This document shows, piece after piece, positions 1-64,000 of a stretch of 64,000 nucleotides of DNA. The notes under the pieces were generated by a model. The model saw only the letters and a list, made by a program, of their open reading frames with translations. It did no database searches and had not been told where the DNA came from. Each line of letters begins with the position of its first letter. Within the stretch, counting starts at the first letter, position 1. Position numbers and translations under genes: made by a program. Source of the DNA: an uncultured Gaiellaceae bacterium. GTDB taxonomy: Bacteria > Actinomycetota > Thermoleophilia > Gaiellales > Gaiellaceae. The stretch is taken from the NCBI GenBank assembly GCA_963794385.1, contig CAWCDT010000002.1, forward strand, positions 160,596 through 224,595, given 5' to 3'.

Positions 1-348
1 GATTCCGGCTCGGTGGCGTCGCCCTACCGCGAGACCGAAGCGATGCGCGACGGCTCCGACGCGATCGCCGACTGGCCGATCCTGAACGCGCTCCTGAACA
101 CGGCGGCAGGGGCGACCTGGGTCAGCGTCCATCACGGCGGCGGCGTCGGGATCGGGAACTCGATCCACGCCGGCATGGTCGTCCTCGCCGACGGCAGCGC
201 GGACGCGGCGGAGCGGCTCGAGCGCGTGCTCGCGACGGATCCCGGCACGGGCGTGATGCGGCACGCCGACGCGGGCTACGACGAGGCGCTCGACGCGGCG
301 CGCGAGCACGGGCTCGACCTGCCCGGCCTCGAGCAGTCCGGCACCTGA
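1..348 (+). CDS. hutU: urocanate hydratase, C-terminal fragment (gene starts upstream of the window)
   Basis: The frame of ORF 13..348 stays open to base 1. [23 protein letters not shown] and the following residues match the urocanase C-terminus. hutI follows 3 nt later. Confidence 0.9.
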
Positions 349-351
349 CGC

Positions 352-1578
352 GTGTCGCGGCTGCTGATCCGGGACCTCGCGCAGGTCGTCTCGCCGGCGG
401 GGCGGGACGCGCCTCTCCGCGGGCCGGCGCTGCGTGAGCTCGACGTCGTCGAGCGGGGCTACGTGCTGTGCGAGGGCGGTGAGATCGCCGCGGTCGGCTC
501 GATGTCAGAGCTGGAGCCGCTCGACGGCGAGCTGGAGGAGCTCGACGGACGCGGGCTCTCCGCTGTTCCCGGCCTCGTCGACTGCCACACGCACCCTGCG
601 TTCGGCGGCGACCGGGTCGACGAGTTCTCGCTCCGCGCCGGGGGCGCGAGCTACGAGGAGCTGCATGCGGCCGGGGGCGGCATCCTCTCGACGGTGCGTG
701 CGACACGCGAGGCCGGCGCGGACGGTCTCGCTGCCGCCGTCGAGCGGCACCGCGACTGGATGCTGCGCGCCGGGACGACGACCTTCGAGGGGAAGTCGGG
801 CTACGGCCTCGATCGCGAGACCGAGCTGGCGTCGCTGCGGGCCGTCCGCGACGCAGGCGGGGTTCCGACGTGGCTCGGCGCGCACGCCACGCCGCCCGAG
901 TTCGACGACGCCGACGCGTATCTCGAGCACGCCCTGGAAGACGTCCTGCCCGCGGCGGCGAAGCTCGCCGAGGCGGCCGACGTCTTCCTCGAGCGCGGCG
1001 CGTTCGACGCCGACCAGGCGCGGCGCTACCTCACGGCGTGCGCTGCCCATGGCCTGACGCTCCGTCTCCACGGAGACCAGTTCACGGAAGCCGGCGCGAT
1101 TCCGATGGCGCTCGAGCTGGGCGCGCGTTCGGTCGACCATCTCGAGGCGACCGGGCCCGATGGGATCGCCGCGCTCGCCGCGAGCGACGTGACGGGCGTG
1201 CTGCTGCCGGCGAGCGCGCTGTTCCTCGGCAGGCCGATGCCGCCGGGACGTGCGCTCGTCGACGCGGGCGCCGCCGTCGCGCTCGCGACCGACTTCAACC
1301 CCGGCAGCGCCTTCTGCGAGAGCCTTCCCCTCGTGTGCTCCCTGGCGGCGACGCAGTTGCACCTGAGCCCGGCCGAGGCGCTTGCGGCCTGCACGGTCAA
1401 CGCCGCGCACGTGCTCGGTCGCGCCGAGCGGCTGGGGCGGATCGCTTCCGGCTACGCGGCCGACCTGACCCTGCTCGACGCTCCCGACTGGCGCTACCTC
1501 GCCTACCACCTCGGCGGCGATCTCGTCGCGGCGGTGATCAAGGACGGAGCGATCGCGTGGAGACGCACGGCATACTGA
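352..1578 (+). CDS. hutI: imidazolonepropionase
   Basis: 408-aa ORF with the amidohydrolase motif DCHTHPAFGGDR and the HGDQF and ATDFNPGS blocks. Adjacent to hutU. Confidence 0.93.
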   Translation: MSRLLIRDLAQVVSPAGRDAPLRGPALRELDVVERGYVLCEGGEIAAVGSMSELEPLDGELEELDGRGLSAVPGLVDCHTHPAFGGDRVDEFSLRAGGASYEELHAAGGGILSTVRATREAGADGLAAAVERHRDWMLRAGTTTFEGKSGYGLDRETELASLRAVRDAGGVPTWLGAHATPPEFDDADAYLEHALEDVLPAAAKLAEAADVFLERGAFDADQARRYLTACAAHGLTLRLHGDQFTEAGAIPMALELGARSVDHLEATGPDGIAALAASDVTGVLLPASALFLGRPMPPGRALVDAGAAVALATDFNPGSAFCESLPLVCSLAATQLHLSPAEALAACTVNAAHVLGRAERLGRIASGYAADLTLLDAPDWRYLAYHLGGDLVAAVIKDGAIAWRRTAY

Positions 1579-1582
1579 GCGC

Positions 1583-1993
1583 GTGGCAACCAAGAAGCAA
1601 CAGCGGCGGCGGGAGAAGCAGAAGCGGCACGAGTACGAGGAGGTCTACGTCGACGACGAGGGCCGCGAGCTCGACCCCGAAGAAGCCGAGCAGCTCGTCG
1701 GGGAGCAGCCCGCCCGGAAGACGAAGGCGACCAGGTCAGAGCCTGCGCAGCGCGGCGGCCGGACGGTCGATCCTCCCTCTTGGCGGCGGACTCTCCGCCG
1801 CGGCGCCATCTTCTTCCCGCTGATGCTGCTGACCGTGATGCTGCTCGGCCGGGACCTGTCGCTCGCGGCGCAGATCGGGCAGACGGTCGTGCTGATGGCC
1901 TTTTTCTTGCCGTTCAGCTACTTCATGGATTCGATGGTCTGGCGCTCCTACCAGCGCCGGCTCGCGAAGCAGGCGGACGCGAAGAGGCGCTAA
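1583..1993 (+). CDS. hypothetical membrane protein with a basic/acidic N-terminal tail and two predicted TM helices
   Basis: 136-aa ORF with high GC3. Hydrophobic stretches IFFPLMLLTVMLLG and VVLMAFFLPFSYF. No family recognised. Confidence 0.55.
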   Translation: MATKKQQRRREKQKRHEYEEVYVDDEGRELDPEEAEQLVGEQPARKTKATRSEPAQRGGRTVDPPSWRRTLRRGAIFFPLMLLTVMLLGRDLSLAAQIGQTVVLMAFFLPFSYFMDSMVWRSYQRRLAKQADAKRR

Positions 1994-2153
1994 GAACTCA
2001 CTTCAGAACAAGCCTTGTGTCGCCAGGCCGCCCCGGGCGGCACGATCGCCGCGTCCTCAGTCGCCCAGATAGCACCACTATCGGGGCTCCCTGCGTCCTT
2101 GCGCTCGCACCACCCGGAGCACCCTGTCGACGAAGCTCGTCCTGAAACGAGTT

Positions 2154-2504
2154 CTAACCGGTCTGTTCAGGCCGGACGCTGCCGCGGTAGTGGCCGTCGC
2201 CGGGCCACGGCGCGAGCAGGAGCAGAATTCGTGCGCCCTGCTCGCTTCCGAGCGAGTGCCGCTCGTCGGGGTCGAAGCGGAACAGCATTCCCGGTGTCGC
2301 GTCGACCGTCTCCCCGCCGGCCGCGATCTGCACGTTGCCCTCGAGCACCGTCACCCAGGCGTTCTCCTTCACCTGGTGGTCGCCCATCACCTGTCCCGGA
2401 TTGAGCACGATCAGCACGGCGCGGGCCTCGTTTCCAGAGTGGACGACGAGCGGATCTCTCGTGCCGGCCGGTGCAGCGACCTCCATCAGGTTCCAGGTCT
2501 GCAC
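2154..2504 (-). CDS. cupin domain protein
   Basis: 116-aa ORF with a cupin-like core (GDHQVKENAWVTVLEGNVQIAAGGE). Confidence 0.7.
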   Translation of the reverse strand: MQTWNLMEVAAPAGTRDPLVVHSGNEARAVLIVLNPGQVMGDHQVKENAWVTVLEGNVQIAAGGETVDATPGMLFRFDPDERHSLGSEQGARILLLLAPWPGDGHYRGSVRPEQTG

Positions 2505-2530
2505 AGGGCCAAGGATAGACTCATCCGCCC

Positions 2531-3166
2531 ATGGCGCTCGCGGTTGACACCCTCTCGCTCGGCCAGATCGGGACGAACTGCTACCTCGGGCGCCTCGACC
2601 GGTCGTCGCCCGACGCCGTCGTGATCGATCCGGGCGCCGACGCTGCCGAGATCCGGCTGACGCTGGCTCGCTCCGGGGCGAGCTGCGCCGCGATTCTGCT
2701 CACCCACAGTCACTACGACCACTTCGGCGCGCTCACCGAGCTCGCGGAGGGAACCGGTGCGCCCGTCTGGCTCCCGGAGCTCGAGCGCGACGTGTTTCGC
2801 CGGCCGGGCGACTTCTACCCGGGCCTTCCGATCACGCCGTTCGAGGGCGAAGCGACGTTGCTCGCGGGCGGCGAGACGGTCGAGGCCGGCGGCATCTCGT
2901 ACCAGGTTCGTCACGTCCCCGGTCACTCGCCGGGCCACCTGTCGTACTACGCGGACGGCTGCCTCTTCTCGGGAGATGTGCTCTTCGCAGGCTCGGTGGG
3001 GCGCACCGATCTCCCCTTCGGGGACTGGGACACGCTGCTCGAGTCAATTCGCGGGCTGGCCGACGCGTATCCTCCGGAGACGACGGTGTACCCGGGGCAC
3101 GGCCCCGCCACGACGCTCGGCGCCGAGCTCGCTCGGAACCCGTTCCTCGCCGAGCTGCGGACGTGA
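2531..3166 (+). CDS. MBL-fold metallo-hydrolase (glyoxalase II-like)
   Basis: THSHYDH metal motif, HVPGHSPGH, and FSGDVLFAGSVGRTD. 211 aa. Confidence 0.85.
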   Translation: MALAVDTLSLGQIGTNCYLGRLDRSSPDAVVIDPGADAAEIRLTLARSGASCAAILLTHSHYDHFGALTELAEGTGAPVWLPELERDVFRRPGDFYPGLPITPFEGEATLLAGGETVEAGGISYQVRHVPGHSPGHLSYYADGCLFSGDVLFAGSVGRTDLPFGDWDTLLESIRGLADAYPPETTVYPGHGPATTLGAELARNPFLAELRT

Positions 3167-4416
3167 AGATCGAGCGGCCGAGGGGAACGCACGACGTTAC
3201 TCCCTCCGAGCAGCCGCTCTGGCGACGGGTGACGGGGGAGATGGAGCGAATCTGCGGCCTCTACGGCTATCGCCCCATCCAGACGCCGGTGTTCGAGGAC
3301 ACCGAGCTCTTCGCGCGCACGTCGGGCGCCGGCTCGGACGTCGTCCAGAAGGAGATGTACACGTTCACCGACCGTTCCGACCGCTCGCTGACCCTGCGGC
3401 CCGAGGGCACGGCCCCAATCTGCCGCGCGTATATCGAGCACGGCCTTCACCGTGAGCCGCAGCCGCAGAAGCTCTACACGATCGGGTCGATGTACCGCTA
3501 CGGCGCCCCTGGGCGCGGCCGCTACCGCGAGCACTGGCAGCTCTCGGTCGAGGCGCTCGGCTCCGACGATCCCACCCTCGACGCCGAGATCATCCAGCTC
3601 TACGACACGCTGCTGCGCCGGCTCGGGATCACGAAGTACCGGCTCGAGCTGAACTCGATCGGCTGCCGCGAGTGCCGGCCGCCGTACATCGAGAAGCTCG
3701 GCGCCTGGCTCGCCGAGCACGACGCCGAGCTCGACGAGGCGACGCGCGAGAAGGCGGGGACGAGCCCGCTGCGGGCGCTCGACAACCTGGCCGCGAAGCC
3801 GCCAGCGGTGCGCGAGTTGCTCGAGCAGGCGCCGACGATCGGAGACTCCCTCTGCCAGGCCTGCGTCGACCACTTCGCGGCTGTCCGCGCCGACCTCGAC
3901 GCGACCGGCGTCCGCTATGAGCTCGTGCCGACGCTCGTCCGCGGGCTCGATTACTACTCGCGCACGACCTGGGAGTTCGTCGGGCCGATGGCGAACGAGA
4001 ACGCGGTCATCTCGGGCGGCGGCCGCTACGACTACCTGATCGAAGAGATCGGCGGGCCGCCGACCCCCGGAGTGGGGTTCGGCGCCGGGGTCGAGCGGCT
4101 CCTGCTCGCGCTCGAGGAGGAAGGCGAGGGTGCCGTTACCGCCGAGCGTCCGGCGGTCGACGTCTTCATCGCAGTCGAGCCCGATGGGCCGCGCGAGCTC
4201 GTGGCGCCGCTCCTCGCCAACCTCCGCGGGCGCGGCGTCGCGGCAGACACCGACTATGCGGGGCGCTCGCTGAAGGGTCAGCTGACGCAGGCCGGCCGCT
4301 CGGGCGCGACCACGACGGTCGTGATCCGCGCGGACGATGCGATCGTGCGCCGCGCGGGCGAGCAAGACGAACCGGTCGGGCACGCCGATCTTCCCGGCAG
4401 ACTGTCACGCAGTTAG
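3163..4416 (+). CDS. hisS: histidine--tRNA ligase
   Basis: 417 aa. The GTG start overlaps the upstream stop (GTGA). Class II aaRS motifs: RGTHD, LRPEGTAPICRAY, YRYGAPGRGRYREHWQ, GGGRYD. Confidence 0.95.
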   Translation: MKIERPRGTHDVTPSEQPLWRRVTGEMERICGLYGYRPIQTPVFEDTELFARTSGAGSDVVQKEMYTFTDRSDRSLTLRPEGTAPICRAYIEHGLHREPQPQKLYTIGSMYRYGAPGRGRYREHWQLSVEALGSDDPTLDAEIIQLYDTLLRRLGITKYRLELNSIGCRECRPPYIEKLGAWLAEHDAELDEATREKAGTSPLRALDNLAAKPPAVRELLEQAPTIGDSLCQACVDHFAAVRADLDATGVRYELVPTLVRGLDYYSRTTWEFVGPMANENAVISGGGRYDYLIEEIGGPPTPGVGFGAGVERLLLALEEEGEGAVTAERPAVDVFIAVEPDGPRELVAPLLANLRGRGVAADTDYAGRSLKGQLTQAGRSGATTTVVIRADDAIVRRAGEQDEPVGHADLPGRLSRS

Positions 4417-6168
4417 ATGAGCACGGTGACTTGGCGCACGCACATGTGCGGCGAGCCGACGAAGGAGCTCGCCGGGGAGAAGCTGACCCTGGCCGGCTGG
4501 GTCGCGCGGCGCCGCGACCACGGCGGGCTCGTGTTCGTCGACCTGCGCGATCGGAGCGGGATGACGCAGCTCGTGATCAACCCGGAGCTGGCGCCCGAGG
4601 CGGCGGAGCTCGCGTCGCAGCTCCGGAACGAGTTCGTGCTCCGGGCCGAGGGGACGCTCGTCGCCCGGAGCCCAGAGACCGTCAATCCGAACATGCCGAC
4701 GGGCGAGGTCGAGCTCCAGGTCGAGACGCTGCAGATCGTGAGCCGCTCGACGCCGCTGCCGTTCCAGCTCGACGAGGAGAACGTCGACGAGACGCTGCGC
4801 CTCCGCTACCGGTGGCTCGACCTGCGCCGCGAGAAGCTGCAGCGGAACATCACCCTGCGCGCGCAGATGGTCGGGATCATCCGCCGCGAGATGGAGACGG
4901 CCGGCTTCCTCGACATCCAGACGCCGATCCTCTTCAAGCCGACACCCGAGGGCGCCCGCGACTTCGTCGTCCCCGCACGGCTCCAACGGGGCCGCTTCTA
5001 CGCGCTCCCGCAGAGCCCGCAGATCCTGAAGCAGCTGACGATGGTCGCCGGCTTCGACCGCTACTACCAGATCGCGATCTGCTTCCGGGACGAGGACCTC
5101 CGCGCCGACCGCGTGCAGGAGATCACCCAGCTCGACGTGGAGATGAGCTTCCCCGACCAGGAGTTCCTCTACGACGTGATGGAGCGGATGTACGCGCGGA
5201 TCTGGCAGGAGTGCCTCGGGATCGAGATCGAGACGCCGTTCCCCCGCATGACCTTCGCGGAGGCCGACCGCCGGTTCGGCACCGACAAGCCGGACACGCG
5301 CTTCGGGCTCGAGCTCGAGGACGCGACCGAGGTGACGCGCAGCTCCCAATTCGGTGTCTTCGCGGGCGCTGAGGCGGTGCGCTTCCTGCGGGTGCCGCAG
5401 GAGCTCTCGCGGACCGACCTTGCCCGGCTGGAGGAGGTCGCGAAGGAGTGGGGCGCGAAGGGGCTCGCCTACCTCGTTTACGACGAGGAGGGAGAGGTGC
5501 GCTCGCCGATCGCGAAGTTCCTCTCCGAGGAGGAGCTGGCCGTCTTCCGCGGCGACCCGGCTTCCACCGTCCTGTTCGCAGCCGACACGTGGGAGGCGAC
5601 CTCACGCGTGCTCGGCGCGCTGCGCTCCCAGCTCGGCAGCGAGCTGGGCCTGATCGACGAGGACGCGTTCACGTTCCTCTGGGTCTCGGATTTCCCGATG
5701 TTCGAGCGAGACGAAGAGGAGGGTCGCTGGACGGCCGTGCACCACCCGTTCACGCGCCCGACGAAGGAGTGGGAGGAGCGGTTCCACGAGGACCCCGAGC
5801 ACGCGCTTGCGCATACGTACGACCTGATCGTGAACGGGAACGAGCTCGGCGGCGGCTCGTTCAGGATCCACGAGCCGGAGGTCCAGGCGAAGGTGTTCGA
5901 CCTGCTCGGCCTCGGCGAGGCGGAGCAGCGCTCCAAGTTCGGCTTCCTGCTCGACGCGCTCGCGATGGGGGCGCCGCCCATGGGCGGAATCGCGCTCGGC
6001 ATCGACCGGATGACGATGGTGCTCGCGGGCGAGCCGAACCTGCGCGACGTGATCGCCTTTCCGAAGAACCAGGCCGGAATGGACCCGATGAGCGGGGCGC
6101 CCTCGGACGTCAGCAAGGAGCAGCTCGAGGAGCTCGGGGTCGCGCTGCTCGAGCAGCCGACCTCATGA
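4417..6168 (+). CDS. aspS: aspartate--tRNA ligase
   Basis: 583 aa. OB-fold N-terminus (GWVARRRDHGGLVFVDLRD), QSPQILKQL, FRDEDLRADR, and GGIALGIDR at the C-terminus. Confidence 0.95.
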   Translation: MSTVTWRTHMCGEPTKELAGEKLTLAGWVARRRDHGGLVFVDLRDRSGMTQLVINPELAPEAAELASQLRNEFVLRAEGTLVARSPETVNPNMPTGEVELQVETLQIVSRSTPLPFQLDEENVDETLRLRYRWLDLRREKLQRNITLRAQMVGIIRREMETAGFLDIQTPILFKPTPEGARDFVVPARLQRGRFYALPQSPQILKQLTMVAGFDRYYQIAICFRDEDLRADRVQEITQLDVEMSFPDQEFLYDVMERMYARIWQECLGIEIETPFPRMTFAEADRRFGTDKPDTRFGLELEDATEVTRSSQFGVFAGAEAVRFLRVPQELSRTDLARLEEVAKEWGAKGLAYLVYDEEGEVRSPIAKFLSEEELAVFRGDPASTVLFAADTWEATSRVLGALRSQLGSELGLIDEDAFTFLWVSDFPMFERDEEEGRWTAVHHPFTRPTKEWEERFHEDPEHALAHTYDLIVNGNELGGGSFRIHEPEVQAKVFDLLGLGEAEQRSKFGFLLDALAMGAPPMGGIALGIDRMTMVLAGEPNLRDVIAFPKNQAGMDPMSGAPSDVSKEQLEELGVALLEQPTS

Positions 6169-6590
6169 GCCTCTCGACCCTTCAGCGGACGATCATCCTC
6201 GCGGCAGTCGCGCTGGTCGCGGGTCTGGGCGCCGTCGCGCTCGCAGCCCGTCAGGACGAGGACGCCGAGCGCGCGGGCGAGGCCCAGCCGGTCACGGTCC
6301 CGGAGACGGGCTGGTACACGGCGCTCGCGGGCTCGCGCGGCGCGCCGCGCGACGCCGAGCGGACCACGTGCCGCCGCATCCTCACGAGCCGCTCGCTCGG
6401 GGTCAGCCACCCGGTGCTCCCCTGCGGCGCGAAGGTCTTCATCTCGTTCCAGGGCACCGACGTGCTCACCGAGGTGATCGACCAGCGGATGAAGCGGCCG
6501 GGTCGCCAGTTCGAGCTGACCGAGTCGCTCGCCCAGCGCCTCGGGATCGAGGGGACGCAGCAGATCCGCTGGCGCTTCGCGACGCGCTGA
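6165..6590 (+). CDS. RlpA-like double-psi beta-barrel protein with an N-terminal TM anchor
   Basis: The ATG at 6165 overlaps the aspS stop (ATGA). 141 aa. TM segment followed by LPCGAKVFISFQGTDVLTEVIDQRMKRPGRQFELTESLAQRLG, typical of the RlpA/DPBB fold. Confidence 0.65.
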   Translation: MSLSTLQRTIILAAVALVAGLGAVALAARQDEDAERAGEAQPVTVPETGWYTALAGSRGAPRDAERTTCRRILTSRSLGVSHPVLPCGAKVFISFQGTDVLTEVIDQRMKRPGRQFELTESLAQRLGIEGTQQIRWRFATR

Positions 6591-6774
6591 GATAGCGCCC
6601 CACCCTGCCGATGTTCCTTGCGCCGATGCGAACCTGGCTAACCAGGTGGGTACCGTGCCGACTCAAGGCCGGACGCCGGTTCCCTTTTACGTGACGTTGG
6701 TTCACGTTTACGCGCAAGGCCACGCACAGGGTCGAGCGGGGAGAGTCTACCGAGCCGCCGCTAGGCTGGACCAC

Positions 6775-8037
6775 ATGCTCGAGGTGCTCGGAGACTCCGC
6801 ACGCAGCGACGAGCTCGCGTTCGTGCGGCTCACGGTCGACGGCGACCGGATCGTCGCCGCCGACGCGCCCGGCCTCGAGCGCCCGCTCGACGGGCTGACG
6901 CTGCTCGAGGCCGCCGCCGTCCCGGGTGAGACCCTTGCCGCCGACGCGCTCGCGAATGCGCTCGGCCTGGTCTTCCGTGCCGAGCCCGACCCGGGCCGGA
7001 TCGCGGTCGCGATGAGCGGCGGCGTCGACAGCGCGGTCGCACTGCTGCGGGCGGGGCCGAAGGCGATTGGGGTCACGCTGCGGCTCTGGCTCGACCCTGC
7101 CGGGCCGGACGCCGAGCGCGCCTGCTGCTCCCCGGAGGCGGTGATCGCCGCGCGGGAGACCTGCCACGCGCTCGGCATCCCGCACGTCACGCTCGACCTG
7201 CGCGAGGAGTTTCGGGCCGCCGTCGTCGAGCCGTTCGTGCAGGCGTACGCCCGTGGCGAGACGCCGAACCCGTGCGGGCGCTGCAACGGCAGCTTCCGCT
7301 TCGACGAGCTCGTCGCCTTCACGGACCGTGCCGGTGCAGCGACTCTCTGGACCGGTCATTACGCACGGGTCGTCGAGCGCGACGGGCGCCGCCTGCTCGC
7401 GCGGGGCGCGGACCCGGACAAGGACCAGTCGTACATGCTCGCGCCGCTCGACCCCGCCGTCCTCGATCGGGTCGAGTTCCCACTGGGCGGGCAGACGAAG
7501 GCGCAGACGCGGGCCGAGGCGGCCGCCGCGGGTCTCGAGGTCGCCGAGCGCCGCGAGAGCCAGGAAGCGTGCTTCCTCGCCGGCGACGACTATCGCGCCT
7601 TCCTCGAGCGGCAGGGCCTCGAGCGCACCGAGGGAGCGATCGTCGACGAGCAGGGCCGAGAGCTCGGCCGCCACGACGGTGTGTGGCGCTTCACTCCGGG
7701 CCAGCGCCGCGGCATCGGCGTCGCCGCGCCCGAGCCGCTCTACGCGCTTCGCACCGACCGGGCCTCGAACACGCTCGTCGTCGGCCCGCGTGGGTCGCTC
7801 GCCTGCACGGAGGTCGACGTTCGCGGCTCGCTCCACGTCCCGGTCGACCGAGCCGCGGCGAAGCTCCGCTACCGCTCCGAGCCGGCGCCGGCTCGCGTCG
7901 TCGCGCACGACGGCGGCTTCGCGCTCACGCTCGAGCGTCCGGCTTTCGGCGTCGCGCCCGGCCAGATCGCGGCTCTCTACGATGATGCGGGCGCTGTTGT
8001 GGGTTGTGGCGTCGTGTCGTCCGCGGGCGGTCACTAG
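6775..8037 (+). CDS. mnmA: tRNA 2-thiouridine(34) synthase MnmA with a roughly 70-aa N-terminal extension
   Basis: PP-loop AVAMSGGVDSAVA, CCSPE, NPCGRCN, DQSYML. I chose the ATG at 6775. The upstream part of ORF 6646..8037 has non-coding character. Confidence 0.88.
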   Translation: MLEVLGDSARSDELAFVRLTVDGDRIVAADAPGLERPLDGLTLLEAAAVPGETLAADALANALGLVFRAEPDPGRIAVAMSGGVDSAVALLRAGPKAIGVTLRLWLDPAGPDAERACCSPEAVIAARETCHALGIPHVTLDLREEFRAAVVEPFVQAYARGETPNPCGRCNGSFRFDELVAFTDRAGAATLWTGHYARVVERDGRRLLARGADPDKDQSYMLAPLDPAVLDRVEFPLGGQTKAQTRAEAAAAGLEVAERRESQEACFLAGDDYRAFLERQGLERTEGAIVDEQGRELGRHDGVWRFTPGQRRGIGVAAPEPLYALRTDRASNTLVVGPRGSLACTEVDVRGSLHVPVDRAAAKLRYRSEPAPARVVAHDGGFALTLERPAFGVAPGQIAALYDDAGAVVGCGVVSSAGGH

Positions 8038-8046
8038 GATCCCTGC

Positions 8047-8676
8047 GTGCACCTCCTTGCTGTCAGCGCTGGCGACGTCGCCGATTACGCCCTCGCGGTG
8101 TTCCTCGTGGCCACGGGGCTCTCCCTCGCGTACGCATTCGTGCGCCTGGGCGGAACCTTCGGCCGCCTTTCCTCGTTCATCAGAGGAACGGAAGTCGAGC
8201 TGCTTCCGGTCATCCACAAGGTCGGCGAGAGCGTCGACGGGGTGAACGCGCAGCTGACGAAGGTGGACCAGGTGACAGACAGCGCAGTGGACATGGCCGA
8301 CTCCGCCGACACCGCCGTTCGCGCGGTGAGCATGGCGATCGTGCGCCCCGTGCAGAAGGTGACTGGCCTCGCTGCCGGCCTCACGCACGGCGCGTCGGCG
8401 CTGCGCACCCAGCGCAGCTGGAGCGAGGCAGTCCAGACGGGCAAGGAGGCGGCAGCCAGGCGGGAGCGCGACCTCGAAGAGGAGCTCCGCACCGCCGGCC
8501 GCGACGCTGCCGTAGATGGACGAGTTCACGATCACGGTCCCGCCGGAGCGACAGTACGCCGCCGTTCCCGGCCTCGTCCTCGGCGGCATCGCGGCGCGGC
8601 ACGAGCTCACGCTCGACGCGCTCGACGACCTGCAGCTCGCGCTCGAGTCGCTGCTCGCCGGCGCGGACGACGGTGA
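8047..8676 (+). CDS. DUF948-like membrane-anchored coiled-coil protein; the 3' end is uncertain
   Basis: N-terminal TM helix followed by repeats of the type VDGVNAQLTKVDQVTDSAVDMADSADTAVRAV. The last roughly 55 codons are Arg-rich and overlap the next gene by 161 nt. Confidence 0.55.
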   Translation: MHLLAVSAGDVADYALAVFLVATGLSLAYAFVRLGGTFGRLSSFIRGTEVELLPVIHKVGESVDGVNAQLTKVDQVTDSAVDMADSADTAVRAVSMAIVRPVQKVTGLAAGLTHGASALRTQRSWSEAVQTGKEAAARRERDLEEELRTAGRDAAVDGRVHDHGPAGATVRRRSRPRPRRHRGAARAHARRARRPAARARVAARRRGRR

Positions 8677-8905
8677 CGACGTCACGATCGTCTTGCAGGT
8701 GGACGGCGGCACCATCTCGGCCGAGGTCGGGCCGCTGGCGGCGGCCACGGCCGGCGAGCTGGAGCGTGAGGCCGACGAGACCCTGGGCCTGCGCCGGCTC
8801 CTCGACGCCGTCGTCGACGGCATGACGCTGCGCGAGCGGGACGGCGCGACCTGGGTCGAGCTACGCAAGGAGTTCGAGCTCGAAGGGACCGAGGCGGGCC
8901 GATGA
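8516..8905 (+). CDS. putative anti-sigma factor (RsbW/SpoIIAB-like fold, ATPase motifs not recognisable)
   Basis: 129 aa, translationally coupled (ATGA) to the sigma factor gene. The layout resembles small HATPase anti-sigma factors, but the N-box and G-boxes are absent. Confidence 0.45.
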   Translation: MDEFTITVPPERQYAAVPGLVLGGIAARHELTLDALDDLQLALESLLAGADDGDDVTIVLQVDGGTISAEVGPLAAATAGELEREADETLGLRRLLDAVVDGMTLRERDGATWVELRKEFELEGTEAGR

Positions 8906-9675
8906 CGCGCGCCTCCGACAAGGCACTGCTCCGCCGCTACCACGAGGAGGGCGACCTCGCGGCACGCGAGCAGCTGATCGAGCAGTACCTGTCGCTCGTC
9001 CGCTCGCTGGCGCGCCGCTACGCCTACCGCGGCGAGCAGCTCGACGACCTCGTCCAGATCGGCTGCATCGGCCTGATCAAGGCGATCGACCGCTTCGACA
9101 TCGACCGCGGTGTCGAGCTCACCACCTACGCGACCCCGAACATCATCGGCGAGATCAAGCGGCACTTCCGCGACAAGGGCTGGGCCGTCCGCGTGCCGCG
9201 CGGGCTCCAGGAGCTGAACGTCCAGCTCTCGAAGATCGTCGAGGAGCAGACGGTGCAGCTCGGCCGCTCCCCCACGATCCCCGAGCTCGCGAAGGCGGCC
9301 GGCGTCGAAGAGGAGCTCGTGCTCGAGGCGCTCGAGTCGGGCCGTGCGTACACGTCGCTCTCGCTCTCGGCGGGCGGCACGGACGAGGACGGAGAGCTCG
9401 ATCCGCTCGAGTCGCTCGGCACCGAGGAGCACCAGTATTCGGTCTCGGAGGACCGCGCCGTGCTCGCGCCCGGCTTCCGCGCCCTCGACGAGCGCGAGCG
9501 CCGCATCCTCCATCTCCGCTTCTTCGACGGGCTGACGCAGAGCCAGATCGCACAGCAGGTCGGGATCTCCCAGATGCACGTCTCGCGCCTGATCCGCCGC
9601 GCCCTCGAGAAGATCCGCGAGGAGATCGCGAGCGACGAGCTCGAGGCTCCCGCGGCAAAGCGCGCCGCCGGCTAG
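8902..9675 (+). CDS. RNA polymerase sigma factor, SigB/SigF/SigG (group 3) family
   Basis: Region 2 (DLVQIGCIGLIKAIDRFD, YATPNIIGEIKRHFRD) and region 4 HTH (LTQSQIAQQVGISQMHVSRL). Confidence 0.9.
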   Translation: MTRASDKALLRRYHEEGDLAAREQLIEQYLSLVRSLARRYAYRGEQLDDLVQIGCIGLIKAIDRFDIDRGVELTTYATPNIIGEIKRHFRDKGWAVRVPRGLQELNVQLSKIVEEQTVQLGRSPTIPELAKAAGVEEELVLEALESGRAYTSLSLSAGGTDEDGELDPLESLGTEEHQYSVSEDRAVLAPGFRALDERERRILHLRFFDGLTQSQIAQQVGISQMHVSRLIRRALEKIREEIASDELEAPAAKRAAG

Positions 9676-9683
9676 ACCTGGCC

Positions 9684-9725
9684 GGCTGCGCCTCCCGGCC
9701 GGCGGAGCCGGCCTCCGGCGCAGCC
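9684..9725 (+). terminator. GC-rich two-tier hairpin downstream of the sigma factor gene
   Basis: GGCTGCGCC (9684-9692) pairs with GGCGCAGCC (9717-9725). The inner pair is GGCCGGC (9697-9703) with GCCGGCC (9707-9713). No U-tract follows. Confidence 0.45.
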
Positions 9726-9840
9726 TCGCGCCGCTCGCGCCGCTCCAGCCGGCGGCCCGTACCTCCGTACTGTTCCACCGGCCTACGCAGCGCGAGCGAC
9801 GCGCCAGATCAGCCGGGGTGTGGGTACCTACAATCCCGGG

Positions 9841-12373
9841 ATGCGTACGTCCGCCGAGCTGCGCGAGGGCTTCCTGTCCTTCTTCGAGGAGAAGGGCCAC
9901 ACGAGGCTGCCGTCGTGGCCGCTCGTGCCGCGCGCGGACGACCACTCGACTCTGCTCACGACGGCCGGGATGCAGCCGCAGATGCCGTACTTCCTCGGCC
10001 GCGAGGAGCCGCCGGCACTGCTGACGGCGACCTCGCAGAAGTGCTTCCGGACGCCCGACATCGACGAGGTCGGCCGCGACGGGCACCACCTCACCTTCTT
10101 CGAGATGCTCGGCAACTTCTCGTTCGGGCAGTACTTCAAGCAGGGCGCGATCGAGCTCGCACGCGAGTTCATGGTCGAGCGCCTGGGGCTCGACTGGGAC
10201 CGGATCTGGATCACCGTCCACGCGGGCGATCCCGTCTTCAAGCTCGGCCCGGACGAGGTCGCCATCGCGGCGTGGGAGGAGATCGGAATGCCCGCGGAGC
10301 GGATCATCCCGCTGCCGAGCTCCGAGAACTTCTGGTCGGTCGGCGGCCCGGGGCCGTGCGGCCCTGATTCCGAGATCTACTGGGACTGGGGGGTCGAGCA
10401 CGGCTGCGGCCACCCGGACTGCGCGCCCGCCTGCCCGCGCTGCGATCGCTTTCTCGAGTTCTGGAACCTCGTCTTCATGGAGTACGAGCAGCACCCGGAC
10501 GGGACGCTGACGCCGCTGCCGAAGCAGAACATCGACACCGGGCTGGGGCTCGAGCGGATCGCGGCGATCGTCCAGGACGTGCCCTCGCGCTCCGTCTACG
10601 AGACCGACGGCTACCAGGCGATCATGGCCTGGGTGGCGGAGGAGAGCGGCGTCTGCCTTCGGCGAGTCGGAGGTGGCCACGAAGGCGCACCGCGTGCTCG
10701 CCGACCACGGACGCGGCATGACCTTCCTCGTCGGCGACGGCGTCACGCCCTCGAACGAGGGCCGCGGCTACGTGCTCCGCCGGATCATCCGCCGGGCCGT
10801 GCAGCAGGCGCGCACGATCGGGCTCGACGACCTCTGGCGGCTGAGCGACGTCGTCGTCGAGCAGATGGGCTGACGCGTTCCCGGAGCTGCCGGAGAACCA
10901 GGAGCGGATCCGCGACGTCCTTCGCGCCGAGGAGGAGCGATTCACCGAGACGCTCGCGCGCGGGATGAAGCTGTTCGAGGATGTTGCCGCCGCACGCGCG
11001 ATCTCGGGCAAGGACGCCTTCGACCTCGATCACGACCTACGGCTTTCCGTTCGAGCTGATCCGGGAGCTCGCCGTCGAGCGCGGCGCTCGCGGTCGACGA
11101 GGACGACTTCCAGGAGCGGATGGAGGCGCATCGCGAGATCTCGCGCAGCGGCGCCGGCCGCGCCGTGACGCCGCTCGGCGGCCCGCCGTCCGAGTTCGTC
11201 GGCTACGAGCAGACCGAGGTGCTGACCGCGATCATCGCCCTCTCGGACGTCGGCGACGGCCGCTTCGAGGCGAAGCTGGAACGGACGCCGTTCTACGCGG
11301 CCGGCGGCGGGCAGGTCACCGACGCCGGCTGGATCGAGCACGACGAGACCGGCGCCAGGGCGGAGCTGCGTGAGGCCCACCGGCTCGGCGACGACCAGGT
11401 GCTCGTCTTCGAGGGTGACGGGTTCGCGGTTGGCGACCGCGTCAAGGCGGTCGTGCCCTGGGCGGTGCGGTTCCCGACGATGGCGAACCACACGGCGACG
11501 CACCTCCTGCACGAGTCGCTGCGCCGCGTGCTCGGCGAGCACGTCACGCAGGCGGGCTCAGCCGTGCGGCCCGACAAGCTCCGCTTCGACTTCACGCACG
11601 AGCGCGCGCTCACCGAGCAGGAGCGCACCGAGGTCGAGCGGCTGGTGAACGAGCAGGTCTTCGCCGCCCTGCCCGTGCGCGCGTTCGAGACGACGATCGA
11701 CGAAGCCCGCAAGCTCGGCGCGCAGATGCTCTTCGGGGAGAAGTACGGCGACATCGTGCGCGTGGTCGAGGTCGCGGGCTTCTCGCGCGAGCTCTGCGGC
11801 GGCACGCACGTCCGCTCGACGGCCGAGATCGGGCCGTTCGTGATCCTCTCCGAGGGATCTGTCGGCTCAGGCGCGCGCCGGATCGAGGCCGTCACGTCCG
11901 GTGAGTCGTACGCGCTTCTGCACGAGCGCGCGCGGGAGGGCGACGAGCTGCGGGCCGAGCTCGCGAAGGTGCGCAAGGAGGCAAAGCAGGGGGGCGGGCA
12001 GCCGGCCGAGGCCGCAGAGGCCGACTACACGGTCACCCGCGAGACTGCGGCCGGCGACGTCACCGTGCTCGTCGTCGACGTTCGCAGCGGCGACCCGCTC
12101 GACGTCTCCGACCGGCTCAAGCAGAAGCACGCGCCCGCTGCGGTGATCGTCGGGGCGCGGGACGACGGTGCGGCCCAGCTCCTGATCAACCTCGACAAGT
12201 CGCTGGAGGGCCGGGGCGTCGACGCAGGCGCCGTCATCCGCGAGGCGGCCGTCCTGATCGGCGGCAAGGGCGGCGGCCGCGCCACGATGGCCCGCGCCGG
12301 CGGCAAAGAGCCCGAGCGGCTCGAGGACGCGGTCGCGCTCGCCGAGAAGACGATCATCGAGGCGCTGATTTGA
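9841..12373 (+). pseudogene. alaS: alanine--tRNA ligase, reading frame broken four times (possibly sequence errors)
   Basis: The AlaS sequence is continuous only if the frame steps +1 near 10654, 10871, about 11035, and 11086. Fragments lie in ORFs 9820..10968, 10673..10873, 10965..11168, 10981..11373 and 11120..12373. N-terminus is MRTSAELREGFLSFFEEKGH. Also present are the HxxxH editing-domain motif NHTATHLLH and the C-terminal GGKGGGR. Confidence 0.9.
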
Positions 12374-12383
12374 GGAACACAGC

Positions 12384-12776
12384 CTGAAAGTTCTGGCTCT
12401 CGACTATGGTGCGGCGCGGACCGGCGTCGCCGTCTCCGACGCGACCGGAACGCTCGCTCGTCCGCTGACCGTCGTCGAGCGCGCGACGAGCGAGGCAGGC
12501 CTGCGCCGGCTCGTCGAGCTCGTCGCCGAAGAGGGCGCCGAGCGCGTTGTGGTCGGTCTGCCACTCACGCTCCGCGGCGAGCGGGGCGCCCAGGCGCAGG
12601 AGACCGCGGCCTTCGTCGAGGCGTTGCGCGCCGCGGTCGACGTGCCGGTGGAATCGTTCGACGAGCGCTTCACGACGACGCTCGCGGCCTCCGGCCCACC
12701 CTCGCGCGCGCCCGAGGACGCCCGGGCAGCGGCGCACCTGCTCGAGAGCTACCTGACGTGGACGACCAGGTCGTAA
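12384..12776 (+). CDS. ruvX: Holliday junction resolvase-like protein RuvX (YqgF)
   Basis: LKVLALDYGAARTGVAVSD is the family N-terminus. The frame opens at 12369, and the only candidate start before that motif is CTG at 12384. The ORF track shows only the internal GTG at 12549. Confidence 0.75.
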   Translation: MKVLALDYGAARTGVAVSDATGTLARPLTVVERATSEAGLRRLVELVAEEGAERVVVGLPLTLRGERGAQAQETAAFVEALRAAVDVPVESFDERFTTTLAASGPPSRAPEDARAAAHLLESYLTWTTRS

Positions 12777-13684
12777 GGCCGCCCCGGCCGGGCGGGCCGG
12801 AGCGGAAGTCGAAGGGGGCGCTGGCGCTGCGCCGCAGCGTCGCGGCTCTGCTCCTGCTCGGCTTCCTCGGGCTCGGGCTCTGGCTCGGCGTGGAGGCGCT
12901 CGGAAGCGACGAGGAGGCGGCACCGCCGCCGCCTACGACGACCGCTGTGGTGCCGAAGCCGGTCATCCTCCGCATCGTCTTCCCGGAGGGCTTCACGCGC
13001 AAGGACATGGTCGAGCGGGTCGGCGAAGTGCGGAGGATTGCGCGACAGAAGCGCAAGGTGACGCCCAAGCTGACCGCGGCCGCCTACGCGAAGGCCTCCC
13101 AGGCGGCAAGAGCGCCGGCCGCCTTCCGCAAGGAGACGAAGGGGATCGAGGGCTTCCTCTTCCCGGCCACGTATGAGTTCACGCCGAAGACGACCGCGAA
13201 GAAGCTCGTCGCCGACCAGCTGGCCCACTTCGACACCAACTGGAAGAAGGTCGACCAGCGCTACGCCCGGACGAAGAACCTGACGCCGTACGACGTGCTG
13301 ATCATCGCCTCGATGGTGGAGAAGGAGACGATCGCGCCGAAGGAGCGGCCGCTCGTCGCCGCCGTCATCTACAACCGGCTCAAGGCGGGGATGCCGCTCG
13401 GAATCGACGCCACGATCCGGTACGGGCTCGGCGTCCCCGGCACCGAGGCGCTGCGCCGCTCCCAGCTCGAGAGCGACAACCCCTACAACACGCGCAACCG
13501 CACCGGCCTGCCGCCGACGCCGATCGCCAATCCCGGCCTCGCCTCGATCAAGGCCGCTGCGAAGCCCGCGAACGTCGACTACCTCTACTTCGTGCGCAAG
13601 CCGGACAAGATCCATCACTTCTTCACCGCGAGCGAGTCGGAGTTCTTTTCCAAGGCCTGCGAGTACGGGTTCGGCTGCGGGTGA
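12758..13684 (+). CDS. mltG: endolytic murein transglycosylase MltG (YceG family)
   Basis: TM anchor followed by the YceG core (IIASMVEKET, AAVIYNRLKAGMPLGIDAT, YNTRNRTGLPPTPIANPG). Confidence 0.9.
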   Translation: MDDQVVRPPRPGGPERKSKGALALRRSVAALLLLGFLGLGLWLGVEALGSDEEAAPPPPTTTAVVPKPVILRIVFPEGFTRKDMVERVGEVRRIARQKRKVTPKLTAAAYAKASQAARAPAAFRKETKGIEGFLFPATYEFTPKTTAKKLVADQLAHFDTNWKKVDQRYARTKNLTPYDVLIIASMVEKETIAPKERPLVAAVIYNRLKAGMPLGIDATIRYGLGVPGTEALRRSQLESDNPYNTRNRTGLPPTPIANPGLASIKAAAKPANVDYLYFVRKPDKIHHFFTASESEFFSKACEYGFGCG

Positions 13685-14397
13685 TCGGCGGCACGACCGG
13701 CCTGGTCGGGCTGCTGCGGGATCCGAAGGTCGATTCGCTCTCGCCGCGGATGCACAACGCCGCGTTCGCGGCGCTCGCGCTCGACCTCGCCTACGTCCCA
13801 CTCGGGGTCTCGCCCGACCGCCTCGAGGACGCGGTCCGGGGGCTCGTGGCGCTCGGCTTCCTGGGGGCCAACGTGACGACTCCGCACAAGCGGGCGATCG
13901 TCGCGCTCTGTGACGAGGTGGGGGACGGCGTCGAGTCGGTGAACACGCTCGTGATCCGCGACGGCCGCGTGCTCGGCTCCAGCACCGATACGGAGGCGCT
14001 CGGAGACCGTCGACCGGCGACGGCGGCCGTCGTCGGCGACGGCGGGGCAGCGACCGCGTGGATCGCCGAGCTGACGTCGCGCAACGTCGATGTGCAGGTG
14101 TTCGCCCGGCGGGGCGAGTGGCCGCCGGGCGTCGACGACGTCGAGTTGATCGTCCACGCGACGCCCGTGCGGGACGAGCTCCTCTTCGACCCGAAACCGG
14201 GCCAAACCGTGATCGACCTCGCCTACCGGCCCGAAGGAGGCGAGACGGCGCACGTCGCCACGGCACGCTCCGCCGGCTGCGAGGTCGTGGACGGACTCGA
14301 CGTGCTGGTCGCGCAGGGTGCGGCGTCGTTCGAGGCCTGGACGGGCCTACCGGCGCCGGTCGATGTGATGCGCGCCGCAGTACGCTCTGCCGCGTGA
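13681..14397 (+). CDS. aroE: shikimate dehydrogenase (short form)
   Basis: SLSPRMHNAAF, GANVTTPHK, SVNTLV, and SSTD. 238 aa. Sits in the aro cluster. Confidence 0.85.
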   Translation: MIGGTTGLVGLLRDPKVDSLSPRMHNAAFAALALDLAYVPLGVSPDRLEDAVRGLVALGFLGANVTTPHKRAIVALCDEVGDGVESVNTLVIRDGRVLGSSTDTEALGDRRPATAAVVGDGGAATAWIAELTSRNVDVQVFARRGEWPPGVDDVELIVHATPVRDELLFDPKPGQTVIDLAYRPEGGETAHVATARSAGCEVVDGLDVLVAQGAASFEAWTGLPAPVDVMRAAVRSAA

Positions 14398-15473
14398 TCC
14401 TGAGCCTCACTACGGCGGGCGAGTCGCACGGGCCGGCGCTCGTCGCGATCCTGACCGGGCTCCCGGCCGGCCTCGTGCTCGACCGGGCCGCAATCGACGC
14501 GGACCTCCATCGCCGCCAGCAGGGCTACGGCCGCAGCCCGCGCCAGCAGCTCGAGCGGGACGAGGTGGAGGTGCTCGCCGGGCTCAGGCACGGCCGCACG
14601 ATCGGCACCCCGCTCGCGCTCGTCGTCCGCAACCGCGACCACGCGAATTGGACCTGGGGGATGAGCCCCTGGCCGCCCGAGGGCGAGCCGTCCGGCAAGG
14701 GCGTGAAGCCGGTCACCTTGCCGCGGCCCGGACACGCAGACCTGGCAGGAACGCTGAAGTTCGGTCACGAGGACGTGCGCGACGCGCTCGAGCGGGCCAG
14801 CGCACGCCAGACCGCCGTGTTCGTGGCGGCGGGCGCAGTGGCGAAGGCCTTCCTGCGCGAGCTCGGAATCGACGTCGCCGGCTCGGTGCTCGAGCTCGGA
14901 GGCGAGCGCGAGGCGTGGGAGGGTGCGATCGATGCCGCTCGCGCCGACCGCGACACGCTCGGTGGAGTCGTCGAGGTTCGCGCCGCGGGGGTTTTCCCCG
15001 GTCTCGGCTCCTACGCGACGCGTGAGGAGCGGCTCGACGCGCGGCTCGCGGCCGCTCTGATGGGTGTCCAGGCCGTCAAGGGCGTCGAGATCGGCGACGG
15101 CTTCGCGCTCGCGCGCGAACGCGGCTCGGCCGCACACGACGAGATCGAGCCAGGTCTGAGGCGCCGTTCGAACCGCGCCGGCGGGATCGAGGCCGGTGTC
15201 TCGAACGGCGAGGAGATAGTCGTCCGCGCCGCGATGAAGCCGCTGCCGACCCTGATGCGCCCGCTCGACTCCGTCGATCTCGCCACGGGCGAACCGGCGC
15301 AGGCGCTCGTCGAGCGCAGCGACGTCGCCGCGGTCGAGGCGCTCGCGGTGGTCGCAGAAGCCGCGGTCGCCTGGGAGCTCGCCCGCGCGGCGCGCGAGAA
15401 GCTCGGCGGCGACGCGCTCGCCGACGTGAAGGCCGCCCACGCCGCCTACCTGGAGCGGATACGAGCCCGCTAG
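14394..15473 (+). CDS. aroC: chorismate synthase
   Basis: The GTG at 14394 overlaps the aroE stop (GTGA). TAGESHGPALVAILTGLPAG, RRQQGYGRSPRQ, RPGHADL, and SNRAGGIEAGVSNGE. Confidence 0.93.
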   Translation: MILSLTTAGESHGPALVAILTGLPAGLVLDRAAIDADLHRRQQGYGRSPRQQLERDEVEVLAGLRHGRTIGTPLALVVRNRDHANWTWGMSPWPPEGEPSGKGVKPVTLPRPGHADLAGTLKFGHEDVRDALERASARQTAVFVAAGAVAKAFLRELGIDVAGSVLELGGEREAWEGAIDAARADRDTLGGVVEVRAAGVFPGLGSYATREERLDARLAAALMGVQAVKGVEIGDGFALARERGSAAHDEIEPGLRRRSNRAGGIEAGVSNGEEIVVRAAMKPLPTLMRPLDSVDLATGEPAQALVERSDVAAVEALAVVAEAAVAWELARAAREKLGGDALADVKAAHAAYLERIRAR

Positions 15474-15499
15474 ATCGTCCAGTCGCGCTGATCGGCTTC

Positions 15500-16888
15500 A
15501 TGGGGGCCGGGAAGTCGACGCTGGGCTGCGAGGCGGCGGAGCGGCTCGGCCGCCCGTTCGTCGACGTCGACGACCTGATCGCGCAGGACCTCGGCGAGAC
15601 GGCCGCGAAGATCTTCGCGCGCGACGGCGAGCACCGGTTCCGCGAGGTCGAGGAGGAGTGGGGAGTGACGCTCCTGAACGAGCACCACGACTACGGCGTG
15701 CTCGCGTACGGCGGCGGCGCGATCGAGTCGCCCGTGATTCGGGAGGCGTTGCGGGATCGGGCGATCGCTGTGTGGCTCGACGTCTCGGTCGACGAGGCGT
15801 GGGCGCGCTCGCGCGGCAGCGCGCGGCCGCTTGCCCAGGACGAGGCCGAGTTCCGGGCACGCTACGAGCGGCGCCGGCCGCTGTACGAGGCGGCTGCGGA
15901 CTTCGTTGCCCACGACCTCGACGACGTCGTGCTCGCAGCCGGGGGAATCCACGTCGGGCTCGGCGCGCTCGAGCGGCTCGGAGAGCTCGTGCCGGGCGAC
16001 GCGCCCGTCGAGCTCGTCGCGGACGCACGCGTCGCAGGTATCCATGGGATGGACGCGCAGCTGGCGCTCGGGGCGCGGGTCCACGCGCTCCACGAGGTCG
16101 CGCCAGGAGAACAGGCGAAGACGGTGGAGTCGATCGACGGGCTCTGGCACGCGCTCAGGCTCGAGCGCGGCGGCATGCTCGTCGCGCTCGGCGGGGGGAG
16201 CACGACCGACGTCGCCGGCTTCGCGGCAGCCACGTATCTCCGCGGGATCGACTGGGTCGCCGTCCCCTCGACGCTCGTCGGCCAGGTCGACGCGGCGATC
16301 GGCGGCAAGACCGCGATCGACCTTCCATACGCGAAGAACCTCGTCGGCGCCTTCCACTGGCCCGTGCGAACGGTGATCGATCCCGCGCTTCTAGAGACGC
16401 TGCCGGAGGCCGAGCTCGAAAACGGCCGGGCCGAGGTGGTCAAGACGGGCCTGCTCGCGGGCCAGCCGCTGTGGGAGCTGGAGCTCGCCGAGCAGGTGCG
16501 TCGCGCGGCGGCGTTCAAGTGCGCCGTCTGCCTGCGCGACCCGCTCGACCTGGGCGAGCGCGCGCAGCTCAATCTCGGTCACACCTTCGCGCACGCGCTC
16601 GAGGCCGCAGCCCGTTTCGCGCTGCCGCACGGCCGGGCCGTCGCGCTGGGGCTGCTCGCCGCGCTGCGCCTGTCCGGGCTCGACGCGACGGTCGTCGAGC
16701 AGGAGCTGCGGCCGGAGCCCGTCCGCGTCGACCGCGAGCAGGCGTGGGCGGCGCTCGTGCGCGACAAGAAGGTGGTCGGCGGCGTGCCCCGCCTCGTCCT
16801 CCTCGACGCGCCCGGGAAGCCGCGGCTCGGCGTCGAGCTACCCGAGTCGGATGTGCGCGCCGCGCTCGATTCGCTGATCGCGAGTTAG
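15500..16888 (+). CDS. aroB: fused shikimate kinase / 3-dehydroquinate synthase
   Basis: The N-terminal roughly 165 aa are AroK-like (GAGKST P-loop, DVDDLI). The remainder is AroB (GGGSTTDVAGFAAATYLRGI, GGKTAIDL, NLGHTFAHALE). The Walker-A glycine lies upstream of the ATG, so the true start is uncertain. Confidence 0.85.
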   Translation: MGAGKSTLGCEAAERLGRPFVDVDDLIAQDLGETAAKIFARDGEHRFREVEEEWGVTLLNEHHDYGVLAYGGGAIESPVIREALRDRAIAVWLDVSVDEAWARSRGSARPLAQDEAEFRARYERRRPLYEAAADFVAHDLDDVVLAAGGIHVGLGALERLGELVPGDAPVELVADARVAGIHGMDAQLALGARVHALHEVAPGEQAKTVESIDGLWHALRLERGGMLVALGGGSTTDVAGFAAATYLRGIDWVAVPSTLVGQVDAAIGGKTAIDLPYAKNLVGAFHWPVRTVIDPALLETLPEAELENGRAEVVKTGLLAGQPLWELELAEQVRRAAAFKCAVCLRDPLDLGERAQLNLGHTFAHALEAAARFALPHGRAVALGLLAALRLSGLDATVVEQELRPEPVRVDREQAWAALVRDKKVVGGVPRLVLLDAPGKPRLGVELPESDVRAALDSLIAS

Positions 16889-16898
16889 AGTCGCCTGC

Positions 16899-17324
16899 GT
16901 GCGTGTGGCAGTCCTCAACGGCGTCAACCTGGACGCGCTCGATCGCCGGGACCCCGAGCTGTACGGCGGGTTGGGCCTGGCCGAGCTCGAGAGCCGCATC
17001 TACCAGTGGTCGAAGGAGCTCGAGTGCACGACTCGCTGCCGGCAGACGAACCACGAGGGGCAGTTCGTCGACTGGTGCCACGACGCGCTCGACTGGGCCG
17101 ACGGCGTCGTCCTGAACCCCGGCGCCTGGTCGCACTACAGCTACGCAATCCGCGACGCGGTCGAGCTCTTCACCGTGCCCGTCGTCGAGGTGCACCTGTC
17201 CAACATCGCCGAACGAGAGGAGTGGAGGCGGCACTCCGTGATCGGCGAGCTGGCGGCAAAGCGCGTGATCGGCAAGGGGCCGGACGGCTACCGCGAGGCG
17301 CTCGAGTTCCTCGTCGCCCGGTGA
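16899..17324 (+). CDS. aroQ: type II 3-dehydroquinate dehydratase
   Basis: VLNGVNLDALDRRDPELYG, NHEGQFVDW, NPGAWSHYSYAIRDA, and VEVHLSNI. Confidence 0.93.
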   Translation: MRVAVLNGVNLDALDRRDPELYGGLGLAELESRIYQWSKELECTTRCRQTNHEGQFVDWCHDALDWADGVVLNPGAWSHYSYAIRDAVELFTVPVVEVHLSNIAEREEWRRHSVIGELAAKRVIGKGPDGYREALEFLVAR

Positions 17325-17767
17325 ACTCCAAGTTCAAGATCACGATGCTTCTCGCGGACGCCGCGCAGGAGGTCGGCGGGAAGCTCTACGTGCTCGGCGG
17401 CGGCTGGTCGATCATCAACGCCGGTCCGACGAACTTCGCGATCGCCGTCTACATGCAGACTCCGTGGGATCAGGCGAATCGCCGGCACACGTTCAGGATC
17501 GAGCTCCTCGACGCTGACGGCCAGCAGGTGCTCCTGCCGCAACCGGACGGCAGCGAGCGGCCAGTGCTCATCGAAGGTCACCACGAGGCCGGCCGCCCTG
17601 CGGGCCTGAAGCCCGGAACCCCGCTCGACGGCGCGTTCGCGATCCAGTTCGCCGGGATCATGCTGCCGGCGGGCGAGCGGCTCGAGTTCCGGCTCTCGAT
17701 CGACGGCGAGACCCACGAGGACTGGACGCTGCCGTTCACGACCCGGCCCGCAGCAGAGCCGCAGTAG
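17321..17767 (+). CDS. hypothetical protein (148 aa), translationally coupled to aroQ
   Basis: GTGA overlap with the aroQ stop, and high GC3. The sequence (KITMLLADAAQEVGGKLYVLGGGW...) matches no family I can name with certainty. Confidence 0.55.
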   Translation: MNSKFKITMLLADAAQEVGGKLYVLGGGWSIINAGPTNFAIAVYMQTPWDQANRRHTFRIELLDADGQQVLLPQPDGSERPVLIEGHHEAGRPAGLKPGTPLDGAFAIQFAGIMLPAGERLEFRLSIDGETHEDWTLPFTTRPAAEPQ

Positions 17768-17779
17768 GATCATCGGCCC

Positions 17780-18829
17780 GTGAGCGCCACCTCCCGAATC
17801 GAGCGGCTTGCCGCGCTCCTCGACGAGCCGCTGCTCGTCACGAGCACTGTGAACGTTCGCTACCTGACCGGGCTCTCGAGCTCGAACGCGGTCGTGCTCG
17901 TCGCTCCGGACGGCGAGGCCACCCTGTACACGGACTTCCGTTACGCGCATAAGGCCCGCGCGCTCGACGGGGTTCGCTTCGAGCAGACCGCGCGCGCGAT
18001 CCTCGGCGACCTCGCCACGCGCCTCGCCGGTCAGACCGTCGGCATCGAGGCGCACGTCCTCACAGTGGCCGGCAACGAAACGCTGGAGGGAGGGGGTGTC
18101 GAGACGGTCGCGCGGACGGGTCTCGTAGAACGTTTGCGGGCGGTCAAAGAGCCGGCCGAGCTGGCGACGATGCGCGAGGCCGCCGCGATCTCCGATCTCG
18201 TGTTCGCCGCGCTCGCCGACGAGCGTTTCACCGGCCGGACCGAGCGCGAGCTCGCCTGGCGCGTGCGCGAGCTCTTCCACGAGCAGGGCGCTTCCGAGCT
18301 CGCGTTCGACTCGATCGTCGCCGCCGCCGAGAACGGCGCCAGCCCGCACGCGGATCTCCGCGACGTCGAGATCCCACCGAACACACTTGTCACCATCGAC
18401 GCCGGCTGCCGCGTCGACGGCTACGTCTCCGACTGCACGCGCACGTTCGCGACGGGTGACCTCCCGGATGAGCTCGGGCGCGCCTACAAGGTCTGCCTCG
18501 ACGCGCAGCTCGCCGGCCTCGCGGCGTACGGGCCGGGCGTCAGTGGCCGCGACGCCGATGCGGCCGCCCGCGACGTGATCGCGGCGGCCGGGTGGGGCGA
18601 AGAGTTCGGGCACGGGCTCGGCCACGGAATCGGGCTCGAGGTGCACGAGCTGCCGGCGACGCGCCCCGAGTCGACGGACACGCTCGAGGCCGGGAACGTC
18701 GTCAGCTGCGAGCCGGGGATCTACCTCCCAGGCGTCGGCGGTGTCCGGATCGAAGACATGGTCCTCGTCACGGACGACGGCCGCGAGCCGTTGACTCAGG
18801 CGCCCAAGGAGCTCGTCACCGTCGGCTGA
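17780..18829 (+). CDS. Xaa-Pro aminopeptidase (M24B)
   Basis: Creatinase-like N-domain plus M24 metal ligands (DAGCRVDGYVSDCTRT, HGLGHGIGLEVHE, EPGIY, RIED). Sits in the conserved aroQ-pepP-efp position. Confidence 0.88.
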   Translation: MSATSRIERLAALLDEPLLVTSTVNVRYLTGLSSSNAVVLVAPDGEATLYTDFRYAHKARALDGVRFEQTARAILGDLATRLAGQTVGIEAHVLTVAGNETLEGGGVETVARTGLVERLRAVKEPAELATMREAAAISDLVFAALADERFTGRTERELAWRVRELFHEQGASELAFDSIVAAAENGASPHADLRDVEIPPNTLVTIDAGCRVDGYVSDCTRTFATGDLPDELGRAYKVCLDAQLAGLAAYGPGVSGRDADAAARDVIAAAGWGEEFGHGLGHGIGLEVHELPATRPESTDTLEAGNVVSCEPGIYLPGVGGVRIEDMVLVTDDGREPLTQAPKELVTVG

Positions 18830-18890
18830 CTCTCTCGAGAGCCTCGTCGCGAAGTCCGCCGCCCGCGGTCACCGGCAGCTTGCCGCAGGT

Positions 18891-19814
18891 GTGATCCTTC
18901 CGACGGGTGAGACCCGCCTGCTTGGCGGACCAGCGGACGCACTCTTCGAGATCGGCTCGATCACGAAACCCCTGACGGGCGTCCTACTCGCGGAGGCGGT
19001 ACTGCGCGGCGAGATGTCACTGGACGACCCGCTTTCGAAGCACCTTCCGCTTCACCAGGCGCCGTTGCTCTGGCCTGAGCGAGCGCCGACGCTCGTCGAG
19101 CTCGCGACGCACCAGGCCGGCCTGCCGAATACGCCCAGGAAGCTCCACCGACGTGAGGTCGCCTTCGTGCTCGGGCTCCGCCGCACCGATCCTTGGGTGG
19201 ATGTCGACGACGTGTCCTACCCTCGGTTGCTCGCAGCGACCACCGTGAAGCGCTTCGGCCGGTTCCGCTACTCGAGCATCGGCTTCGGCCTTCTCGGCGA
19301 GGCGCTGGCCCGCCGTGCCGGAACGAGCTACGAGCTGCTCCAGCGGACGCGGCTCTGCGAGCCGCTCGGTCTTGCCGACACGTGGGTCGAACCGCCGCCG
19401 GGCGTGCGCGAGCGGCTGCTTCCGGGCCACACCCGCCGGGGCCGCCCCGCCCCGTGGCTGCGGGACGTGATGCCCGCGGCCGGCTCCGTCCGCTCGACCG
19501 TCTCGGACCTGCTCCGCCTGCTGGCGGCGGCGCTGGCTCCTGCCGCCGACTCGCCCGGACCGGCGCTCGCTCTCGCCGCGAAGCCGCGGCACCAGCTCTC
19601 GCGCGGGATGTTCATCGGGCTCGGCTGGCTCTTTCTCGAGCGAGGAGGAAAGCCTCCGGTCGTGTGGCACAACGGCGGCACGTTCGGCTTCCGGAGCTTC
19701 GCGGGCTATGTGCCGGCGGAGGGCGTCGCCGCGGTGGTGCTGGCGAACTCGCTCCGCGGCGTCGACCGGCTCGGTTTCAAGCTCCTCGACGCGGCGGCCG
19801 CCGCAACGTCGTGA
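18891..19814 (+). CDS. serine hydrolase, class C beta-lactamase/PBP-like; the N-terminus may be truncated
   Basis: SxxK motif FEIGSITK lies only 22 aa from the GTG start. The frame upstream (open from 18795) still looks coding but has no canonical start. Confidence 0.75.
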   Translation: MILPTGETRLLGGPADALFEIGSITKPLTGVLLAEAVLRGEMSLDDPLSKHLPLHQAPLLWPERAPTLVELATHQAGLPNTPRKLHRREVAFVLGLRRTDPWVDVDDVSYPRLLAATTVKRFGRFRYSSIGFGLLGEALARRAGTSYELLQRTRLCEPLGLADTWVEPPPGVRERLLPGHTRRGRPAPWLRDVMPAAGSVRSTVSDLLRLLAAALAPAADSPGPALALAAKPRHQLSRGMFIGLGWLFLERGGKPPVVWHNGGTFGFRSFAGYVPAEGVAAVVLANSLRGVDRLGFKLLDAAAAATS

Positions 19815-19829
19815 CTACACTGCGGCGCC

Positions 19830-20396
19830 GTGGCCGAGGTCGTCAGCACCAACGAGTTCAAGAACGGGATGCACATCGAGCTGGACGGCTCGGTCTGGCG
19901 CATCGTCGAGTTCCAGCACGTGAAGCCGGGCAAAGGCGGTGCGTTCGTGCGGACGAAGGTGAAGAGCGTGGACTCGGGCGCCGTCGTCGACCGGACATTC
20001 CGGGCGGGTGAGAAGTTTCCGCGCGTCTTCACCGAGGTCAAGAGCATGCAGTACCTCTACGACTCCGGCGACGAGGTCGTCTTCATGGACCAGGGCACCT
20101 ACGAGCAGCTCTCGCTGTCGCACGCGTCGCTCGAGGCCGAGCTGCCGTACATGCTGCCCTCGAGCTCCGTGCAGCTCCTCTTCGTCGGCGGCAGGCCCTC
20201 GGGCGTGCAGCTTCCCTCCTCGATCGAGCTCTCGGTGACCGACACGGAGCCCGGCGTGAAGGGCGACACCGTCTCGAACGTGACGAAGCCGGCGACGCTC
20301 GAGACGGGCGCGGTCGTCGCCGTGCCCCTCTTCGTGAACGTGGGCGACCGGATCAAGGTCGATCCCCGCGAAGGCCGCTACATCTCGCGGGCGTAG
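19830..20396 (+). CDS. efp: elongation factor P
   Basis: 188 aa. VSTNEFKNGMHIELDG, VKPGKGGAFVRTKVK, and ATLETGAVVAVPLFVNVGD. Confidence 0.95.
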   Translation: MAEVVSTNEFKNGMHIELDGSVWRIVEFQHVKPGKGGAFVRTKVKSVDSGAVVDRTFRAGEKFPRVFTEVKSMQYLYDSGDEVVFMDQGTYEQLSLSHASLEAELPYMLPSSSVQLLFVGGRPSGVQLPSSIELSVTDTEPGVKGDTVSNVTKPATLETGAVVAVPLFVNVGDRIKVDPREGRYISRA

Positions 20397-20434
20397 AGCC
20401 TCTTCGCCGCTGCGGCGCTCGGTAGGCTCCGCTC

Positions 20435-22231
20435 GTGCCGAAGCTCGTCGACACGACGATTCGCCTGCTTTCGCAGGAGCCGCTTGCGGGCAAGGTGCCG
20501 ACCGGTGAAGTGCTCCGGCTCGCCGAGGTGCTCGACAAGGCCGGCTTCGCCTGCCTCGAGATCTCCGGCGGCGGGGTCTTCGACACCGCCGTCCGTCGCG
20601 GCGTCGAGAGCCCCTGGGAGCGCATTCGGGCACTGAAGGCGCGGACGACGACGCCGCTCGGGCTGGCGTTGCGCGGGCGGTTTCTCGTCGGGTCGCGGCC
20701 GGTGGGGGCCGACTTCGTGCGCCGCTTCGTCGCCTCCGCCGCCGAGAACGGCATCGACGTCTTCCGCCTCCACGACCCGCTCAACGACGTCTCGAACCTC
20801 CGCGAGCCCGGCGAGGCGATCGTCTCCGCCGGCAAGGAGTTCCACGCCGGGCTCGTTTACAGCCCCGGCGACTCGCGGGCGATGGACCAGCTCGTCGAGC
20901 AGGCGAAGGAGCTGCCCGAGATCAAGGCGACCCGGGCGCTCGTGCACGACCCGAGCGGCGGGCTCGAGCCGCACCAGGCCGGCGAGCTCGTCGGCCGGGT
21001 CGCGGAGGCGTCCGGCCTCCCGGTCGGCTTCTACTGCCAGGGAGCCGGCGGCGCGGGGCTCGCCGACTCGATCGAGGCTGCGCGCGCCGGCGCGGACCTG
21101 ATCGCCTGCGCCGTCTACCCGCTCGCGCTCTCGCTCCATCGCGTCGCGGGCGAGTCGCTCGCGTCGGCGCTCGCCGGGATGGGGCTCGACACGGGCGTCG
21201 ACGTCTCTCTGCTCTGGGACGCGTCCGACCTCGTCGACGAGCACGTCGGCGACGAGATCATCACCCCGCACGCGCCGCGGCTCGCCGTGCGGGCTGCCGA
21301 GTACGACCTGCCCACGGGCCTGGTCGCCGCCCTGGACACGCACCTGCGCGCGCACGCGGCCGACGACCGGCTGCTCGAGACGCTCGAGGAGCTGCAGCAG
21401 ATCCGGCGCGAGACCGGCTGGCCGCCGCTGGCCGCCCCGATCGGGCAGATCCTCGCCTCGCAGGCCCTCATCCACGTTCTCTCGGCACGACGCTACGGAA
21501 CCGTCGTCGACGAGTTCCGGTCGCTCGTCCAGGGCGGCTTCGGCACGCCGCCGGGCACCGTCGACCCGACCGTCGAGCGCGCCGTCGCGCTGCTCACGAA
21601 CGGCGCCCCGCCGGTGGAGGACCCACCGACCGCCGAGGACGTGCGCCTGGAGGCCGAGGGCCTCGCCGCCAGCGAGGAAGAGCTCGTCCTGATCGCCCTC
21701 TTCGGAGAGGAGGCCGAGATGCTGCTGCGGACGATCCGGGCCCGCCACAACCGGGACGACCGCGGGGAGACGACGCTCGAGGAGACCCGCGAGCAGCGGA
21801 TCCGCGAGCTCGTCCGGATCGTGCAGGAGAGCGGCGTCGCGGAGGTCGAGATCGAGGACGAGGGGATGCGCGTCTCGGTCCGGCGGACGGAGGAGCGGCC
21901 GACGTTCCCGGGCGCAGCACCGCTCGCGGAGGACGAGCCGTCCGAGCTGCCCGTCGCCGCTGCCCCGTCGGAGGGCTCGATCAAGGTCGAGTCGCCGATG
22001 GTCGGCGTCTTCTACCGCGCCGGCGAGCCCGGCTCGCCGCCGTTCGTCGACGTCGGGGACGTGGTCGCGCCGGGGCAGACGCTCTGCCTGCTCGAGGCGA
22101 TGAAGCTCTTCAACGAGCTGAAGTCGGAAGCGGCCGGCCGCGTCACGGCGATCCACGCCGAGAACGGCAAGCCGGTCGAGTTCGGGCAGCTCCTGTTCGA
22201 GCTCGAGCCGATCCTCGGTCCACCGCGCTAG
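20435..22231 (+). CDS. 5S-type carboxyltransferase-like domain (metal ligands replaced) fused to an AccB-type biotin carboxyl carrier domain
   Basis: Clear similarity to transcarboxylase 5S / PycB / OadA over roughly 450 aa. The C-terminal biotinyl domain has LLEAMKLFNELKSE. It lies directly upstream of accC, in the usual accB position. Confidence 0.8.
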   Translation: MPKLVDTTIRLLSQEPLAGKVPTGEVLRLAEVLDKAGFACLEISGGGVFDTAVRRGVESPWERIRALKARTTTPLGLALRGRFLVGSRPVGADFVRRFVASAAENGIDVFRLHDPLNDVSNLREPGEAIVSAGKEFHAGLVYSPGDSRAMDQLVEQAKELPEIKATRALVHDPSGGLEPHQAGELVGRVAEASGLPVGFYCQGAGGAGLADSIEAARAGADLIACAVYPLALSLHRVAGESLASALAGMGLDTGVDVSLLWDASDLVDEHVGDEIITPHAPRLAVRAAEYDLPTGLVAALDTHLRAHAADDRLLETLEELQQIRRETGWPPLAAPIGQILASQALIHVLSARRYGTVVDEFRSLVQGGFGTPPGTVDPTVERAVALLTNGAPPVEDPPTAEDVRLEAEGLAASEEELVLIALFGEEAEMLLRTIRARHNRDDRGETTLEETREQRIRELVRIVQESGVAEVEIEDEGMRVSVRRTEERPTFPGAAPLAEDEPSELPVAAAPSEGSIKVESPMVGVFYRAGEPGSPPFVDVGDVVAPGQTLCLLEAMKLFNELKSEAAGRVTAIHAENGKPVEFGQLLFELEPILGPPR

Positions 22232-22236
22232 CTCTG

Positions 22237-23595
22237 ATGTTCAGCCGGGTCCTGGTCGCGAACCGCGGCGAGATCGCCGTCCGGGTGATCCGCGCGATCC
22301 ACGAGCTCGGCGCCGAGGCGGTCGCGGTCTACTCGACCGCCGACCGCGACGCGCTCCACGTCAGGCTGGCCGACCGCTCGGTCTGCATCGGCCCGCCCGC
22401 CGCGGCCGAGAGCTATCTCCGCATCCCGAACGTGATCGCCGCCGCGGAGACCACCGGCTGCGAGGCCGTCCATCCCGGCTACGGCTTCCTGTCCGAGAAC
22501 CCCGCCTTCGTGCGCGCCTGCGAGGAGCACGACCTCGCCTTCGTCGGCCCGGGAGCGGACGTGATGGAGCGGATGGGCGACAAGGCCCGCGCGAAGGCGG
22601 AGATGCGGGCGGCGGACGTGCCGCTCGTCCCCGGTACCGAGGGCGGCGCCTCCCTCGACGAGATGCGCGCGGCCGCGGCCGAGCTCGGCTTCCCGGTGCT
22701 GCTGAAGGCCGTCTCCGGCGGCGGCGGCAAAGGCATGCGGCTCGTGCGGTCGCCGGACGAGCTCGAGCGCGCCTACTCGACAGCCGGCGTCGAGGCCGAG
22801 GCGGCCTTCTCGGACGGCTCCCTGTATCTCGAGAAGGCGCTCGTGCCCGCCCGCCATGTCGAGGTACAGGTGCTCTGCGACCGGGACGGCGGCGTGCTCA
22901 CGCTCGGCGAGCGCGAATGCTCGATCCAGCGCCGGCACCAGAAGCTCGTCGAGGAGTCTCCCTCGCCGGCCCTCGACGACGCCACGCGCGAGGCGATGGA
23001 GGCTGCCACCGAACGCGCTTGCCGCACGATCGGGTACGAGAACGCCGGCACCTTCGAGTTCCTGCTCGGCGCCGACGGCACGTTCCACTTCATGGAGCTG
23101 AACGCCCGTCTCCAGGTCGAGCACCCGGTCAGCGAGCTGGTGACCGGGGTCGACATCGTGCGCGAGCAGCTGCGGATCGCCGCGGGCGAGCGGCTCTCGT
23201 CGACCGGCCGTGCTCCGAGGCGAGGGCACGCGATCGAGATCCGGCTGAATGCCGAGGATCCGGCCCGCGGCTTCGCGCCGGCACCGGGGACGATCGAGCG
23301 GTTCCGGCCGCCGCTCGGGCCCGGCATCCGGATCGACACGCACCTCGAGGAGGGCGCGTCGATTTCGCCGTACTACGACTCCCTGATCGCGAAGCTCGTC
23401 GTCTGGGCCGAGGACCGGCCCGCGGCGATCGCGCGCTGCGTGCGCGCGCTCGCCGAGATCGAGCTCGGCGGCGTTCCGACCACCCGCGAGCTCGCGCTCG
23501 ACATCCTTCGTTCCGCAGAGTTCGCCGGGGGCGACTACTCGACGAGCTTCCTCGAGGAGATGGAAGGGCGCCTGCCGGCGCTCGCCGCGGGATGA
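22237..23595 (+). CDS. accC: biotin carboxylase
   Basis: 452 aa. VANRGEIAVRVIRA, the ATP-grasp motif GGGGKGMR, and EMNARLQVEHPV-type motifs (MELNARLQVEHPVSE). Confidence 0.95.
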   Translation: MFSRVLVANRGEIAVRVIRAIHELGAEAVAVYSTADRDALHVRLADRSVCIGPPAAAESYLRIPNVIAAAETTGCEAVHPGYGFLSENPAFVRACEEHDLAFVGPGADVMERMGDKARAKAEMRAADVPLVPGTEGGASLDEMRAAAAELGFPVLLKAVSGGGGKGMRLVRSPDELERAYSTAGVEAEAAFSDGSLYLEKALVPARHVEVQVLCDRDGGVLTLGERECSIQRRHQKLVEESPSPALDDATREAMEAATERACRTIGYENAGTFEFLLGADGTFHFMELNARLQVEHPVSELVTGVDIVREQLRIAAGERLSSTGRAPRRGHAIEIRLNAEDPARGFAPAPGTIERFRPPLGPGIRIDTHLEEGASISPYYDSLIAKLVVWAEDRPAAIARCVRALAEIELGGVPTTRELALDILRSAEFAGGDYSTSFLEEMEGRLPALAAG

Positions 23596-23903
23596 GCCGT
23601 GACGGACATGTCATCCGCGGCCCGCACGGGTCGATCCGGATCGAGGCCGATGCGATCGCGGCGCTCGTCGTCGCGGCCGCGGAACGGGTCGACGGTGCGC
23701 GCGCTCGGCGGCCGCGGCGTGGGCTCGTCGTCTCGATCTCGGACGGCGCCGCCCGCGTCGAGCTCGAGCTCGCGGCCCGCTACGGCGTGACGCTGCCGGC
23801 TCTCGCGGGCGAGGTCCAGAAGAGCGTCGCAGCCGCGTTGCACGACGCGGCCGGCCTGAGGGTGGACGCGGTGGACGTCAGGATCGAGGAGCTCGAGCGG
23901 TGA
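23592..23903 (+). CDS. Asp23/Gls24 family envelope stress protein
   Basis: ATGA overlap with accC. 103 aa. IRIEADAIAALVVAAAERVDG and VDAVDVRIEEL are typical of the family. Same position as B. subtilis yqhY. Confidence 0.8.
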   Translation: MSRDGHVIRGPHGSIRIEADAIAALVVAAAERVDGARARRPRRGLVVSISDGAARVELELAARYGVTLPALAGEVQKSVAAALHDAAGLRVDAVDVRIEELER

Positions 23904-24280
23904 GCACGGGCCGGCGGCAGGCCCGGCGGACGGCGCTCTTCCTGCTCTACCAGTGGGACCTCACGGGGCAGCCGCTGACGGCACTGTACGAGGGCGAGCC
24001 GGATGCGTTCGCGCTCGGGCTCGCGGAGGCGGTCTCGGCCCGGTCCGAGGAGCTCGACCGCCGGATCACCGCGAGCGCGGAGGGCTGGACCGCCGATCGC
24101 CTGGGTACGCTCGAGCGGAACATTCTGCGGATCGGGATCCACGAGCTCGAGGAGGAGAGTGTGCCGCCCGAGGTGGCGATGAACGAGGCCGTCGTGCTCG
24201 CGAAGCGATACGCGTCGGAGGATGCGGCCCGGCTCGTGAACGGGATCCTCGCCCGCGTGTCCAGGGAGGAGGCTGCGTGA
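23900..24280 (+). CDS. nusB: transcription antitermination factor NusB
   Basis: 126 aa. RRQARRTALFLLYQWD, LERNILRIGIHEL, and AKRYASEDAARLVNGIL. Confidence 0.9.
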   Translation: MSTGRRQARRTALFLLYQWDLTGQPLTALYEGEPDAFALGLAEAVSARSEELDRRITASAEGWTADRLGTLERNILRIGIHELEEESVPPEVAMNEAVVLAKRYASEDAARLVNGILARVSREEAA

Positions 24281-24489
24281 CTGAGCCAGGGTCGGCCGAC
24301 GAGTCGCTCGCGCGCGCCGAGGAGCTGCTCGAGCGGTTGAAGGCGGCGCGGGACGAGCTGGAGCGGCTCGCGGCGGCGGAGGACACCGAGTCGGCCGTCG
24401 AGGTGCTGACGGAGCTTGCCGACATTGCCAAGGAGGTCGAGGGAGAGCTGACAAGGGCCCGGGCGCGTGCCGATGCAGCGCAGCCCTGA
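24277..24489 (+). CDS. small acidic coiled-coil protein in the xseB position (function not established)
   Basis: GTGA overlap with the nusB stop. 70 aa with high GC3. It lies immediately upstream of the polyprenyl synthase, as xseB does in E. coli and B. subtilis, but no xseA is present and the motif match is weak. Confidence 0.45.
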   Translation: MTEPGSADESLARAEELLERLKAARDELERLAAAEDTESAVEVLTELADIAKEVEGELTRARARADAAQP

Positions 24490-25246
24490 CGAGCTGCGGG
24501 CGCTCGTCGAGGGCTACCTCGGCGAGCTCGCGTTCACGCCCGAGCTCGGCGCGCTCGAGGAAGTGCTCCGTTACCCGCTCGAGTCGGGCGGGAAGCGCGT
24601 ACGGCCGGTGCTCGCTCTCGCCGTGGCCGAAGCCGCTGGCTCCACTGCAGAGGATTGCCTCCCAGCTGCGGCGGCCATCGAGCTCGTGCATACGTTCTCG
24701 CTCGTTCACGACGACCTGCCCGCCATGGACGACGACGACGAACGGCGCGGGCGCGCCTCGGCGCACGTCGCGTTCGGCGAGGCGACCGCCCTGCTCGCGG
24801 GCGACGCGCTGCTCGCCGAGGCGTTCCGGCTCGCTCTCTCGTACCCGACGCCGCTCGTCGGCCGCGAGCTCGCACAGGCGACGCTCGCAATGATCGGAGG
24901 CCAGCACCGGGACGTGATGGGCGACACCGGCGATCTCGCCGCGCTGCACCGGCTCAAGACCGGTGCTCTCTTCTCCGCCTCGGTCGGTGTGGGACTCTGG
25001 GTTGCTGAAGTCCCCGAGCACGACCAACCTCCGTGGCGGGCGTTCGCGGACGAGCTCGGCCTGCTGTTCCAGATCGTCGACGACGTGCTCGACGGTGACG
25101 GCTATGCCGAGGCCCACGGCGTCGAGGAGGCGCGACGCCTCGCCGACGGCGCCGCCGCGCGTGCGCAGGAGCGACTCGCCGCGATTCCAGCCGAGACGGG
25201 CGTGCTCGCGGAGATCGCGGCCGGCCTCGCCGCGCGCACCGCATAG
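24467..25246 (+). CDS. polyprenyl (farnesyl/geranylgeranyl) diphosphate synthase
   Basis: First DDxxD motif LVHDDLPAMDDDDERRG and second motif FQIVDDVLD. 259 aa. Confidence 0.9.
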   Translation: MPMQRSPDELRALVEGYLGELAFTPELGALEEVLRYPLESGGKRVRPVLALAVAEAAGSTAEDCLPAAAAIELVHTFSLVHDDLPAMDDDDERRGRASAHVAFGEATALLAGDALLAEAFRLALSYPTPLVGRELAQATLAMIGGQHRDVMGDTGDLAALHRLKTGALFSASVGVGLWVAEVPEHDQPPWRAFADELGLLFQIVDDVLDGDGYAEAHGVEEARRLADGAAARAQERLAAIPAETGVLAEIAAGLAARTA

Positions 25247-25255
25247 AGTGCCGCC

Positions 25256-25678
25256 GTGGAGCAGCGTGTCAGCCTGGTCACGCTGGGCGTCAGGGATCTC
25301 CCACGCGCGCGAGCCTTCTACGAGGCGCTCGGCTGGACGACCGGCGCCGCGCCGGACGACGACGTCGTCTTCTTCCAGGCCGGCGGGATGATTCTCGCGC
25401 TCTGGGGCCGGGACGACCTCGCGGCGGACAGTGGCGTTGACGACACCGGGGGCTGGGGAGGTGTCACCCTGGCCCACAACGTGCGTTCGCCGGCCGAAGT
25501 GGACAGGGTGCTGGCCGAGGCCGAGGGAGCGGGAGCGACGATCCCGAGACGCGGCGCCGAGACCTTCTGGGGCGGCTACTCGGGTGTCTTCGTCGACCCG
25601 GACGGCCATCCGTGGGAGGTGGCCCACAACCCGCACTGGACGATCCGGGACGACGGCTCGGTCGAGCTGGCCAAGTAA
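25256..25678 (+). CDS. VOC (glyoxalase/bleomycin resistance) family protein
   Basis: 140 aa. VSLVTLGVRDLPRARAFYEALGW and VFVDPDGHPWEVAHNP. Its stop codon lies inside palindrome copy 1. Confidence 0.85.
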   Translation: MEQRVSLVTLGVRDLPRARAFYEALGWTTGAAPDDDVVFFQAGGMILALWGRDDLAADSGVDDTGGWGGVTLAHNVRSPAEVDRVLAEAEGAGATIPRRGAETFWGGYSGVFVDPDGHPWEVAHNPHWTIRDDGSVELAK

Positions 25679-25694
25679 CAGTCTGTTACTTGGC
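25670..25694. repeat. AT-rich palindrome, copy 1 (GCCAAGTAACAG-T-CTGTTACTTGGC)
   Basis: Perfect 12+1+12 inverted repeat read directly. It contains the TAA of the VOC gene (25676-25678) and the reverse-strand TAA of the next gene (25686-25688). Confidence 0.95.
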
Positions 25695-26663
25695 GGCCGC
25701 TCGGAGGACGCGCAGGGCGTTCAGCGTCAGCATCTCGCTCGGGCCTGAGCCCCAGTCGACGACCTCGATGTTGCTGCCCTTCGATCCCGGCGGTCGCCAC
25801 CAGCGCCCACCCGCGCGCCAGCGGCCGTCCCGGAGGCGCCGTTCCTCGACTAGCGCGATCCCGTCGGCTGCGCGCGGGTCCCCGGCCAGTCCCATCCGAG
25901 CGAGGACGAGGAGCGCCTGGAGCACGTCGTAGTGCCAGAACGGTGGATAGTGCAGCGTGACGAACGACGAATGGATCGGCTCCCCGGTCGCGAGCGTCCG
26001 GAAGAGCCGATGCTCGAGGAAGAGCTCTGCCGTCCGCTCGGCCGCATCCTTCGCCGCAGGCTCCCCGGTTGCGGCCCAGTACTCGTGCAGCCCCCACATC
26101 GGGGGCAGCGACTCGTTGAACGAGGAGCGGTAGCCGCTGGCCTTCTTGTCGCAGTTCCAGCCGCCGTCCGGCCACTGCCACTCGACGAGCGAATCGGCAA
26201 GCAACCGGACGCGCGGATCGTGCGCCAGTCCGAGCCGGCAACAGACCGCCAGCGCGTTTCCCTCCTGTGAGCCGCACCGCCGGGTGAGGCCGTTGATCGA
26301 CTGGATGCGGTCGCGATGACCCTTCCCGGTCAGCCACGCGAGCACCTGCTCGGTCGCGGCGACGCAACGCGGCTCGCCGGCGGGGACGCCGAGCTCGACG
26401 AGCGAGACGAGCCGCCAGTGCGCGCCGCCCCACTTGCCGTAGGCGTGCACGCCGAAGCCACCGTCGGGTCGCTGACCCGCGAGCAGTGCCCGGGCCTTCG
26501 GCCCCTCGAGCACGTGTGCGGCCTCGGGTGGCTCCCGCTCGCCGAGGAGGTCTCGCTTCGTCTGGAAGACGATCCCGGGCTCATCCGAGTCGAGGAGCCA
26601 ATCGACCGCAGAGGCCGTGACGACGCGATCTTCCTTGAGTTCCATGACGGTCCTGTAACACAT
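25686..26663 (-). CDS. prenyltransferase / terpene-cyclase-like alpha-alpha toroid repeat protein
   Basis: 325 aa with repeated QW-like motifs (GQRPDGGFG, WQWPDGGWN, LRDGRWRAGG) and regularly spaced aromatic and Gly residues. The specific family is not identified. Confidence 0.6.
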   Translation of the reverse strand: MCYRTVMELKEDRVVTASAVDWLLDSDEPGIVFQTKRDLLGEREPPEAAHVLEGPKARALLAGQRPDGGFGVHAYGKWGGAHWRLVSLVELGVPAGEPRCVAATEQVLAWLTGKGHRDRIQSINGLTRRCGSQEGNALAVCCRLGLAHDPRVRLLADSLVEWQWPDGGWNCDKKASGYRSSFNESLPPMWGLHEYWAATGEPAAKDAAERTAELFLEHRLFRTLATGEPIHSSFVTLHYPPFWHYDVLQALLVLARMGLAGDPRAADGIALVEERRLRDGRWRAGGRWWRPPGSKGSNIEVVDWGSGPSEMLTLNALRVLRAAAK

Positions 26664-26683
26664 CGCGCGACTACCCTTCGGCC

Positions 26684-27448
26684 GTGAAGAAGCGGCTGGA
26701 CGTTCTTCTGGTCGAGCGCGGGCTTGCGGAGAGCCGCGCGCAGGCGCAGGCGCTCGTGCTCGCGGGCCTCGTTCCCGGCTACGACAAGCCGGGCCACCAG
26801 GTCTCCGAGGACGCGCAGCTCGCGGTCGAGCGGCCGCCCCGCTTCGTCTCGCGCGGGGGCGAGAAGCTCGCGAACGCGCTCGAGCAGCTCGAGCTCGAGC
26901 TGGACGGCCGCGACGCGATCGACCTCGGCGCCTCGACGGGTGGCTTCACCGACTGCCTGCTCCAGGGCGGCGTCGGCCGCGTCGTCGCGGTGGACGTCGG
27001 CTACGGCCAGCTCCATCCGAAGCTCCGCAACGACCCGCGCGTGACCGTGCTGGAGCGGACGAACGCACGCGAGCTCACGGAGCTCCCGTTCCGCCCTGAT
27101 CTGCTCGTCTGCGACGTCTCGTTCATCAGCGTGAGGCTCGTGCTGCCGCCCGTCGTCCCACTGCTCGAGCCCGGCTACGACGCGCTCGTGCTCGTGAAGC
27201 CCCAGTTCGAGGCCGGTCGCGAGGAGGTCGGGAAGGGCGGCGTCGTCCGGGACCCGGAGGTCCATCGGCGCGTCCTCCGCGAGGTCGTCGAGGCGGCGCT
27301 CGGCTGGGGTGCCACTGCGGTGGGAGTCGTAGACTCCGGACTGCCCGGACCGAAGGGCAACCGCGAGTTCTTCGTCCATCTGATCGACCGCGACGACCCC
27401 GTGCTCCTGGATGACATCGACGACCGGATCCGAGACGCTGTCCGCTGA
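26684..27448 (+). CDS. tlyA: TlyA family rRNA 2'-O-ribose methyltransferase
   Basis: S4 domain (KKRLDVLLVERGLAESRAQAQALV), FVSRGGEKL, DLGASTGGFTDCLLQGG, and DVSFIS. Confidence 0.9.
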   Translation: MKKRLDVLLVERGLAESRAQAQALVLAGLVPGYDKPGHQVSEDAQLAVERPPRFVSRGGEKLANALEQLELELDGRDAIDLGASTGGFTDCLLQGGVGRVVAVDVGYGQLHPKLRNDPRVTVLERTNARELTELPFRPDLLVCDVSFISVRLVLPPVVPLLEPGYDALVLVKPQFEAGREEVGKGGVVRDPEVHRRVLREVVEAALGWGATAVGVVDSGLPGPKGNREFFVHLIDRDDPVLLDDIDDRIRDAVR

Positions 27449-28274
27449 AGCCGTGAAGCGCGCTGCCGTCGTCACGCACGGCAAGCCGCAGGAGATCGGC
27501 TCCGCGCTCGCCCGCCTGGCGACGGTTGCACGAGAGGCCGGCGTGGAGCTGCACATGAGCGAGGGGGAGACGGAGAAGCACGGTCTGGAGCCGGAGCAGG
27601 AGGACGCGACCGACGTCGACATCGCGGTCGTGCTCGGCGGCGACGGGACGATGCTGCGCGCGCTCAACCGCTTCCTGGGCACCGACGTGCCGGTGATCGG
27701 CGTCAACTTCGGCCGGGTCGGCTTCCTGTCGTCGATCCCCCGCGACGAGCTCGAGACGGGGCTCGCCCGGGTCTTCGCCGGCGACTACCGCGTCGAGCAG
27801 CTGCCGACTCTCGACGTCGAGGTGGGCGAGGAGCGCCGGGTCGCGGTCAACGACCTCGTCGTCTCGAGCGCGATCGTCGGCCGGATGATCCACCTCGAGT
27901 GGGCGGTCGGCGGCGAGGCGCTCGGCCGACTCGCCTGCGACGGCGTCGTCTGCGCGACCCCCTCCGGCTCGACGGGCTACAACTTCTCGAACGGCGGCCC
28001 CGTGCTCGTCTGGGGCCTCGACGCAATGTCGGTGACGTTCGTCGCGCCGCATTCGGTGAACGCACGGCCGCTCGTCGTCCCGCGCAGCTCCGAGCTGCTC
28101 GTGTGGAACCGCACACCAGACGTGCCGGCCACCGCACTCGTGGACGGGCACCGCGTCGCCGACCTGCCGCCGGGCGGACGGGCCGTCGCCCGCGTCGGAG
28201 ACAAGCGATCGCTGCTCGCCACCGTGCCGGGGATCACCTTCTTCAGCCGCTACCGGCGGGCCTTTGCTTCGTAG
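27411..28274 (+). CDS. nadK: NAD kinase
   Basis: GGDGTMLRA, NFGRVGFL, ATPSGSTGYNFSNGGP. An alternative GTG start at 27453 would remove the 38-nt overlap with tlyA. Confidence 0.9.
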   Translation: MTSTTGSETLSAEAVKRAAVVTHGKPQEIGSALARLATVAREAGVELHMSEGETEKHGLEPEQEDATDVDIAVVLGGDGTMLRALNRFLGTDVPVIGVNFGRVGFLSSIPRDELETGLARVFAGDYRVEQLPTLDVEVGEERRVAVNDLVVSSAIVGRMIHLEWAVGGEALGRLACDGVVCATPSGSTGYNFSNGGPVLVWGLDAMSVTFVAPHSVNARPLVVPRSSELLVWNRTPDVPATALVDGHRVADLPPGGRAVARVGDKRSLLATVPGITFFSRYRRAFAS

Positions 28275-29889
28275 CCTCCGGATCGAGAACCTCGTCCTGG
28301 TGCGGGAGGGAGAGCTCGTGCCGGCCGAGGGCCTGACCGCGATCACGGGTGAAACGGGCGCCGGCAAGACCATCCTCGCGCAGGCGATCGGGCTGCTGCT
28401 CGGCGCGAAGGGCGAGGCGTCCGCGGTCGGCGCGGCCGCGGCCGAGACGTACGTCGAGGCCGAGCTCGACCTGCCGGAAGGATTCTTCGAAGAGGAGGAG
28501 GTCGCCGGTCTCGCCGAGCTCGCGCCCGAGGACGAGCCCTCCCTCGTTCTCGCTCGCCGCGTCTTCGCGGACGGGCGCACGCGTGCGTACGCGTGGGGAC
28601 GTTCCGTCGCCCGGGAGGACATGGCGACGGCCGCCGAGCGACTGATCGCGATGTCCGGCCAGTTCGAGCAGCGCCGACTCGGACGGCCGTCCTACCAGCT
28701 CGACGTGCTCGACGCGTTCAGCGGCGAGGAGCAGCTCCGCCGCCGTCGCGAGGCGCGGACGGCCTGGCGGGAGCTCGCCGCCGCACGCAGGCGGCACGAC
28801 GAGCTGACGCGCGGCGCCGCCGCTGAGGAGGCGCGCGTGCGGGAGCTGGCGGCGCTCGCCGAGGCGACCGAGGGCTTCGAGCCCGGCGGCGAGGACGAGT
28901 TGAGAGCGGAGCGGGAGCGGCTGCGTCACGTCACCGAGCTCGCCGAGGGGGCGCAGCGGGCGGCCGAGGCGCTCGCGCCCGAGGACGGTGACGGGGCCGC
29001 TGCGCTCGCGGCAGCAGCAGAGCGTTCGCTTGCGCCGCTCGAGCGGCTCGCACCCGAGTTGGCGCGCGCCGGGGAGGAGCTGCGGGACGTCGAGCTCCGC
29101 CTGCGCGAGCTCGGTTCCGACCTGCGCAGCTTCCTTGCCTCGCTCGAGGCGGAGCCAGACCGGCTCGAGCAGGTCGAGAGTGAGCTCGAGCGGATCGCGG
29201 ACGCGCGCCGGCGCTTCGGCGCGGCCGACTACGACGACCTGCTCGCGCGCGCCGCGTCCGCCCGGGAAGAGCTCGCCGCGCTCGAGGGCGGCCTCGACCC
29301 AGTCGCGGCCGCAGCGGAGGCGCGGGATGCCGCCGAAGCGACGTCGCAGCGGCTCGCGGCTGAGCTGAGGGCTGTTCGCGAGCAGGCCGCGCCTCCCTTC
29401 GCCGCGGCCGTGGCCGAGGAGCTGCGCGGCGTCGGCATGGGGGAGGGCGAGTTCCGCGTCGAGCTGCGCGAGCGCGACGAGGGCCCCGCAGGCGCCGACG
29501 AGGCCGTCTTTCTCATCCGCCCGAACCCGGGGCTCCCCTACGGGCCCGTCGCCGAGACGGCCTCCGGCGGCGAGCTCTCCCGCGTGGCGCTCGCGATTGC
29601 CGCAGTCGCGGGAGGCGAGACGATCGTCTTCGACGAGATCGACGCCGGCATCGGAGGCGAGACGGCGCATGCCGTCGCCGCGACGCTCAGACGCCTCGCC
29701 GAGCGCGCCCAGGTGATCACGATCACCCACCTCCCGCAAATCGCGAGCGTCGCCGACGCCCATTACCGGGTCGAGAAGATCCCGGGCGACCCGACCCACA
29801 CCCGGATCGAGCGCCTCGACGACGCCCAACGGCGCGACGAGCTCGAGCGCATGCTCGGCGGCAAAGAGTTCATCTCCGCCCTGCGATGA
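28264..29889 (+). CDS. recN: DNA repair protein RecN
   Basis: 541 aa. The Walker A motif is ITGETGAGKTIL. A long coiled coil follows, then the signature SGGELSRVALAI, FDEIDAGIGG, and VITITHLPQIA. Confidence 0.93.
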   Translation: MLRSLRIENLVLVREGELVPAEGLTAITGETGAGKTILAQAIGLLLGAKGEASAVGAAAAETYVEAELDLPEGFFEEEEVAGLAELAPEDEPSLVLARRVFADGRTRAYAWGRSVAREDMATAAERLIAMSGQFEQRRLGRPSYQLDVLDAFSGEEQLRRRREARTAWRELAAARRRHDELTRGAAAEEARVRELAALAEATEGFEPGGEDELRAERERLRHVTELAEGAQRAAEALAPEDGDGAAALAAAAERSLAPLERLAPELARAGEELRDVELRLRELGSDLRSFLASLEAEPDRLEQVESELERIADARRRFGAADYDDLLARAASAREELAALEGGLDPVAAAAEARDAAEATSQRLAAELRAVREQAAPPFAAAVAEELRGVGMGEGEFRVELRERDEGPAGADEAVFLIRPNPGLPYGPVAETASGGELSRVALAIAAVAGGETIVFDEIDAGIGGETAHAVAATLRRLAERAQVITITHLPQIASVADAHYRVEKIPGDPTHTRIERLDDAQRRDELERMLGGKEFISALR

Positions 29890-29893
29890 ACCC

Positions 29894-30994
29894 ATGAGCC
29901 TCATTGAGCACACCGGCACGGCCCGCCTCGGCAAGCGGACGAAAGAGCTCGTCCGCCGGCTGAACGAGGACGACATCGCGATCATCGACCACACCGACCT
30001 CGACCGCGTCTCGGCCGAGGAGCTCGTCGAGTCGGGTGTCCGCGTCGTCGTCAACGTCGCGCCGTCGCAGTCGGGGCGGTTTCCGAACCCCGGCCCGCTC
30101 CTGCTCGTCCGCGGCGGCGTCCGCCTGATCGACGTCGAGGACGCCGCGCTCTTCGACGAGCTGTCCGACGGTGAGCGCCTGACCGTTCGCGGCGCCAGCC
30201 TGTTCCGGAACGGCACGTGCGTCGCCACAGGGCGGTCGCTCGAGGAACGCGAGCTCGCCGGGGCGCTTGAGGAGCAGCAGGGCCGCGTCACCGAAGCGCT
30301 GCAGGCCTTCGCCGACAACACGATGCGCTACCTGCGCGAGGAGGGCCGCCTGCTCACCGAGGGAATCGAGTTCCCTGCGCTCCGGACGAGCTTCCGCGAC
30401 CGGCATGCCCTCGTCGTCGCCCGAGGGCCCGGGCACAAGCGCGACCTGCGAATCGTCCGTTCCTACGTGCGCGACTTCAAGCCGGTGCTCGTCGCGGTCG
30501 ACGGCGGCGCGGAGGCGCTGCGCGAGGAGGGGTGGACGCCCGACGTGATCGTCGGCGACATGGACTCGGTCACAGACGACACGCTTCGCTGCGGCGCTGA
30601 GGTGCTCGTGCACGCCTACCGCGAAGGCCATGCGCCCGGCGAGGAGCGCTTGCAGCGTCTGGACGTTCCCTTCCAGACGGTCTCGGCGCCCGGCATCTCT
30701 GAGGACATCGCGCTCTTGCTGGCGCACGAGAAGGGCGCCGAGCTGATCGTCGCGGTCGGGACGCACTTCAACCTGGTCGAGTTCCTCGAGCGGAACCGCG
30801 CCGGGATGTCGTCCACGTTCGTGACGCGGCTGAAGGTGGGCGAGATCCTGATCGACGCGAAGGGTGTCTCGCGGCTCGTCAGCCGCAGGATCGGCGTCTG
30901 GCCGCTCGTCCTCTTCGCCGTCGCCGCCTTTCTTGCCCTCGCGGTCGCCGTGCTGGCGTCGCCCGCGTTGCGGAACCTCCTCGGACTAGGCTGA
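29894..30994 (+). CDS. steA: SteA-like putative cytokinetic ring protein (thiamine pyrophosphokinase-like domain plus C-terminal TM)
   Basis: GTARLGKRTKELVRRL, IAIIDHTDLD, VVGDMDSV, and a C-terminal TM helix. Paired with an MctB/SteB-type gene, as in Corynebacterium and Mycobacterium. Confidence 0.7.
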   Translation: MSLIEHTGTARLGKRTKELVRRLNEDDIAIIDHTDLDRVSAEELVESGVRVVVNVAPSQSGRFPNPGPLLLVRGGVRLIDVEDAALFDELSDGERLTVRGASLFRNGTCVATGRSLEERELAGALEEQQGRVTEALQAFADNTMRYLREEGRLLTEGIEFPALRTSFRDRHALVVARGPGHKRDLRIVRSYVRDFKPVLVAVDGGAEALREEGWTPDVIVGDMDSVTDDTLRCGAEVLVHAYREGHAPGEERLQRLDVPFQTVSAPGISEDIALLLAHEKGAELIVAVGTHFNLVEFLERNRAGMSSTFVTRLKVGEILIDAKGVSRLVSRRIGVWPLVLFAVAAFLALAVAVLASPALRNLLGLG

Positions 30995-31000
30995 GCAACC

Positions 31001-31882
31001 GTGTTCGACCTGCGCTACCACGTCGCCTCGCTGGCGGCCGTCTTCCTCATGCTCGTCGTCGGGATCCTGATCGGCGTCGGCATCTCGGGGCGCGGCTTCG
31101 TCGACGACGCCGAACGCGACCGGCTGAACGGGCGTATCGCAGAGCTCGAGGAGGAGGTCGACGCGGCGGGCGCCTCCGCCGACGAGCTCCAGGACCGCCA
31201 GCGCGCAGCCGAACAATTCGTCGAGAGCGCCTATCCCGTTCTGGTCGAGAACCGGCTCGAGGGCAAGCGGGTCGCCGTGCTCGTGCTCGGCTCGCGCGAC
31301 CAGGCGGTCGACTTCGTCCGGCGGGCGGTCGGCGACGGGGACGGCCGGTTGGCGCGGATGCGCGCGGTGACGCTGCCCCTCCGACAGGAGGCGGTCGAGT
31401 CCGCCATCGCTTCGCGGCCCGAGCTCGGCGGCTACGTCGGCGACGAGCAGCTGAGCAATCTCGGCCGCGATCTCGGCCGCGAGCTCGTTGCGGGCGGCGA
31501 GACGCCGCTGTGGGACGCGCTCGAAGGCGAGGTCGTCGAAGAGCGCATCGGCGACTTCTCCGAGCCTGTGGACGGGGTCGTCGTCATGCGGACGGCGCCG
31601 CCGCAGGCGGGCGAGAGTGCCCGTTTCCTCAACGGCCTCTACCAGGGCCTCGGGAGCGCGGCCGTTCCGGCTGTCGGGGTCGAGCCCAGCCGGGTCGAGG
31701 AGAGCACGATCCCGACGTTCCAGCGCCACCGCCTCTCGACCGTCGACGGGATCGACACCGAGCTCGGCCAGCTCGCAATGGTGCTCCTGCTCGCGGACGC
31801 CGACCCCGGCGACTACGGCGTCCGCGAGACGGCACACGACGGGATCGTGCCGCCGATCGTGCCCCTGCCGGCCGGTGAATGA
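31001..31882 (+). CDS. copper transporter MctB / SteB family membrane protein
   Basis: MFDLRYHVASLAAVFLMLVVGILIGVG is the family N-terminus, followed by a coiled coil and then a periplasmic domain. Confidence 0.7.
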   Translation: MFDLRYHVASLAAVFLMLVVGILIGVGISGRGFVDDAERDRLNGRIAELEEEVDAAGASADELQDRQRAAEQFVESAYPVLVENRLEGKRVAVLVLGSRDQAVDFVRRAVGDGDGRLARMRAVTLPLRQEAVESAIASRPELGGYVGDEQLSNLGRDLGRELVAGGETPLWDALEGEVVEERIGDFSEPVDGVVVMRTAPPQAGESARFLNGLYQGLGSAAVPAVGVEPSRVEESTIPTFQRHRLSTVDGIDTELGQLAMVLLLADADPGDYGVRETAHDGIVPPIVPLPAGE

Positions 31883-33092
31883 CCTCACCATCCTCGTCGC
31901 GGCGCGCGACGAGGAAGCGCGGATCGGCGGGACGGTGCGCGAGCTGCGGCGGCGCTTCCCCGAGGCGGAGATCCTCGTCGCGGACGACGGGTCGCGCGAC
32001 GCGACCGCTTCGGTTGCCGAGCACGCGGGCGCCCGTGTCGTTCGGCTCCCGCGCCGCGGCAAGGGTCAGGCGCTCACGGTGGCCGAGCGCGAGGCGGCGC
32101 CGGGCCCCCTCCTGCTCTGCGATGCCGACCTACGCGGCGACCTGGGCCCGCTCACCGGCGGGGAGGCCGATCTGACCGTCGCTGCGTTCGCACGCAAGCA
32201 GGGCGGCGGCTTCGGCATCGCCAAGCGGTCGTCCCGCGCACTGATCGAGGCACTTTCCGGCTACCGGGCGCGGGAGCCGCTCTCCGGCCAACGCCTGTTG
32301 AAACCGGAGGCGCGGCGCGCGTGCTTCCCCGTGGCGGCGGGCTTCGGCGTCGAGACGCGAATGACGATCGACGCGGTCCGGGCGAGGCTCTCGATCGCGG
32401 AAGTCGACGTCGACCTCGAGCACCGCGCGACCGTCCGAGACCTCCTCGGCTTTCTCCACCGGGGCCGCCAGCTCCGGGACATGCTCCTCTCAGTCGGCCC
32501 GACTGCGGTCAACCACCGCGGCCTGCGGCTGCCGCTCGTCGGCTGGGTCGCCGGCCTCGCGCAGCCGGAGCTCCTGCCCGTAACCGCGATCGGTGTCGCC
32601 GACGACCTCTGGAGCGGCGAGGAGCGTGGCTTCCGCGCACACCTGCGGGCAGGCGGCACGACGGGCGTCCTCAAGCTCGTCGGCATCCCTGCGTTCGCGC
32701 TCTGGCGGACACGTTCGGTGTCGGGCGCGGTGCTCGTCGGCCTCGCCGCGAACGTGCTGAACCAGCTCGACACACGTCCCGGACGGGCGCTGAAGGCCTT
32801 CGCGCTCGGCTCGCTGCTCCTCCGCGGCGCGCCCCGTGGGGCTGCTGCGGCGGCCGTCCTGCTCGCGCCCTACGATCTTCGAGAGATGGTGATGCTGGGG
32901 GACTCGGGCTCGAACACGCTCGGCGCCGTGCTAGGTTTCAGGTCCGTGGGCATGCTCACGGAGAGGCAACGCTGGAGCGCGATCACGGCGCTCGCGGGCC
33001 TCACCCTCCTCGGGGAACGGCGGTCGTTGGGCGCGGCGATCGAACGAACACCCGTCCTTCGCGAGCTCGACGCCCTGGGAAGGCAGCCCTAA
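31875..33092 (+). CDS. family 2 glycosyltransferase fused to a truncated MraY/WecA-like (GT4) membrane domain
   Basis: GTG at 31875. The N-terminal half is GT2 ([17 protein letters not shown]). The C-terminal half has [15 protein letters not shown] and [11 protein letters not shown], which resemble the MraY motifs NAVNLTDGLDGL and MGDTGSLALG. Confidence 0.65.
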
Positions 33093-33093
33093 C

Positions 33094-34727
<1,634 letters not shown>

Positions 34728-34731
<4 letters not shown>

Positions 34732-35084
34732 TCGGCGACCGGCCAGCAGGCCGAAACGAGAAACGGCATCCCGGCGACGGACGTCTCCGAGGCGCGGAAC
34801 TCGACCTCCACGGGCTCGCCGCCCTTGCGCAGGAACGTCCACCGCCCGCTGCGCCGCCGATCCCGGATTACGAGCAGGAGCAGCTCATCGACGTCCACGT
34901 CGGGCATGACATCCCGCGCCGTCAGGCCAAGCAGCTCCTCCCGCTCGTAGCCGAGCAGCTCGCACGCCGAGCGGCTCACGGCCACGTAGCGGAGGTCGTC
35001 TCCGACCACGAAGATCGCCACCGGCCCGTTGTCGAAGGCCTCCGAGAGGAGAGTTGCTTGAATCAGCGGGTCGGCGACACTCAC
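34728..35084 (-). CDS. PAS domain protein (single domain)
   Basis: 118 aa. [38 protein letters not shown] is a PAS core. Its stop overlaps the pyrG stop (TTAG). Confidence 0.7.
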
Positions 35085-36229
35085 GGCTCCTAGAAGGTAT
35101 CGAATCTTGCCGGAAGCTCGCTAGTAACCCACTCAATCTTTTCCTAGAGTTAACGTCGATCCCGAGTCCGCCGGGCGACGAACGGGCGGTCGCGGATCGG
35201 GTTGCGGCCGAGCTCCGGGCGATCGGGCTCGAGGTCGAGGAGGACGACGCGGGCCCGGCGATCGGGTCGAACGCCGGCAACCTGCTCTGCCGGTTGCCGG
35301 GCCGCGTCGACGGCGGCACGCCGGTCTTCTTCTGCGCGCACCTGGACACGGTCCCGCCGCAGGGGCCGCTTGAGCCGATCGTCGAGGACGGCGTCGTCCG
35401 TAACGCCGCCGGCACGATCCTGGGGGCGGACAACAAGTCCGCCGTAGTCACGATGATCGAGGGGGCCCGCCGCCTCGTCGCGGACGGGCGTCCTCATCCC
35501 GGCGTGGAGCTCCTCTTCACGCAGAAGGAGGAGGTCGGGCTGCTCGGCGCCGGCGCCTTCGACCACACGAAGCTCGAAGCCGAGCTGGGGTTCGTCTACG
35601 ACCAGGCGGCCCCGATCGGAGACGTGATCATGGGTGCGCCCCACGGCAGCCAGATGCGCGTCCGCTTCCACGGCAGGCCCGCCCACTCAGGAATGGTCCC
35701 GGAGGAGGGGCGGTCGGCGATCGCGGCGGCGGCCCGCGCGATCGCAGACCTGCGGCTGGGGCGCCTCGACGACGAGACCACCGCAAACGTCGGCCTGATC
35801 AGCGGTGGCAGCGCCCGCAACATCGTCCCGGAGTGGTGCGAGCTGGAGGCCGAGGCGCGGTCGCACGACGCTCGGAAGCTCTCCGACCTCGTCCAGGAGA
35901 TGCTGGACACGTTCGCGTTCGCGGCGAGCCTCGCCGAGTGCACGCTCGAGACGGAGGTGAGCGAGACGTATTCGGGCTACCGCTTCAGACGCGACGATCC
36001 GATCGTGCAGCTGGCCGCGACTGCGCTGGAGCGCTGCGGGTACCGGCTCAACCCGACGCTCACGGGCGGCGGGGCCGACGCGAACGTCTTCAACCAGCGC
36101 GGGCTGCCCTGCCTCAACCTCGCGAACGGCATGGCGGAGATCCACACTGCCGACGAGCACATCGCGGTCGCCGACCTCGCGGCGATGGTCGACGTGACCC
36201 TGGCGCTGGTCGATGCCGCTCGGGCTTAG
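35054..36229 (+). CDS. M20 family metallopeptidase (PepT/ArgE-like)
   Basis: IPSPPGDE, FCAHLDTV, GADNKSA, EEVGLLGA, and the dimerisation domain. TTG at 35054 is the only in-frame start upstream of the conserved N-terminus. It overlaps the PAS gene start by 31 nt. Confidence 0.82.
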   Translation: MLESAGRRHSRLLEGIESCRKLASNPLNLFLELTSIPSPPGDERAVADRVAAELRAIGLEVEEDDAGPAIGSNAGNLLCRLPGRVDGGTPVFFCAHLDTVPPQGPLEPIVEDGVVRNAAGTILGADNKSAVVTMIEGARRLVADGRPHPGVELLFTQKEEVGLLGAGAFDHTKLEAELGFVYDQAAPIGDVIMGAPHGSQMRVRFHGRPAHSGMVPEEGRSAIAAAARAIADLRLGRLDDETTANVGLISGGSARNIVPEWCELEAEARSHDARKLSDLVQEMLDTFAFAASLAECTLETEVSETYSGYRFRRDDPIVQLAATALERCGYRLNPTLTGGGADANVFNQRGLPCLNLANGMAEIHTADEHIAVADLAAMVDVTLALVDAARA

Positions 36230-37157
36230 GCGCGGCCGCGTCACAGCGATCGGCGAGCGTCTTGAGCGCCTCGTCAGGCTCGAGGTCGACGGGATCGCGT
36301 GCGTGGCGTACCCTCGGCTGACCGGGGAGGTCGAGCTCGGTGACGACGTCCTCGTGAACGAGCAGGCGCGCGCTCTCGGGCTCGGCTCGGGCGGTTTCGA
36401 CGTCCTCTACGCGAACCTGACGCGCGGGCTCGGCCTCGCGCCCGAACCGGGCGCTCACGTGATGGCGCTCCCCTATGCACCGGGACAGGTCGCCGTCGGC
36501 GCCAGGGAGGAGTCGGACGAGCTCGCAATGTCGCTCGACGGGTTGCCGGTGGTGCTCTGCACGCTCCACAGCCAGGTCGCGCCCGTGTGTGCCGGGCTGG
36601 GCGGCGGGCTCCGGGTCGCGTATGTCCAGGTTGCGGGCGGGGCGCTCCCGGTGTCGCTCTCGGACACGCTGAGGACGCTGCGGGGCCGCGGGCTGCTGGA
36701 GATCGCGTGCGCCGTCGCCCCGTGCTTCGACGGTGAGGCGCAGTTCGTGACCGTGGCCGCCGCGCTCGCTTGGGCGAGAGCGCAGGGGTATCACGTCATC
36801 GTCTGCTCGGTCGGGCCGGGGATCGTCGGCACCGGCTCGCGGCTCGGCCACGGCGCGCTCGCGCTCGCGGATGCCGCCAACGCGGCGACCGCGCTCGGCG
36901 GACGGCCCGTGCTGGCGGTGCGTGCGTCGGAAGCCGACCCACGTGGCCGCCATCGCGGCGTCTCTCATCACACGCAGGCTGTGCTCGACCTCGCGCTCGG
37001 CAAGGTCGTCGTCGCCGAGGACGCGGACGGGGAAGGGTGGGAGGAGGCCACCGCGGAGCTGCCGCTCGACCACATGGGCCGCGGCCGGGCCGGAGACCCG
37101 GCCTTCTTCCGTGCCGCGTTTGCAGCGGGTGCCGCCGCACGGAAGTTGCTCGGCTGA
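36213..37157 (+). CDS. DUF3866 family protein
   Basis: 314 aa. Overall pattern (RGRVTAI..., VNEQARALGLGSGGFDV, HSQVAPV, VCSVGPGIVGTGSRLGHG) recalled as DUF3866. Function unknown. Confidence 0.6.
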   Translation: MPLGLRRGRVTAIGERLERLVRLEVDGIACVAYPRLTGEVELGDDVLVNEQARALGLGSGGFDVLYANLTRGLGLAPEPGAHVMALPYAPGQVAVGAREESDELAMSLDGLPVVLCTLHSQVAPVCAGLGGGLRVAYVQVAGGALPVSLSDTLRTLRGRGLLEIACAVAPCFDGEAQFVTVAAALAWARAQGYHVIVCSVGPGIVGTGSRLGHGALALADAANAATALGGRPVLAVRASEADPRGRHRGVSHHTQAVLDLALGKVVVAEDADGEGWEEATAELPLDHMGRGRAGDPAFFRAAFAAGAAARKLLG

Positions 37158-37933
37158 TGGAGGAGCGCCGCCTGGGGCCGGTTGTCGGGCTCGGCACCTG
37201 GAACACATTCGGCGGCGACGAGGCACGGGCGCGGGCGGTAGTGAGCGCTGCGCTCGACGCGGGTACGCGCTCGTTCGACTCGTCGCCGATGTACGGCGGC
37301 GCCGAGCGCGCGCTCGGGTCCGCGCTCGACGGTCGCCGGAGCGACGCAATCGTGCTTACGAAGATCTGGTCGCCTTCACCGGACGAGGCCCGCGCCCAGC
37401 TCGAGCGACAGACGGCGTGGTTCGGCCACGTCGACGTCGAGCAGGTGCACAATCTGGTCGCGTGGGGGCAGCACCTGCCCTGGCTCGAGGCCGAACGGGA
37501 GGCGGGCCGGGTCGGCCGGATCGGCGTCACCCATTACTCGCCGTCCGCGTTCGAGGAGCTCGAGCGCGCGCTCCGCACGGGCCGCTTCGAGGTGGTCCAG
37601 GTTCCGCTCAACCCGCACGAGCGCGTGTGCGAGCGGAGGCTGCTCCCGCTGGCCGCCGAGCTCGGCGTCGCAGTCGTCGTGATGCGCCCGTTCAGCGCGG
37701 CCGCGTTGCTGGCGCGACCGCCCGCGCCCGCCGATCTGGCTCCGCTCGCGCCGTTCGGCGTCGAGACGTGGCCGCAGGCGCTGCTCAAGTGGGCGCTCTC
37801 CGACCCGCGCGTCGACCTCGTCATCCCCGCGACGAAGCGGCCGGAGCGCGCCGTCGAGAACGCCGCCGCGGGGTCGCCGCCCTGGTTCGACCCCGAGGAG
37901 CGGGCCCTCGTCGAGCGTCTGGCGGGCGGGTGA
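37157..37933 (+). CDS. aldo/keto reductase
   Basis: The ATG at 37157 overlaps the upstream stop (TGATG). GLGTWNTFG, FDSSPMYGGAE, and GVTHYS. 258 aa. Confidence 0.85.
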   Translation: MEERRLGPVVGLGTWNTFGGDEARARAVVSAALDAGTRSFDSSPMYGGAERALGSALDGRRSDAIVLTKIWSPSPDEARAQLERQTAWFGHVDVEQVHNLVAWGQHLPWLEAEREAGRVGRIGVTHYSPSAFEELERALRTGRFEVVQVPLNPHERVCERRLLPLAAELGVAVVVMRPFSAAALLARPPAPADLAPLAPFGVETWPQALLKWALSDPRVDLVIPATKRPERAVENAAAGSPPWFDPEERALVERLAGG

Positions 37934-37952
37934 CGGTATCGTTGCGCGGCCC

Positions 37953-39077
37953 ATGCGCATCGGCGTCGCGAAGGAGATCAAGCCGCAGGAGTACCGCATT
38001 GCGCTGACACCGGCCGGCGCGCGGGAGCTCGTCCAGCTCGGGCACGAGGTCGTGGTCGAGTCCGGCGCGGGCATGGGGAGCCAGTTCCCCGATGCCGACT
38101 ACGAGGCGAACGGGGCCAGCATCGCATCGGTGGACGAGGTCTGGGAGAGCGCCGAGCTCCTGCTGAAGGTGAAGGAGCCCATCGCGGCGGAGTATCCGCG
38201 CCTGCGTGAGGGCCTCGTGCTCTTCACGTACCTGCACATCGCCGCCGACGAGCCGCTGACGAGCGCGCTCGTCGACAGCGGGATCACCGCCGTCGCCTAC
38301 GAGACGGTGGAGACGGACGATCGGCGGCTGCCGCTTCTGGCGCCGATGAGCGAGGTGGCCGGTCGCTTGGCGGCCCAGGCCGGCGCGCACTATCTCGAGC
38401 GGCCGAAGGGCGGCCGTGGGCTCCTGCTCGGCGGCGTCGCGGGCGTCGCGCCGGGCAAGGTAGTGGTGATCGGAGGCGGGATCGTCGGCTACAACGCCGC
38501 CGTGATCGCCCTCGGTCTCGGCGCCCAGGTGACGATCCTCGAGCGCTCGGTCGACCGCATGCGCCATCTGGAGGAGACGCTGCACGGCCGGGTCAGCCTC
38601 GTGATGTCGAACACGCTCCAGATCGAGGAGTCCGTGCGCGACGCCGACGTCGTGATCGGGGCCGTGCTGATCCCTGGGGCGCTCGCGCCGAAGCTCCTCA
38701 CGCGCGAGATGGTCGCCGGCATGAGGGACGGCGCCGTCTTCTGTGACGTCGCAATCGATCAGGGCGGCTGCGCCGAGACCTCGCGCCCCACGACTCACGA
38801 CGACCCGGTGTACGTCGTCGACGGCGTCATCCACTACTGCGTCGCGAACATGCCCGGCGCCGTGCCGATCACCTCGACGAAGGCGCTCACCAACGTAACG
38901 CTGCCGTACGTCGAGGCGGTCGCCGAGCAGGGGCTCGCCGAGGCGGTCGCACGCGACCGGACGCTGGCCCGGGGCGTGAACGTGCTCGGCGGCCGGATCA
39001 CGTACGAGGCCGTCGCCGAGGCCCACGACCTCGAGTACACGCCCCTGGACGAAATCCTCGGCGCTTCGGCAGTCTAG
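37953..39077 (+). CDS. ald: alanine dehydrogenase
   Basis: 374 aa. MRIGVAKEIKPQEYRIALTP, the NAD site VVVIGGGIVGYNAA, and HYCVANMPGAVP. Confidence 0.95.
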   Translation: MRIGVAKEIKPQEYRIALTPAGARELVQLGHEVVVESGAGMGSQFPDADYEANGASIASVDEVWESAELLLKVKEPIAAEYPRLREGLVLFTYLHIAADEPLTSALVDSGITAVAYETVETDDRRLPLLAPMSEVAGRLAAQAGAHYLERPKGGRGLLLGGVAGVAPGKVVVIGGGIVGYNAAVIALGLGAQVTILERSVDRMRHLEETLHGRVSLVMSNTLQIEESVRDADVVIGAVLIPGALAPKLLTREMVAGMRDGAVFCDVAIDQGGCAETSRPTTHDDPVYVVDGVIHYCVANMPGAVPITSTKALTNVTLPYVEAVAEQGLAEAVARDRTLARGVNVLGGRITYEAVAEAHDLEYTPLDEILGASAV

Positions 39078-39220
39078 GAAGCCGGAGTCTTTTTCGCCTC
39101 GAGCTGCTTCTGGCTCTTCGACGGGCTCAGCTTGACGACGACCCACGTCACGCCGCAGGCGAGCGCGACGATGACGACGATGTAGACGGCGAGGCCGAGC
39201 AATCCGAGGACTGTCTCCAT
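39074..39220 (-). CDS. possible 48-aa single-pass membrane protein
   Basis: ATG at 39220, METVLGLLGLAVYIVVIVALACGVTWVVVKLSPSKSQKQLEAKKTPAS, with high GC3. Its stop overlaps the ald stop (CTAG). It is below the ORF-track length cutoff and has no homology support. Confidence 0.35.
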   Translation of the reverse strand: METVLGLLGLAVYIVVIVALACGVTWVVVKLSPSKSQKQLEAKKTPAS

Positions 39221-39228
39221 GTGCGCCG

Positions 39229-39234
39229 TAGAAT
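39229..39234 (+). promoter_or_regulatory. possible -10 element (TAGAAT) for a leaderless deoB transcript
   Basis: TAGAAT ends 6 nt before the deoB GTG at 39241. No Shine-Dalgarno sequence intervenes. Confidence 0.3.
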
Positions 39235-39240
39235 AGCCAC

Positions 39241-40407
39241 GTGCCGCGGGCGTGCGTAATCGTGCTCGATGCCGTCGGCGCGGGAGAGTTGCCCGATGCG
39301 GCCTCGTTCGGCGATGAGGGGTCGAACACGCTCGGCAACGTAGCCCGCGCCGTCGGAGGCCTCGACCTGCCCGCGCTCGAGGCGCTCGGCCTCGGCAACG
39401 TGATGCCGCTCGAGGGCTGCCCGCCGCAGCCCGGCGCGCCCGCCGTCGCCGGACGGCTGCTCGAACGCTCGAAGGGGAAGGACACGACCACCGGCCACTG
39501 GGAGCTGATGGGCATCGTCACGCCGACGCCGATGCCGACCTATCCGCACGGGTTTCCGCACGACGTCATCGACCCGTTCATGCACCGGACCGGTCGCGGC
39601 GTTCTCGGCAACAAAGCGGCGTCGGGCACCGAGATCATCCAGGAGCTCGGCGAGGAGCACCAACGCACGGGCAAGTGGATCGTCTACACCTCGGCCGACT
39701 CCGTCTTCCAGATCGCTGCGCACGAGGAGACGATCCCGCTCGAGGAGCTCTACGAGGGCTGCAAGATCGCGCGCGAGCTCCTGACCGGCAAGCATGCGGT
39801 CGGTCGGGTGATCGCGCGGCCGTTCATCGGCTCTCCGGGCAGCTACGAGCGGACGCCGAACCGGCACGACTACTCGCTCGAGCCGCGCCGGCCGAACTAC
39901 CTCTCACTGATCCGCGACGCCGGCCACAAGGTGCACGGCGTGGGCAAGATCGGCGACATCTTCGCGGGCTGCGACATCGACGATTCGCATCCGACGAAGT
40001 CGAACGTCGACGGGATCTCGAAAACCGTCGAGCTCCTGGAGCAGCTGGACAGCGGCCTCGTTTTCGTCAACCTCGTCGAGACCGACCAGCTCTGGGGGCA
40101 CCGCAACGATCCGGTCAACTTCCACCGCTGCCTGCAGGACTTCGACCGGCGCCTCGGCGACATTCTCGAGGCGCTGCGGTCCGGCGATCTGCTCATCCTC
40201 ACCTCCGACCACGGCTGCGATCCGACGACACCGTCCACCGACCATTCGCGGGAGCACGCGCTCCTGCTCGCCTACGCGGCCGGCCGGAACGCGAACGGAC
40301 ACGTTCACGAGGGGGAGTTCGGCGACGTCGGCGCGACGGTGAACGCGTGGCTCGGCGGCAAGGCTCCCGGCCGCGGCATTCCGGGAACGCCGATCATCGA
40401 GCCGTGA
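39241..40407 (+). CDS. deoB: phosphopentomutase
   Basis: 388 aa. VIVLDAVGAGELPDA, GKDTTTGHWE, LVETDQLWGHRND, and LTSDHGCDPT. Confidence 0.93.
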   Translation: MPRACVIVLDAVGAGELPDAASFGDEGSNTLGNVARAVGGLDLPALEALGLGNVMPLEGCPPQPGAPAVAGRLLERSKGKDTTTGHWELMGIVTPTPMPTYPHGFPHDVIDPFMHRTGRGVLGNKAASGTEIIQELGEEHQRTGKWIVYTSADSVFQIAAHEETIPLEELYEGCKIARELLTGKHAVGRVIARPFIGSPGSYERTPNRHDYSLEPRRPNYLSLIRDAGHKVHGVGKIGDIFAGCDIDDSHPTKSNVDGISKTVELLEQLDSGLVFVNLVETDQLWGHRNDPVNFHRCLQDFDRRLGDILEALRSGDLLILTSDHGCDPTTPSTDHSREHALLLAYAAGRNANGHVHEGEFGDVGATVNAWLGGKAPGRGIPGTPIIEP

Positions 40408-41852
40408 TCCGGCCCGCCGAGCTGATCGAGCGGAAGCGGAACGGGGAGGAGCTGCCGGCCGAAGAGATCGCCGCGCTGATCCTCGGCTATGCGCGGGGCG
40501 AGGTTCCCGACTACCAGCTCGCCGCGTTCTGCATGGCCGTCTACTTCCGCGGTATGACCGCCGCGGAGACGTACGCGCTCACGGACGCGATGATCCGCAG
40601 CGGCCGCACGCTCGACCTCGGCGGCGCGCTGGGGCGCAAGGTCGTCGACAAGCATTCGACCGGCGGGGTCGGGGACAAGACGACGATCGCGGTCGGCCCC
40701 ATCGTCGCCGCGTGTGGCGTCCCGGTCGGCAAGATGAGTGGCCGCGGGCTCGGCCACACCGGCGGCACGCTCGACAAGCTCGAGTCGATCCCCGGCTACG
40801 AGGTCGAGCTCCCGGTCGACGACTTCGTCTCGCAGGTCAAGGACGTCGGGCTCGCAATCGTCGGCCAGACCGACGACCTCGTCCCGGCCGACAAACAGCT
40901 CTACGGCCTCCGCGACGTGACAGCGACGGTCGACATCCTGCCGCTGATCGCCTCATCGATCATGTCGAAGAAGATCGCCGGCGGCGCGGATGCGATCGTG
41001 CTCGACGTCAAGGTCGGCGACGGTGCGTTCATGAAGACGCTCGACGACGCGCGCTCGCTCGCGGAGGCGATGCTCGAGCTCGGCGAGCGGGCGGGCCGCG
41101 AGGTCGTCTGTCTGCTGACCGACATGGACCAGCCCCTCGGCGCCGCCGTCGGCAACGCGCTCGAGATCGTGGAGGCGCGCGACACCGTGTGCGGGGAGGG
41201 ACCTGCGGACTTCACCGAGCTCGTCCTGGACGCATGCGCCCGATTGCTGGCCCTCTCGGATCTCGGCGTCGACGTCGACGAGGGTCGTCGCCGCGCCGAG
41301 GCCGCGGTCGCCGACGGATCAGCGCTCGCGCTCTACGAGCGCTGGATCCGGGCGCAGGGCGGCGATCCGGACCCCGCCGCGTTGCCGCGGGCTCCGGTCG
41401 TCCTGCCGGTCGAGGCGCCGCGGGGCGGCAGCGTGACCCGGCTCGGCGCGATCGCTGTCGGGATCGCGGCGTTGCATCTCGGCGCCGGGCGCCGCGCGAA
41501 AGGAGACGAGATCGACCACGCCGTCGGCGTCGTCTGCCACGTCAAGCGCGGCGCGCGCGTCGGTGCGGGCGACGTGCTCGCCGAGGTGCACGCGCGGGAC
41601 GAGGCGAGTGGGCAGGAGGCGGTGGAGGCCGTCCTCGCCGCCTACGACCTCGGCGACGAGCCTCCGCGCGACCGGACGCTCTCGATGGGCCTCTCGATCA
41701 GGCAGGAGTGTCCCGAGCGCGACCGCATCGGCCTCGAGCGTCCGGACGAGCGGATCCCCGACCTCGCCTGGATGGTCGTGCGGCTGCGCGCCTACGACCC
41801 GGCGATTCGCGGCCGTGTCACCTACCCGGCCTTCTTCCGCCGCCTCCGCCCG
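40404..41852 (+). CDS. pdp: pyrimidine-nucleoside (thymidine) phosphorylase. The ORF has no stop codon and continues in frame into mutM
   Basis: The GTG at 40404 overlaps the deoB stop. Motifs are DKHSTGGVGDKT, SGRGLGHTGGTLDKLE and SIMSKK. The homologous part ends near 41680. A 58-codon extension with coding-like GC3 then runs to the mutM ATG. Confidence 0.85.
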
Positions 41853-42683
41853 ATGCCTGAGCTTCCGGAGGTCGAGTCGATCAGGCGCTCGATCGCGCCG
41901 GTGCTGGAGGGCCGGAAGTTCGTCCGCGTCGAGATCGAGGATGCGCGCCTGACGCGGCCGGAGGATCCCGACGAGGTCGCGGCGGAGCTCACCGGCGAGC
42001 GCGTCGACCACGTCGACCGGCGCGGCAAGTACCTGATCCTTCGCTTCGCCTCCGGCCGCGCGCTGCTCATCCACCTGCGCATGACCGGGACGCTCTTACG
42101 GGAGCCGAGCGGGAGCACGCATATTCGCGCGGTCGTCGGGCTCGACGACGGCACGGAGCTCGGCTACCGAGACGTACGCCGCTTCGGCACCTGGCTCCTG
42201 CTCGAGCCGGGAGAGCTCGAGCCCTACCTCGGCACCCGAGTCGGCGGCGAGCCGCTCGTCGCCGCCTTCACCGCGAAGGGCCTCGGCGAGCGGCTGGAGG
42301 GCCGACGCGCGCCGCTGAAGTCCGCCCTGCTCGACCAGCGGACGCTTGCGGGGCTCGGGAACATCTACGTCGACGAGGCGCTGTGGTACGCGCGCCTGCA
42401 CCCGCTGCGACCGGCCGGCTCGCTCGACCGGAACGAGCTGCGGCGGCTGCACCGGGCGATCCGGCGCTCGCTCGAGCTCGGGATCGCCCGCCAGGGCTCG
42501 ACCCTGACGGATTACCGACTGCCGGACGGCAGCTCGGGCTCGATGCAGAAGGAGTTCAGGGCCTACGGCCGCACCGGCGAGCCCTGCGACCGTTGTGGCA
42601 CCATCCTGGCGAAGATCCGTGTCGCCGGCCGCGGCACGTGGTTCTGCCCGCAGTGCCAGCCCTCCCCGGCCGAAGCCAAGTAA
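41853..42683 (+). CDS. mutM: formamidopyrimidine-DNA glycosylase
   Basis: MPELPEVE N-terminus, the H2TH region LLDQRTLAGLGNIYVDEAL, and the zinc finger CDRCG...CPQC. Its stop TAA lies inside palindrome copy 2. Confidence 0.9.
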   Translation: MPELPEVESIRRSIAPVLEGRKFVRVEIEDARLTRPEDPDEVAAELTGERVDHVDRRGKYLILRFASGRALLIHLRMTGTLLREPSGSTHIRAVVGLDDGTELGYRDVRRFGTWLLLEPGELEPYLGTRVGGEPLVAAFTAKGLGERLEGRRAPLKSALLDQRTLAGLGNIYVDEALWYARLHPLRPAGSLDRNELRRLHRAIRRSLELGIARQGSTLTDYRLPDGSSGSMQKEFRAYGRTGEPCDRCGTILAKIRVAGRGTWFCPQCQPSPAEAK

Positions 42684-42699
42684 CAGTCTGTTACTAGGC
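42675..42699. repeat. AT-rich palindrome, copy 2 (GCCAAGTAACAG-T-CTGTTACTAGGC, one arm mismatch)
   Basis: Read directly. A replaces T at 42696, which turns the reverse-strand stop from TAA into TAG. Confidence 0.93.
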
Positions 42700-42948
42700 C
42701 GCGAGGCGCTCGTCGAGCGTGCCCGACTTGTCGAGCCGCCAGAGCTCGGTGTAGCCGCCCACAGGCGTGCCGTCGATCACGATCTGCGGCACGGTCCAGC
42801 CGCCCGTCAGCTCGTGGATGCGGGCGCGGAAGGCGGGATCGCCGTCGAGCGAGATCTCCTCGTACTCGATCCCCTTGTCGTCGAGGAGCGCCTTCGCCCG
42901 GACGCAGTAGCCGCACCAGCGGGTCGAGTAGATCTGGATCCGGCTCAT
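42694..42948 (-). CDS. glutaredoxin (NrdH/Grx-like)
   Basis: MSRIQIYSTRWCGYCVRAKALL with the CGYC active site, TVPQIVIDG, and GGY. I prefer the ATG at 42948 over the TTG at 42960. Confidence 0.85.
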   Translation of the reverse strand: MSRIQIYSTRWCGYCVRAKALLDDKGIEYEEISLDGDPAFRARIHELTGGWTVPQIVIDGTPVGGYTELWRLDKSGTLDERLAA

Positions 42949-43012
42949 GTGGGGGTGCAACGTAGCGGAAGCCCGATCGGGTTCCGTCGCGGGCGCGGCC
43001 TAGACTCGGAGG

Positions 43013-43754
43013 ATGGCGCGCACCTACAGGACGGAGGCGGTCGTGCTGCGCTCGTTCCGGCTCGGCGAGGCGGACCGGGTGCTGCACGCCTACACCGCCG
43101 ACGCGCGGTCGCGTCGGAGCGGTCGCGAAGGGCGTCCGGCGGACGAAGTCCCGCTTCGGAGCCAGGCTCGAGCCGCTTTCGCACGTGGAGCTGATGCTGC
43201 ACCAGGGCTCGGGCGAGCTGCAGACGGTCACGGGCGCCGACCTGCGCGCGTCCCACCACGAGTCGCGCGAAGATCCCTACCGGCTCTCGGTGGGCCTCAT
43301 CGGGGCGGAAGCCATGCTGCGCCTCTTCCCCGAGCAGGAGGCGAACGAGCGCGCCTTTACCGCGCTCACCCGCTTCCTCGACCGGCTCGACGAGATTCCG
43401 TCGCGGGCGCCGGCCCGGCCCGCGCTCGATCCGCTCGTTCTCTCCTTCCAGCTGAAGCTGCTCTGGCTCTCCGGCTATCTCCCACACCTGGACAGCTGCG
43501 TCGAGTGCGGGGCGGAAGAGGGCCTCGTCGGGTATCAGCCCTCGGCGGGCGGCGCCGTCTGCCGTGCCTGCGGGCCCGGCGCGATCGCACTCTCGCCGGA
43601 AGGGCTGCGCGGGATGCGCGTGCTGCTCGCCACGCCGCTCGCCGACGCGCACGAGGCCGGCCTGACCGACCGCGGCGCACGCGAGACGGTCGCGCTCGTG
43701 ACGGCGTCGTACGAGCACCACGGCGGTTTCCGCCTACGGACGCTAACCGCGTGA
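43013..43754 (+). pseudogene. recO: DNA repair protein RecO with one +1 frame break near 43103 (possibly a sequence error)
   Basis: The N-terminus MARTYRTEAVVLRSFRLGEADRVLHAYTAD is in frame 2. RGRVGAVAKGVRRTKSRFGARLEP and the rest, including the zinc motif CVECG...CRAC, are in frame 0 (ORF 43185..43754). Confidence 0.85.
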
Positions 43755-44179
43755 AGAAGCAGCTGGCGCGCGGCTACGAGCTCGACGACGACACCGGCCG
43801 CATCGACCGCGAAGTCGTCCACCGATTCATCTCGGAGGAGTCGTACTGGGCATTCCGCCGCGAGCGCGACGTGATGGACGGGCTGATCGACCGCGCGGCG
43901 CGGAACGTCGGCCTCTACGCGCCCGACGGATCGCTCGTCGGGTACTCGCGCACCGTCGACGCCGCCGACGCGTGGCTCGTCTACCTCGCGGACGTCTTCG
44001 TACTCGAGGGTCACCGCGGCAGCGGGCTCGGAGTGGAGCTCGTCCGCTTCACTGTGGACGAAGGCCCGTACGCCGGCCGGCGCTGGCTGCTGCACACAGC
44101 CGACGCGCACGGCCTCTACGAGAAGCTCGGCTTTGCGCCGGACGAACGCCTACTCGCGCGGCCGGCCCGCTCAGCCTGA
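43751..44179 (+). CDS. GNAT family N-acetyltransferase
   Basis: GTGA overlap with the recO stop. 142 aa. VFVLEGHRGSGLGVELV and HGLYEKLGF. Confidence 0.8.
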   Translation: MKKQLARGYELDDDTGRIDREVVHRFISEESYWAFRRERDVMDGLIDRAARNVGLYAPDGSLVGYSRTVDAADAWLVYLADVFVLEGHRGSGLGVELVRFTVDEGPYAGRRWLLHTADAHGLYEKLGFAPDERLLARPARSA

Positions 44180-45547
44180 CTTCGGCGTGCGCCAGTCGGT
44201 GGCGAGCAGCTCGGCGATCTTCGTCCGCGCGCCGCCGAGCGGGATCCGCTCTTGCGCGAGCGAGTCGCGGTCGCGGAGGGTGACCGTGTCGTCTGCCAGC
44301 GTCTGCTCGTCGATCGTGAGCGCGTAGGGCGTCCCGATCTCGTCCTGTCGGCGGTAGCGCCGGCCGATCGCGCCGTTGTCGTCGTACTCGACGCTGAAGT
44401 GGCGGCGCAGCTCCTCGTAGATCGCGCGGGCCTTCTCGACCATCGCGGCGTCTTTCGCGATCAGCGGCAGCACCGCCGCCTTCACCGGCGCCAGCCGCGG
44501 GTGGAGGCGAAGCACGGTCCGCTCGCGCTCGCCGACGACCTCCTCGTCGTACGCGTCGATCAGGAACGTGAGCATCGAGCGGTTGACGCCGAGCGCCGGC
44601 TCGATCACGTGCGGGACGAACCGCTCGCCCGAGCCGGCGTCGACCCACTCGAGCTTCGTCCCCGACGCGTTCGTGTGCTGCGTCAGGTCGAAGGCGCCGC
44701 GGTTCGCGATCCCCTCCAGCTCCGACCAGCCCATCGGGAAGAGGTACTCGATGTCGCTCGTGCCGCGCGAGTAGTGGGAGAGCTCGTCCGCATCGTGCGG
44801 ACGCGCGCGCAGATGGCTCTCGCGCACGCCGTAGCGGAGGTGCCACGCGAGCCGTTCATCGACCCAGTAGCGGTACCATTCCTCGGCCTCGTCCGGGGGC
44901 ACGAAGTACTCCATCTCCATCTGCTCGAACTCGAGCGTCCGGAAGATGAAGTTGCCGGGCGTGATCTCGTTCCGGAACGCCTTGCCGATCTGCGCGATCC
45001 CGAACGGCGGCTTGCGGCGCGCTATCTGGGCGACGTTCTTGAAGTTGAGGAAGATCCCCTGCGCCGTCTCGGGGCGAAGGTACACGTCGAGGCCCGTCTC
45101 CTCGACGGCGCCGACCCGCGTCTTGAACATCAGGTTGAACTGCCGCGGCTCGGTCAGGTCGCAGTCGGGCGTCTCGCCCGGCCGCTTGCTCGGCTTGCGC
45201 CCGCAGCGAACCTCCTCGTGCTCGGGGTCCGTCATGTGGTCGGCGCGGAAGCGCTGCTTACAGGTGCGGCAGTCGACGAGCGGGTCGCTGAAGCCGCTCA
45301 CGTGGCCGGAGGCTTGCCAGACCTCGGGATGGAGGATGATCGAGGAGTCGAGCGCGACGATGTCGTCTCGCTCGCGCACCATCGCCTCCAGCCAGCGTGC
45401 CTTGACGTTGTCCTTCAGGAGAACGCCGTAGTGGCCGTAGTCGTACGACGACGCGAGGCCGCCGTAGATCTCGGAGGAGGGGAAGACGAAGCCGCGCCGG
45501 CGGCAGAGCGAGACGATCTTGTCCATGGTGACGACGTCGGTGCTCAC
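44171..45547 (-). CDS. glyQS: glycine--tRNA ligase (dimeric class II type)
   Basis: 458 aa. MDKIVSLCRRRGFVFPSSEIYGG, FRNEITPGNFIFRTLEFEQMEMEYF, and the anticodon-binding C-terminus. Confidence 0.95.
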   Translation of the reverse strand: MSTDVVTMDKIVSLCRRRGFVFPSSEIYGGLASSYDYGHYGVLLKDNVKARWLEAMVRERDDIVALDSSIILHPEVWQASGHVSGFSDPLVDCRTCKQRFRADHMTDPEHEEVRCGRKPSKRPGETPDCDLTEPRQFNLMFKTRVGAVEETGLDVYLRPETAQGIFLNFKNVAQIARRKPPFGIAQIGKAFRNEITPGNFIFRTLEFEQMEMEYFVPPDEAEEWYRYWVDERLAWHLRYGVRESHLRARPHDADELSHYSRGTSDIEYLFPMGWSELEGIANRGAFDLTQHTNASGTKLEWVDAGSGERFVPHVIEPALGVNRSMLTFLIDAYDEEVVGERERTVLRLHPRLAPVKAAVLPLIAKDAAMVEKARAIYEELRRHFSVEYDDNGAIGRRYRRQDEIGTPYALTIDEQTLADDTVTLRDRDSLAQERIPLGGARTKIAELLATDWRTPKSG

Positions 45548-45573
45548 GGTGCGCAGAGGCTAGCCTCTCGGCC

Positions 45574-46404
45574 GTGAACACCGCGCGCGAGGTCGTCGAG
45601 CTCCACATCGTCTCCGATTCGACCGGAGAAACCGCTGCGCGCCTGGTCGCGGCGCTCGAGGCGCAGTTCCCGGAGCAGCCGTTCGAGGAGGTGCGGCATC
45701 CCCAGATCGAGACGCTCGACGACCTCCGGCTCGCCGTCAGCCGGGCGAAGGGCCGGCCCGCCGTGATGGTGTACACGCTCGTCGACCGCGGCCTGCGCGA
45801 GTCGATGCGCTCGCTCTGCCGCAGCGGCCGCCTCCACTACTGCGACCTGCTCGGACACCCGATCGAGTCGATCGCGAAGGTGTCGGGGATGGCCGCGAAG
45901 ATGAAGCCGGGCGCGCGACCGCCCCTCAACTCCGCCTACTTCAAGCGGATGGAGGCGATCGAGTTCGCGGTCAAGCACGACGACGGCGTCGGCAGCGGCC
46001 TGCCCGACGCGGACGTCGTCCTCGTCGGCGTCTCACGCACGTCGAAGACGCCGCTCTCGATCTACCTCGGCTACCTGGGCCACAAGGCGGCGAACGTGCC
46101 GGTCGTGAAGGGGATCAAGCCGCCCTCGGAGCTCTATTCGATCGATCCGCTCAAAGTCGTTGGCCTGACGATTGACGCCCAGCGGCTGGCGGAGATCCGC
46201 TCCGCGCGCGTGCGCGGGATGGGCGGTGAGAACCGGCAGTACGCGGGCCTCGTCGAGATCTACGACGAGCTCGAGCAGGCCGCCGCGCTGCATCGGCGCC
46301 TGGGCTGCCCGGTGATCGACGTCACCGGCCTCTCGATCGAGGAGACGGCCCACCGCGTCGTCCGCCTGGTCGACCGGCGGCGGCAGGGAGCGCGTGCGAC
46401 CTGA
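45574..46404 (+). CDS. pyruvate, phosphate dikinase regulatory protein (PDRP, kinase/pyrophosphorylase)
   Basis: 276 aa. HIVSDSTGETA, the P-loop VLVGVSRTSKTPLSIYL, and DVTGLSIEETA. Confidence 0.9.
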   Translation: MNTAREVVELHIVSDSTGETAARLVAALEAQFPEQPFEEVRHPQIETLDDLRLAVSRAKGRPAVMVYTLVDRGLRESMRSLCRSGRLHYCDLLGHPIESIAKVSGMAAKMKPGARPPLNSAYFKRMEAIEFAVKHDDGVGSGLPDADVVLVGVSRTSKTPLSIYLGYLGHKAANVPVVKGIKPPSELYSIDPLKVVGLTIDAQRLAEIRSARVRGMGGENRQYAGLVEIYDELEQAAALHRRLGCPVIDVTGLSIEETAHRVVRLVDRRRQGARAT

Positions 46405-46576
46405 GAGCGGGAAGCCTCCGGTGCCGGCCTGGCGCTGGGGCGTGTGGTGGCTCATCCTCGGCGCGGCCGTCGTCGTCTTCTACGTGCTCCTGACGCCGCT
46501 CTGGCTCGGCCTCCGGGCCGCGGCGTGGGCGGCCGAGTGGCGCTCGAGGCGGCGGAGGGCCGCGCCGAGCGACTGA
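46394..46576 (+). CDS. possible 60-aa membrane protein (weak call)
   Basis: It has a TM-like stretch, WWLILGAAVVVFYVLLTPLWLGL. It overlaps the 3' end of the LigD-Pol gene on the opposite strand by 97 nt and has no homology support. Confidence 0.25.
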   Translation: MRPESGKPPVPAWRWGVWWLILGAAVVVFYVLLTPLWLGLRAAAWAAEWRSRRRRAAPSD

Positions 46577-47424
46577 CCGCCGGCGAGCACCGGCTCGAAG
46601 AGGTCGCCCTCCTTCTCGACCCGCCGCAGCACGGCCTCGATCGTGAACCGGCCCGGGTCGAGCTTCGGCGTCACCTCCTCCCAGCGGAGCGGCGTCGACA
46701 CCGGCGCGCCCTCCTTCGGCCGCACCGAGTAGGCGGAGGCGATCGTCTTGCCGGCGCCGTTCTGGTGGTAGTCGATGAGGACGCCGACGCGCTTCCGCTT
46801 CAGCCACTCGGTCGTGACGACCCCGGGGTTCTCGGCGGCAAGCCGTTTCGAGACGAGCTCCGCGAAGCGGTGGGTGTCCGGGAACGAGTACCGGCGCGTC
46901 ACGGGCACGAGGATGTGAATGCCCTCCGAGCCGCTCGTCTTCACGTACGAGCGGAGCTCGAGCTCCTCGAGCACCGTGCGCACGAGCAGGGCCGCCTTGA
47001 TCCCCAGCCGGAACTCGCCGTCCGGCGGGTCGAGGTCGAAGAGGACGAAGTCCGGCCGCGTCGGCTTGTCGACGCGCGAGTACCAGGCGTTCATGTCGAC
47101 GCAGTTCATCTGCACCATCCAGAGGACCGCCTCGGGCGAGTTGAGCAACGGGAAGTCGACGAGCCGTGACTCTCCTTTGCGCGGATAGGTCCGGAACTGC
47201 CGCGTCGGGATCCAGTCCGGCATGCCTTTCGGCGCCTGCTTCTGGAAGTACGCCTCGCCGTGGATGCCGTGGGGCCAGCGCTTCATCGTGAACGGCCGGT
47301 CACGGAGATGCGGCACGAGGACGGGCGCGATGCGGCCGTAGTAGTCGAAGAGGTCGCCCTTCGTGAGCCCGCTCTCGGGGTAGAGGACGCGCTCGGCGCT
47401 CGTGAGCCTCACCTCGCGGGCCAT
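46480..47424 (-). CDS. stand-alone NHEJ polymerase/primase domain protein (LigD Pol domain)
   Basis: 314 aa. VLYPESGLTKGDLFDYY, FDLDP, KTSGSEGIHILVP, and IDYHQNGAGKTIASAYSVR. No ligase domain, nuclease domain or Ku gene nearby. Confidence 0.88.
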   Translation of the reverse strand: MAREVRLTSAERVLYPESGLTKGDLFDYYGRIAPVLVPHLRDRPFTMKRWPHGIHGEAYFQKQAPKGMPDWIPTRQFRTYPRKGESRLVDFPLLNSPEAVLWMVQMNCVDMNAWYSRVDKPTRPDFVLFDLDPPDGEFRLGIKAALLVRTVLEELELRSYVKTSGSEGIHILVPVTRRYSFPDTHRFAELVSKRLAAENPGVVTTEWLKRKRVGVLIDYHQNGAGKTIASAYSVRPKEGAPVSTPLRWEEVTPKLDPGRFTIEAVLRRVEKEGDLFEPVLAGGQSLGAALRRLERHSAAHAAARRPSQSGVRST

Positions 47425-47460
47425 GCCGCCGAGTATGGCAAGACGGGGCGGCCGGCTCGG

Positions 47461-47483
47461 CCAAGTAACAGACTGTTACTTGG
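47461..47483. repeat. AT-rich palindrome, copy 3 (CCAAGTAACAG-A-CTGTTACTTGG)
   Basis: Read directly. It lies 36 nt upstream of the LigD-Pol start codon and contains the stop (reverse TAA, 47476-47478) of the kinase-like gene. Confidence 0.95.
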
Positions 47484-48001
47484 TGGCGCTCTCGAGCCAG
47501 CGCTCGACCTCGCGCGGCGAGCGCAGGCGTACGACCGGATACGGCACGAGCTGCACGGCATAGCGCCTGCGCCGGTCGAAGTGCATCCGGAAGGCCCAGA
47601 CGAAGAGCGACTCGCGGCCCCAGAATGTTGCGCACCCCTCAGGCTCTCGGTGTTGTCGTTCCAGAGCTGTTCTCGCCCGACGGATCCGCCGCCAGGTGCG
47701 GCGCATGAGGCGCGGAAGCCAGACCCGGATCGGCAGGTCGAGCCAGACGACGAGGTCGGCGTTACGGAGCACGAGGTCGCCGAGCTTGCTCCGGTAGGTG
47801 CCGTCGATCACCCAGCGTTCCTCAGCGACGAGGGGCTCCACGCTGCTCCCGGAGCTCGTCGTCAGGCGTCTCGACCCAGTTCGGGCCGTGCACAAGGGCA
47901 TCCAGCTCGACGAAGGGCACGTCCAGTCGGCGCGCGAGCTCGCGTCCGAGCGTCGTCTTGCCGTTTCCGCTCGCGCTCGCGACGATCGCGACCTTCCTCA
48001 C
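47476..48001 (-). pseudogene. P-loop kinase (adenylate kinase / FlaR-like) with one extra base near 47842 (possibly a sequence error)
   Basis: The GTG at 48001 overlaps the upstream stop (GTGA). The P-loop part VRKVAIVASASGNGKTTLGRELARRL lies in the tail of ORF 47822..48496. The remainder, VEPLVAEERWVIDGTY..., lies in ORF 47476..47901. Confidence 0.7.
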
Positions 48002-48675
48002 AGGAGCCGAGCCTCCAGCGGCTCCTCGCCGTGGCGTGTGACCCGGTAGCCGCGGGCGCCCTCGCGCTGGCTCACGAGCTCGCGCAGCTCGGTGCCTTCG
48101 AAGCAGAACGCCGCGTCGTCGTCGGCGGCGTAGCCGGCCGGAAGCGTTCCCTCGGCGACGAGCCGCGTAAATGCAGGCCGCCGCTCCGGCTCGCCGTCGT
48201 AGTGCGGGCAGAAGCTCCCCGAGAGGAGGCCGAGGCCGCCGCCGAGCGGGCGCAAACTGGGCCCGAACGAGTCGGTGACCGAGTCCTCGAACCAGCAGTT
48301 TGCGCCGGCGCTCATCCCGCCGAGGACGGCGCCGCGCTCCCAGGCAGCGCGGAGCGCGCGGTCGACCCCGTGCACACGCCAGATCGCGAGCATGTTCGCC
48401 GTGTTGCCGCCGCCGACGTAGATCACGTCCTGCCGGGCGACGTGCGCCGCGGGCTCCTCCGGCATGCCGAACAGCTCGAGGTGACTCGGCTCGCACCCAC
48501 GTCCGCGGAAGGCCTCGTAGAAGAGCTCGACGCGCTCGGGGAGGTGCGCCGACGCGGTGCCGACGTAACAGACCCTCGGTCGCTTCGACCCAGCAAGCTC
48601 GAGCATGAGCTCGTCGATCCGCGATTCAGGGTGGAGCAGCGCCCCGCCGCCCATGGCAAGGATCTGGCCGGCCAC
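47998..48675 (-). CDS. peptidase E (S51 family dipeptidase)
   Basis: ILAMGGG, VIYVGGGNTANML, and the nucleophile context LGGMSAGANCW. I chose the GTG at 48675 (alternative ATG at 48654), because the ORF upstream of it overlaps the ppdK start. Confidence 0.8.
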   Translation of the reverse strand: MAGQILAMGGGALLHPESRIDELMLELAGSKRPRVCYVGTASAHLPERVELFYEAFRGRGCEPSHLELFGMPEEPAAHVARQDVIYVGGGNTANMLAIWRVHGVDRALRAAWERGAVLGGMSAGANCWFEDSVTDSFGPSLRPLGGGLGLLSGSFCPHYDGEPERRPAFTRLVAEGTLPAGYAADDDAAFCFEGTELRELVSQREGARGYRVTRHGEEPLEARLL

Positions 48676-48699
48676 CGGCCGAGTGTAGATTCCGCGCCG

Positions 48700-51294
48700 A
48701 TGCGCTACGTCTACGCCTTCGACGAGGACTCCGGCGGCGGCCGCGAGCTCCTGGGGGGAAAGGGGGTCGGGCTCGCGGAGATGACCGCGCTCGGCGTCCC
48801 GGTGCCGGCCGGCTTCACGATCACGACCGACGCCTGCCGGGCCTACATGACGGCCGGCGGGGAGCTTCCGGACGGGCTCACGGCCGAGGTCGCCGAGCAC
48901 ATCGCCGCGCTCGAGACCAAGGCGGGTAAACGCTTCGGTGACACGGGCGACCCGCTGCTCGTCTCGGTCCGCTCCGGCGCAGCCGTCTCGATGCCCGGGA
49001 TGATGGACACGATCCTCAATCTCGGCCTAGGGGACGACGCCGTCGCGGGCGTCGCGAAGACGACCGGGAACGAGCGCTTCGCGAACGACTCCTACCGCCG
49101 CCTGATCCAGATGTACGGCGAGGTTGTCGACGGGGTCGACGGGCATCGGTTCGAGCAGGCGCTCACCGACCTGAAGTCGTCGCGAGGCGTGAAGCAGGAC
49201 GTCGAGCTCTCGGCCGCGGATCTCGGCGAGCTGGTCGAGACGTTCAAGCAGATCTACGCCGAGGAGACGGGCGGCCCGTTCCCGCAGGACGCACACGCGC
49301 AGCTCGAGAAGGCCGTCCGGGCCGTCTTCGACTCGTGGGACGCGCCGCGCGCGCAGGTCTACCGGCGCACCTACGACATCCCCGACGACCTCGGTACGGC
49401 CGTCAACGTCGTGCAGATGGTCTTCGGCAACAAGGGCGACGGCTCCGGCACAGGCGTCTGCTTCACGCGCGACCCGGCGACCGGCGAGCACCGCCTCTAC
49501 GGCGAGTTCCTGCAGAACGCACAGGGCGAGGACGTCGTCGCCGGAATCCGGACGCCGGAGCCGATCACGCGCATGGAGGAGCTCCTTCCGGACGCCTACG
49601 GACAGCTGCTCGACACCATCCGTCGCCTCGAGGAGCACTACCGCGACATGCAGGACATCGAGTTCACGGTCGAGGACGGCACGCTCTTCCTGCTCCAGAC
49701 GCGCACCGCGAAGCGCACCGCGGCGGCGGCCCTGCGCGCCGCGGTCGAGATGGTCGACGAGGAGCTGATCTCGAAGGAGGAGGCGGTCGCGCGGATCGAT
49801 CCTGCGCAGCTCGACCAGCTCCTCCACCCGATGATCGACCCGTCGGCCGACGTCGAGGTAGTGGCGAAGGGCCTGAACGCCTCTCCGGGAGCAGCGTCGG
49901 GCGCGATCGTCTTCGACGCAGACACGGCAGAGGAGCGGGGCAAGGCGGGAGAGAGCGTCATCCTCGTCCGCTGGGAGACGACTCCGGACGACTTCCACGG
50001 CATGGTGCAGGCGGCCGGGATCCTGACCGCGCACGGCGGCCTCACCTCGCATGCGGCCGTCGTCGCGCGCGGCATGGGCACGCCCTGCGTCACGGGCTGC
50101 GAGGCGCTGCACGTGGACGCCCGGGCGAAGACGGCCCGGCTGCCCGGGCACGAGCTGAAGGAGGGCGACACGATCACGATCGACGGCGGCACCGGCGAGG
50201 TGATCGTCGGGGCGGTCCCGCTCGTGGCGCCGAAGCTGAACGACGACTTCACCACCGTCCTCGGCTGGGCGGACGGGATCCGCCGCCTGAAGGTGCGCAC
50301 GAACGCGGACACGCCCGAGGACGCGGCCAAGGCGCGCGAGTTCGGGGCCGAGGGGATCGGCCTGTGCCGGACCGAGCACATGTTCGCCGACGCGGAGCGG
50401 CTCCACCTGATGCGGGAGATGATCCTCGCGGCCGACGAGGACGGCCGCCGGACCGCGCTCGAGCAGCTCCTGCCGATCCAGCAGGGCGACTTCGAGGGGA
50501 TCTTCGAGGCGATGGCCGGCCTGCCGGTGACGATCCGGCTCCTCGACTGGCCGCTGCACGAGTTCCTGCCCTCGCTCGAGGAGGCGAGGGACGAGCGGCT
50601 GCGCGAGCGGATTCGGGCGCTCCAGGAGTCGAACCCGATGCTCGGCTGGCGCGCCTGCCGGCTCGGCCTCTCCTTCCCGGAGATCTACGAGATGCAGGTG
50701 CGCGCGATCGTGCGTGCGGCGCTCGCAGTGCGCGAGCGGACCGGTGCGGCGCCGCTCGTCGAGGTGATGCACCCGCTCGTCGGCTTCGGCGAGGAGCTGC
50801 GGCGGCTGCGCGAGCTGACCGTGCGCGTCGCGGCCGAGGAGGGAGAGCTCGAGTACAGCGTCGGCACGATGATCGAGCTGCCGCGGGCGTGCGTGCGCGC
50901 CGACGAGATCGCGGAGCACGCCGACTTCTTCTCCTTCGGCACGAACGACCTGACCCAGACCGCGCTCGGGATCTCCCGCGACGACGGCGGCCGCTTCCTC
51001 GCCCAGTACCTCGAGTCAGGCGTGCTCGAGCGCGACCCGTTCGAGACGATCGACCAGGAGGGCGTCGGCGACCTGATGGAGCTGGCGGTCGAGCGCGGCC
51101 GCGGCGTGCGGGCAGACCTCAAGCTCGGCATCTGCGGCGAGCACGGCGGCGAGCCGAAGTCGGTCGCTTTCTGTCACCGGCTCGGGCTCGACTACGTGTC
51201 GTGCAGCCCCTACCGCGTCCCGCTCGCCCGCCTGGCCGCGGCGCAGGCCGCGCTCGCCGAGCAGGGTGTCAGCGCGGTTGCGATCGGCGGCTAG
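48700..51294 (+). CDS. ppdK: pyruvate, phosphate dikinase
   Basis: 864 aa from the ATG at 48700. N-terminus MRYVYAF...GGKGVGLAEM. The catalytic His context is GGLTSHAAVVARGMG. The PEP-utilising TIM domain has GLCRTEHMF and SFGTNDLTQ. Confidence 0.96.
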   Translation: MRYVYAFDEDSGGGRELLGGKGVGLAEMTALGVPVPAGFTITTDACRAYMTAGGELPDGLTAEVAEHIAALETKAGKRFGDTGDPLLVSVRSGAAVSMPGMMDTILNLGLGDDAVAGVAKTTGNERFANDSYRRLIQMYGEVVDGVDGHRFEQALTDLKSSRGVKQDVELSAADLGELVETFKQIYAEETGGPFPQDAHAQLEKAVRAVFDSWDAPRAQVYRRTYDIPDDLGTAVNVVQMVFGNKGDGSGTGVCFTRDPATGEHRLYGEFLQNAQGEDVVAGIRTPEPITRMEELLPDAYGQLLDTIRRLEEHYRDMQDIEFTVEDGTLFLLQTRTAKRTAAAALRAAVEMVDEELISKEEAVARIDPAQLDQLLHPMIDPSADVEVVAKGLNASPGAASGAIVFDADTAEERGKAGESVILVRWETTPDDFHGMVQAAGILTAHGGLTSHAAVVARGMGTPCVTGCEALHVDARAKTARLPGHELKEGDTITIDGGTGEVIVGAVPLVAPKLNDDFTTVLGWADGIRRLKVRTNADTPEDAAKAREFGAEGIGLCRTEHMFADAERLHLMREMILAADEDGRRTALEQLLPIQQGDFEGIFEAMAGLPVTIRLLDWPLHEFLPSLEEARDERLRERIRALQESNPMLGWRACRLGLSFPEIYEMQVRAIVRAALAVRERTGAAPLVEVMHPLVGFGEELRRLRELTVRVAAEEGELEYSVGTMIELPRACVRADEIAEHADFFSFGTNDLTQTALGISRDDGGRFLAQYLESGVLERDPFETIDQEGVGDLMELAVERGRGVRADLKLGICGEHGGEPKSVAFCHRLGLDYVSCSPYRVPLARLAAAQAALAEQGVSAVAIGG

Positions 51295-51300
51295 CCACCG

Positions 51301-52156
51301 TCACGCGTAGCCGCGGACCTTCCAGTACGCGATCGCGATGCTGACGAGGCCGATCGCAATCAGGCCGACGTACGACGACAGATCCTGCCGAGAGTAGACG
51401 GCGCTGCGGCGGCCGAAGTGGGACATCGCCAGGATGGCGAGCGCGCCGCCGGCGAGACCGCCGAGGTGGCCGCCGATCGAGATTCCGGGGACGGCGAAGG
51501 TGAAGGCGAGGTTGAGCACGAGCAGCGTGATCGCGCTGCCCCCGAGCACGTAGGTGCGCTGGCGCTCGAGCACGATCGCCGCGCCGAGGATGCCGAAGAT
51601 CGCCCCGGAGGCGCCGACGGTCACCGCCGTCGGGTTCGCGATCAGCGCGCCGGCGGAGCCGGCGAGGCCCGAGACGAGGTAGAGCATGAGGTAGCGCACC
51701 GGGCCGAGCGCGTCCTCGAGCGGCCGCCCGATCCACCAGACGGCGAGCATGTTCATGCCGAGATGGATCGGCCCGTAGTGGAGGAAGGCCGCCGTGATCA
51801 GCCGCCACCACTCCCCTTCGGCGACGAGCGGGCCGTAGAGGGCGCCGTGCTGGAAGATCCAGCCGGAGTTCGCGTTGATCGAGGCACCGCCGGCGAGCTG
51901 GAGCAGGTAGATGCCGACGTTCGTCGCGACGATCGCCTTGGTCACGATCCCGGGATGCGGCAGCGCGCCACTGCGTCCGGTCTGCGACGCGCTTGACCCC
52001 CTGCTTGACCCCCTGCGCCTGCCCCGCGTGGTCGGGGCAGCGAATCCCGACCGGCGCGAACACCATGCAGTCCGGGCAGATCCCGCGGCCGCACTCCGAG
52101 CACGAGACGCCCGTCTCCCGGTCCGGATGGCGGTAGCACCTGAGCGTCTCGGCCAT
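51301..52156 (-). pseudogene. rhomboid family intramembrane serine protease with an N-terminal zinc ribbon; one extra base near 51967 (possibly a sequence error)
   Basis: The zinc ribbon MAETLRCYRHPDRETGVSCSECGRGICPDC lies in ORF 51269..52156. The rhomboid core (WWRLITAAFLHYGPIHLGMNM, GASGAIFG, GGHLGG) lies in ORF 51301..52176. Confidence 0.85.
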
Positions 52157-52180
52157 TGGGCAACTAGCCTAGCCACGAGA

Positions 52181-52861
52181 ATGCGGGTTCACGTCGCCTT
52201 CACGCCCGACGAGGCCGCAGCGGCCCCGACCGGGATCGTGATCGACGTTCTCCGGGCCACCTCGACGATCGCGCAGGCGCTCGCGGCCGGCTACGAGCGC
52301 GTGCTCTGCGTGCCGGAGATCGAGCAGGCGCGCGCTCTCCGGGCCGAGCTGCCGGACAGCCTCGTCGGCGGCGAGAGGGACGCGATCAGGATCGACGGCT
52401 TCGACGTCGGCGCCTCGCCGCGCGAGTTCACCGAGCGGCGTGCCTCCACGCTGATCCTCTCGACCACGAACGGGACGCGCTCGATCGTCATCGCCGCCGA
52501 GCGCTGTGACGAGGTCCTGCTCGGCAGCCTGCTCAATCTCGACGCCGTGGTTCGCGCCGCGGCCGAGCGTGGGGAGGACGTCGCGATCCTCTGCGCCGGC
52601 TACAAGGGAGCGTTCGCGCTCGACGACGCCTACTGCGCCGGCCGGATCGTGCAACTCCTCGGGGGCGAGCGGAGCGACGCGGCGGTCGCGGCGGAAGTGC
52701 TCGCCGCTGCCTACCCCGACCCGCACTCGGGGCTCACGGCGCGCACCTACGGCCCGCCGGGGCTCGAGGAGGACATCGTCTTCTGTGCCCGCGAGAGCGT
52801 GCTGGACGTGGTGCCTCGTTTCACGGGCATGCGCGGCCCCGCCGCGGAGGTCGTGCGCTGA
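52181..52861 (+). CDS. 2-phosphosulfolactate phosphatase (ComB) family protein
   Basis: 226 aa. IVIDVLRATSTI, GGERD, STTNGTR, and CAGYKGAFALDDAYCAG. Confidence 0.82.
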   Translation: MRVHVAFTPDEAAAAPTGIVIDVLRATSTIAQALAAGYERVLCVPEIEQARALRAELPDSLVGGERDAIRIDGFDVGASPREFTERRASTLILSTTNGTRSIVIAAERCDEVLLGSLLNLDAVVRAAAERGEDVAILCAGYKGAFALDDAYCAGRIVQLLGGERSDAAVAAEVLAAAYPDPHSGLTARTYGPPGLEEDIVFCARESVLDVVPRFTGMRGPAAEVVR

Positions 52862-54062
52862 GGGTTCCGCGGCGGCTCGACTCGGGCGCGGAGAGCCGGG
52901 CGACGTCGCTCGAGCTCTTCTTCGACCTCGTCTTCGTGTTCGCGATCACGCAGGTCTCGCATCTCCTGGTCGACCATCTGACCTGGGAGGGCGCGGCCCA
53001 GTCCGCGCTCGTCCTGCTCGTCGTCTGGTGGGGCTGGAACTACACGACGTGGTTCACGAACGAGGTCGACCTGGACTCGCTGCTGATCCGGGCCGTCCTG
53101 ATCGCTCTGATGCTCGCCAGTCCTCGTGCTCGCCGTCGCGATCCCGCAGGCGTTCGGTGCGCACGGACTGCTCTTCGCAGCGGCGTACGTGACGATCCAG
53201 GTCGGGCGACAGGGGTTCCTGACCTTCGTGGCGGCGCCGCGCGGCTCGCTCGAGCGCGAGCGCTCGCTCCGGATTCTCGACTGGTTCGCTCGTCGCCGGT
53301 GTCTTCTGGGTCGCCGGCGGTCTGGCGGAGGACGGCGCACGCTGGGCGTTCTGGCTGGTGGCGCTCGCGCTCGACTACACGGCGCCGCTCGTCACGTACG
53401 CGGTGCCGTTCCGGCCGCGGCTCTCGTCGAGCGCGTGGCAGGTGGAGACGAGCCACTTCGCCGAGCGGTTCCAGCTCTTCATGATCATCGCGCTCGGCGA
53501 GTCGATCGTCGTCACCGGCGCCACCACGACGGACGTGGGCCTGAGCACCGCGACGGTCGTCGCCTTCGGGCTCGCCTTCCTCGTCACCGCAGCCTTCTGG
53601 TGGCTCTACTTCGACTACGTCGCGAGGATCGCCGAGCGCCGGCTCGAGCTGGCCGAGAACCGCACCCAGTTGGCGCGCGACGCGTTCACGTACCTCCACG
53701 TCGTCCTCGTGGCCGGCATCATCGTCGCGGCCGTGGGCGACGAGCTCGTGATCGCCCATCCGACCGAGCGGCTCTCCGGCGCCGAGCTCGCCGCCGTCGT
53801 CGCCGGGCCGGCGCTCTACCTCTTCGGTCACGTGCTGCTGCGGCTGCGGATGACGGGCACGGTCGGCGGCCGCCGCCTCGCGGGGATGTTCGCCTGTATC
53901 GCAGTCGCGCCCGTCGGGCTCGTGGCGCCCGCCCTCGTCGTCGCCGCGCTTCTCCTCGCCGTCCTCGTCGGCGTGATCGCCGCCGAGTGGCTCGCGGCGG
54001 CGCGCCGCACGGCGCGCGGTGAGCCGACGCCGCTCGAGCGGCTCGAAGCCCGCCAGGGCTAG
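52858..54062 (+). pseudogene. low temperature requirement protein A (LtrA) family membrane protein with two +1 frame breaks; the start is uncertain
   Basis: SLELFFDLVFVFAITQVSHLL (frame 1) is followed by VLVLAVAIPQAFGAHGLLFAAAYV (frame 2, break at 53119). That is followed by LVAGVFWVAGG...HFAERFQLFMIIALGESIV (frame 0, break at 53288). No canonical start precedes the conserved N-terminus; there is a CTG at 52858. Confidence 0.7.
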
Positions 54063-54123
54063 CGTCGCCGCGGGCGGCGTATCGTTCAGGTACCGCAACA
54101 ACCCCAAGTGGAGGAGGTCTCCG

Positions 54124-54537
54124 ATGGCGGACACAGTGCGAGGCGTCCAGTACCACTACGTGACCGTCCCGGACGCACCGGGAGCAGGGCAGCAGGTCCT
54201 GTCGGCGCTCAGGGATCGTGGCGTGAACCTGCTCGCATTCCTCGGTTTCCCGGCTGAAGGCGGCCGGACGCAGCTCGACCTGGTCACAGAAGACCCAGAC
54301 GCGTTGCGAGCGGCGGCCGAAGAGGCGGGTCTCACGCTCAGCGAGGCGAAGCAGGCGTTTCTCGTCCAGGGCGAGGATCGCGCCGGAGCGGTCGCCGACA
54401 CGACGGCGAAGCTCGCCGAGGCGAACGTCAACGTCACCGCAGCAGCCGCCGTCGCCGCAGGCTCCGGGACGTTCGGGATGATCGTCTGGGTGGCGCCGGG
54501 CGACTACGACAAGGCAGCGCAGGCGCTCGGCGCGTAG
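54124..54537 (+). CDS. ACT domain-like protein
   Basis: 137 aa. GGAGGAGG lies 6-13 nt upstream of the ATG. There are two ACT-like halves (YHYVTVPDAPGAGQQVLSAL..., FLVQGEDRAGAVADTTAKLAEANVNV). Confidence 0.65.
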   Translation: MADTVRGVQYHYVTVPDAPGAGQQVLSALRDRGVNLLAFLGFPAEGGRTQLDLVTEDPDALRAAAEEAGLTLSEAKQAFLVQGEDRAGAVADTTAKLAEANVNVTAAAAVAAGSGTFGMIVWVAPGDYDKAAQALGA

Positions 54538-54668
54538 CGCAGCGGGCCGCAGCACACAGCTCTTCCGAGTCTCACCAAAGTCTTAGAAAGCATTCAGGCG
54601 CCTCTCAGGCCGCTCTTAGGTCGCGCGGCGACGCTTTGGCACCCCGTCACGCGACCAAGGAGTGCAGA

Positions 54669-55683
54669 GTGGCCGATCAAGCGCAGCTGAAGGCAGTCGA
54701 GGGAGGCCCCGACCACGAGGTGGTCGAGAGCGCCGTCTTCGAGATCAAACGCGTCATCGCTGGTCAGGACGAGATGCTCGAGCGCGTCTTCGTCTGCCTG
54801 CTGGCGGGAGGGCACCTCCTGATCGAGGGCGTCCCCGGCCTCGCGAAGACCTTGACGATCAAGACAGTGGCGGGCGTGCTCGGCGGGACGTTCCAGCGCG
54901 TGCAGTTCACACCCGACCTCGTCCCATCCGACCTGGTCGGCACGCGGATCTATCGCGGCAGGGAGGGGTTCGACACCGAGCTCGGCCCGGTCTTCTGCAA
55001 CTTCCTCCTCGCCGACGAGATCAACCGGGCGCCCGCGAAGGTGCAGTCGGCCCTGCTCGAGGTGATGCAGGAGCGCCAGGTCACGATCGGCAAGGACACC
55101 CACGCCGTCCCGTCGCCCTTCCTCGTGATGGCGACGCAGAACCCGATCGAGTCCGAGGGCACGTACGCGCTCCCCGAGGCGCAGCTCGACCGGTTCATGC
55201 TCAAGATCCTGGTCGACTACCCGGAGCCTGCGGACGAGCTGACGGTGATCGAGCGCGCCCTGGCCGATCCCGTTGCCGTCGAGCAGCTGCTCTCGGTCGA
55301 CGACCTGGCGGAGCTTCAGTCGGCGACGCGGCGAATCTACGTCGACCCGGCGGTCTCCCGTTACGCCCTGTCGCTCGCGACGGCGACCCGGCGGCTCTCG
55401 GAGGCGGGGCTCGAGGAGCTCGCTTCGTACGTCGACTTCGGCGCGAGCCCGCGCGGCCCCATCAACCTCGTCGCTCGGGGCGCGGGCGCTCGCGCTCCTG
55501 CGCGGCCGCCGCTACGTGCTGCCGCAGGACGTGCGCGAGCTCGCCAAGGACGTGCTGCGCCACCGGATGGTGCTCAGCTACGAGGCGCTCGCGGAAGGCG
55601 TCGACGCCGACCGCGTGCTCGACCGCGTGCTCGAGACGATCGCGATGCCGCAGCTCGAGCTGGCGCGGGAGCACGCCGCATGA
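54669..55683 (+). pseudogene. MoxR family AAA+ ATPase with one extra base at about 55473 (possibly a sequence error)
   Basis: AAGGAG lies 6 nt before the GTG at 54669. Motifs: Walker A, GVPGLAKT; Walker B, LLADEINRA; and MATQNPIE. The C-terminal part ALALLRGRRYVLPQDVRELAKDVLRHR lies in ORF 55273..55683. Confidence 0.88.
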
Positions 55684-56613
55684 GCACCGTCGCCACGCTT
55701 CGTCCGGCCCGCACCCCCGGCCGTCCCGGCCCGGGCCCTGTGCCGGCGGCGCTCCTGCGCAAGGTCAACCTGACCGTCCGCCGCCGCATCGACGGGCTGC
55801 TCGCCGGCGACCACCGCTCGTGGGCGCACGGCGACGGCACCGAGCTCGCCCAGGTACGTCCCTACGTCCCGGGCGACGACGTCCGCCTGATCGACTGGAA
55901 CGTGACCGCCCGCACCGACGAGCCGCACGTCCGCGTCAACGTCGCCGAGCGGGCGGTCGAGACCTGGCTGCTGCTCGACACGTCGGCCTCGATGACCTTC
56001 GGGACGGCAGACCGGCGCAAGTGGGACGTCGCCGAGGGCGTCTCGCTCGCGCTCGGCCACTTCGCCGTCCGCCGCGGCAACCGGCTCGCGGTCGCCACCT
56101 TCGGCGACCGCAACCCGATCAGCTCGCCGGCCCGGCAGGGCAACCGTGGCCTGCTGGCCCTGCTGCTCGCGCTGAGACAGGAGCCCGATCTCGAGCCCGG
56201 TCGGACCGACCTCGCTCGGCGCGGCGCTCGCCCGGCTCGGCCGGCTCGCGCGCCGCCGCGCCGTCGTGGTCGTCGTCTCGGACTTCCGCGGCCCGCGCGA
56301 CTGGCGTCCCCACCTGCTGCAGCTCGCCTCGCGGCACGACGTCGTCGCGATCGAGATCCGCGACCCGCGCGAGCAGGAGCTCCCGGACGTCGGCGACATC
56401 TGGGTCGTCGACCCCGAGACGGGGCGCCAGCTCCGGGTCGACACACGCAGCCGCAAGCTGCGACAGCGCTTCGGCGACGTCGCGGCCGCCGAACGCGAGG
56501 AACTCGTCCGCGAGCTGCGCTCGCTCGGCGTTCCCCACCTGACCCTGTCCACCTCCGGCGACTGGCTGCGCCGGCTCGTCGGCTTCGTCGAGACCGAGGG
56601 GAGGCGGCGATGA
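55680..56613 (+). pseudogene. DUF58 protein (MoxR partner) with a frame break at 56211-56218 (possibly a sequence error)
   Basis: ATGA coupling to moxR. YVPGDDVRLIDWNVTAR is the DUF58 hallmark. The C-terminal part VVVVSDFRG... lies in ORF 56266..56613. At the break the sequence reads CTCGCTCG. Confidence 0.8.
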
Positions 56614-57584
56614 CCTTCGCCTGGCCCATCGCCCTCAGCGGCCTGGCGCTGGTCGGGCTGGTGCTCCTCGCGTACGTCGTCGCGCAGCGGCGCCGCCGGC
56701 GCTACGTCGTCCGCTTCACGAACCTCGACCTGCTGGAGAACGTCGTCGCCGACTCGCCGCGCTGGCGCCGCCACGTGCCGGCGGCCCTGACTCTGCTCGC
56801 CCTGAGTGCGCTCGTGGTCGGGATCGCTCGGCCGCAGGTGGCGATGGCCGTGCCCCGCGAGGAGGCGACGGTGATCCTCGCGATGGACAGCTCCGGCTCG
56901 ATGGAGGCGACCGACGTGGAGCCGACCCGCATGGTCGCCGCGCGGGAGGCGGCGAGCTCGTTCGTCGAGGGGCTGCCCGACGGCTTCCGTGTCGGCGTCG
57001 TGTCGTTCTCGAACGAAGCAGACGTCGTCGTGCCGCCGACCTCCGACCGCGAGGAGGCGCTGCGTGGCCTGAGCACGCTGCGGGCCGACAACGGGACGGC
57101 GCTCGGCGACGCGATCGCGCGCTCCGTCGACCTCGGCGTCTCGAGCCTGGACGAGCAACTCGCCGCCGCGGACGAGGAGACGCCGCTCGTCGTCCTCCTC
57201 CTCTCCGACGGGGCGAACACGACCGGCGACTACGAGCCGCTCGAGGCGGCACAGAAGGCGGCCGACGCCGGGGTGCCCGTCTACACGGTCGCCCTGGGCA
57301 CCGACGCGGGCACCGTGGAGGGCCCGGACGGCTTCGGCGGCACCCGGACGATCCGCGTCCCGCCCGACCCGGAGACGCTGTCCCAGGTCGCGGAGCAGAC
57401 CGGCGGCACGTTCTTCGAGGCCGCCGACGAGGACGCCCTGCGGAGCGTCTACGACGAGATCGGCTCGCAGGTCGGCGTCGAGGAGGAGCAGCGCGAGCTG
57501 ACCGTCCTCTTCACCGCGGCCGGCGCGGCCCTGCTTCTCCTCGGGGGAGCGCTCTCGACGCTCTGGTTCGGGCGGATCCCGTGA
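56610..57584 (+). CDS. von Willebrand factor A domain membrane protein (BatA-like)
   Basis: ATGA coupling to the upstream gene. N-terminal TM helices, the MIDAS motif ILAMDSSGSM, LLLSDGANT, and a C-terminal TM. Confidence 0.85.
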   Translation: MTFAWPIALSGLALVGLVLLAYVVAQRRRRRYVVRFTNLDLLENVVADSPRWRRHVPAALTLLALSALVVGIARPQVAMAVPREEATVILAMDSSGSMEATDVEPTRMVAAREAASSFVEGLPDGFRVGVVSFSNEADVVVPPTSDREEALRGLSTLRADNGTALGDAIARSVDLGVSSLDEQLAAADEETPLVVLLLSDGANTTGDYEPLEAAQKAADAGVPVYTVALGTDAGTVEGPDGFGGTRTIRVPPDPETLSQVAEQTGGTFFEAADEDALRSVYDEIGSQVGVEEEQRELTVLFTAAGAALLLLGGALSTLWFGRIP

Positions 57585-57612
57585 CCCGACGACCCGAAGG
57601 GAGGTGAGGACC

Positions 57613-57882
57613 ATGGAAGAGAAGGCGCGCACCCTCAACGTGCGTCCGCTGCTCGTCGCCCTGGCTGTGCTGGCCGCGGCCGCCTCGATCTGGGCGGCGA
57701 CCGCACTCGCCGGAGGTGGCTCGTCCACCTCGAACGAGCCTGAGACGAGCAGCTATCCGACCACCGTCTACGTCCAGGCGGAGGATGACGGCGCAGCACC
57801 CGCCAGGGGCGACTGCCCGGAGGACGGCGGCGGTTCCGGCGGCGAGGACGGCTCGAGCGATTCGAGCCCGAACGACCTCTAG
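57613..57882 (+). CDS. small secreted/anchored Gly-Ser-Asp-rich protein
   Basis: GGGAGG lies 8 nt before the ATG at 57613. It has a signal-like segment, LLVALAVLAAAASIWAATALA. No family recognised. Confidence 0.5.
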   Translation: MEEKARTLNVRPLLVALAVLAAAASIWAATALAGGGSSTSNEPETSSYPTTVYVQAEDDGAAPARGDCPEDGGGSGGEDGSSDSSPNDL

Positions 57883-58211
57883 ATGGTTGATCGGTAATTG
57901 GCGTGCCCGCGGGGCCGATCCAGACCAAGCTGGGGGCCGCACTCGGCCGCAGTCAAGGCTGGTTGCCTTGGCAAGGTCGAGGGTGGCTCCCAGCGCCGTG
58001 TCTGGGTCGTCATCCGCGAGTGCGGTAATTGCCGATCGAATCGATCTAGCCGGAGGCCGGGTCCGGAGCGGCGACGGTCGCTCCGGGGCCCGGTGCCCCG
58101 CGTCTGCGGCGCCGATCCCGATCCTGCCCACGCGCACGCGAGTTAGAACCCGCGGGGAGGAATCCGCTCCGGAGCGGCGGAGGATCGCTGAGCCCTCCCT
58201 TGCGCAGACAG

Positions 58212-58239
58212 TTGACAGGAACATACGTTCTGGTATAGA
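58212..58239 (+). promoter_or_regulatory. sigma-70-type promoter of imuB (TTGACA, 16-nt spacer, TATAGA)
   Basis: TTGACA at 58212-58217 and TATAGA at 58234-58239. The ATG at 58252 leaves room for only a few leader nucleotides and no SD sequence. Confidence 0.55.
58219..58230. promoter_or_regulatory. LexA (SOS/Cheo) box 1, GAACATACGTTC
   Basis: Perfect GAAC-N4-GTTC palindrome in the spacer between the -35 and -10 elements. Confidence 0.75.
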
Positions 58240-58249
58240 ACATACGTTC
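58238..58249. promoter_or_regulatory. LexA (SOS/Cheo) box 2, GAACATACGTTC
   Basis: An identical 12-mer overlaps the -10 element and the predicted transcription start, 3 nt before the imuB ATG. Confidence 0.75.
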
Positions 58250-58251
58250 CC

Positions 58252-59436
58252 ATGATCGCCTGTTTGCTCATTCCCGGCTTCGAGTTGCGCGCAGCGCTGC
58301 GGGAGAAGCCGAGGCTGGCGCTCGAGCCCGCCGCGCTCGCGCCGCTGCCGGGCACGGAGCCGCTCGTCGGCCCGGTCACCGCCGCCGCCGAGCTGGCGGG
58401 CGTGCAGCCGGGGATGCGAATGGGAGAGGCGCTCGCGATGTGCCCGCGGCTCGTGCTCGTCGAGCAGGATCCGGGAGCGGTCGAGCGCGAGTGGGAGGGA
58501 GTGCTGCGTCGGCTCGAGGACTCCGGCTTCGCGGTCGATCCCGAAGAGCCGGGCCGCGTCTACTTCGAGACGAAGGGAGTCGAGCGGCTGTACGGAGGCC
58601 TGGTGCCGGCGCTCGAGCGGGCGCTCGCCTCGGTCGGGGCTGCCTGGGATCCGCGCGTCGGCGCCGCGCAGCGCCGGTTCGCCGCTCTCGCGGCGGCGAG
58701 CGTCGCGCGTCTCGGGCAGGCGCTCGTCGTGTCGGCCGGCAACGAGGAGGACTTCCTGGCGCCTCTGCCGCTCTCGCTCCTGCCGCTCCCGGCCGATCGC
58801 TACGCGGAGCTGGAGGGCCTGGGCGTGCGCCGGCTTGGGGAGCTGGCCGCCCTGCCCGGGGGAGCAGTCGCGGAGCGGCTCGGCCGGGAGGGCCGGCAGG
58901 CGTGGGGGCTTGCGCGCGGCGGGGAGAAGGGCCGCGTGCACGGGCGGCGGCAGGCGGCCGAGCTCGCCGAGGCGCTCGAGTTTCCGGAGGCGGTCGGGAA
59001 CGAGCTGACGCTCCGGCGCGCGTTCGGGGCGCTGCTCGACCGGCTGCTGGCGCGGCCGGAGCGGGCGGGGCGGCCGCTGCGGAAGGCGGCGCTCTCGGCG
59101 CGGCTCGTCGGCGGTGGCTCCTGGCGGCGGACCGTGACCTTGCGTGAGCCGACGGCCGAGCGGCCGCGGCTTCGCGCGGCTCTGGGGCCCAAGTTGCTCG
59201 AGATCCCGGGGCCCGTCCTCGAGTTGCGCCTGGAGGCGGTCGAGCTCTCGGCCTCGGTCGGGCAGCAGCTGGAGCTCGTCAAGCCGGTCGGCGACGAGCT
59301 GAACGCGCGCCTGAGCGACGGGTTGCGCCAGGTGCGCGCGAGCACCGGCTCCGGCTCGGTCGTCGCGGTCGTGGAGGTGGCGCCGTGGTCGCGGATTCCC
59401 GAATCCAGGGCGCTGTTCGTTCCTCGAGACGAATGA
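58252..59436 (+). CDS. imuB: ImuB, a Y-family DNA polymerase-like mutasome subunit
   Basis: 394 aa. MIACLLIPGFELRAAL starts like the ImuB/DinB palm but lacks the acidic catalytic DxxxFxxxxE pattern. It is preceded by LexA boxes and dnaE2 lies downstream. Confidence 0.82.
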   Translation: MIACLLIPGFELRAALREKPRLALEPAALAPLPGTEPLVGPVTAAAELAGVQPGMRMGEALAMCPRLVLVEQDPGAVEREWEGVLRRLEDSGFAVDPEEPGRVYFETKGVERLYGGLVPALERALASVGAAWDPRVGAAQRRFAALAAASVARLGQALVVSAGNEEDFLAPLPLSLLPLPADRYAELEGLGVRRLGELAALPGGAVAERLGREGRQAWGLARGGEKGRVHGRRQAAELAEALEFPEAVGNELTLRRAFGALLDRLLARPERAGRPLRKAALSARLVGGGSWRRTVTLREPTAERPRLRAALGPKLLEIPGPVLELRLEAVELSASVGQQLELVKPVGDELNARLSDGLRQVRASTGSGSVVAVVEVAPWSRIPESRALFVPRDE

Positions 59437-59526
59437 CATCGAGAAAAGACCCCGTGGCCGGAGGGCGATTCATTCGCCCGCAGGCTCGGAGCGAATCCAG
59501 CGCGGCCTACGCAGAAGGAGGGGGCC

Positions 59527-59553
59527 CACGGGGGAACCATGGGTTCCCCCGTG
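59527..59553. other. perfect 12-bp-stem hairpin, CACGGGGGAACC-ATG-GGTTCCCCCGTG
   Basis: Read directly in the 158-nt gap between imuB and the next small gene. No U-tract follows. Confidence 0.8.
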
Positions 59554-59594
59554 CTAGTACCGCGGGACGAATAAACGCTCCACGACCGGCGTTG

Positions 59595-59798
59595 GTGGAA
59601 GCCAGTCCGGTCGGCGTGCCCGTGCGGGTGAATCGCGAGACGGTCGCGCTCGTGCGGGAGGAGTGGCGGGTCGTCGACCGCTGGTGGACGGAGGAGCCGC
59701 TCGACCGCCGCTACTTCGACCTCGTGCTCGAGTCGGGCCGGAACGCGTGCGTCTTCCGCGACGAGGAAGCCGGATGCTGGTTCTCTCAGCGCGCGTGA
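59595..59798 (+). CDS. small imuB-associated protein (I believe the DUF6504 type)
   Basis: VPVRVNRETVALVREEWRVVDRWWTEEPLDRRYFDLVLESGRNACVFRDEEAGCWF has the W-rich motif seen in the short ORF or C-terminal module accompanying imuB. I chose the GTG at 59595 (TTG at 59592 is also possible). The upstream part of ORF 59385..59798 looks non-coding. Confidence 0.55.
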   Translation: MEASPVGVPVRVNRETVALVREEWRVVDRWWTEEPLDRRYFDLVLESGRNACVFRDEEAGCWFSQRA

Positions 59799-59804
59799 GC
59801 GATG

Positions 59805-59827
59805 CCAAGTAACAGACTGTTACTTGG
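59805..59827. repeat. AT-rich palindrome, copy 4 (CCAAGTAACAG-A-CTGTTACTTGG)
   Basis: Read directly. It starts 7 nt after the stop of the small imuB-associated gene and contains the stop (reverse TAA, 59820-59822) of the TfoX-like gene. Confidence 0.95.
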
Positions 59828-60137
59828 GACGGAGGGCGTGCTCGGCGAACGACTCCCACTCCGCAGCGTGCGCCTCCGGTACGACCACCCACTCCTTGAA
59901 CGGCCGCCCCTTCCCGGAGGGGTCGAAGAGGTGCGCGCCATCGAGCGCCAGCGCGCGGGCATGCGCGTCGGGGTCGGGGAGCTTGAAGGTCATGGCGCCG
60001 TCGCTCCGCGAGAAGCCGATCACCATCTTCCCGCCCCGCTTCACGCAAGGCATGCCCATCATCTGCGACGGCTCGACGTCGTCGTTCCGGGCGCAGAGGT
60101 CGTCGACGAGCTCCTCGTAGCGCTGCCGCGCGTCCAC
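59820..60137 (-). CDS. TfoX N-terminal domain-like protein
   Basis: 105 aa and intact. MMGMPCVKRGGKMVIGFSRSDGAMTFKLP...FKEWVVVP fits the TfoX_N pattern (MFGG.. / ..LK.. / ..Y..VP). Confidence 0.55.
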   Translation of the reverse strand: MDARQRYEELVDDLCARNDDVEPSQMMGMPCVKRGGKMVIGFSRSDGAMTFKLPDPDAHARALALDGAHLFDPSGKGRPFKEWVVVPEAHAAEWESFAEHALRPK

Positions 60138-60157
60138 GCGCCGAGTCTACGCCTGGA

Positions 60158-60808
60158 TCACGAGCTGTGTGCGGGCGTCTCAGCCGTCGGAGGCTGCTCG
60201 GAGAAGTCTGCGCAGACGAGATCGAGACGCAGGCCGACGGACAGGCCGAGCTCGCGGAGCTCCTCGGGCTCGTAGAGACGCAGTGGAACGAATCCCGACT
60301 GCGATCCGTGTAGTAGAGCGTCGTTCGCAGGCGGTTCCCTCGATGCGCCTGCTCTCACTCACGCCGCGGTTGTCTCCTCGGCCCTGGTGCGTGCGGAAGA
60401 ACGCAGGGGTGTAGAGATCGAGCACGAGTGTGTCTTTGTCTTTGCACCCATCGACGCGAAGACGTCGGCGTTCGTCTCGTAGTCGAACGAGCGGAAGCTG
60501 GCCCACATGCAGATCACGGCAGAGAACGAGCGCGAAACCTCATCCAGCCGCCGCACGTCGACCTCGTGGACATCGACGCCGCAGGCACGCGCTTCGGCGG
60601 CGACAGAGGGGTCGCGCTCGACTGCGGTCACGCGATACGAGTGCCTCGCGAGCGCTTGCGCGTGTCGGCCGAAGCCGCAGGGAACGTCGAGAACCGTAGA
60701 CGGAGGCGATGGCAGCACCCGGAAGAGGAAGTCGACCTCGCGCGCAGTCTCCGCAGAGTCGCGTCGTCAGAACGTCGCGAACCATGCCGGCGAGAAGGTC
60801 GGCTCCAC
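60158..60808 (-). pseudogene. class I SAM-dependent methyltransferase, decayed (one in-frame TGA and two frameshifts)
   Basis: From the GTG at 60808 the gene reads VEPTFSPAWFATF, then an in-frame TGA (60767-60769). It continues RRDSAETAREVDFLFRVLPSPPSTVLDVPCGFGRHAQALA...VICMW. The frame changes near 60430 (DTLVLDLYTPAFF) and again near 60350 (RLYEPEELRELGLSVGL). Confidence 0.72.
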
Positions 60809-60817
60809 GACGTCGAG

Positions 60818-61636
60818 CTAGGCGGGCTCCTGGTGGAAAGCCGCCCGTGCCGCCGCGAGCTCTCCTCGTCGCGGGCGGCGTGGAGTGCGCGGACGAAGTC
60901 GCGGAAGCCGCAGGTCGGCGCGTGGACGTTCAGGAAACGCGCCTCCTCGGACGCGGTGGGCGCGAACGTGTGCGGCACGTTAGGCGGCACCTGCACACAA
61001 GAGCTGGCGGTGGCGCGCAGCTGCTGACCGCCGGCCGTGACCTCGAGCGCACGGCGAGGACGTAGATACGATCGGGTGAGCCGGTTCAGATGCCTTGGCA
61101 GCCGGCTCGTCCCTCACCTCGATTCGAATCTCGTCCCGTCGACGTCAGCGAGCAGGCCCCTCACCGACGCTGACGATCGGCGAGTACTCGCCGTCCGGTC
61201 CATCGGCCGGGTCGGCCGCCGTCCGCAGGCGGATCCTCGGAGTCGAAGCCGGGCGTCACACCGCGCAGGTAGTCGGCGAAGCCGCCGCCGGGAGCGTGGA
61301 AGTTGAGGTAGCGCACTTCCGCATCGCTCCCGTTGCGGAAGCCGTGGACGACGAGCGGCGGCGCAAGCACGAGCGATCCGGCTGGAAGAACGGTCTCGCG
61401 CCGCTCGGGGCCGACCAGGACCGTCAGCTCGCCCGCGAGGACGAAGAAGAGATCGCTGTGGTTGCGGTGCACATGCGGGCTCGCACCGTCGAGGCCGGCG
61501 CCCATTCGAGACCACGGGCGCACAGCTCATCGTGGTCGCAGAGAATCTCGAGCCGCCGGTTCTCGGAGTCGCGAACGACCTCGCCCTCGCCGGGGCGTAG
61601 GAGGAGCGGTTGGGCTACGTCGAGCTCCATTGCCAT
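60818..61636 (-). pseudogene. bicupin protein gene, heavily decayed (at least 7 frame changes)
   Basis: Two cupin halves can be assembled only by hopping frames. The first half is MAMELDVAQPLLLRPGEGEVVRDSENRRLEILCDHDEL / RMGAGLDGASPHVHRNHSDLFFVLAGELTV...YLNFHAPGGGFADYL. The second half is LLADVDGTRFE / IRIEVRDEP / DRIYVLA / LEVTAGGQQL...VPPNVPHTF...FLNVHAPTCGFRDFVRALHAARDEE / ELAAARAAFHQEPA, ending at the stop at 60818. Confidence 0.6.
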
Positions 61637-64000
61637 TCAGCGTATTCCTTTCTCGACGGGGCATCGCATCCCGAGGAGCTCGCCCTGCAGGCCGCCGAGC
61701 TCGGCTACGAGGCGCTCGCGCTCACCGACCACGAGGGGGTCTACGGCTCGCTCGAGCTCGCGCACGCGGCCAAGCTCCTCGGCGTCCGCGCGATCACCGG
61801 CGCCGAGGTGACGCTGGACGGCGGTTCTCACGTGACGCTCCTGGTCGAGTCGCCGCAGGGTTACGCGAACCTCTGTCGGCTCCTCACGGCCGCGCACGCG
61901 CACACACGGCCGAAGGAAGGGGAATTGTTGTCGCCGGCCCTCGACCCAGGGCTCCTCGCGGAGCTGAACGAGGGGCTCGTCTGCCTCTCCGGCTGCGCCC
62001 GGCAGGGGCTCGGCGTTCGCGACCCGAACGCCGCCGTGACGCTCGCCCGCGCGTTCGGACCGGAGCGCTTCTATGTCGAGCTGCAACGGCCGTTCGAGCG
62101 CGGCGACGCGCGCCGGAACGTGCTCCTGCGCGACCTCGCCGAGCACGCGGGGGTGCAGACAGTGGTCACCGGCAACGTCCACGCCCACCATCAGCGCCGG
62201 ACGGCGCTCCAGGACGTGCTCGTCGCGATCCGCCACCGCGCCTCGCTCGAGTCGTGCGAGGCGGAGCGGCGCGGGAACCGCGAGTGCATCCTGCGCGCGC
62301 CGGCGGAGATGCTCGAGCTCTTTCCGGACGATCGCGACGCCGTCCTGCGCACGGGGGAGGTGGCGGCGCGGCTCGAGTTCGACCTGACCGCGGAGCTCGG
62401 CTACCGCTACCCCGACTTCGCCGACGGGGAGGAGCCGGCGATCCGCCGCCTCGCCCAGGTCTGTGAGGACGCGTTCTCGGAGCGCTACCCGCCAAGTAAC
62501 AGACTGTTACTTGGCGCCGCTCGGGCACGGCTCGAGCAGGAGCTCAAGCTGATCGACGTGCTCGGGCTGGCCGGCTTCTTCCTCCTCCACTGGGAGGTGC
62601 TCGAGCTGGCGCGGGAGCTCGCGAACGGGATCCGCGGGCCCGGCTCGCCGCGCCGCTTCTTGCCGCCCGGGCGGGGGCGCGGCTCGTCGGTCGGCTCGAT
62701 CGTCTGCTACCTGACCGGCCTCTCGCACGTCGATCCGGTCGCGCAGAACCTCTCGCTCGGCCGCTTCCTGAACCGGGAGCTCGCCTCGGTCCCGGACATC
62801 GACCTCGACTTCCCGCGCGACATCCGGGAGCAGCTGATCGTCGCCGTCACTGAGCGCTACGGCCGCGAGCACGCCTCGCTCGTCGCGAGCTTCTCCACCT
62901 ACCGCGCCCGCGGCGCGATTCGCGATGTCGGCAAGGCGCTAGGGCTCCCGTTCGCCGAGCTGGAGCGGCTGGCGCGCGTCTCGGACGGCTGGAACGCGAA
63001 GAAGGTCGCCGACGAGCTCGCGCTCTTGCCCGAGGCGGAGCGGCGGCTGCTCTCCCCGCGCTGGCGTGCGTTCGCGGAGCTGACCAGAGAGATCGCGGGG
63101 TTGCCGCGGCACATCTCGCAGCATCCCGGCGGGATGGTGATCTCGTCGCGTCCCCTCATCGAGCTCGTGCCGGTGCAGCCAGCAGCGATGGCCGGCCGCC
63201 AGCTCTGCCAGTGGGACAAGGACTCGTGCTCCGACGCCGGCTTCCTCAAGATCGACCTGCTGGGGCTGGGAATGCTCTCCGCGGTCGAGGACTGCGTCGA
63301 GCAGATCGCCGAGGTCTACGGCGAGCCGATCGACCTGACCCGGATCCCACTCGACGACCCGGACGTCTACGCCGAGATCCAGCGCGCCGACACGATCGGC
63401 GACTTCCAGATCGAGAGCCGCGCGCAGATGCAGAGCCTGCTTCGGACGAAGCCGGAGAACCTCGACGACCTGACCGTGCAGGTCGCGCTCGTCCGGCCGG
63501 GGCCGATCCAGGGCAAGGCCGTTCACCCCTACATCGACGCGCGCGAGCGGCTCCGAGTCGACCCGGGCTACGTGCCCCCGGTCGACCACGAGCTCCTTCG
63601 GGAACCGCTCCGCGAGACGCACGGCGTCGTCGTCTTCCAGGACCAGGTGCTCGACGTGGCGATGGTGCTCGCCGGCTTCACGATCGGCGAGGCGGAGGGG
63701 CTACGCCGCGCGATGAGCAGGAAGCGGAGTGAGGAGGCGATCGAGGCGTACCGGGAGCGGTTCATCGAGGGCGCTGCGGCGAACGGCGTCGATGCGGAGA
63801 CGGCCGACGAGGTCTACGACAAGCTGGCGGGGTTCTCCGGCTTCGGCTTCCCGAAGTCGCACGCGGCCGCCTTCGGCCTCCTGGCCTACCAGTCGGCCTG
63901 GCTGCGCCACCACTATCCCGCGGAGTTCCTCTGCTCGCTCCTCAACGCCCAGCCGATGGGCTTCTACCCGCCCTCTTCGCTCGTTCGGGACGCGCAGAGA
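61610..64000 (+). CDS. dnaE2: error-prone DNA polymerase III alpha subunit DnaE2 (ImuC), 5' part; continues beyond the window
   Basis: TTG at 61610, preceded by an in-frame TAG and by GGAGGAG 4 nt upstream. It has the PHP domain MGYVELHCHSAYSFLDGASHPEEL...LTDHEG and the palm/fingers motifs IDLDFP, HPGGMVIS, KIDLLGLGMLS and FPKSHAAAF. The frame is open to base 64000. It is absent from the ORF track because no stop falls inside the window. Confidence 0.92.
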   Translation, partial: MGYVELHCHSAYSFLDGASHPEELALQAAELGYEALALTDHEGVYGSLELAHAAKLLGVRAITGAEVTLDGGSHVTLLVESPQGYANLCRLLTAAHAHTRPKEGELLSPALDPGLLAELNEGLVCLSGCARQGLGVRDPNAAVTLARAFGPERFYVELQRPFERGDARRNVLLRDLAEHAGVQTVVTGNVHAHHQRRTALQDVLVAIRHRASLESCEAERRGNRECILRAPAEMLELFPDDRDAVLRTGEVAARLEFDLTAELGYRYPDFADGEEPAIRRLAQVCEDAFSERYPPSNRLLLGAARARLEQELKLIDVLGLAGFFLLHWEVLELARELANGIRGPGSPRRFLPPGRGRGSSVGSIVCYLTGLSHVDPVAQNLSLGRFLNRELASVPDIDLDFPRDIREQLIVAVTERYGREHASLVASFSTYRARGAIRDVGKALGLPFAELERLARVSDGWNAKKVADELALLPEAERRLLSPRWRAFAELTREIAGLPRHISQHPGGMVISSRPLIELVPVQPAAMAGRQLCQWDKDSCSDAGFLKIDLLGLGMLSAVEDCVEQIAEVYGEPIDLTRIPLDDPDVYAEIQRADTIGDFQIESRAQMQSLLRTKPENLDDLTVQVALVRPGPIQGKAVHPYIDARERLRVDPGYVPPVDHELLREPLRETHGVVVFQDQVLDVAMVLAGFTIGEAEGLRRAMSRKRSEEAIEAYRERFIEGAAANGVDAETADEVYDKLAGFSGFGFPKSHAAAFGLLAYQSAWLRHHYPAEFLCSLLNAQPMGFYPPSSLVRDAQR
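62490..62516. repeat. AT-rich palindrome, copy 5 (CGCCAAGTAACAG-A-CTGTTACTTGGCG), inside dnaE2
   Basis: Read directly. In the dnaE2 frame it reads P-P-S-N-R-L-L-L-G without a stop. Confidence 0.95.

Follow-up and report, generated by a model that had tools for sequence, protein, structure and literature searches.

The autoregulated helix-turn-helix (HTH) repressors LacI and GalR each use two operators (O1/O2 and OE/OI, respectively) and loop out the DNA between them. In REPIN-RAYT systems, short palindromes occur mainly at gene 3' ends and in extragenic positions, and repeats flank a single-copy gene; inheritance is mostly vertical, with a location conserved within clades and long-lived repeats (bioRxiv 10.1101/2021.07.10.451892). 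The combination of a dispersed palindrome with a flanked partner gene has so far been linked to HUH enzymes, as in REP-RAYT pairs; the locus described here suggests that it can also involve a small DNA-binding protein. The locus belongs to the Gaiellaceae, abundant soil actinomycetes that are known almost wholly from metagenome-assembled genomes (MAGs).

Solo palindromes in the window and in related genomes

The window, the whole stretch of DNA that was analysed, comprises 64,000 nt of an uncultured Gaiellaceae bacterium (GCA_963794385.1, contig CAWCDT010000002.1, positions 160,596-224,595 of the forward strand). Five copies of a 23-bp palindrome were recovered, four of them perfect and one with a single mismatch, where none would be expected (Table 1); these are exactly the positions at which a first-pass annotation of this DNA had reported five AT-rich palindromes in GC-rich surroundings, and A/T accounts for 13 of the 23 bases in a window with a G+C content of 0.69-0.74. 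One hundred dinucleotide shuffles of the window yielded no match; beyond the five copies, the window contained no further matches at up to three mismatches, no degenerate copies in a scan of up to eight mismatches, and no lone 11-mer half-sites. The conserved unit has an 8-5-8 layout, CWWGTAAC-AGWCT-GTTACWWG, which can also be read as 11-1-11 and is symmetric throughout save for the centre base. The flanks of the copies are mutually unrelated; among 116 copies, G is preferred at position -1 (66%) and C at position +24 (59%). The 30 ORFs scanned in the window included no transposase or integrase, in agreement with the first-pass annotation, whose extrapolation to hundreds of copies per genome was not borne out. 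A second independent site occurred in only 4 of the 118 8-kb loci found via the pattern, and about 460 kb of loci found via the partner protein (see below) held no palindromes besides the two bracket sites; the counts point to a density of about one site per 150-250 kb in relatives, and by this measure the window, with five sites in 37 kb, is unusually dense.

Table 1. Palindromes, the stop codons they supply, and adjoining genes in the window.
Feature	Position	Strand	Description
Solo palindrome 1	25671..25693		Perfect, centre T; between convergent genes
Palindrome 1 TAA	25676-25678	+	Stop of VOC/glyoxalase gene
Palindrome 1 TTA	25686-25688	-	Stop of 325-aa ORF
VOC/glyoxalase-family gene	25256..25678	+	PF00903; ends ...ELAK-stop within palindrome 1
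Solo palindrome 2	42676..42698		One mismatch, T21->A; between Fpg (+) and glutaredoxin (-) genes
Palindrome 2 TAA	42681-42683	+	Stop of Fpg gene
TAG made by palindrome 2 mismatch	42694-42696	-	Stop of glutaredoxin gene
Fpg/Nei DNA glycosylase gene	41841..42683	+	PF01149, PF06831, PF06827; ends ...AEAK-stop within palindrome 2
Glutaredoxin gene	42694..42960	-	Abuts palindrome 2; present or absent jointly with it among relatives
Solo palindrome 3	47461..47483		Perfect, centre A; 36 bp upstream of LigD Prim-Pol start
Palindrome 3 stop	47476-47478	-	Ends 141-aa ORF
LigD Prim-Pol gene	46480..47424	-	Directly downstream of palindrome 3; indel versus close relatives
Solo palindrome 4	59805..59827		Perfect, centre A; flanked by convergent genes, 3' of imuB
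Palindrome 4 stop	59820-59822	-	Ends 105-aa ORF
Solo palindrome 5	62492..62514		Perfect, centre A; in frame inside dnaE2-like ORF, read P-S-N-R-L-L-L-G
dnaE2-like (error-prone polymerase) ORF	61610..64000	+	Contains palindrome 5; runs off the window

All five copies are solo sites, without a bracketed partner gene. Two of their properties had been overlooked in the first pass: the TAA of the element, on either strand, forms the stop codon of flanking genes, and copy 5 lies in frame within an intact dnaE2-like ORF. At palindrome 4, a 137-aa ORF on the plus strand ends 6 nt before the element. Related loci differ in what they retain. Locus L048 has neither palindrome 2 nor the glutaredoxin gene, and L065 has palindrome 2 with three mismatches. 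Palindrome 3 is kept in L065, L048, L007, and L055; the adjoining LigD Prim-Pol segment of about 0.9 kb is missing in L048, L007, and L055. A second LigD Prim-Pol paralogue likewise abuts a palindrome site. For palindrome 4, L043 and L051 represent empty sites, where the two flanking genes overlap; the filled sites are longer by 35 bp (window) or 32 bp (L109), which corresponds to the palindrome plus a duplicated stretch of about 9 bp. L043, L051, and L109 carry palindrome 5 unchanged down to the centre base, with flanks that differ by about 10%; other DnaE2 relatives have an equal-length linker without the palindrome, or decayed versions of it.

The palindrome is present in more than 118 Gaiellaceae and Thermoleophilia MAG loci from many independent projects and is therefore not an artefact; more than 10 independent projects, with short-read as well as long-read MAGs, contain it at orthologous positions. 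Solo sites sit at the 3' ends of genes, where they often provide the TAA stop: 62 of the 115 called genes that point at a site stop at the element's own TAA, and of about 41 sites for which both flanks were called, 17 are placed between convergent and 24 between tandem genes, and none between divergent genes. A few occur in frame inside ORFs, as in dnaE2 of the window, and these ORF-internal palindromes are equal-length sequence replacements and not insertions. Repeat-provided stop codons and in-frame copies in essential-type genes matter for gene calling in these genomes. Solo sites are intact in several species, and they are gained and lost between related species. The 120 flanking proteins match 130 Pfam families without a functional theme; variable single genes with their stop inside the palindrome include a ParE toxin gene (L031), a VOC gene (L022), and a 73-aa ORF (L074). 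Palindrome pairs, found in 28 loci, have unrelated spacers and mixed orientations, and short pairs show favoured spacings near 55, 66, and 77 bp, a weak signal. Among 115 distinct variants, 221 arm changes break the pairing and 48 preserve it; the two arms vary independently, outer pairs included and without compensatory changes, which fits the expectation for half-sites.

The small-protein gene between two palindromes

One family of ORFs of about 90 aa adjoins the palindrome in 7 of the 118 pattern-found loci; the partner of the palindrome is most likely this previously undescribed, orphan family of DNA-binding proteins of about 95 aa. Its members are basic (median pI 10), five-helix, HTH-like proteins of 91-110 aa with no match in Pfam, NCBIfam, PHROG, or PDB. 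They are always stand-alone; their clusters, 434 at 50% identity and over 1,100 at 90%, are all without annotation. Residues R7, R18, R31, R44, P45, Y47, E48, R51, and R58 are invariant, and the family alignment contains no conserved His-hydrophobic-His motif. The AF2 model (pLDDT 83) is all-helical, with five helices, and predicts a helix-Gly-turn-helix at residues 26-59, composed of helix 26-40, Gly41, a turn, and helix 47-59; a Foldseek structural search gave weak HTH-like matches only, none of them significant (best E = 0.26).

Wherever it was assessed, the gene of this protein is framed by the palindrome. Among 80 protein-found metagenome loci, a palindrome about 60 bp before the start was present in 78 of 78 assessable cases, and one at the stop or within about 60 bp after it in 77 of 78; these 80 loci, covering 341 kb, held no additional copies. 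In loci L119-L124, also found via the protein and representing three contexts of 16-20 kb, exactly two palindromes each were located, at both gene ends. The module appears to be single-copy, with one per MAG among the pattern-found loci, and 85 modules fall into about 17-18 contexts, each common to several lineages. A variant of the centre triplet (GAC->CAG) occurs at both bracket sites, with no obvious change in the protein. The gene was not found in the window; its presence in this genome can be inferred from close relatives, as locus L086 shares a MAG with L048, whose identity to the window is 92%.

Two clean polymorphisms between a bracket and a single palindrome were found among relatives. 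The palindrome-gene-palindrome arrangement of L015 corresponds to one palindrome in L060 and in the window (25671); similarly, the bracket of L122 corresponds to one palindrome in L005 and L105, which aligns to both L122 bracket copies, with flanks that are 78-88% identical. The modules of L122 and L015 are 80.6% identical, and their contexts are unrelated. Judging from these alignments, the gene plus one palindrome appears to behave as a cassette that moves between sites. The polymorphism provides a simple system for studying recombination and persistence of short palindromes.

Site and protein change together in a distant subfamily (L205-L208), which is bracketed by CTTGTGAC-N5-GTCACAAG or CTTGTGGC-N5-GCCACAAG; this palindrome differs in sequence and has the same 8-5-8 layout, and helix 3 of the protein shifts alongside the site, from SYEQVR to SY(V/D)HVRR (also given as SYVHVRR). 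Such covariation between lineages would also be expected if the reader of the site were some other lineage-specific factor. The pairing of an unannotated orphan protein family with a precise DNA site makes its function directly testable.

Candidate roles of the palindrome and its partner

The palindrome is probably the cognate site of this lineage-restricted, HTH-like protein of about 95 residues, and the bracketed gene a cassette. The first-pass annotation had listed the site of a dimeric DNA-binding protein among its candidates, and this one is now favoured; a specific candidate family has been identified. The two CWWGTAAC half-sites, 5 bp apart, would be read by a homodimer in successive major grooves. 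For a sequence-specific HTH protein with a dyad operator, one would expect a basic protein with an HTH fold, half-sites about 10-11 bp apart, and a recognition helix that covaries with the site. Since the gene is bracketed wherever found, the protein most likely binds both copies, which could result in autoregulation or insulation, possibly via a loop. On the simplest account, recombination between the palindromes would excise the gene and leave one of them as a solo site, where a later integration would restore the bracket; the best guess for the solo sites is that they act as protein-bound roadblocks or insulators at gene ends. As a caveat, solo sites at gene 3' ends and inside ORFs are misplaced for a plain transcription factor, and 23 bp is short for RecA-dependent recombination; no recombinase gene linked to the sites was identified in the module neighbourhoods or among the window ORFs scanned. 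The length-neutral palindromes inside ORFs are explained by neither insertion nor cassette recombination.

It is unlikely that the palindromes are instead att-like sites on which an Xer-like or integron-like recombinase, either dedicated or supplied by the host, acts to move varied single-gene cassettes, with the small protein as accessory, directionality factor, or commonest cargo. Both bracket-versus-solo polymorphisms would fit such a recombinase, as would the variable single genes that abut palindromes (ParE, VOC, 73-aa ORF, glutaredoxin, LigD Prim-Pol) and the sharing of the centre-triplet variant by both bracket sites, as in a crossover region that requires a match; yet the sites have no linked integrase or recombinase gene, arrays are absent, several sites are stable at orthologous positions, variable genes other than the small-protein gene usually adjoin a palindrome at just one end, and no palindrome marks the empty site of the glutaredoxin gene.

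It is distinctly unlikely that the palindrome-gene-palindrome unit of about 390 bp constitutes a complete, autonomous mobile element, whose protein, with its invariant R-P-S-Y-E motif and six invariant arginines, would itself break and join DNA, or drive templated conversion, at the palindromes. Solo palindromes would represent scars or landing pads, including the length-neutral patches in ORFs. The protein would then be the smallest known recombinase or transposase and, if catalytic, would set a new minimum size for mobile elements.

A further proposal of the first-pass annotation, a REP- or MITE-like mobile palindrome, holds in part: sites are gained and lost between related species (copy 4 has an empty site, and close relatives have lost copy 2 or show it in degenerate form), and the partner gene is repeat-flanked, as RAYT genes are; however, this partner does not belong to the Y1/RAYT proteins, and ORF-internal copies replace an equal length of sequence.

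A classical regulon, with the palindromes as operators of the small protein or of another transcription factor, possibly for DNA-repair genes, is hardly probable. The dyad symmetry is perfect, one copy precedes the protein's own gene, and in the window fpg, ligD Prim-Pol, imuB, and dnaE2 have a site nearby, with one of these sites 36 bp ahead of the ligD Prim-Pol start codon; a second LigD Prim-Pol paralogue also abuts a site. Against it, none of about 41 sites lies between divergent genes, 62 of 115 genes that point at a site end at the element's TAA, some sites are inside ORFs, and the neighbours have no functional theme. An RNA or single-stranded DNA hairpin, acting independently of a specific protein as bidirectional terminator or REP-style mRNA stabiliser, would suit the location of sites at the 3' ends of genes and in convergent gene pairs, as well as the predicted hairpin energy of -11 kcal/mol for the 23-mer and about -20 once flanks are included (z about -4.5 to -4.9). 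The hairpin or terminator considered in the first pass is nevertheless very improbable: an intrinsic terminator has a G+C-rich stem followed by a U-tract, whereas the stem here is A/U-rich and has no U-tract, the arms vary without compensation (221 pairing-breaking versus 48 pairing-keeping changes, with independent outer pairs), base-perfect conservation over hundreds of loci and species is unnecessary for a hairpin, and the strict tie to one protein family would be left unexplained; nor does the element match any curated RNA family in Rfam. Finally, an uptake-type sequence, also proposed in the first pass, or an assembly or adapter artefact is favoured by over-representation alone and has a negligible probability, given the absence of single 11-mers, the low copy number, and orthologous positions in more than 10 independent projects.

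Comparison with described systems

DNA uptake sequences, which number hundreds to thousands of short single-orientation motifs per genome, are ruled out by the lack of lone half-sites and the low density. MITEs, Correia elements, and Rickettsia palindromic elements (RPEs) resemble the palindrome in gene-end insertion with a short target duplication, as seen in the empty and filled sites of copy 4, and its in-frame copies inside ORFs are reminiscent of the RPEs; however, 23 bp is several-fold below any described MITE, and the ORF-internal copies replace an equal length and add no residues. With integron attC sites and pdif, the palindrome shares the position at the 3' end of single ORFs and a filled state of site-gene-site. 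In contrast to integrons, which combine an IntI tyrosine recombinase and attI with arrays of ORF-attC units, it has no association with IntI or Xer genes, with no integrase beside the modules or among the scanned window ORFs, and forms no cassette arrays; two sites enclose no more than one gene. AttC sites are imperfect, 57-141 bp long, and built from R''/L''-L'/R' boxes with RYYYAAC/GTTRRRY cores and extrahelical bases, whereas the palindrome is perfect at 23 bp and its GTTACTT is incompatible with GTTRRRY; dif has 28 bp, with 11-bp XerC/XerD arms around a 6-bp centre (11-6-11), compared to 8-5-8 here.

The chromosome-organising systems parS/ParB, matS/MatP, and NBS/Noc consist of tens of palindromes of 13-23 bp per chromosome, some of them in coding regions, to which a dimeric protein binds, much like the arrangement proposed here; the window also shows a local cluster of five sites in 37 kb. 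Yet the small protein is unrelated in sequence and fold, its gene is bracketed by its own sites and relocates, and sites are gained and lost between close species. LacI and GalR share with the present system a dyad-symmetric site whose half-sites are separated by one helical turn, a first such site upstream of the gene and a second about 350-390 bp away, and short pairs elsewhere; in contrast to these repressors, the second site is found at the gene 3' end, the dispersed sites were not located in divergent promoter regions, and the protein is non-homologous to known repressor families.

REP/RAYT pairs have in common with this system a dispersed palindrome and a partner gene that is repeat-flanked, apparently single-copy, and mostly vertically inherited. 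They differ in the partner, here an all-helical protein of about 95 aa without the Y1/HUH domain of RAYT (Y1_Tnp, PF01797), and in the repeat, here a perfect palindrome without a GTAG-type 5' tetranucleotide, whereas REPs are imperfect and GTAG-like. Copies apparently number tens and not hundreds, no REP doublet (REPIN) serves as the replicating unit, some copies are in frame within ORFs, and a single repeat accompanies the partner gene when it relocates. Overall, the system probably works like a REP-RAYT pair in which a small DNA-binding protein takes the place of the HUH transposase.

The palindrome and its range

The window contains exactly five matches to CCAAGTAACAGWCTGTTACTTGG, at 25671, 42676 (one mismatch), 47461, 59805 and 62492 (copies 1 to 5), in agreement with the first-pass annotation; shuffled sequence gave no matches, a search loosened to 8 mismatches added nothing above chance in the window, where G+C is 69-74%, and the window holds no isolated 11-mer half-sites. 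This absence of single half-sites rules out the uptake-type sequence that had been among the proposed explanations. When 116 copies were aligned, the sole conservation beyond the 23-mer was a preferred G(-1) and C(+24); the flanks otherwise carry no information, which excludes a larger repeat, and they show a codon periodicity in phase with GCC-AAG-TAA. Among degenerate copies, positions 5-19 (GTAACAG-W-CTGTTAC) are nearly invariant, and the variable positions are 1, 3, 4, 20, 21 and 23. The arms vary independently, with complementarity broken by 221 arm changes and kept by 48, a pattern that favours two protein half-sites over a hairpin under selection; the RNA hairpin or terminator also considered at first is unsupported on these grounds, and no known RNA family in Rfam matches the element.

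When 185,579 species-representative genomes were scanned for the exact pattern, at least 118 loci emerged; those listed derive from many independent projects, short-read and long-read, and point to a single lineage, with Gaiellaceae, Gaiellales, Thermoleophilia, Actinomycetota or 'Actinomycetes' as the label in nearly all cases. One locus (L105, contig CAVTCB010000005.1), labelled 'uncultured Gemmatimonadales', is 78-89% identical to the Gaiellaceae loci L005 and L122 over ~3 kb; its contig is probably mis-binned or mislabelled. Relatives carry few sites, since a second independent one occurs in only 4 of the 118 listed 8-kb loci; with 5 in 37 kb, the window is unusually dense, and the hundreds of copies per genome expected in the first-pass annotation find no support. 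The adapter or assembly artefact that it had allowed for is ruled out by orthologous positions occupied in independent short-read and long-read assemblies. Neither the site nor its partner protein was found in phage or plasmid collections (IMG/VR, 0 matches; the protein is absent from PLSDB), and a phage or plasmid origin was rejected.

Gene ends and neighbouring genes

The TAA on each palindrome strand serves as a stop codon, a point overlooked in the first reading. This TAA ends both convergent genes at copy 1, the Fpg gene at copy 2, and the gene on the minus strand at copy 3 and again at copy 4; for glutaredoxin, the other gene at copy 2, the stop is a TAG created by the single mismatch. 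Copy 5, likewise overlooked, lies in frame (PSNRLLLG) within an intact dnaE2-like ORF. Placement of solo sites (single palindromes without the small gene described below) was counted with a simple GC3-based ORF caller, and the numbers are approximate: called genes pointing at the palindrome stop at its TAA in 28 of 47 cases on the left and 34 of 68 on the right, and most of the remainder end no more than 20 nt away. Where genes were called on both flanks, there were 17 convergent and 24 tandem arrangements and no divergent one; under a 1:2:1 expectation, 0 of 41 has a probability of about 1e-5. The neighbours have no functional theme (120 flanking proteins matched 130 Pfam families), and solo sites can be given a particular role only with low confidence.

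Genes of DNA repair and mutagenesis are concentrated around the palindromes of the window (see table), a clustering that may be coincidence. A second, unrelated LigD Prim-Pol paralogue (34% identity) adjoins the palindrome in L005, L027, L105 and L122; a LigD Prim-Pol gene thus stands beside a palindrome at two independent loci, too few for the recurrence to be interpreted. Variable single genes, absent in close relatives, also adjoin the palindrome directly, often with the stop codon inside it; among them, only the small-protein gene has palindromes on both sides. The region of palindrome 3 is flanked by the two PPDK-related genes, and the long plus-strand ORF listed from 47260 represents the PPDK gene with an artefactual extension at its 5' end.

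Features in the window and in related loci
Feature	Locus	Position	Remark
Fpg	the window	41841-42683	DNA repair/mutagenesis, near palindromes
LigD Prim-Pol	the window	46480-47424	DNA repair/mutagenesis, near palindromes
ImuB-like Y-family protein	the window	58252-59436	DNA repair/mutagenesis, near palindromes
DnaE2	the window	61610-64000	DNA repair/mutagenesis, near palindromes
LigD Prim-Pol	the window	46542-47458	variable gene, adjoins palindrome
Glutaredoxin	the window	42694-42960	variable gene, adjoins palindrome
ParE toxin (PF05016)	L031	4808-5101	variable gene, adjoins palindrome
VOC protein	L022	6280-6720	variable gene, adjoins palindrome
73-aa ORF + HAD-like gene	L074	6237-6908	variable, adjoins palindrome
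Methyltransferase-like gene	L116	5601-6599	variable gene, adjoins palindrome
PPDK regulatory kinase/pyrophosphorylase	the window	45574-46404	
Pyruvate phosphate dikinase	the window	~48600-51294	
6S/SsrS RNA gene	the window	6593-6740 (-)	Rfam RF00013, 48.2 bits vs gathering score 46.4

A small-protein gene bracketed by palindromes

Palindromes 350-390 bp apart enclose an ORF of one protein family at five loci, and tblastn raised the number to seven of the 118 listed. The family, with no fewer than 1,180 clusters at 90% identity (434 at 50%), consists of stand-alone proteins. They are about 90-130 aa long, all carry the label 'hypothetical' and have a median pI of 10; six arginines and the motif R44-P45-(S46)-Y47-E48 are among their invariant residues. 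The AlphaFold2 model (pLDDT 83) predicts five helices, with a helix(26-40)-Gly41-turn-helix(47-59) arrangement. No known protein family or fold could be matched: searches of Pfam, NCBIfam and PHROGs and with PDB sequence profiles gave no hit, and Foldseek returned only non-significant HTH-containing matches (small terminase, RcsB DNA-binding domain, TnpE), none below E = 0.26.

The decisive test used loci collected through the protein and not through the palindrome. In each of three contexts (sufBD/methyltransferase, LigD Prim-Pol/response regulator, metK/dtxR), 16-20 kb of sequence contained two palindromes and no more: the first precedes the start codon by 60 bp, and the second lies at the stop codon. 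Among 80 metagenome loci, the upstream site was present in 78 of 78 and the downstream site in 77 of 78 assessable cases, and their 341 kb yielded no additional copy. In these loci, the stretch of ~60 bp that separates the gene start from the upstream palindrome carries conserved sequence that differs from clade to clade, a putative leader or promoter; examples are ACACGGTTTCGGCACGAAGCCGTGAC... (metK/dtxR clade) and TCTCTTTCGTTTCATCTTGCGCGCC... (a different clade).

A distant subfamily (P0390-like) has the N-terminal ~60 residues in common and a different C-terminus; its genes adjoin aconitase in four loci (L205-L208) and are bracketed likewise, but by different palindromes: CTTGTGAC-GGAGC-GTCACAAG in L205, CTTGTGGC-TTAGA-GCCACAAG in L206 and L207, and CTAGTGGC/CTTGTGGC-N5-GCCACGAG in L208. 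All keep the 8-5-8 layout and the CWWGT..C frame of CAAGTAAC-AGWCT-GTTACTTG; in parallel with the change of site, S-Y-E-Q-V-R at the beginning of helix 3 is replaced by S-Y-(V/D)-H-V-R-R. Given the invariable linkage, the conserved architecture and this covariation, direct recognition of the palindrome by the small protein is the best-supported reading, and the palindrome is likely to be the cognate site of this protein family. The binding site of a dimeric protein, one of the explanations first offered, thereby gains support and a concrete candidate; this partner is previously undescribed.

At some small-gene flanks, the centre triplet is changed (GAC->CAG), giving GTAACAC-A-GTGTTAC in place of GTAACAG-W-CTGTTAC; the variant occupies both bracket sites in five loci (L161, L162, L168, L172, L185) and only the downstream site in L175, and no change in the recognition helix or other obvious change in the protein was seen to accompany it. 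Its presence at both bracket sites would fit a crossover region that needs to match, with other explanations possible.

Turnover, cassette-like behaviour and comparison with known systems

Conservation and turnover are both seen among the sites. Four species carry an identical dnaE2 copy within flanks that differ by about 10%; L048 lacks copy 2, and L065 has a degenerate form of it. The position of copy 4 is truly empty in L043 and L051, in which the two convergent genes overlap; the extra DNA (35 bp in the window, 32 bp in L109) consists of the palindrome plus about 9 bp of the overlap repeated in diverged form, and leaves both ORFs intact. These ~9 bp look suggestively like a target duplication; at L063/L006, target-site duplication was not convincing. 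Palindromes within ORFs bring no gain in length compared with relatives. A clean 24-bp insertion into dnaE2 is ruled out by equally long linkers in relatives, which are unrelated (SGLNGHKRR) or decayed (CNRLLQG, SNTLLQA, SNKLLLA). The same holds for a tandem pair of methyltransferase paralogues in L085, 64% identical: the palindrome at 2369-2391, read in frame as QVTDCYL in one of them, lies opposite RATEAYR of the other in a gapless alignment, with no difference in length. A further palindrome (3633) forms the end of the second paralogue.

Two clean cases contrast the bracket with the solo site. A prenyltransferase-like gene and a VOC gene enclose palindrome, small gene and palindrome in L015, and a single palindrome instead in the window (copy 1) and L060; LigD Prim-Pol and response regulator genes enclose the bracketed gene in L122, and their counterparts in L005 and L105 (78-88% identity) a single palindrome alignable with each of the bracket copies. 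Between L122 and L015, the modules share 80.6% identity in unrelated contexts. About 17-18 contexts account for all 85 modules, and each is common to several lineages, which points to mostly vertical inheritance with occasional relocation. Recombination between palindromes would be the simplest mechanism: the gene could be excised as a circle, leaving a solo site behind, and its integration at such a site could restore the bracket; no recombinase for this step was identified.

Palindromes also form pairs 49-79 bp apart (centre to centre) in 28 of the 118 listed loci (for example L032 7190/7245, L066 4050/4116 and L103 3158/3234), with spacing modes near 55, 66 and 77 bp, mixed centre-base orientation and unrelated spacers; the L103 pair is a single site in L040. 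Helical phasing of the spacings gives a weak signal (p about 0.007) that comes from the 55-bp class. An origin of these pairs as decayed gene modules is ruled out; the spacers resemble neither modules nor each other.

The closest analogue in logic is the REP/REPIN-RAYT system, with its dispersed gene-end palindromes and flanked partner gene; like RAYT, the partner gene is vertically inherited, apparently single-copy and flanked by palindromes. The defining Y1/HUH transposase is absent here, however, and the repeat is unlike in form and copy number, so that the system is not a member of this group; the initial idea of a REP/MITE-like mobile palindrome is partly supported, with the empty sites at copy 4 in its favour and the lack of such a transposase against it. 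A classical operator regulon is similar in its dyad site and dissimilar in site placement. Integron attC and Xer/dif modules share the site-gene-site polymorphism but differ in site structure and in having a linked recombinase, absent here; parS and matS are comparable in number and in intragenic copies. The system is best rated as a dispersed palindrome with a flanked partner gene or, equivalently, as a protein and its sites.
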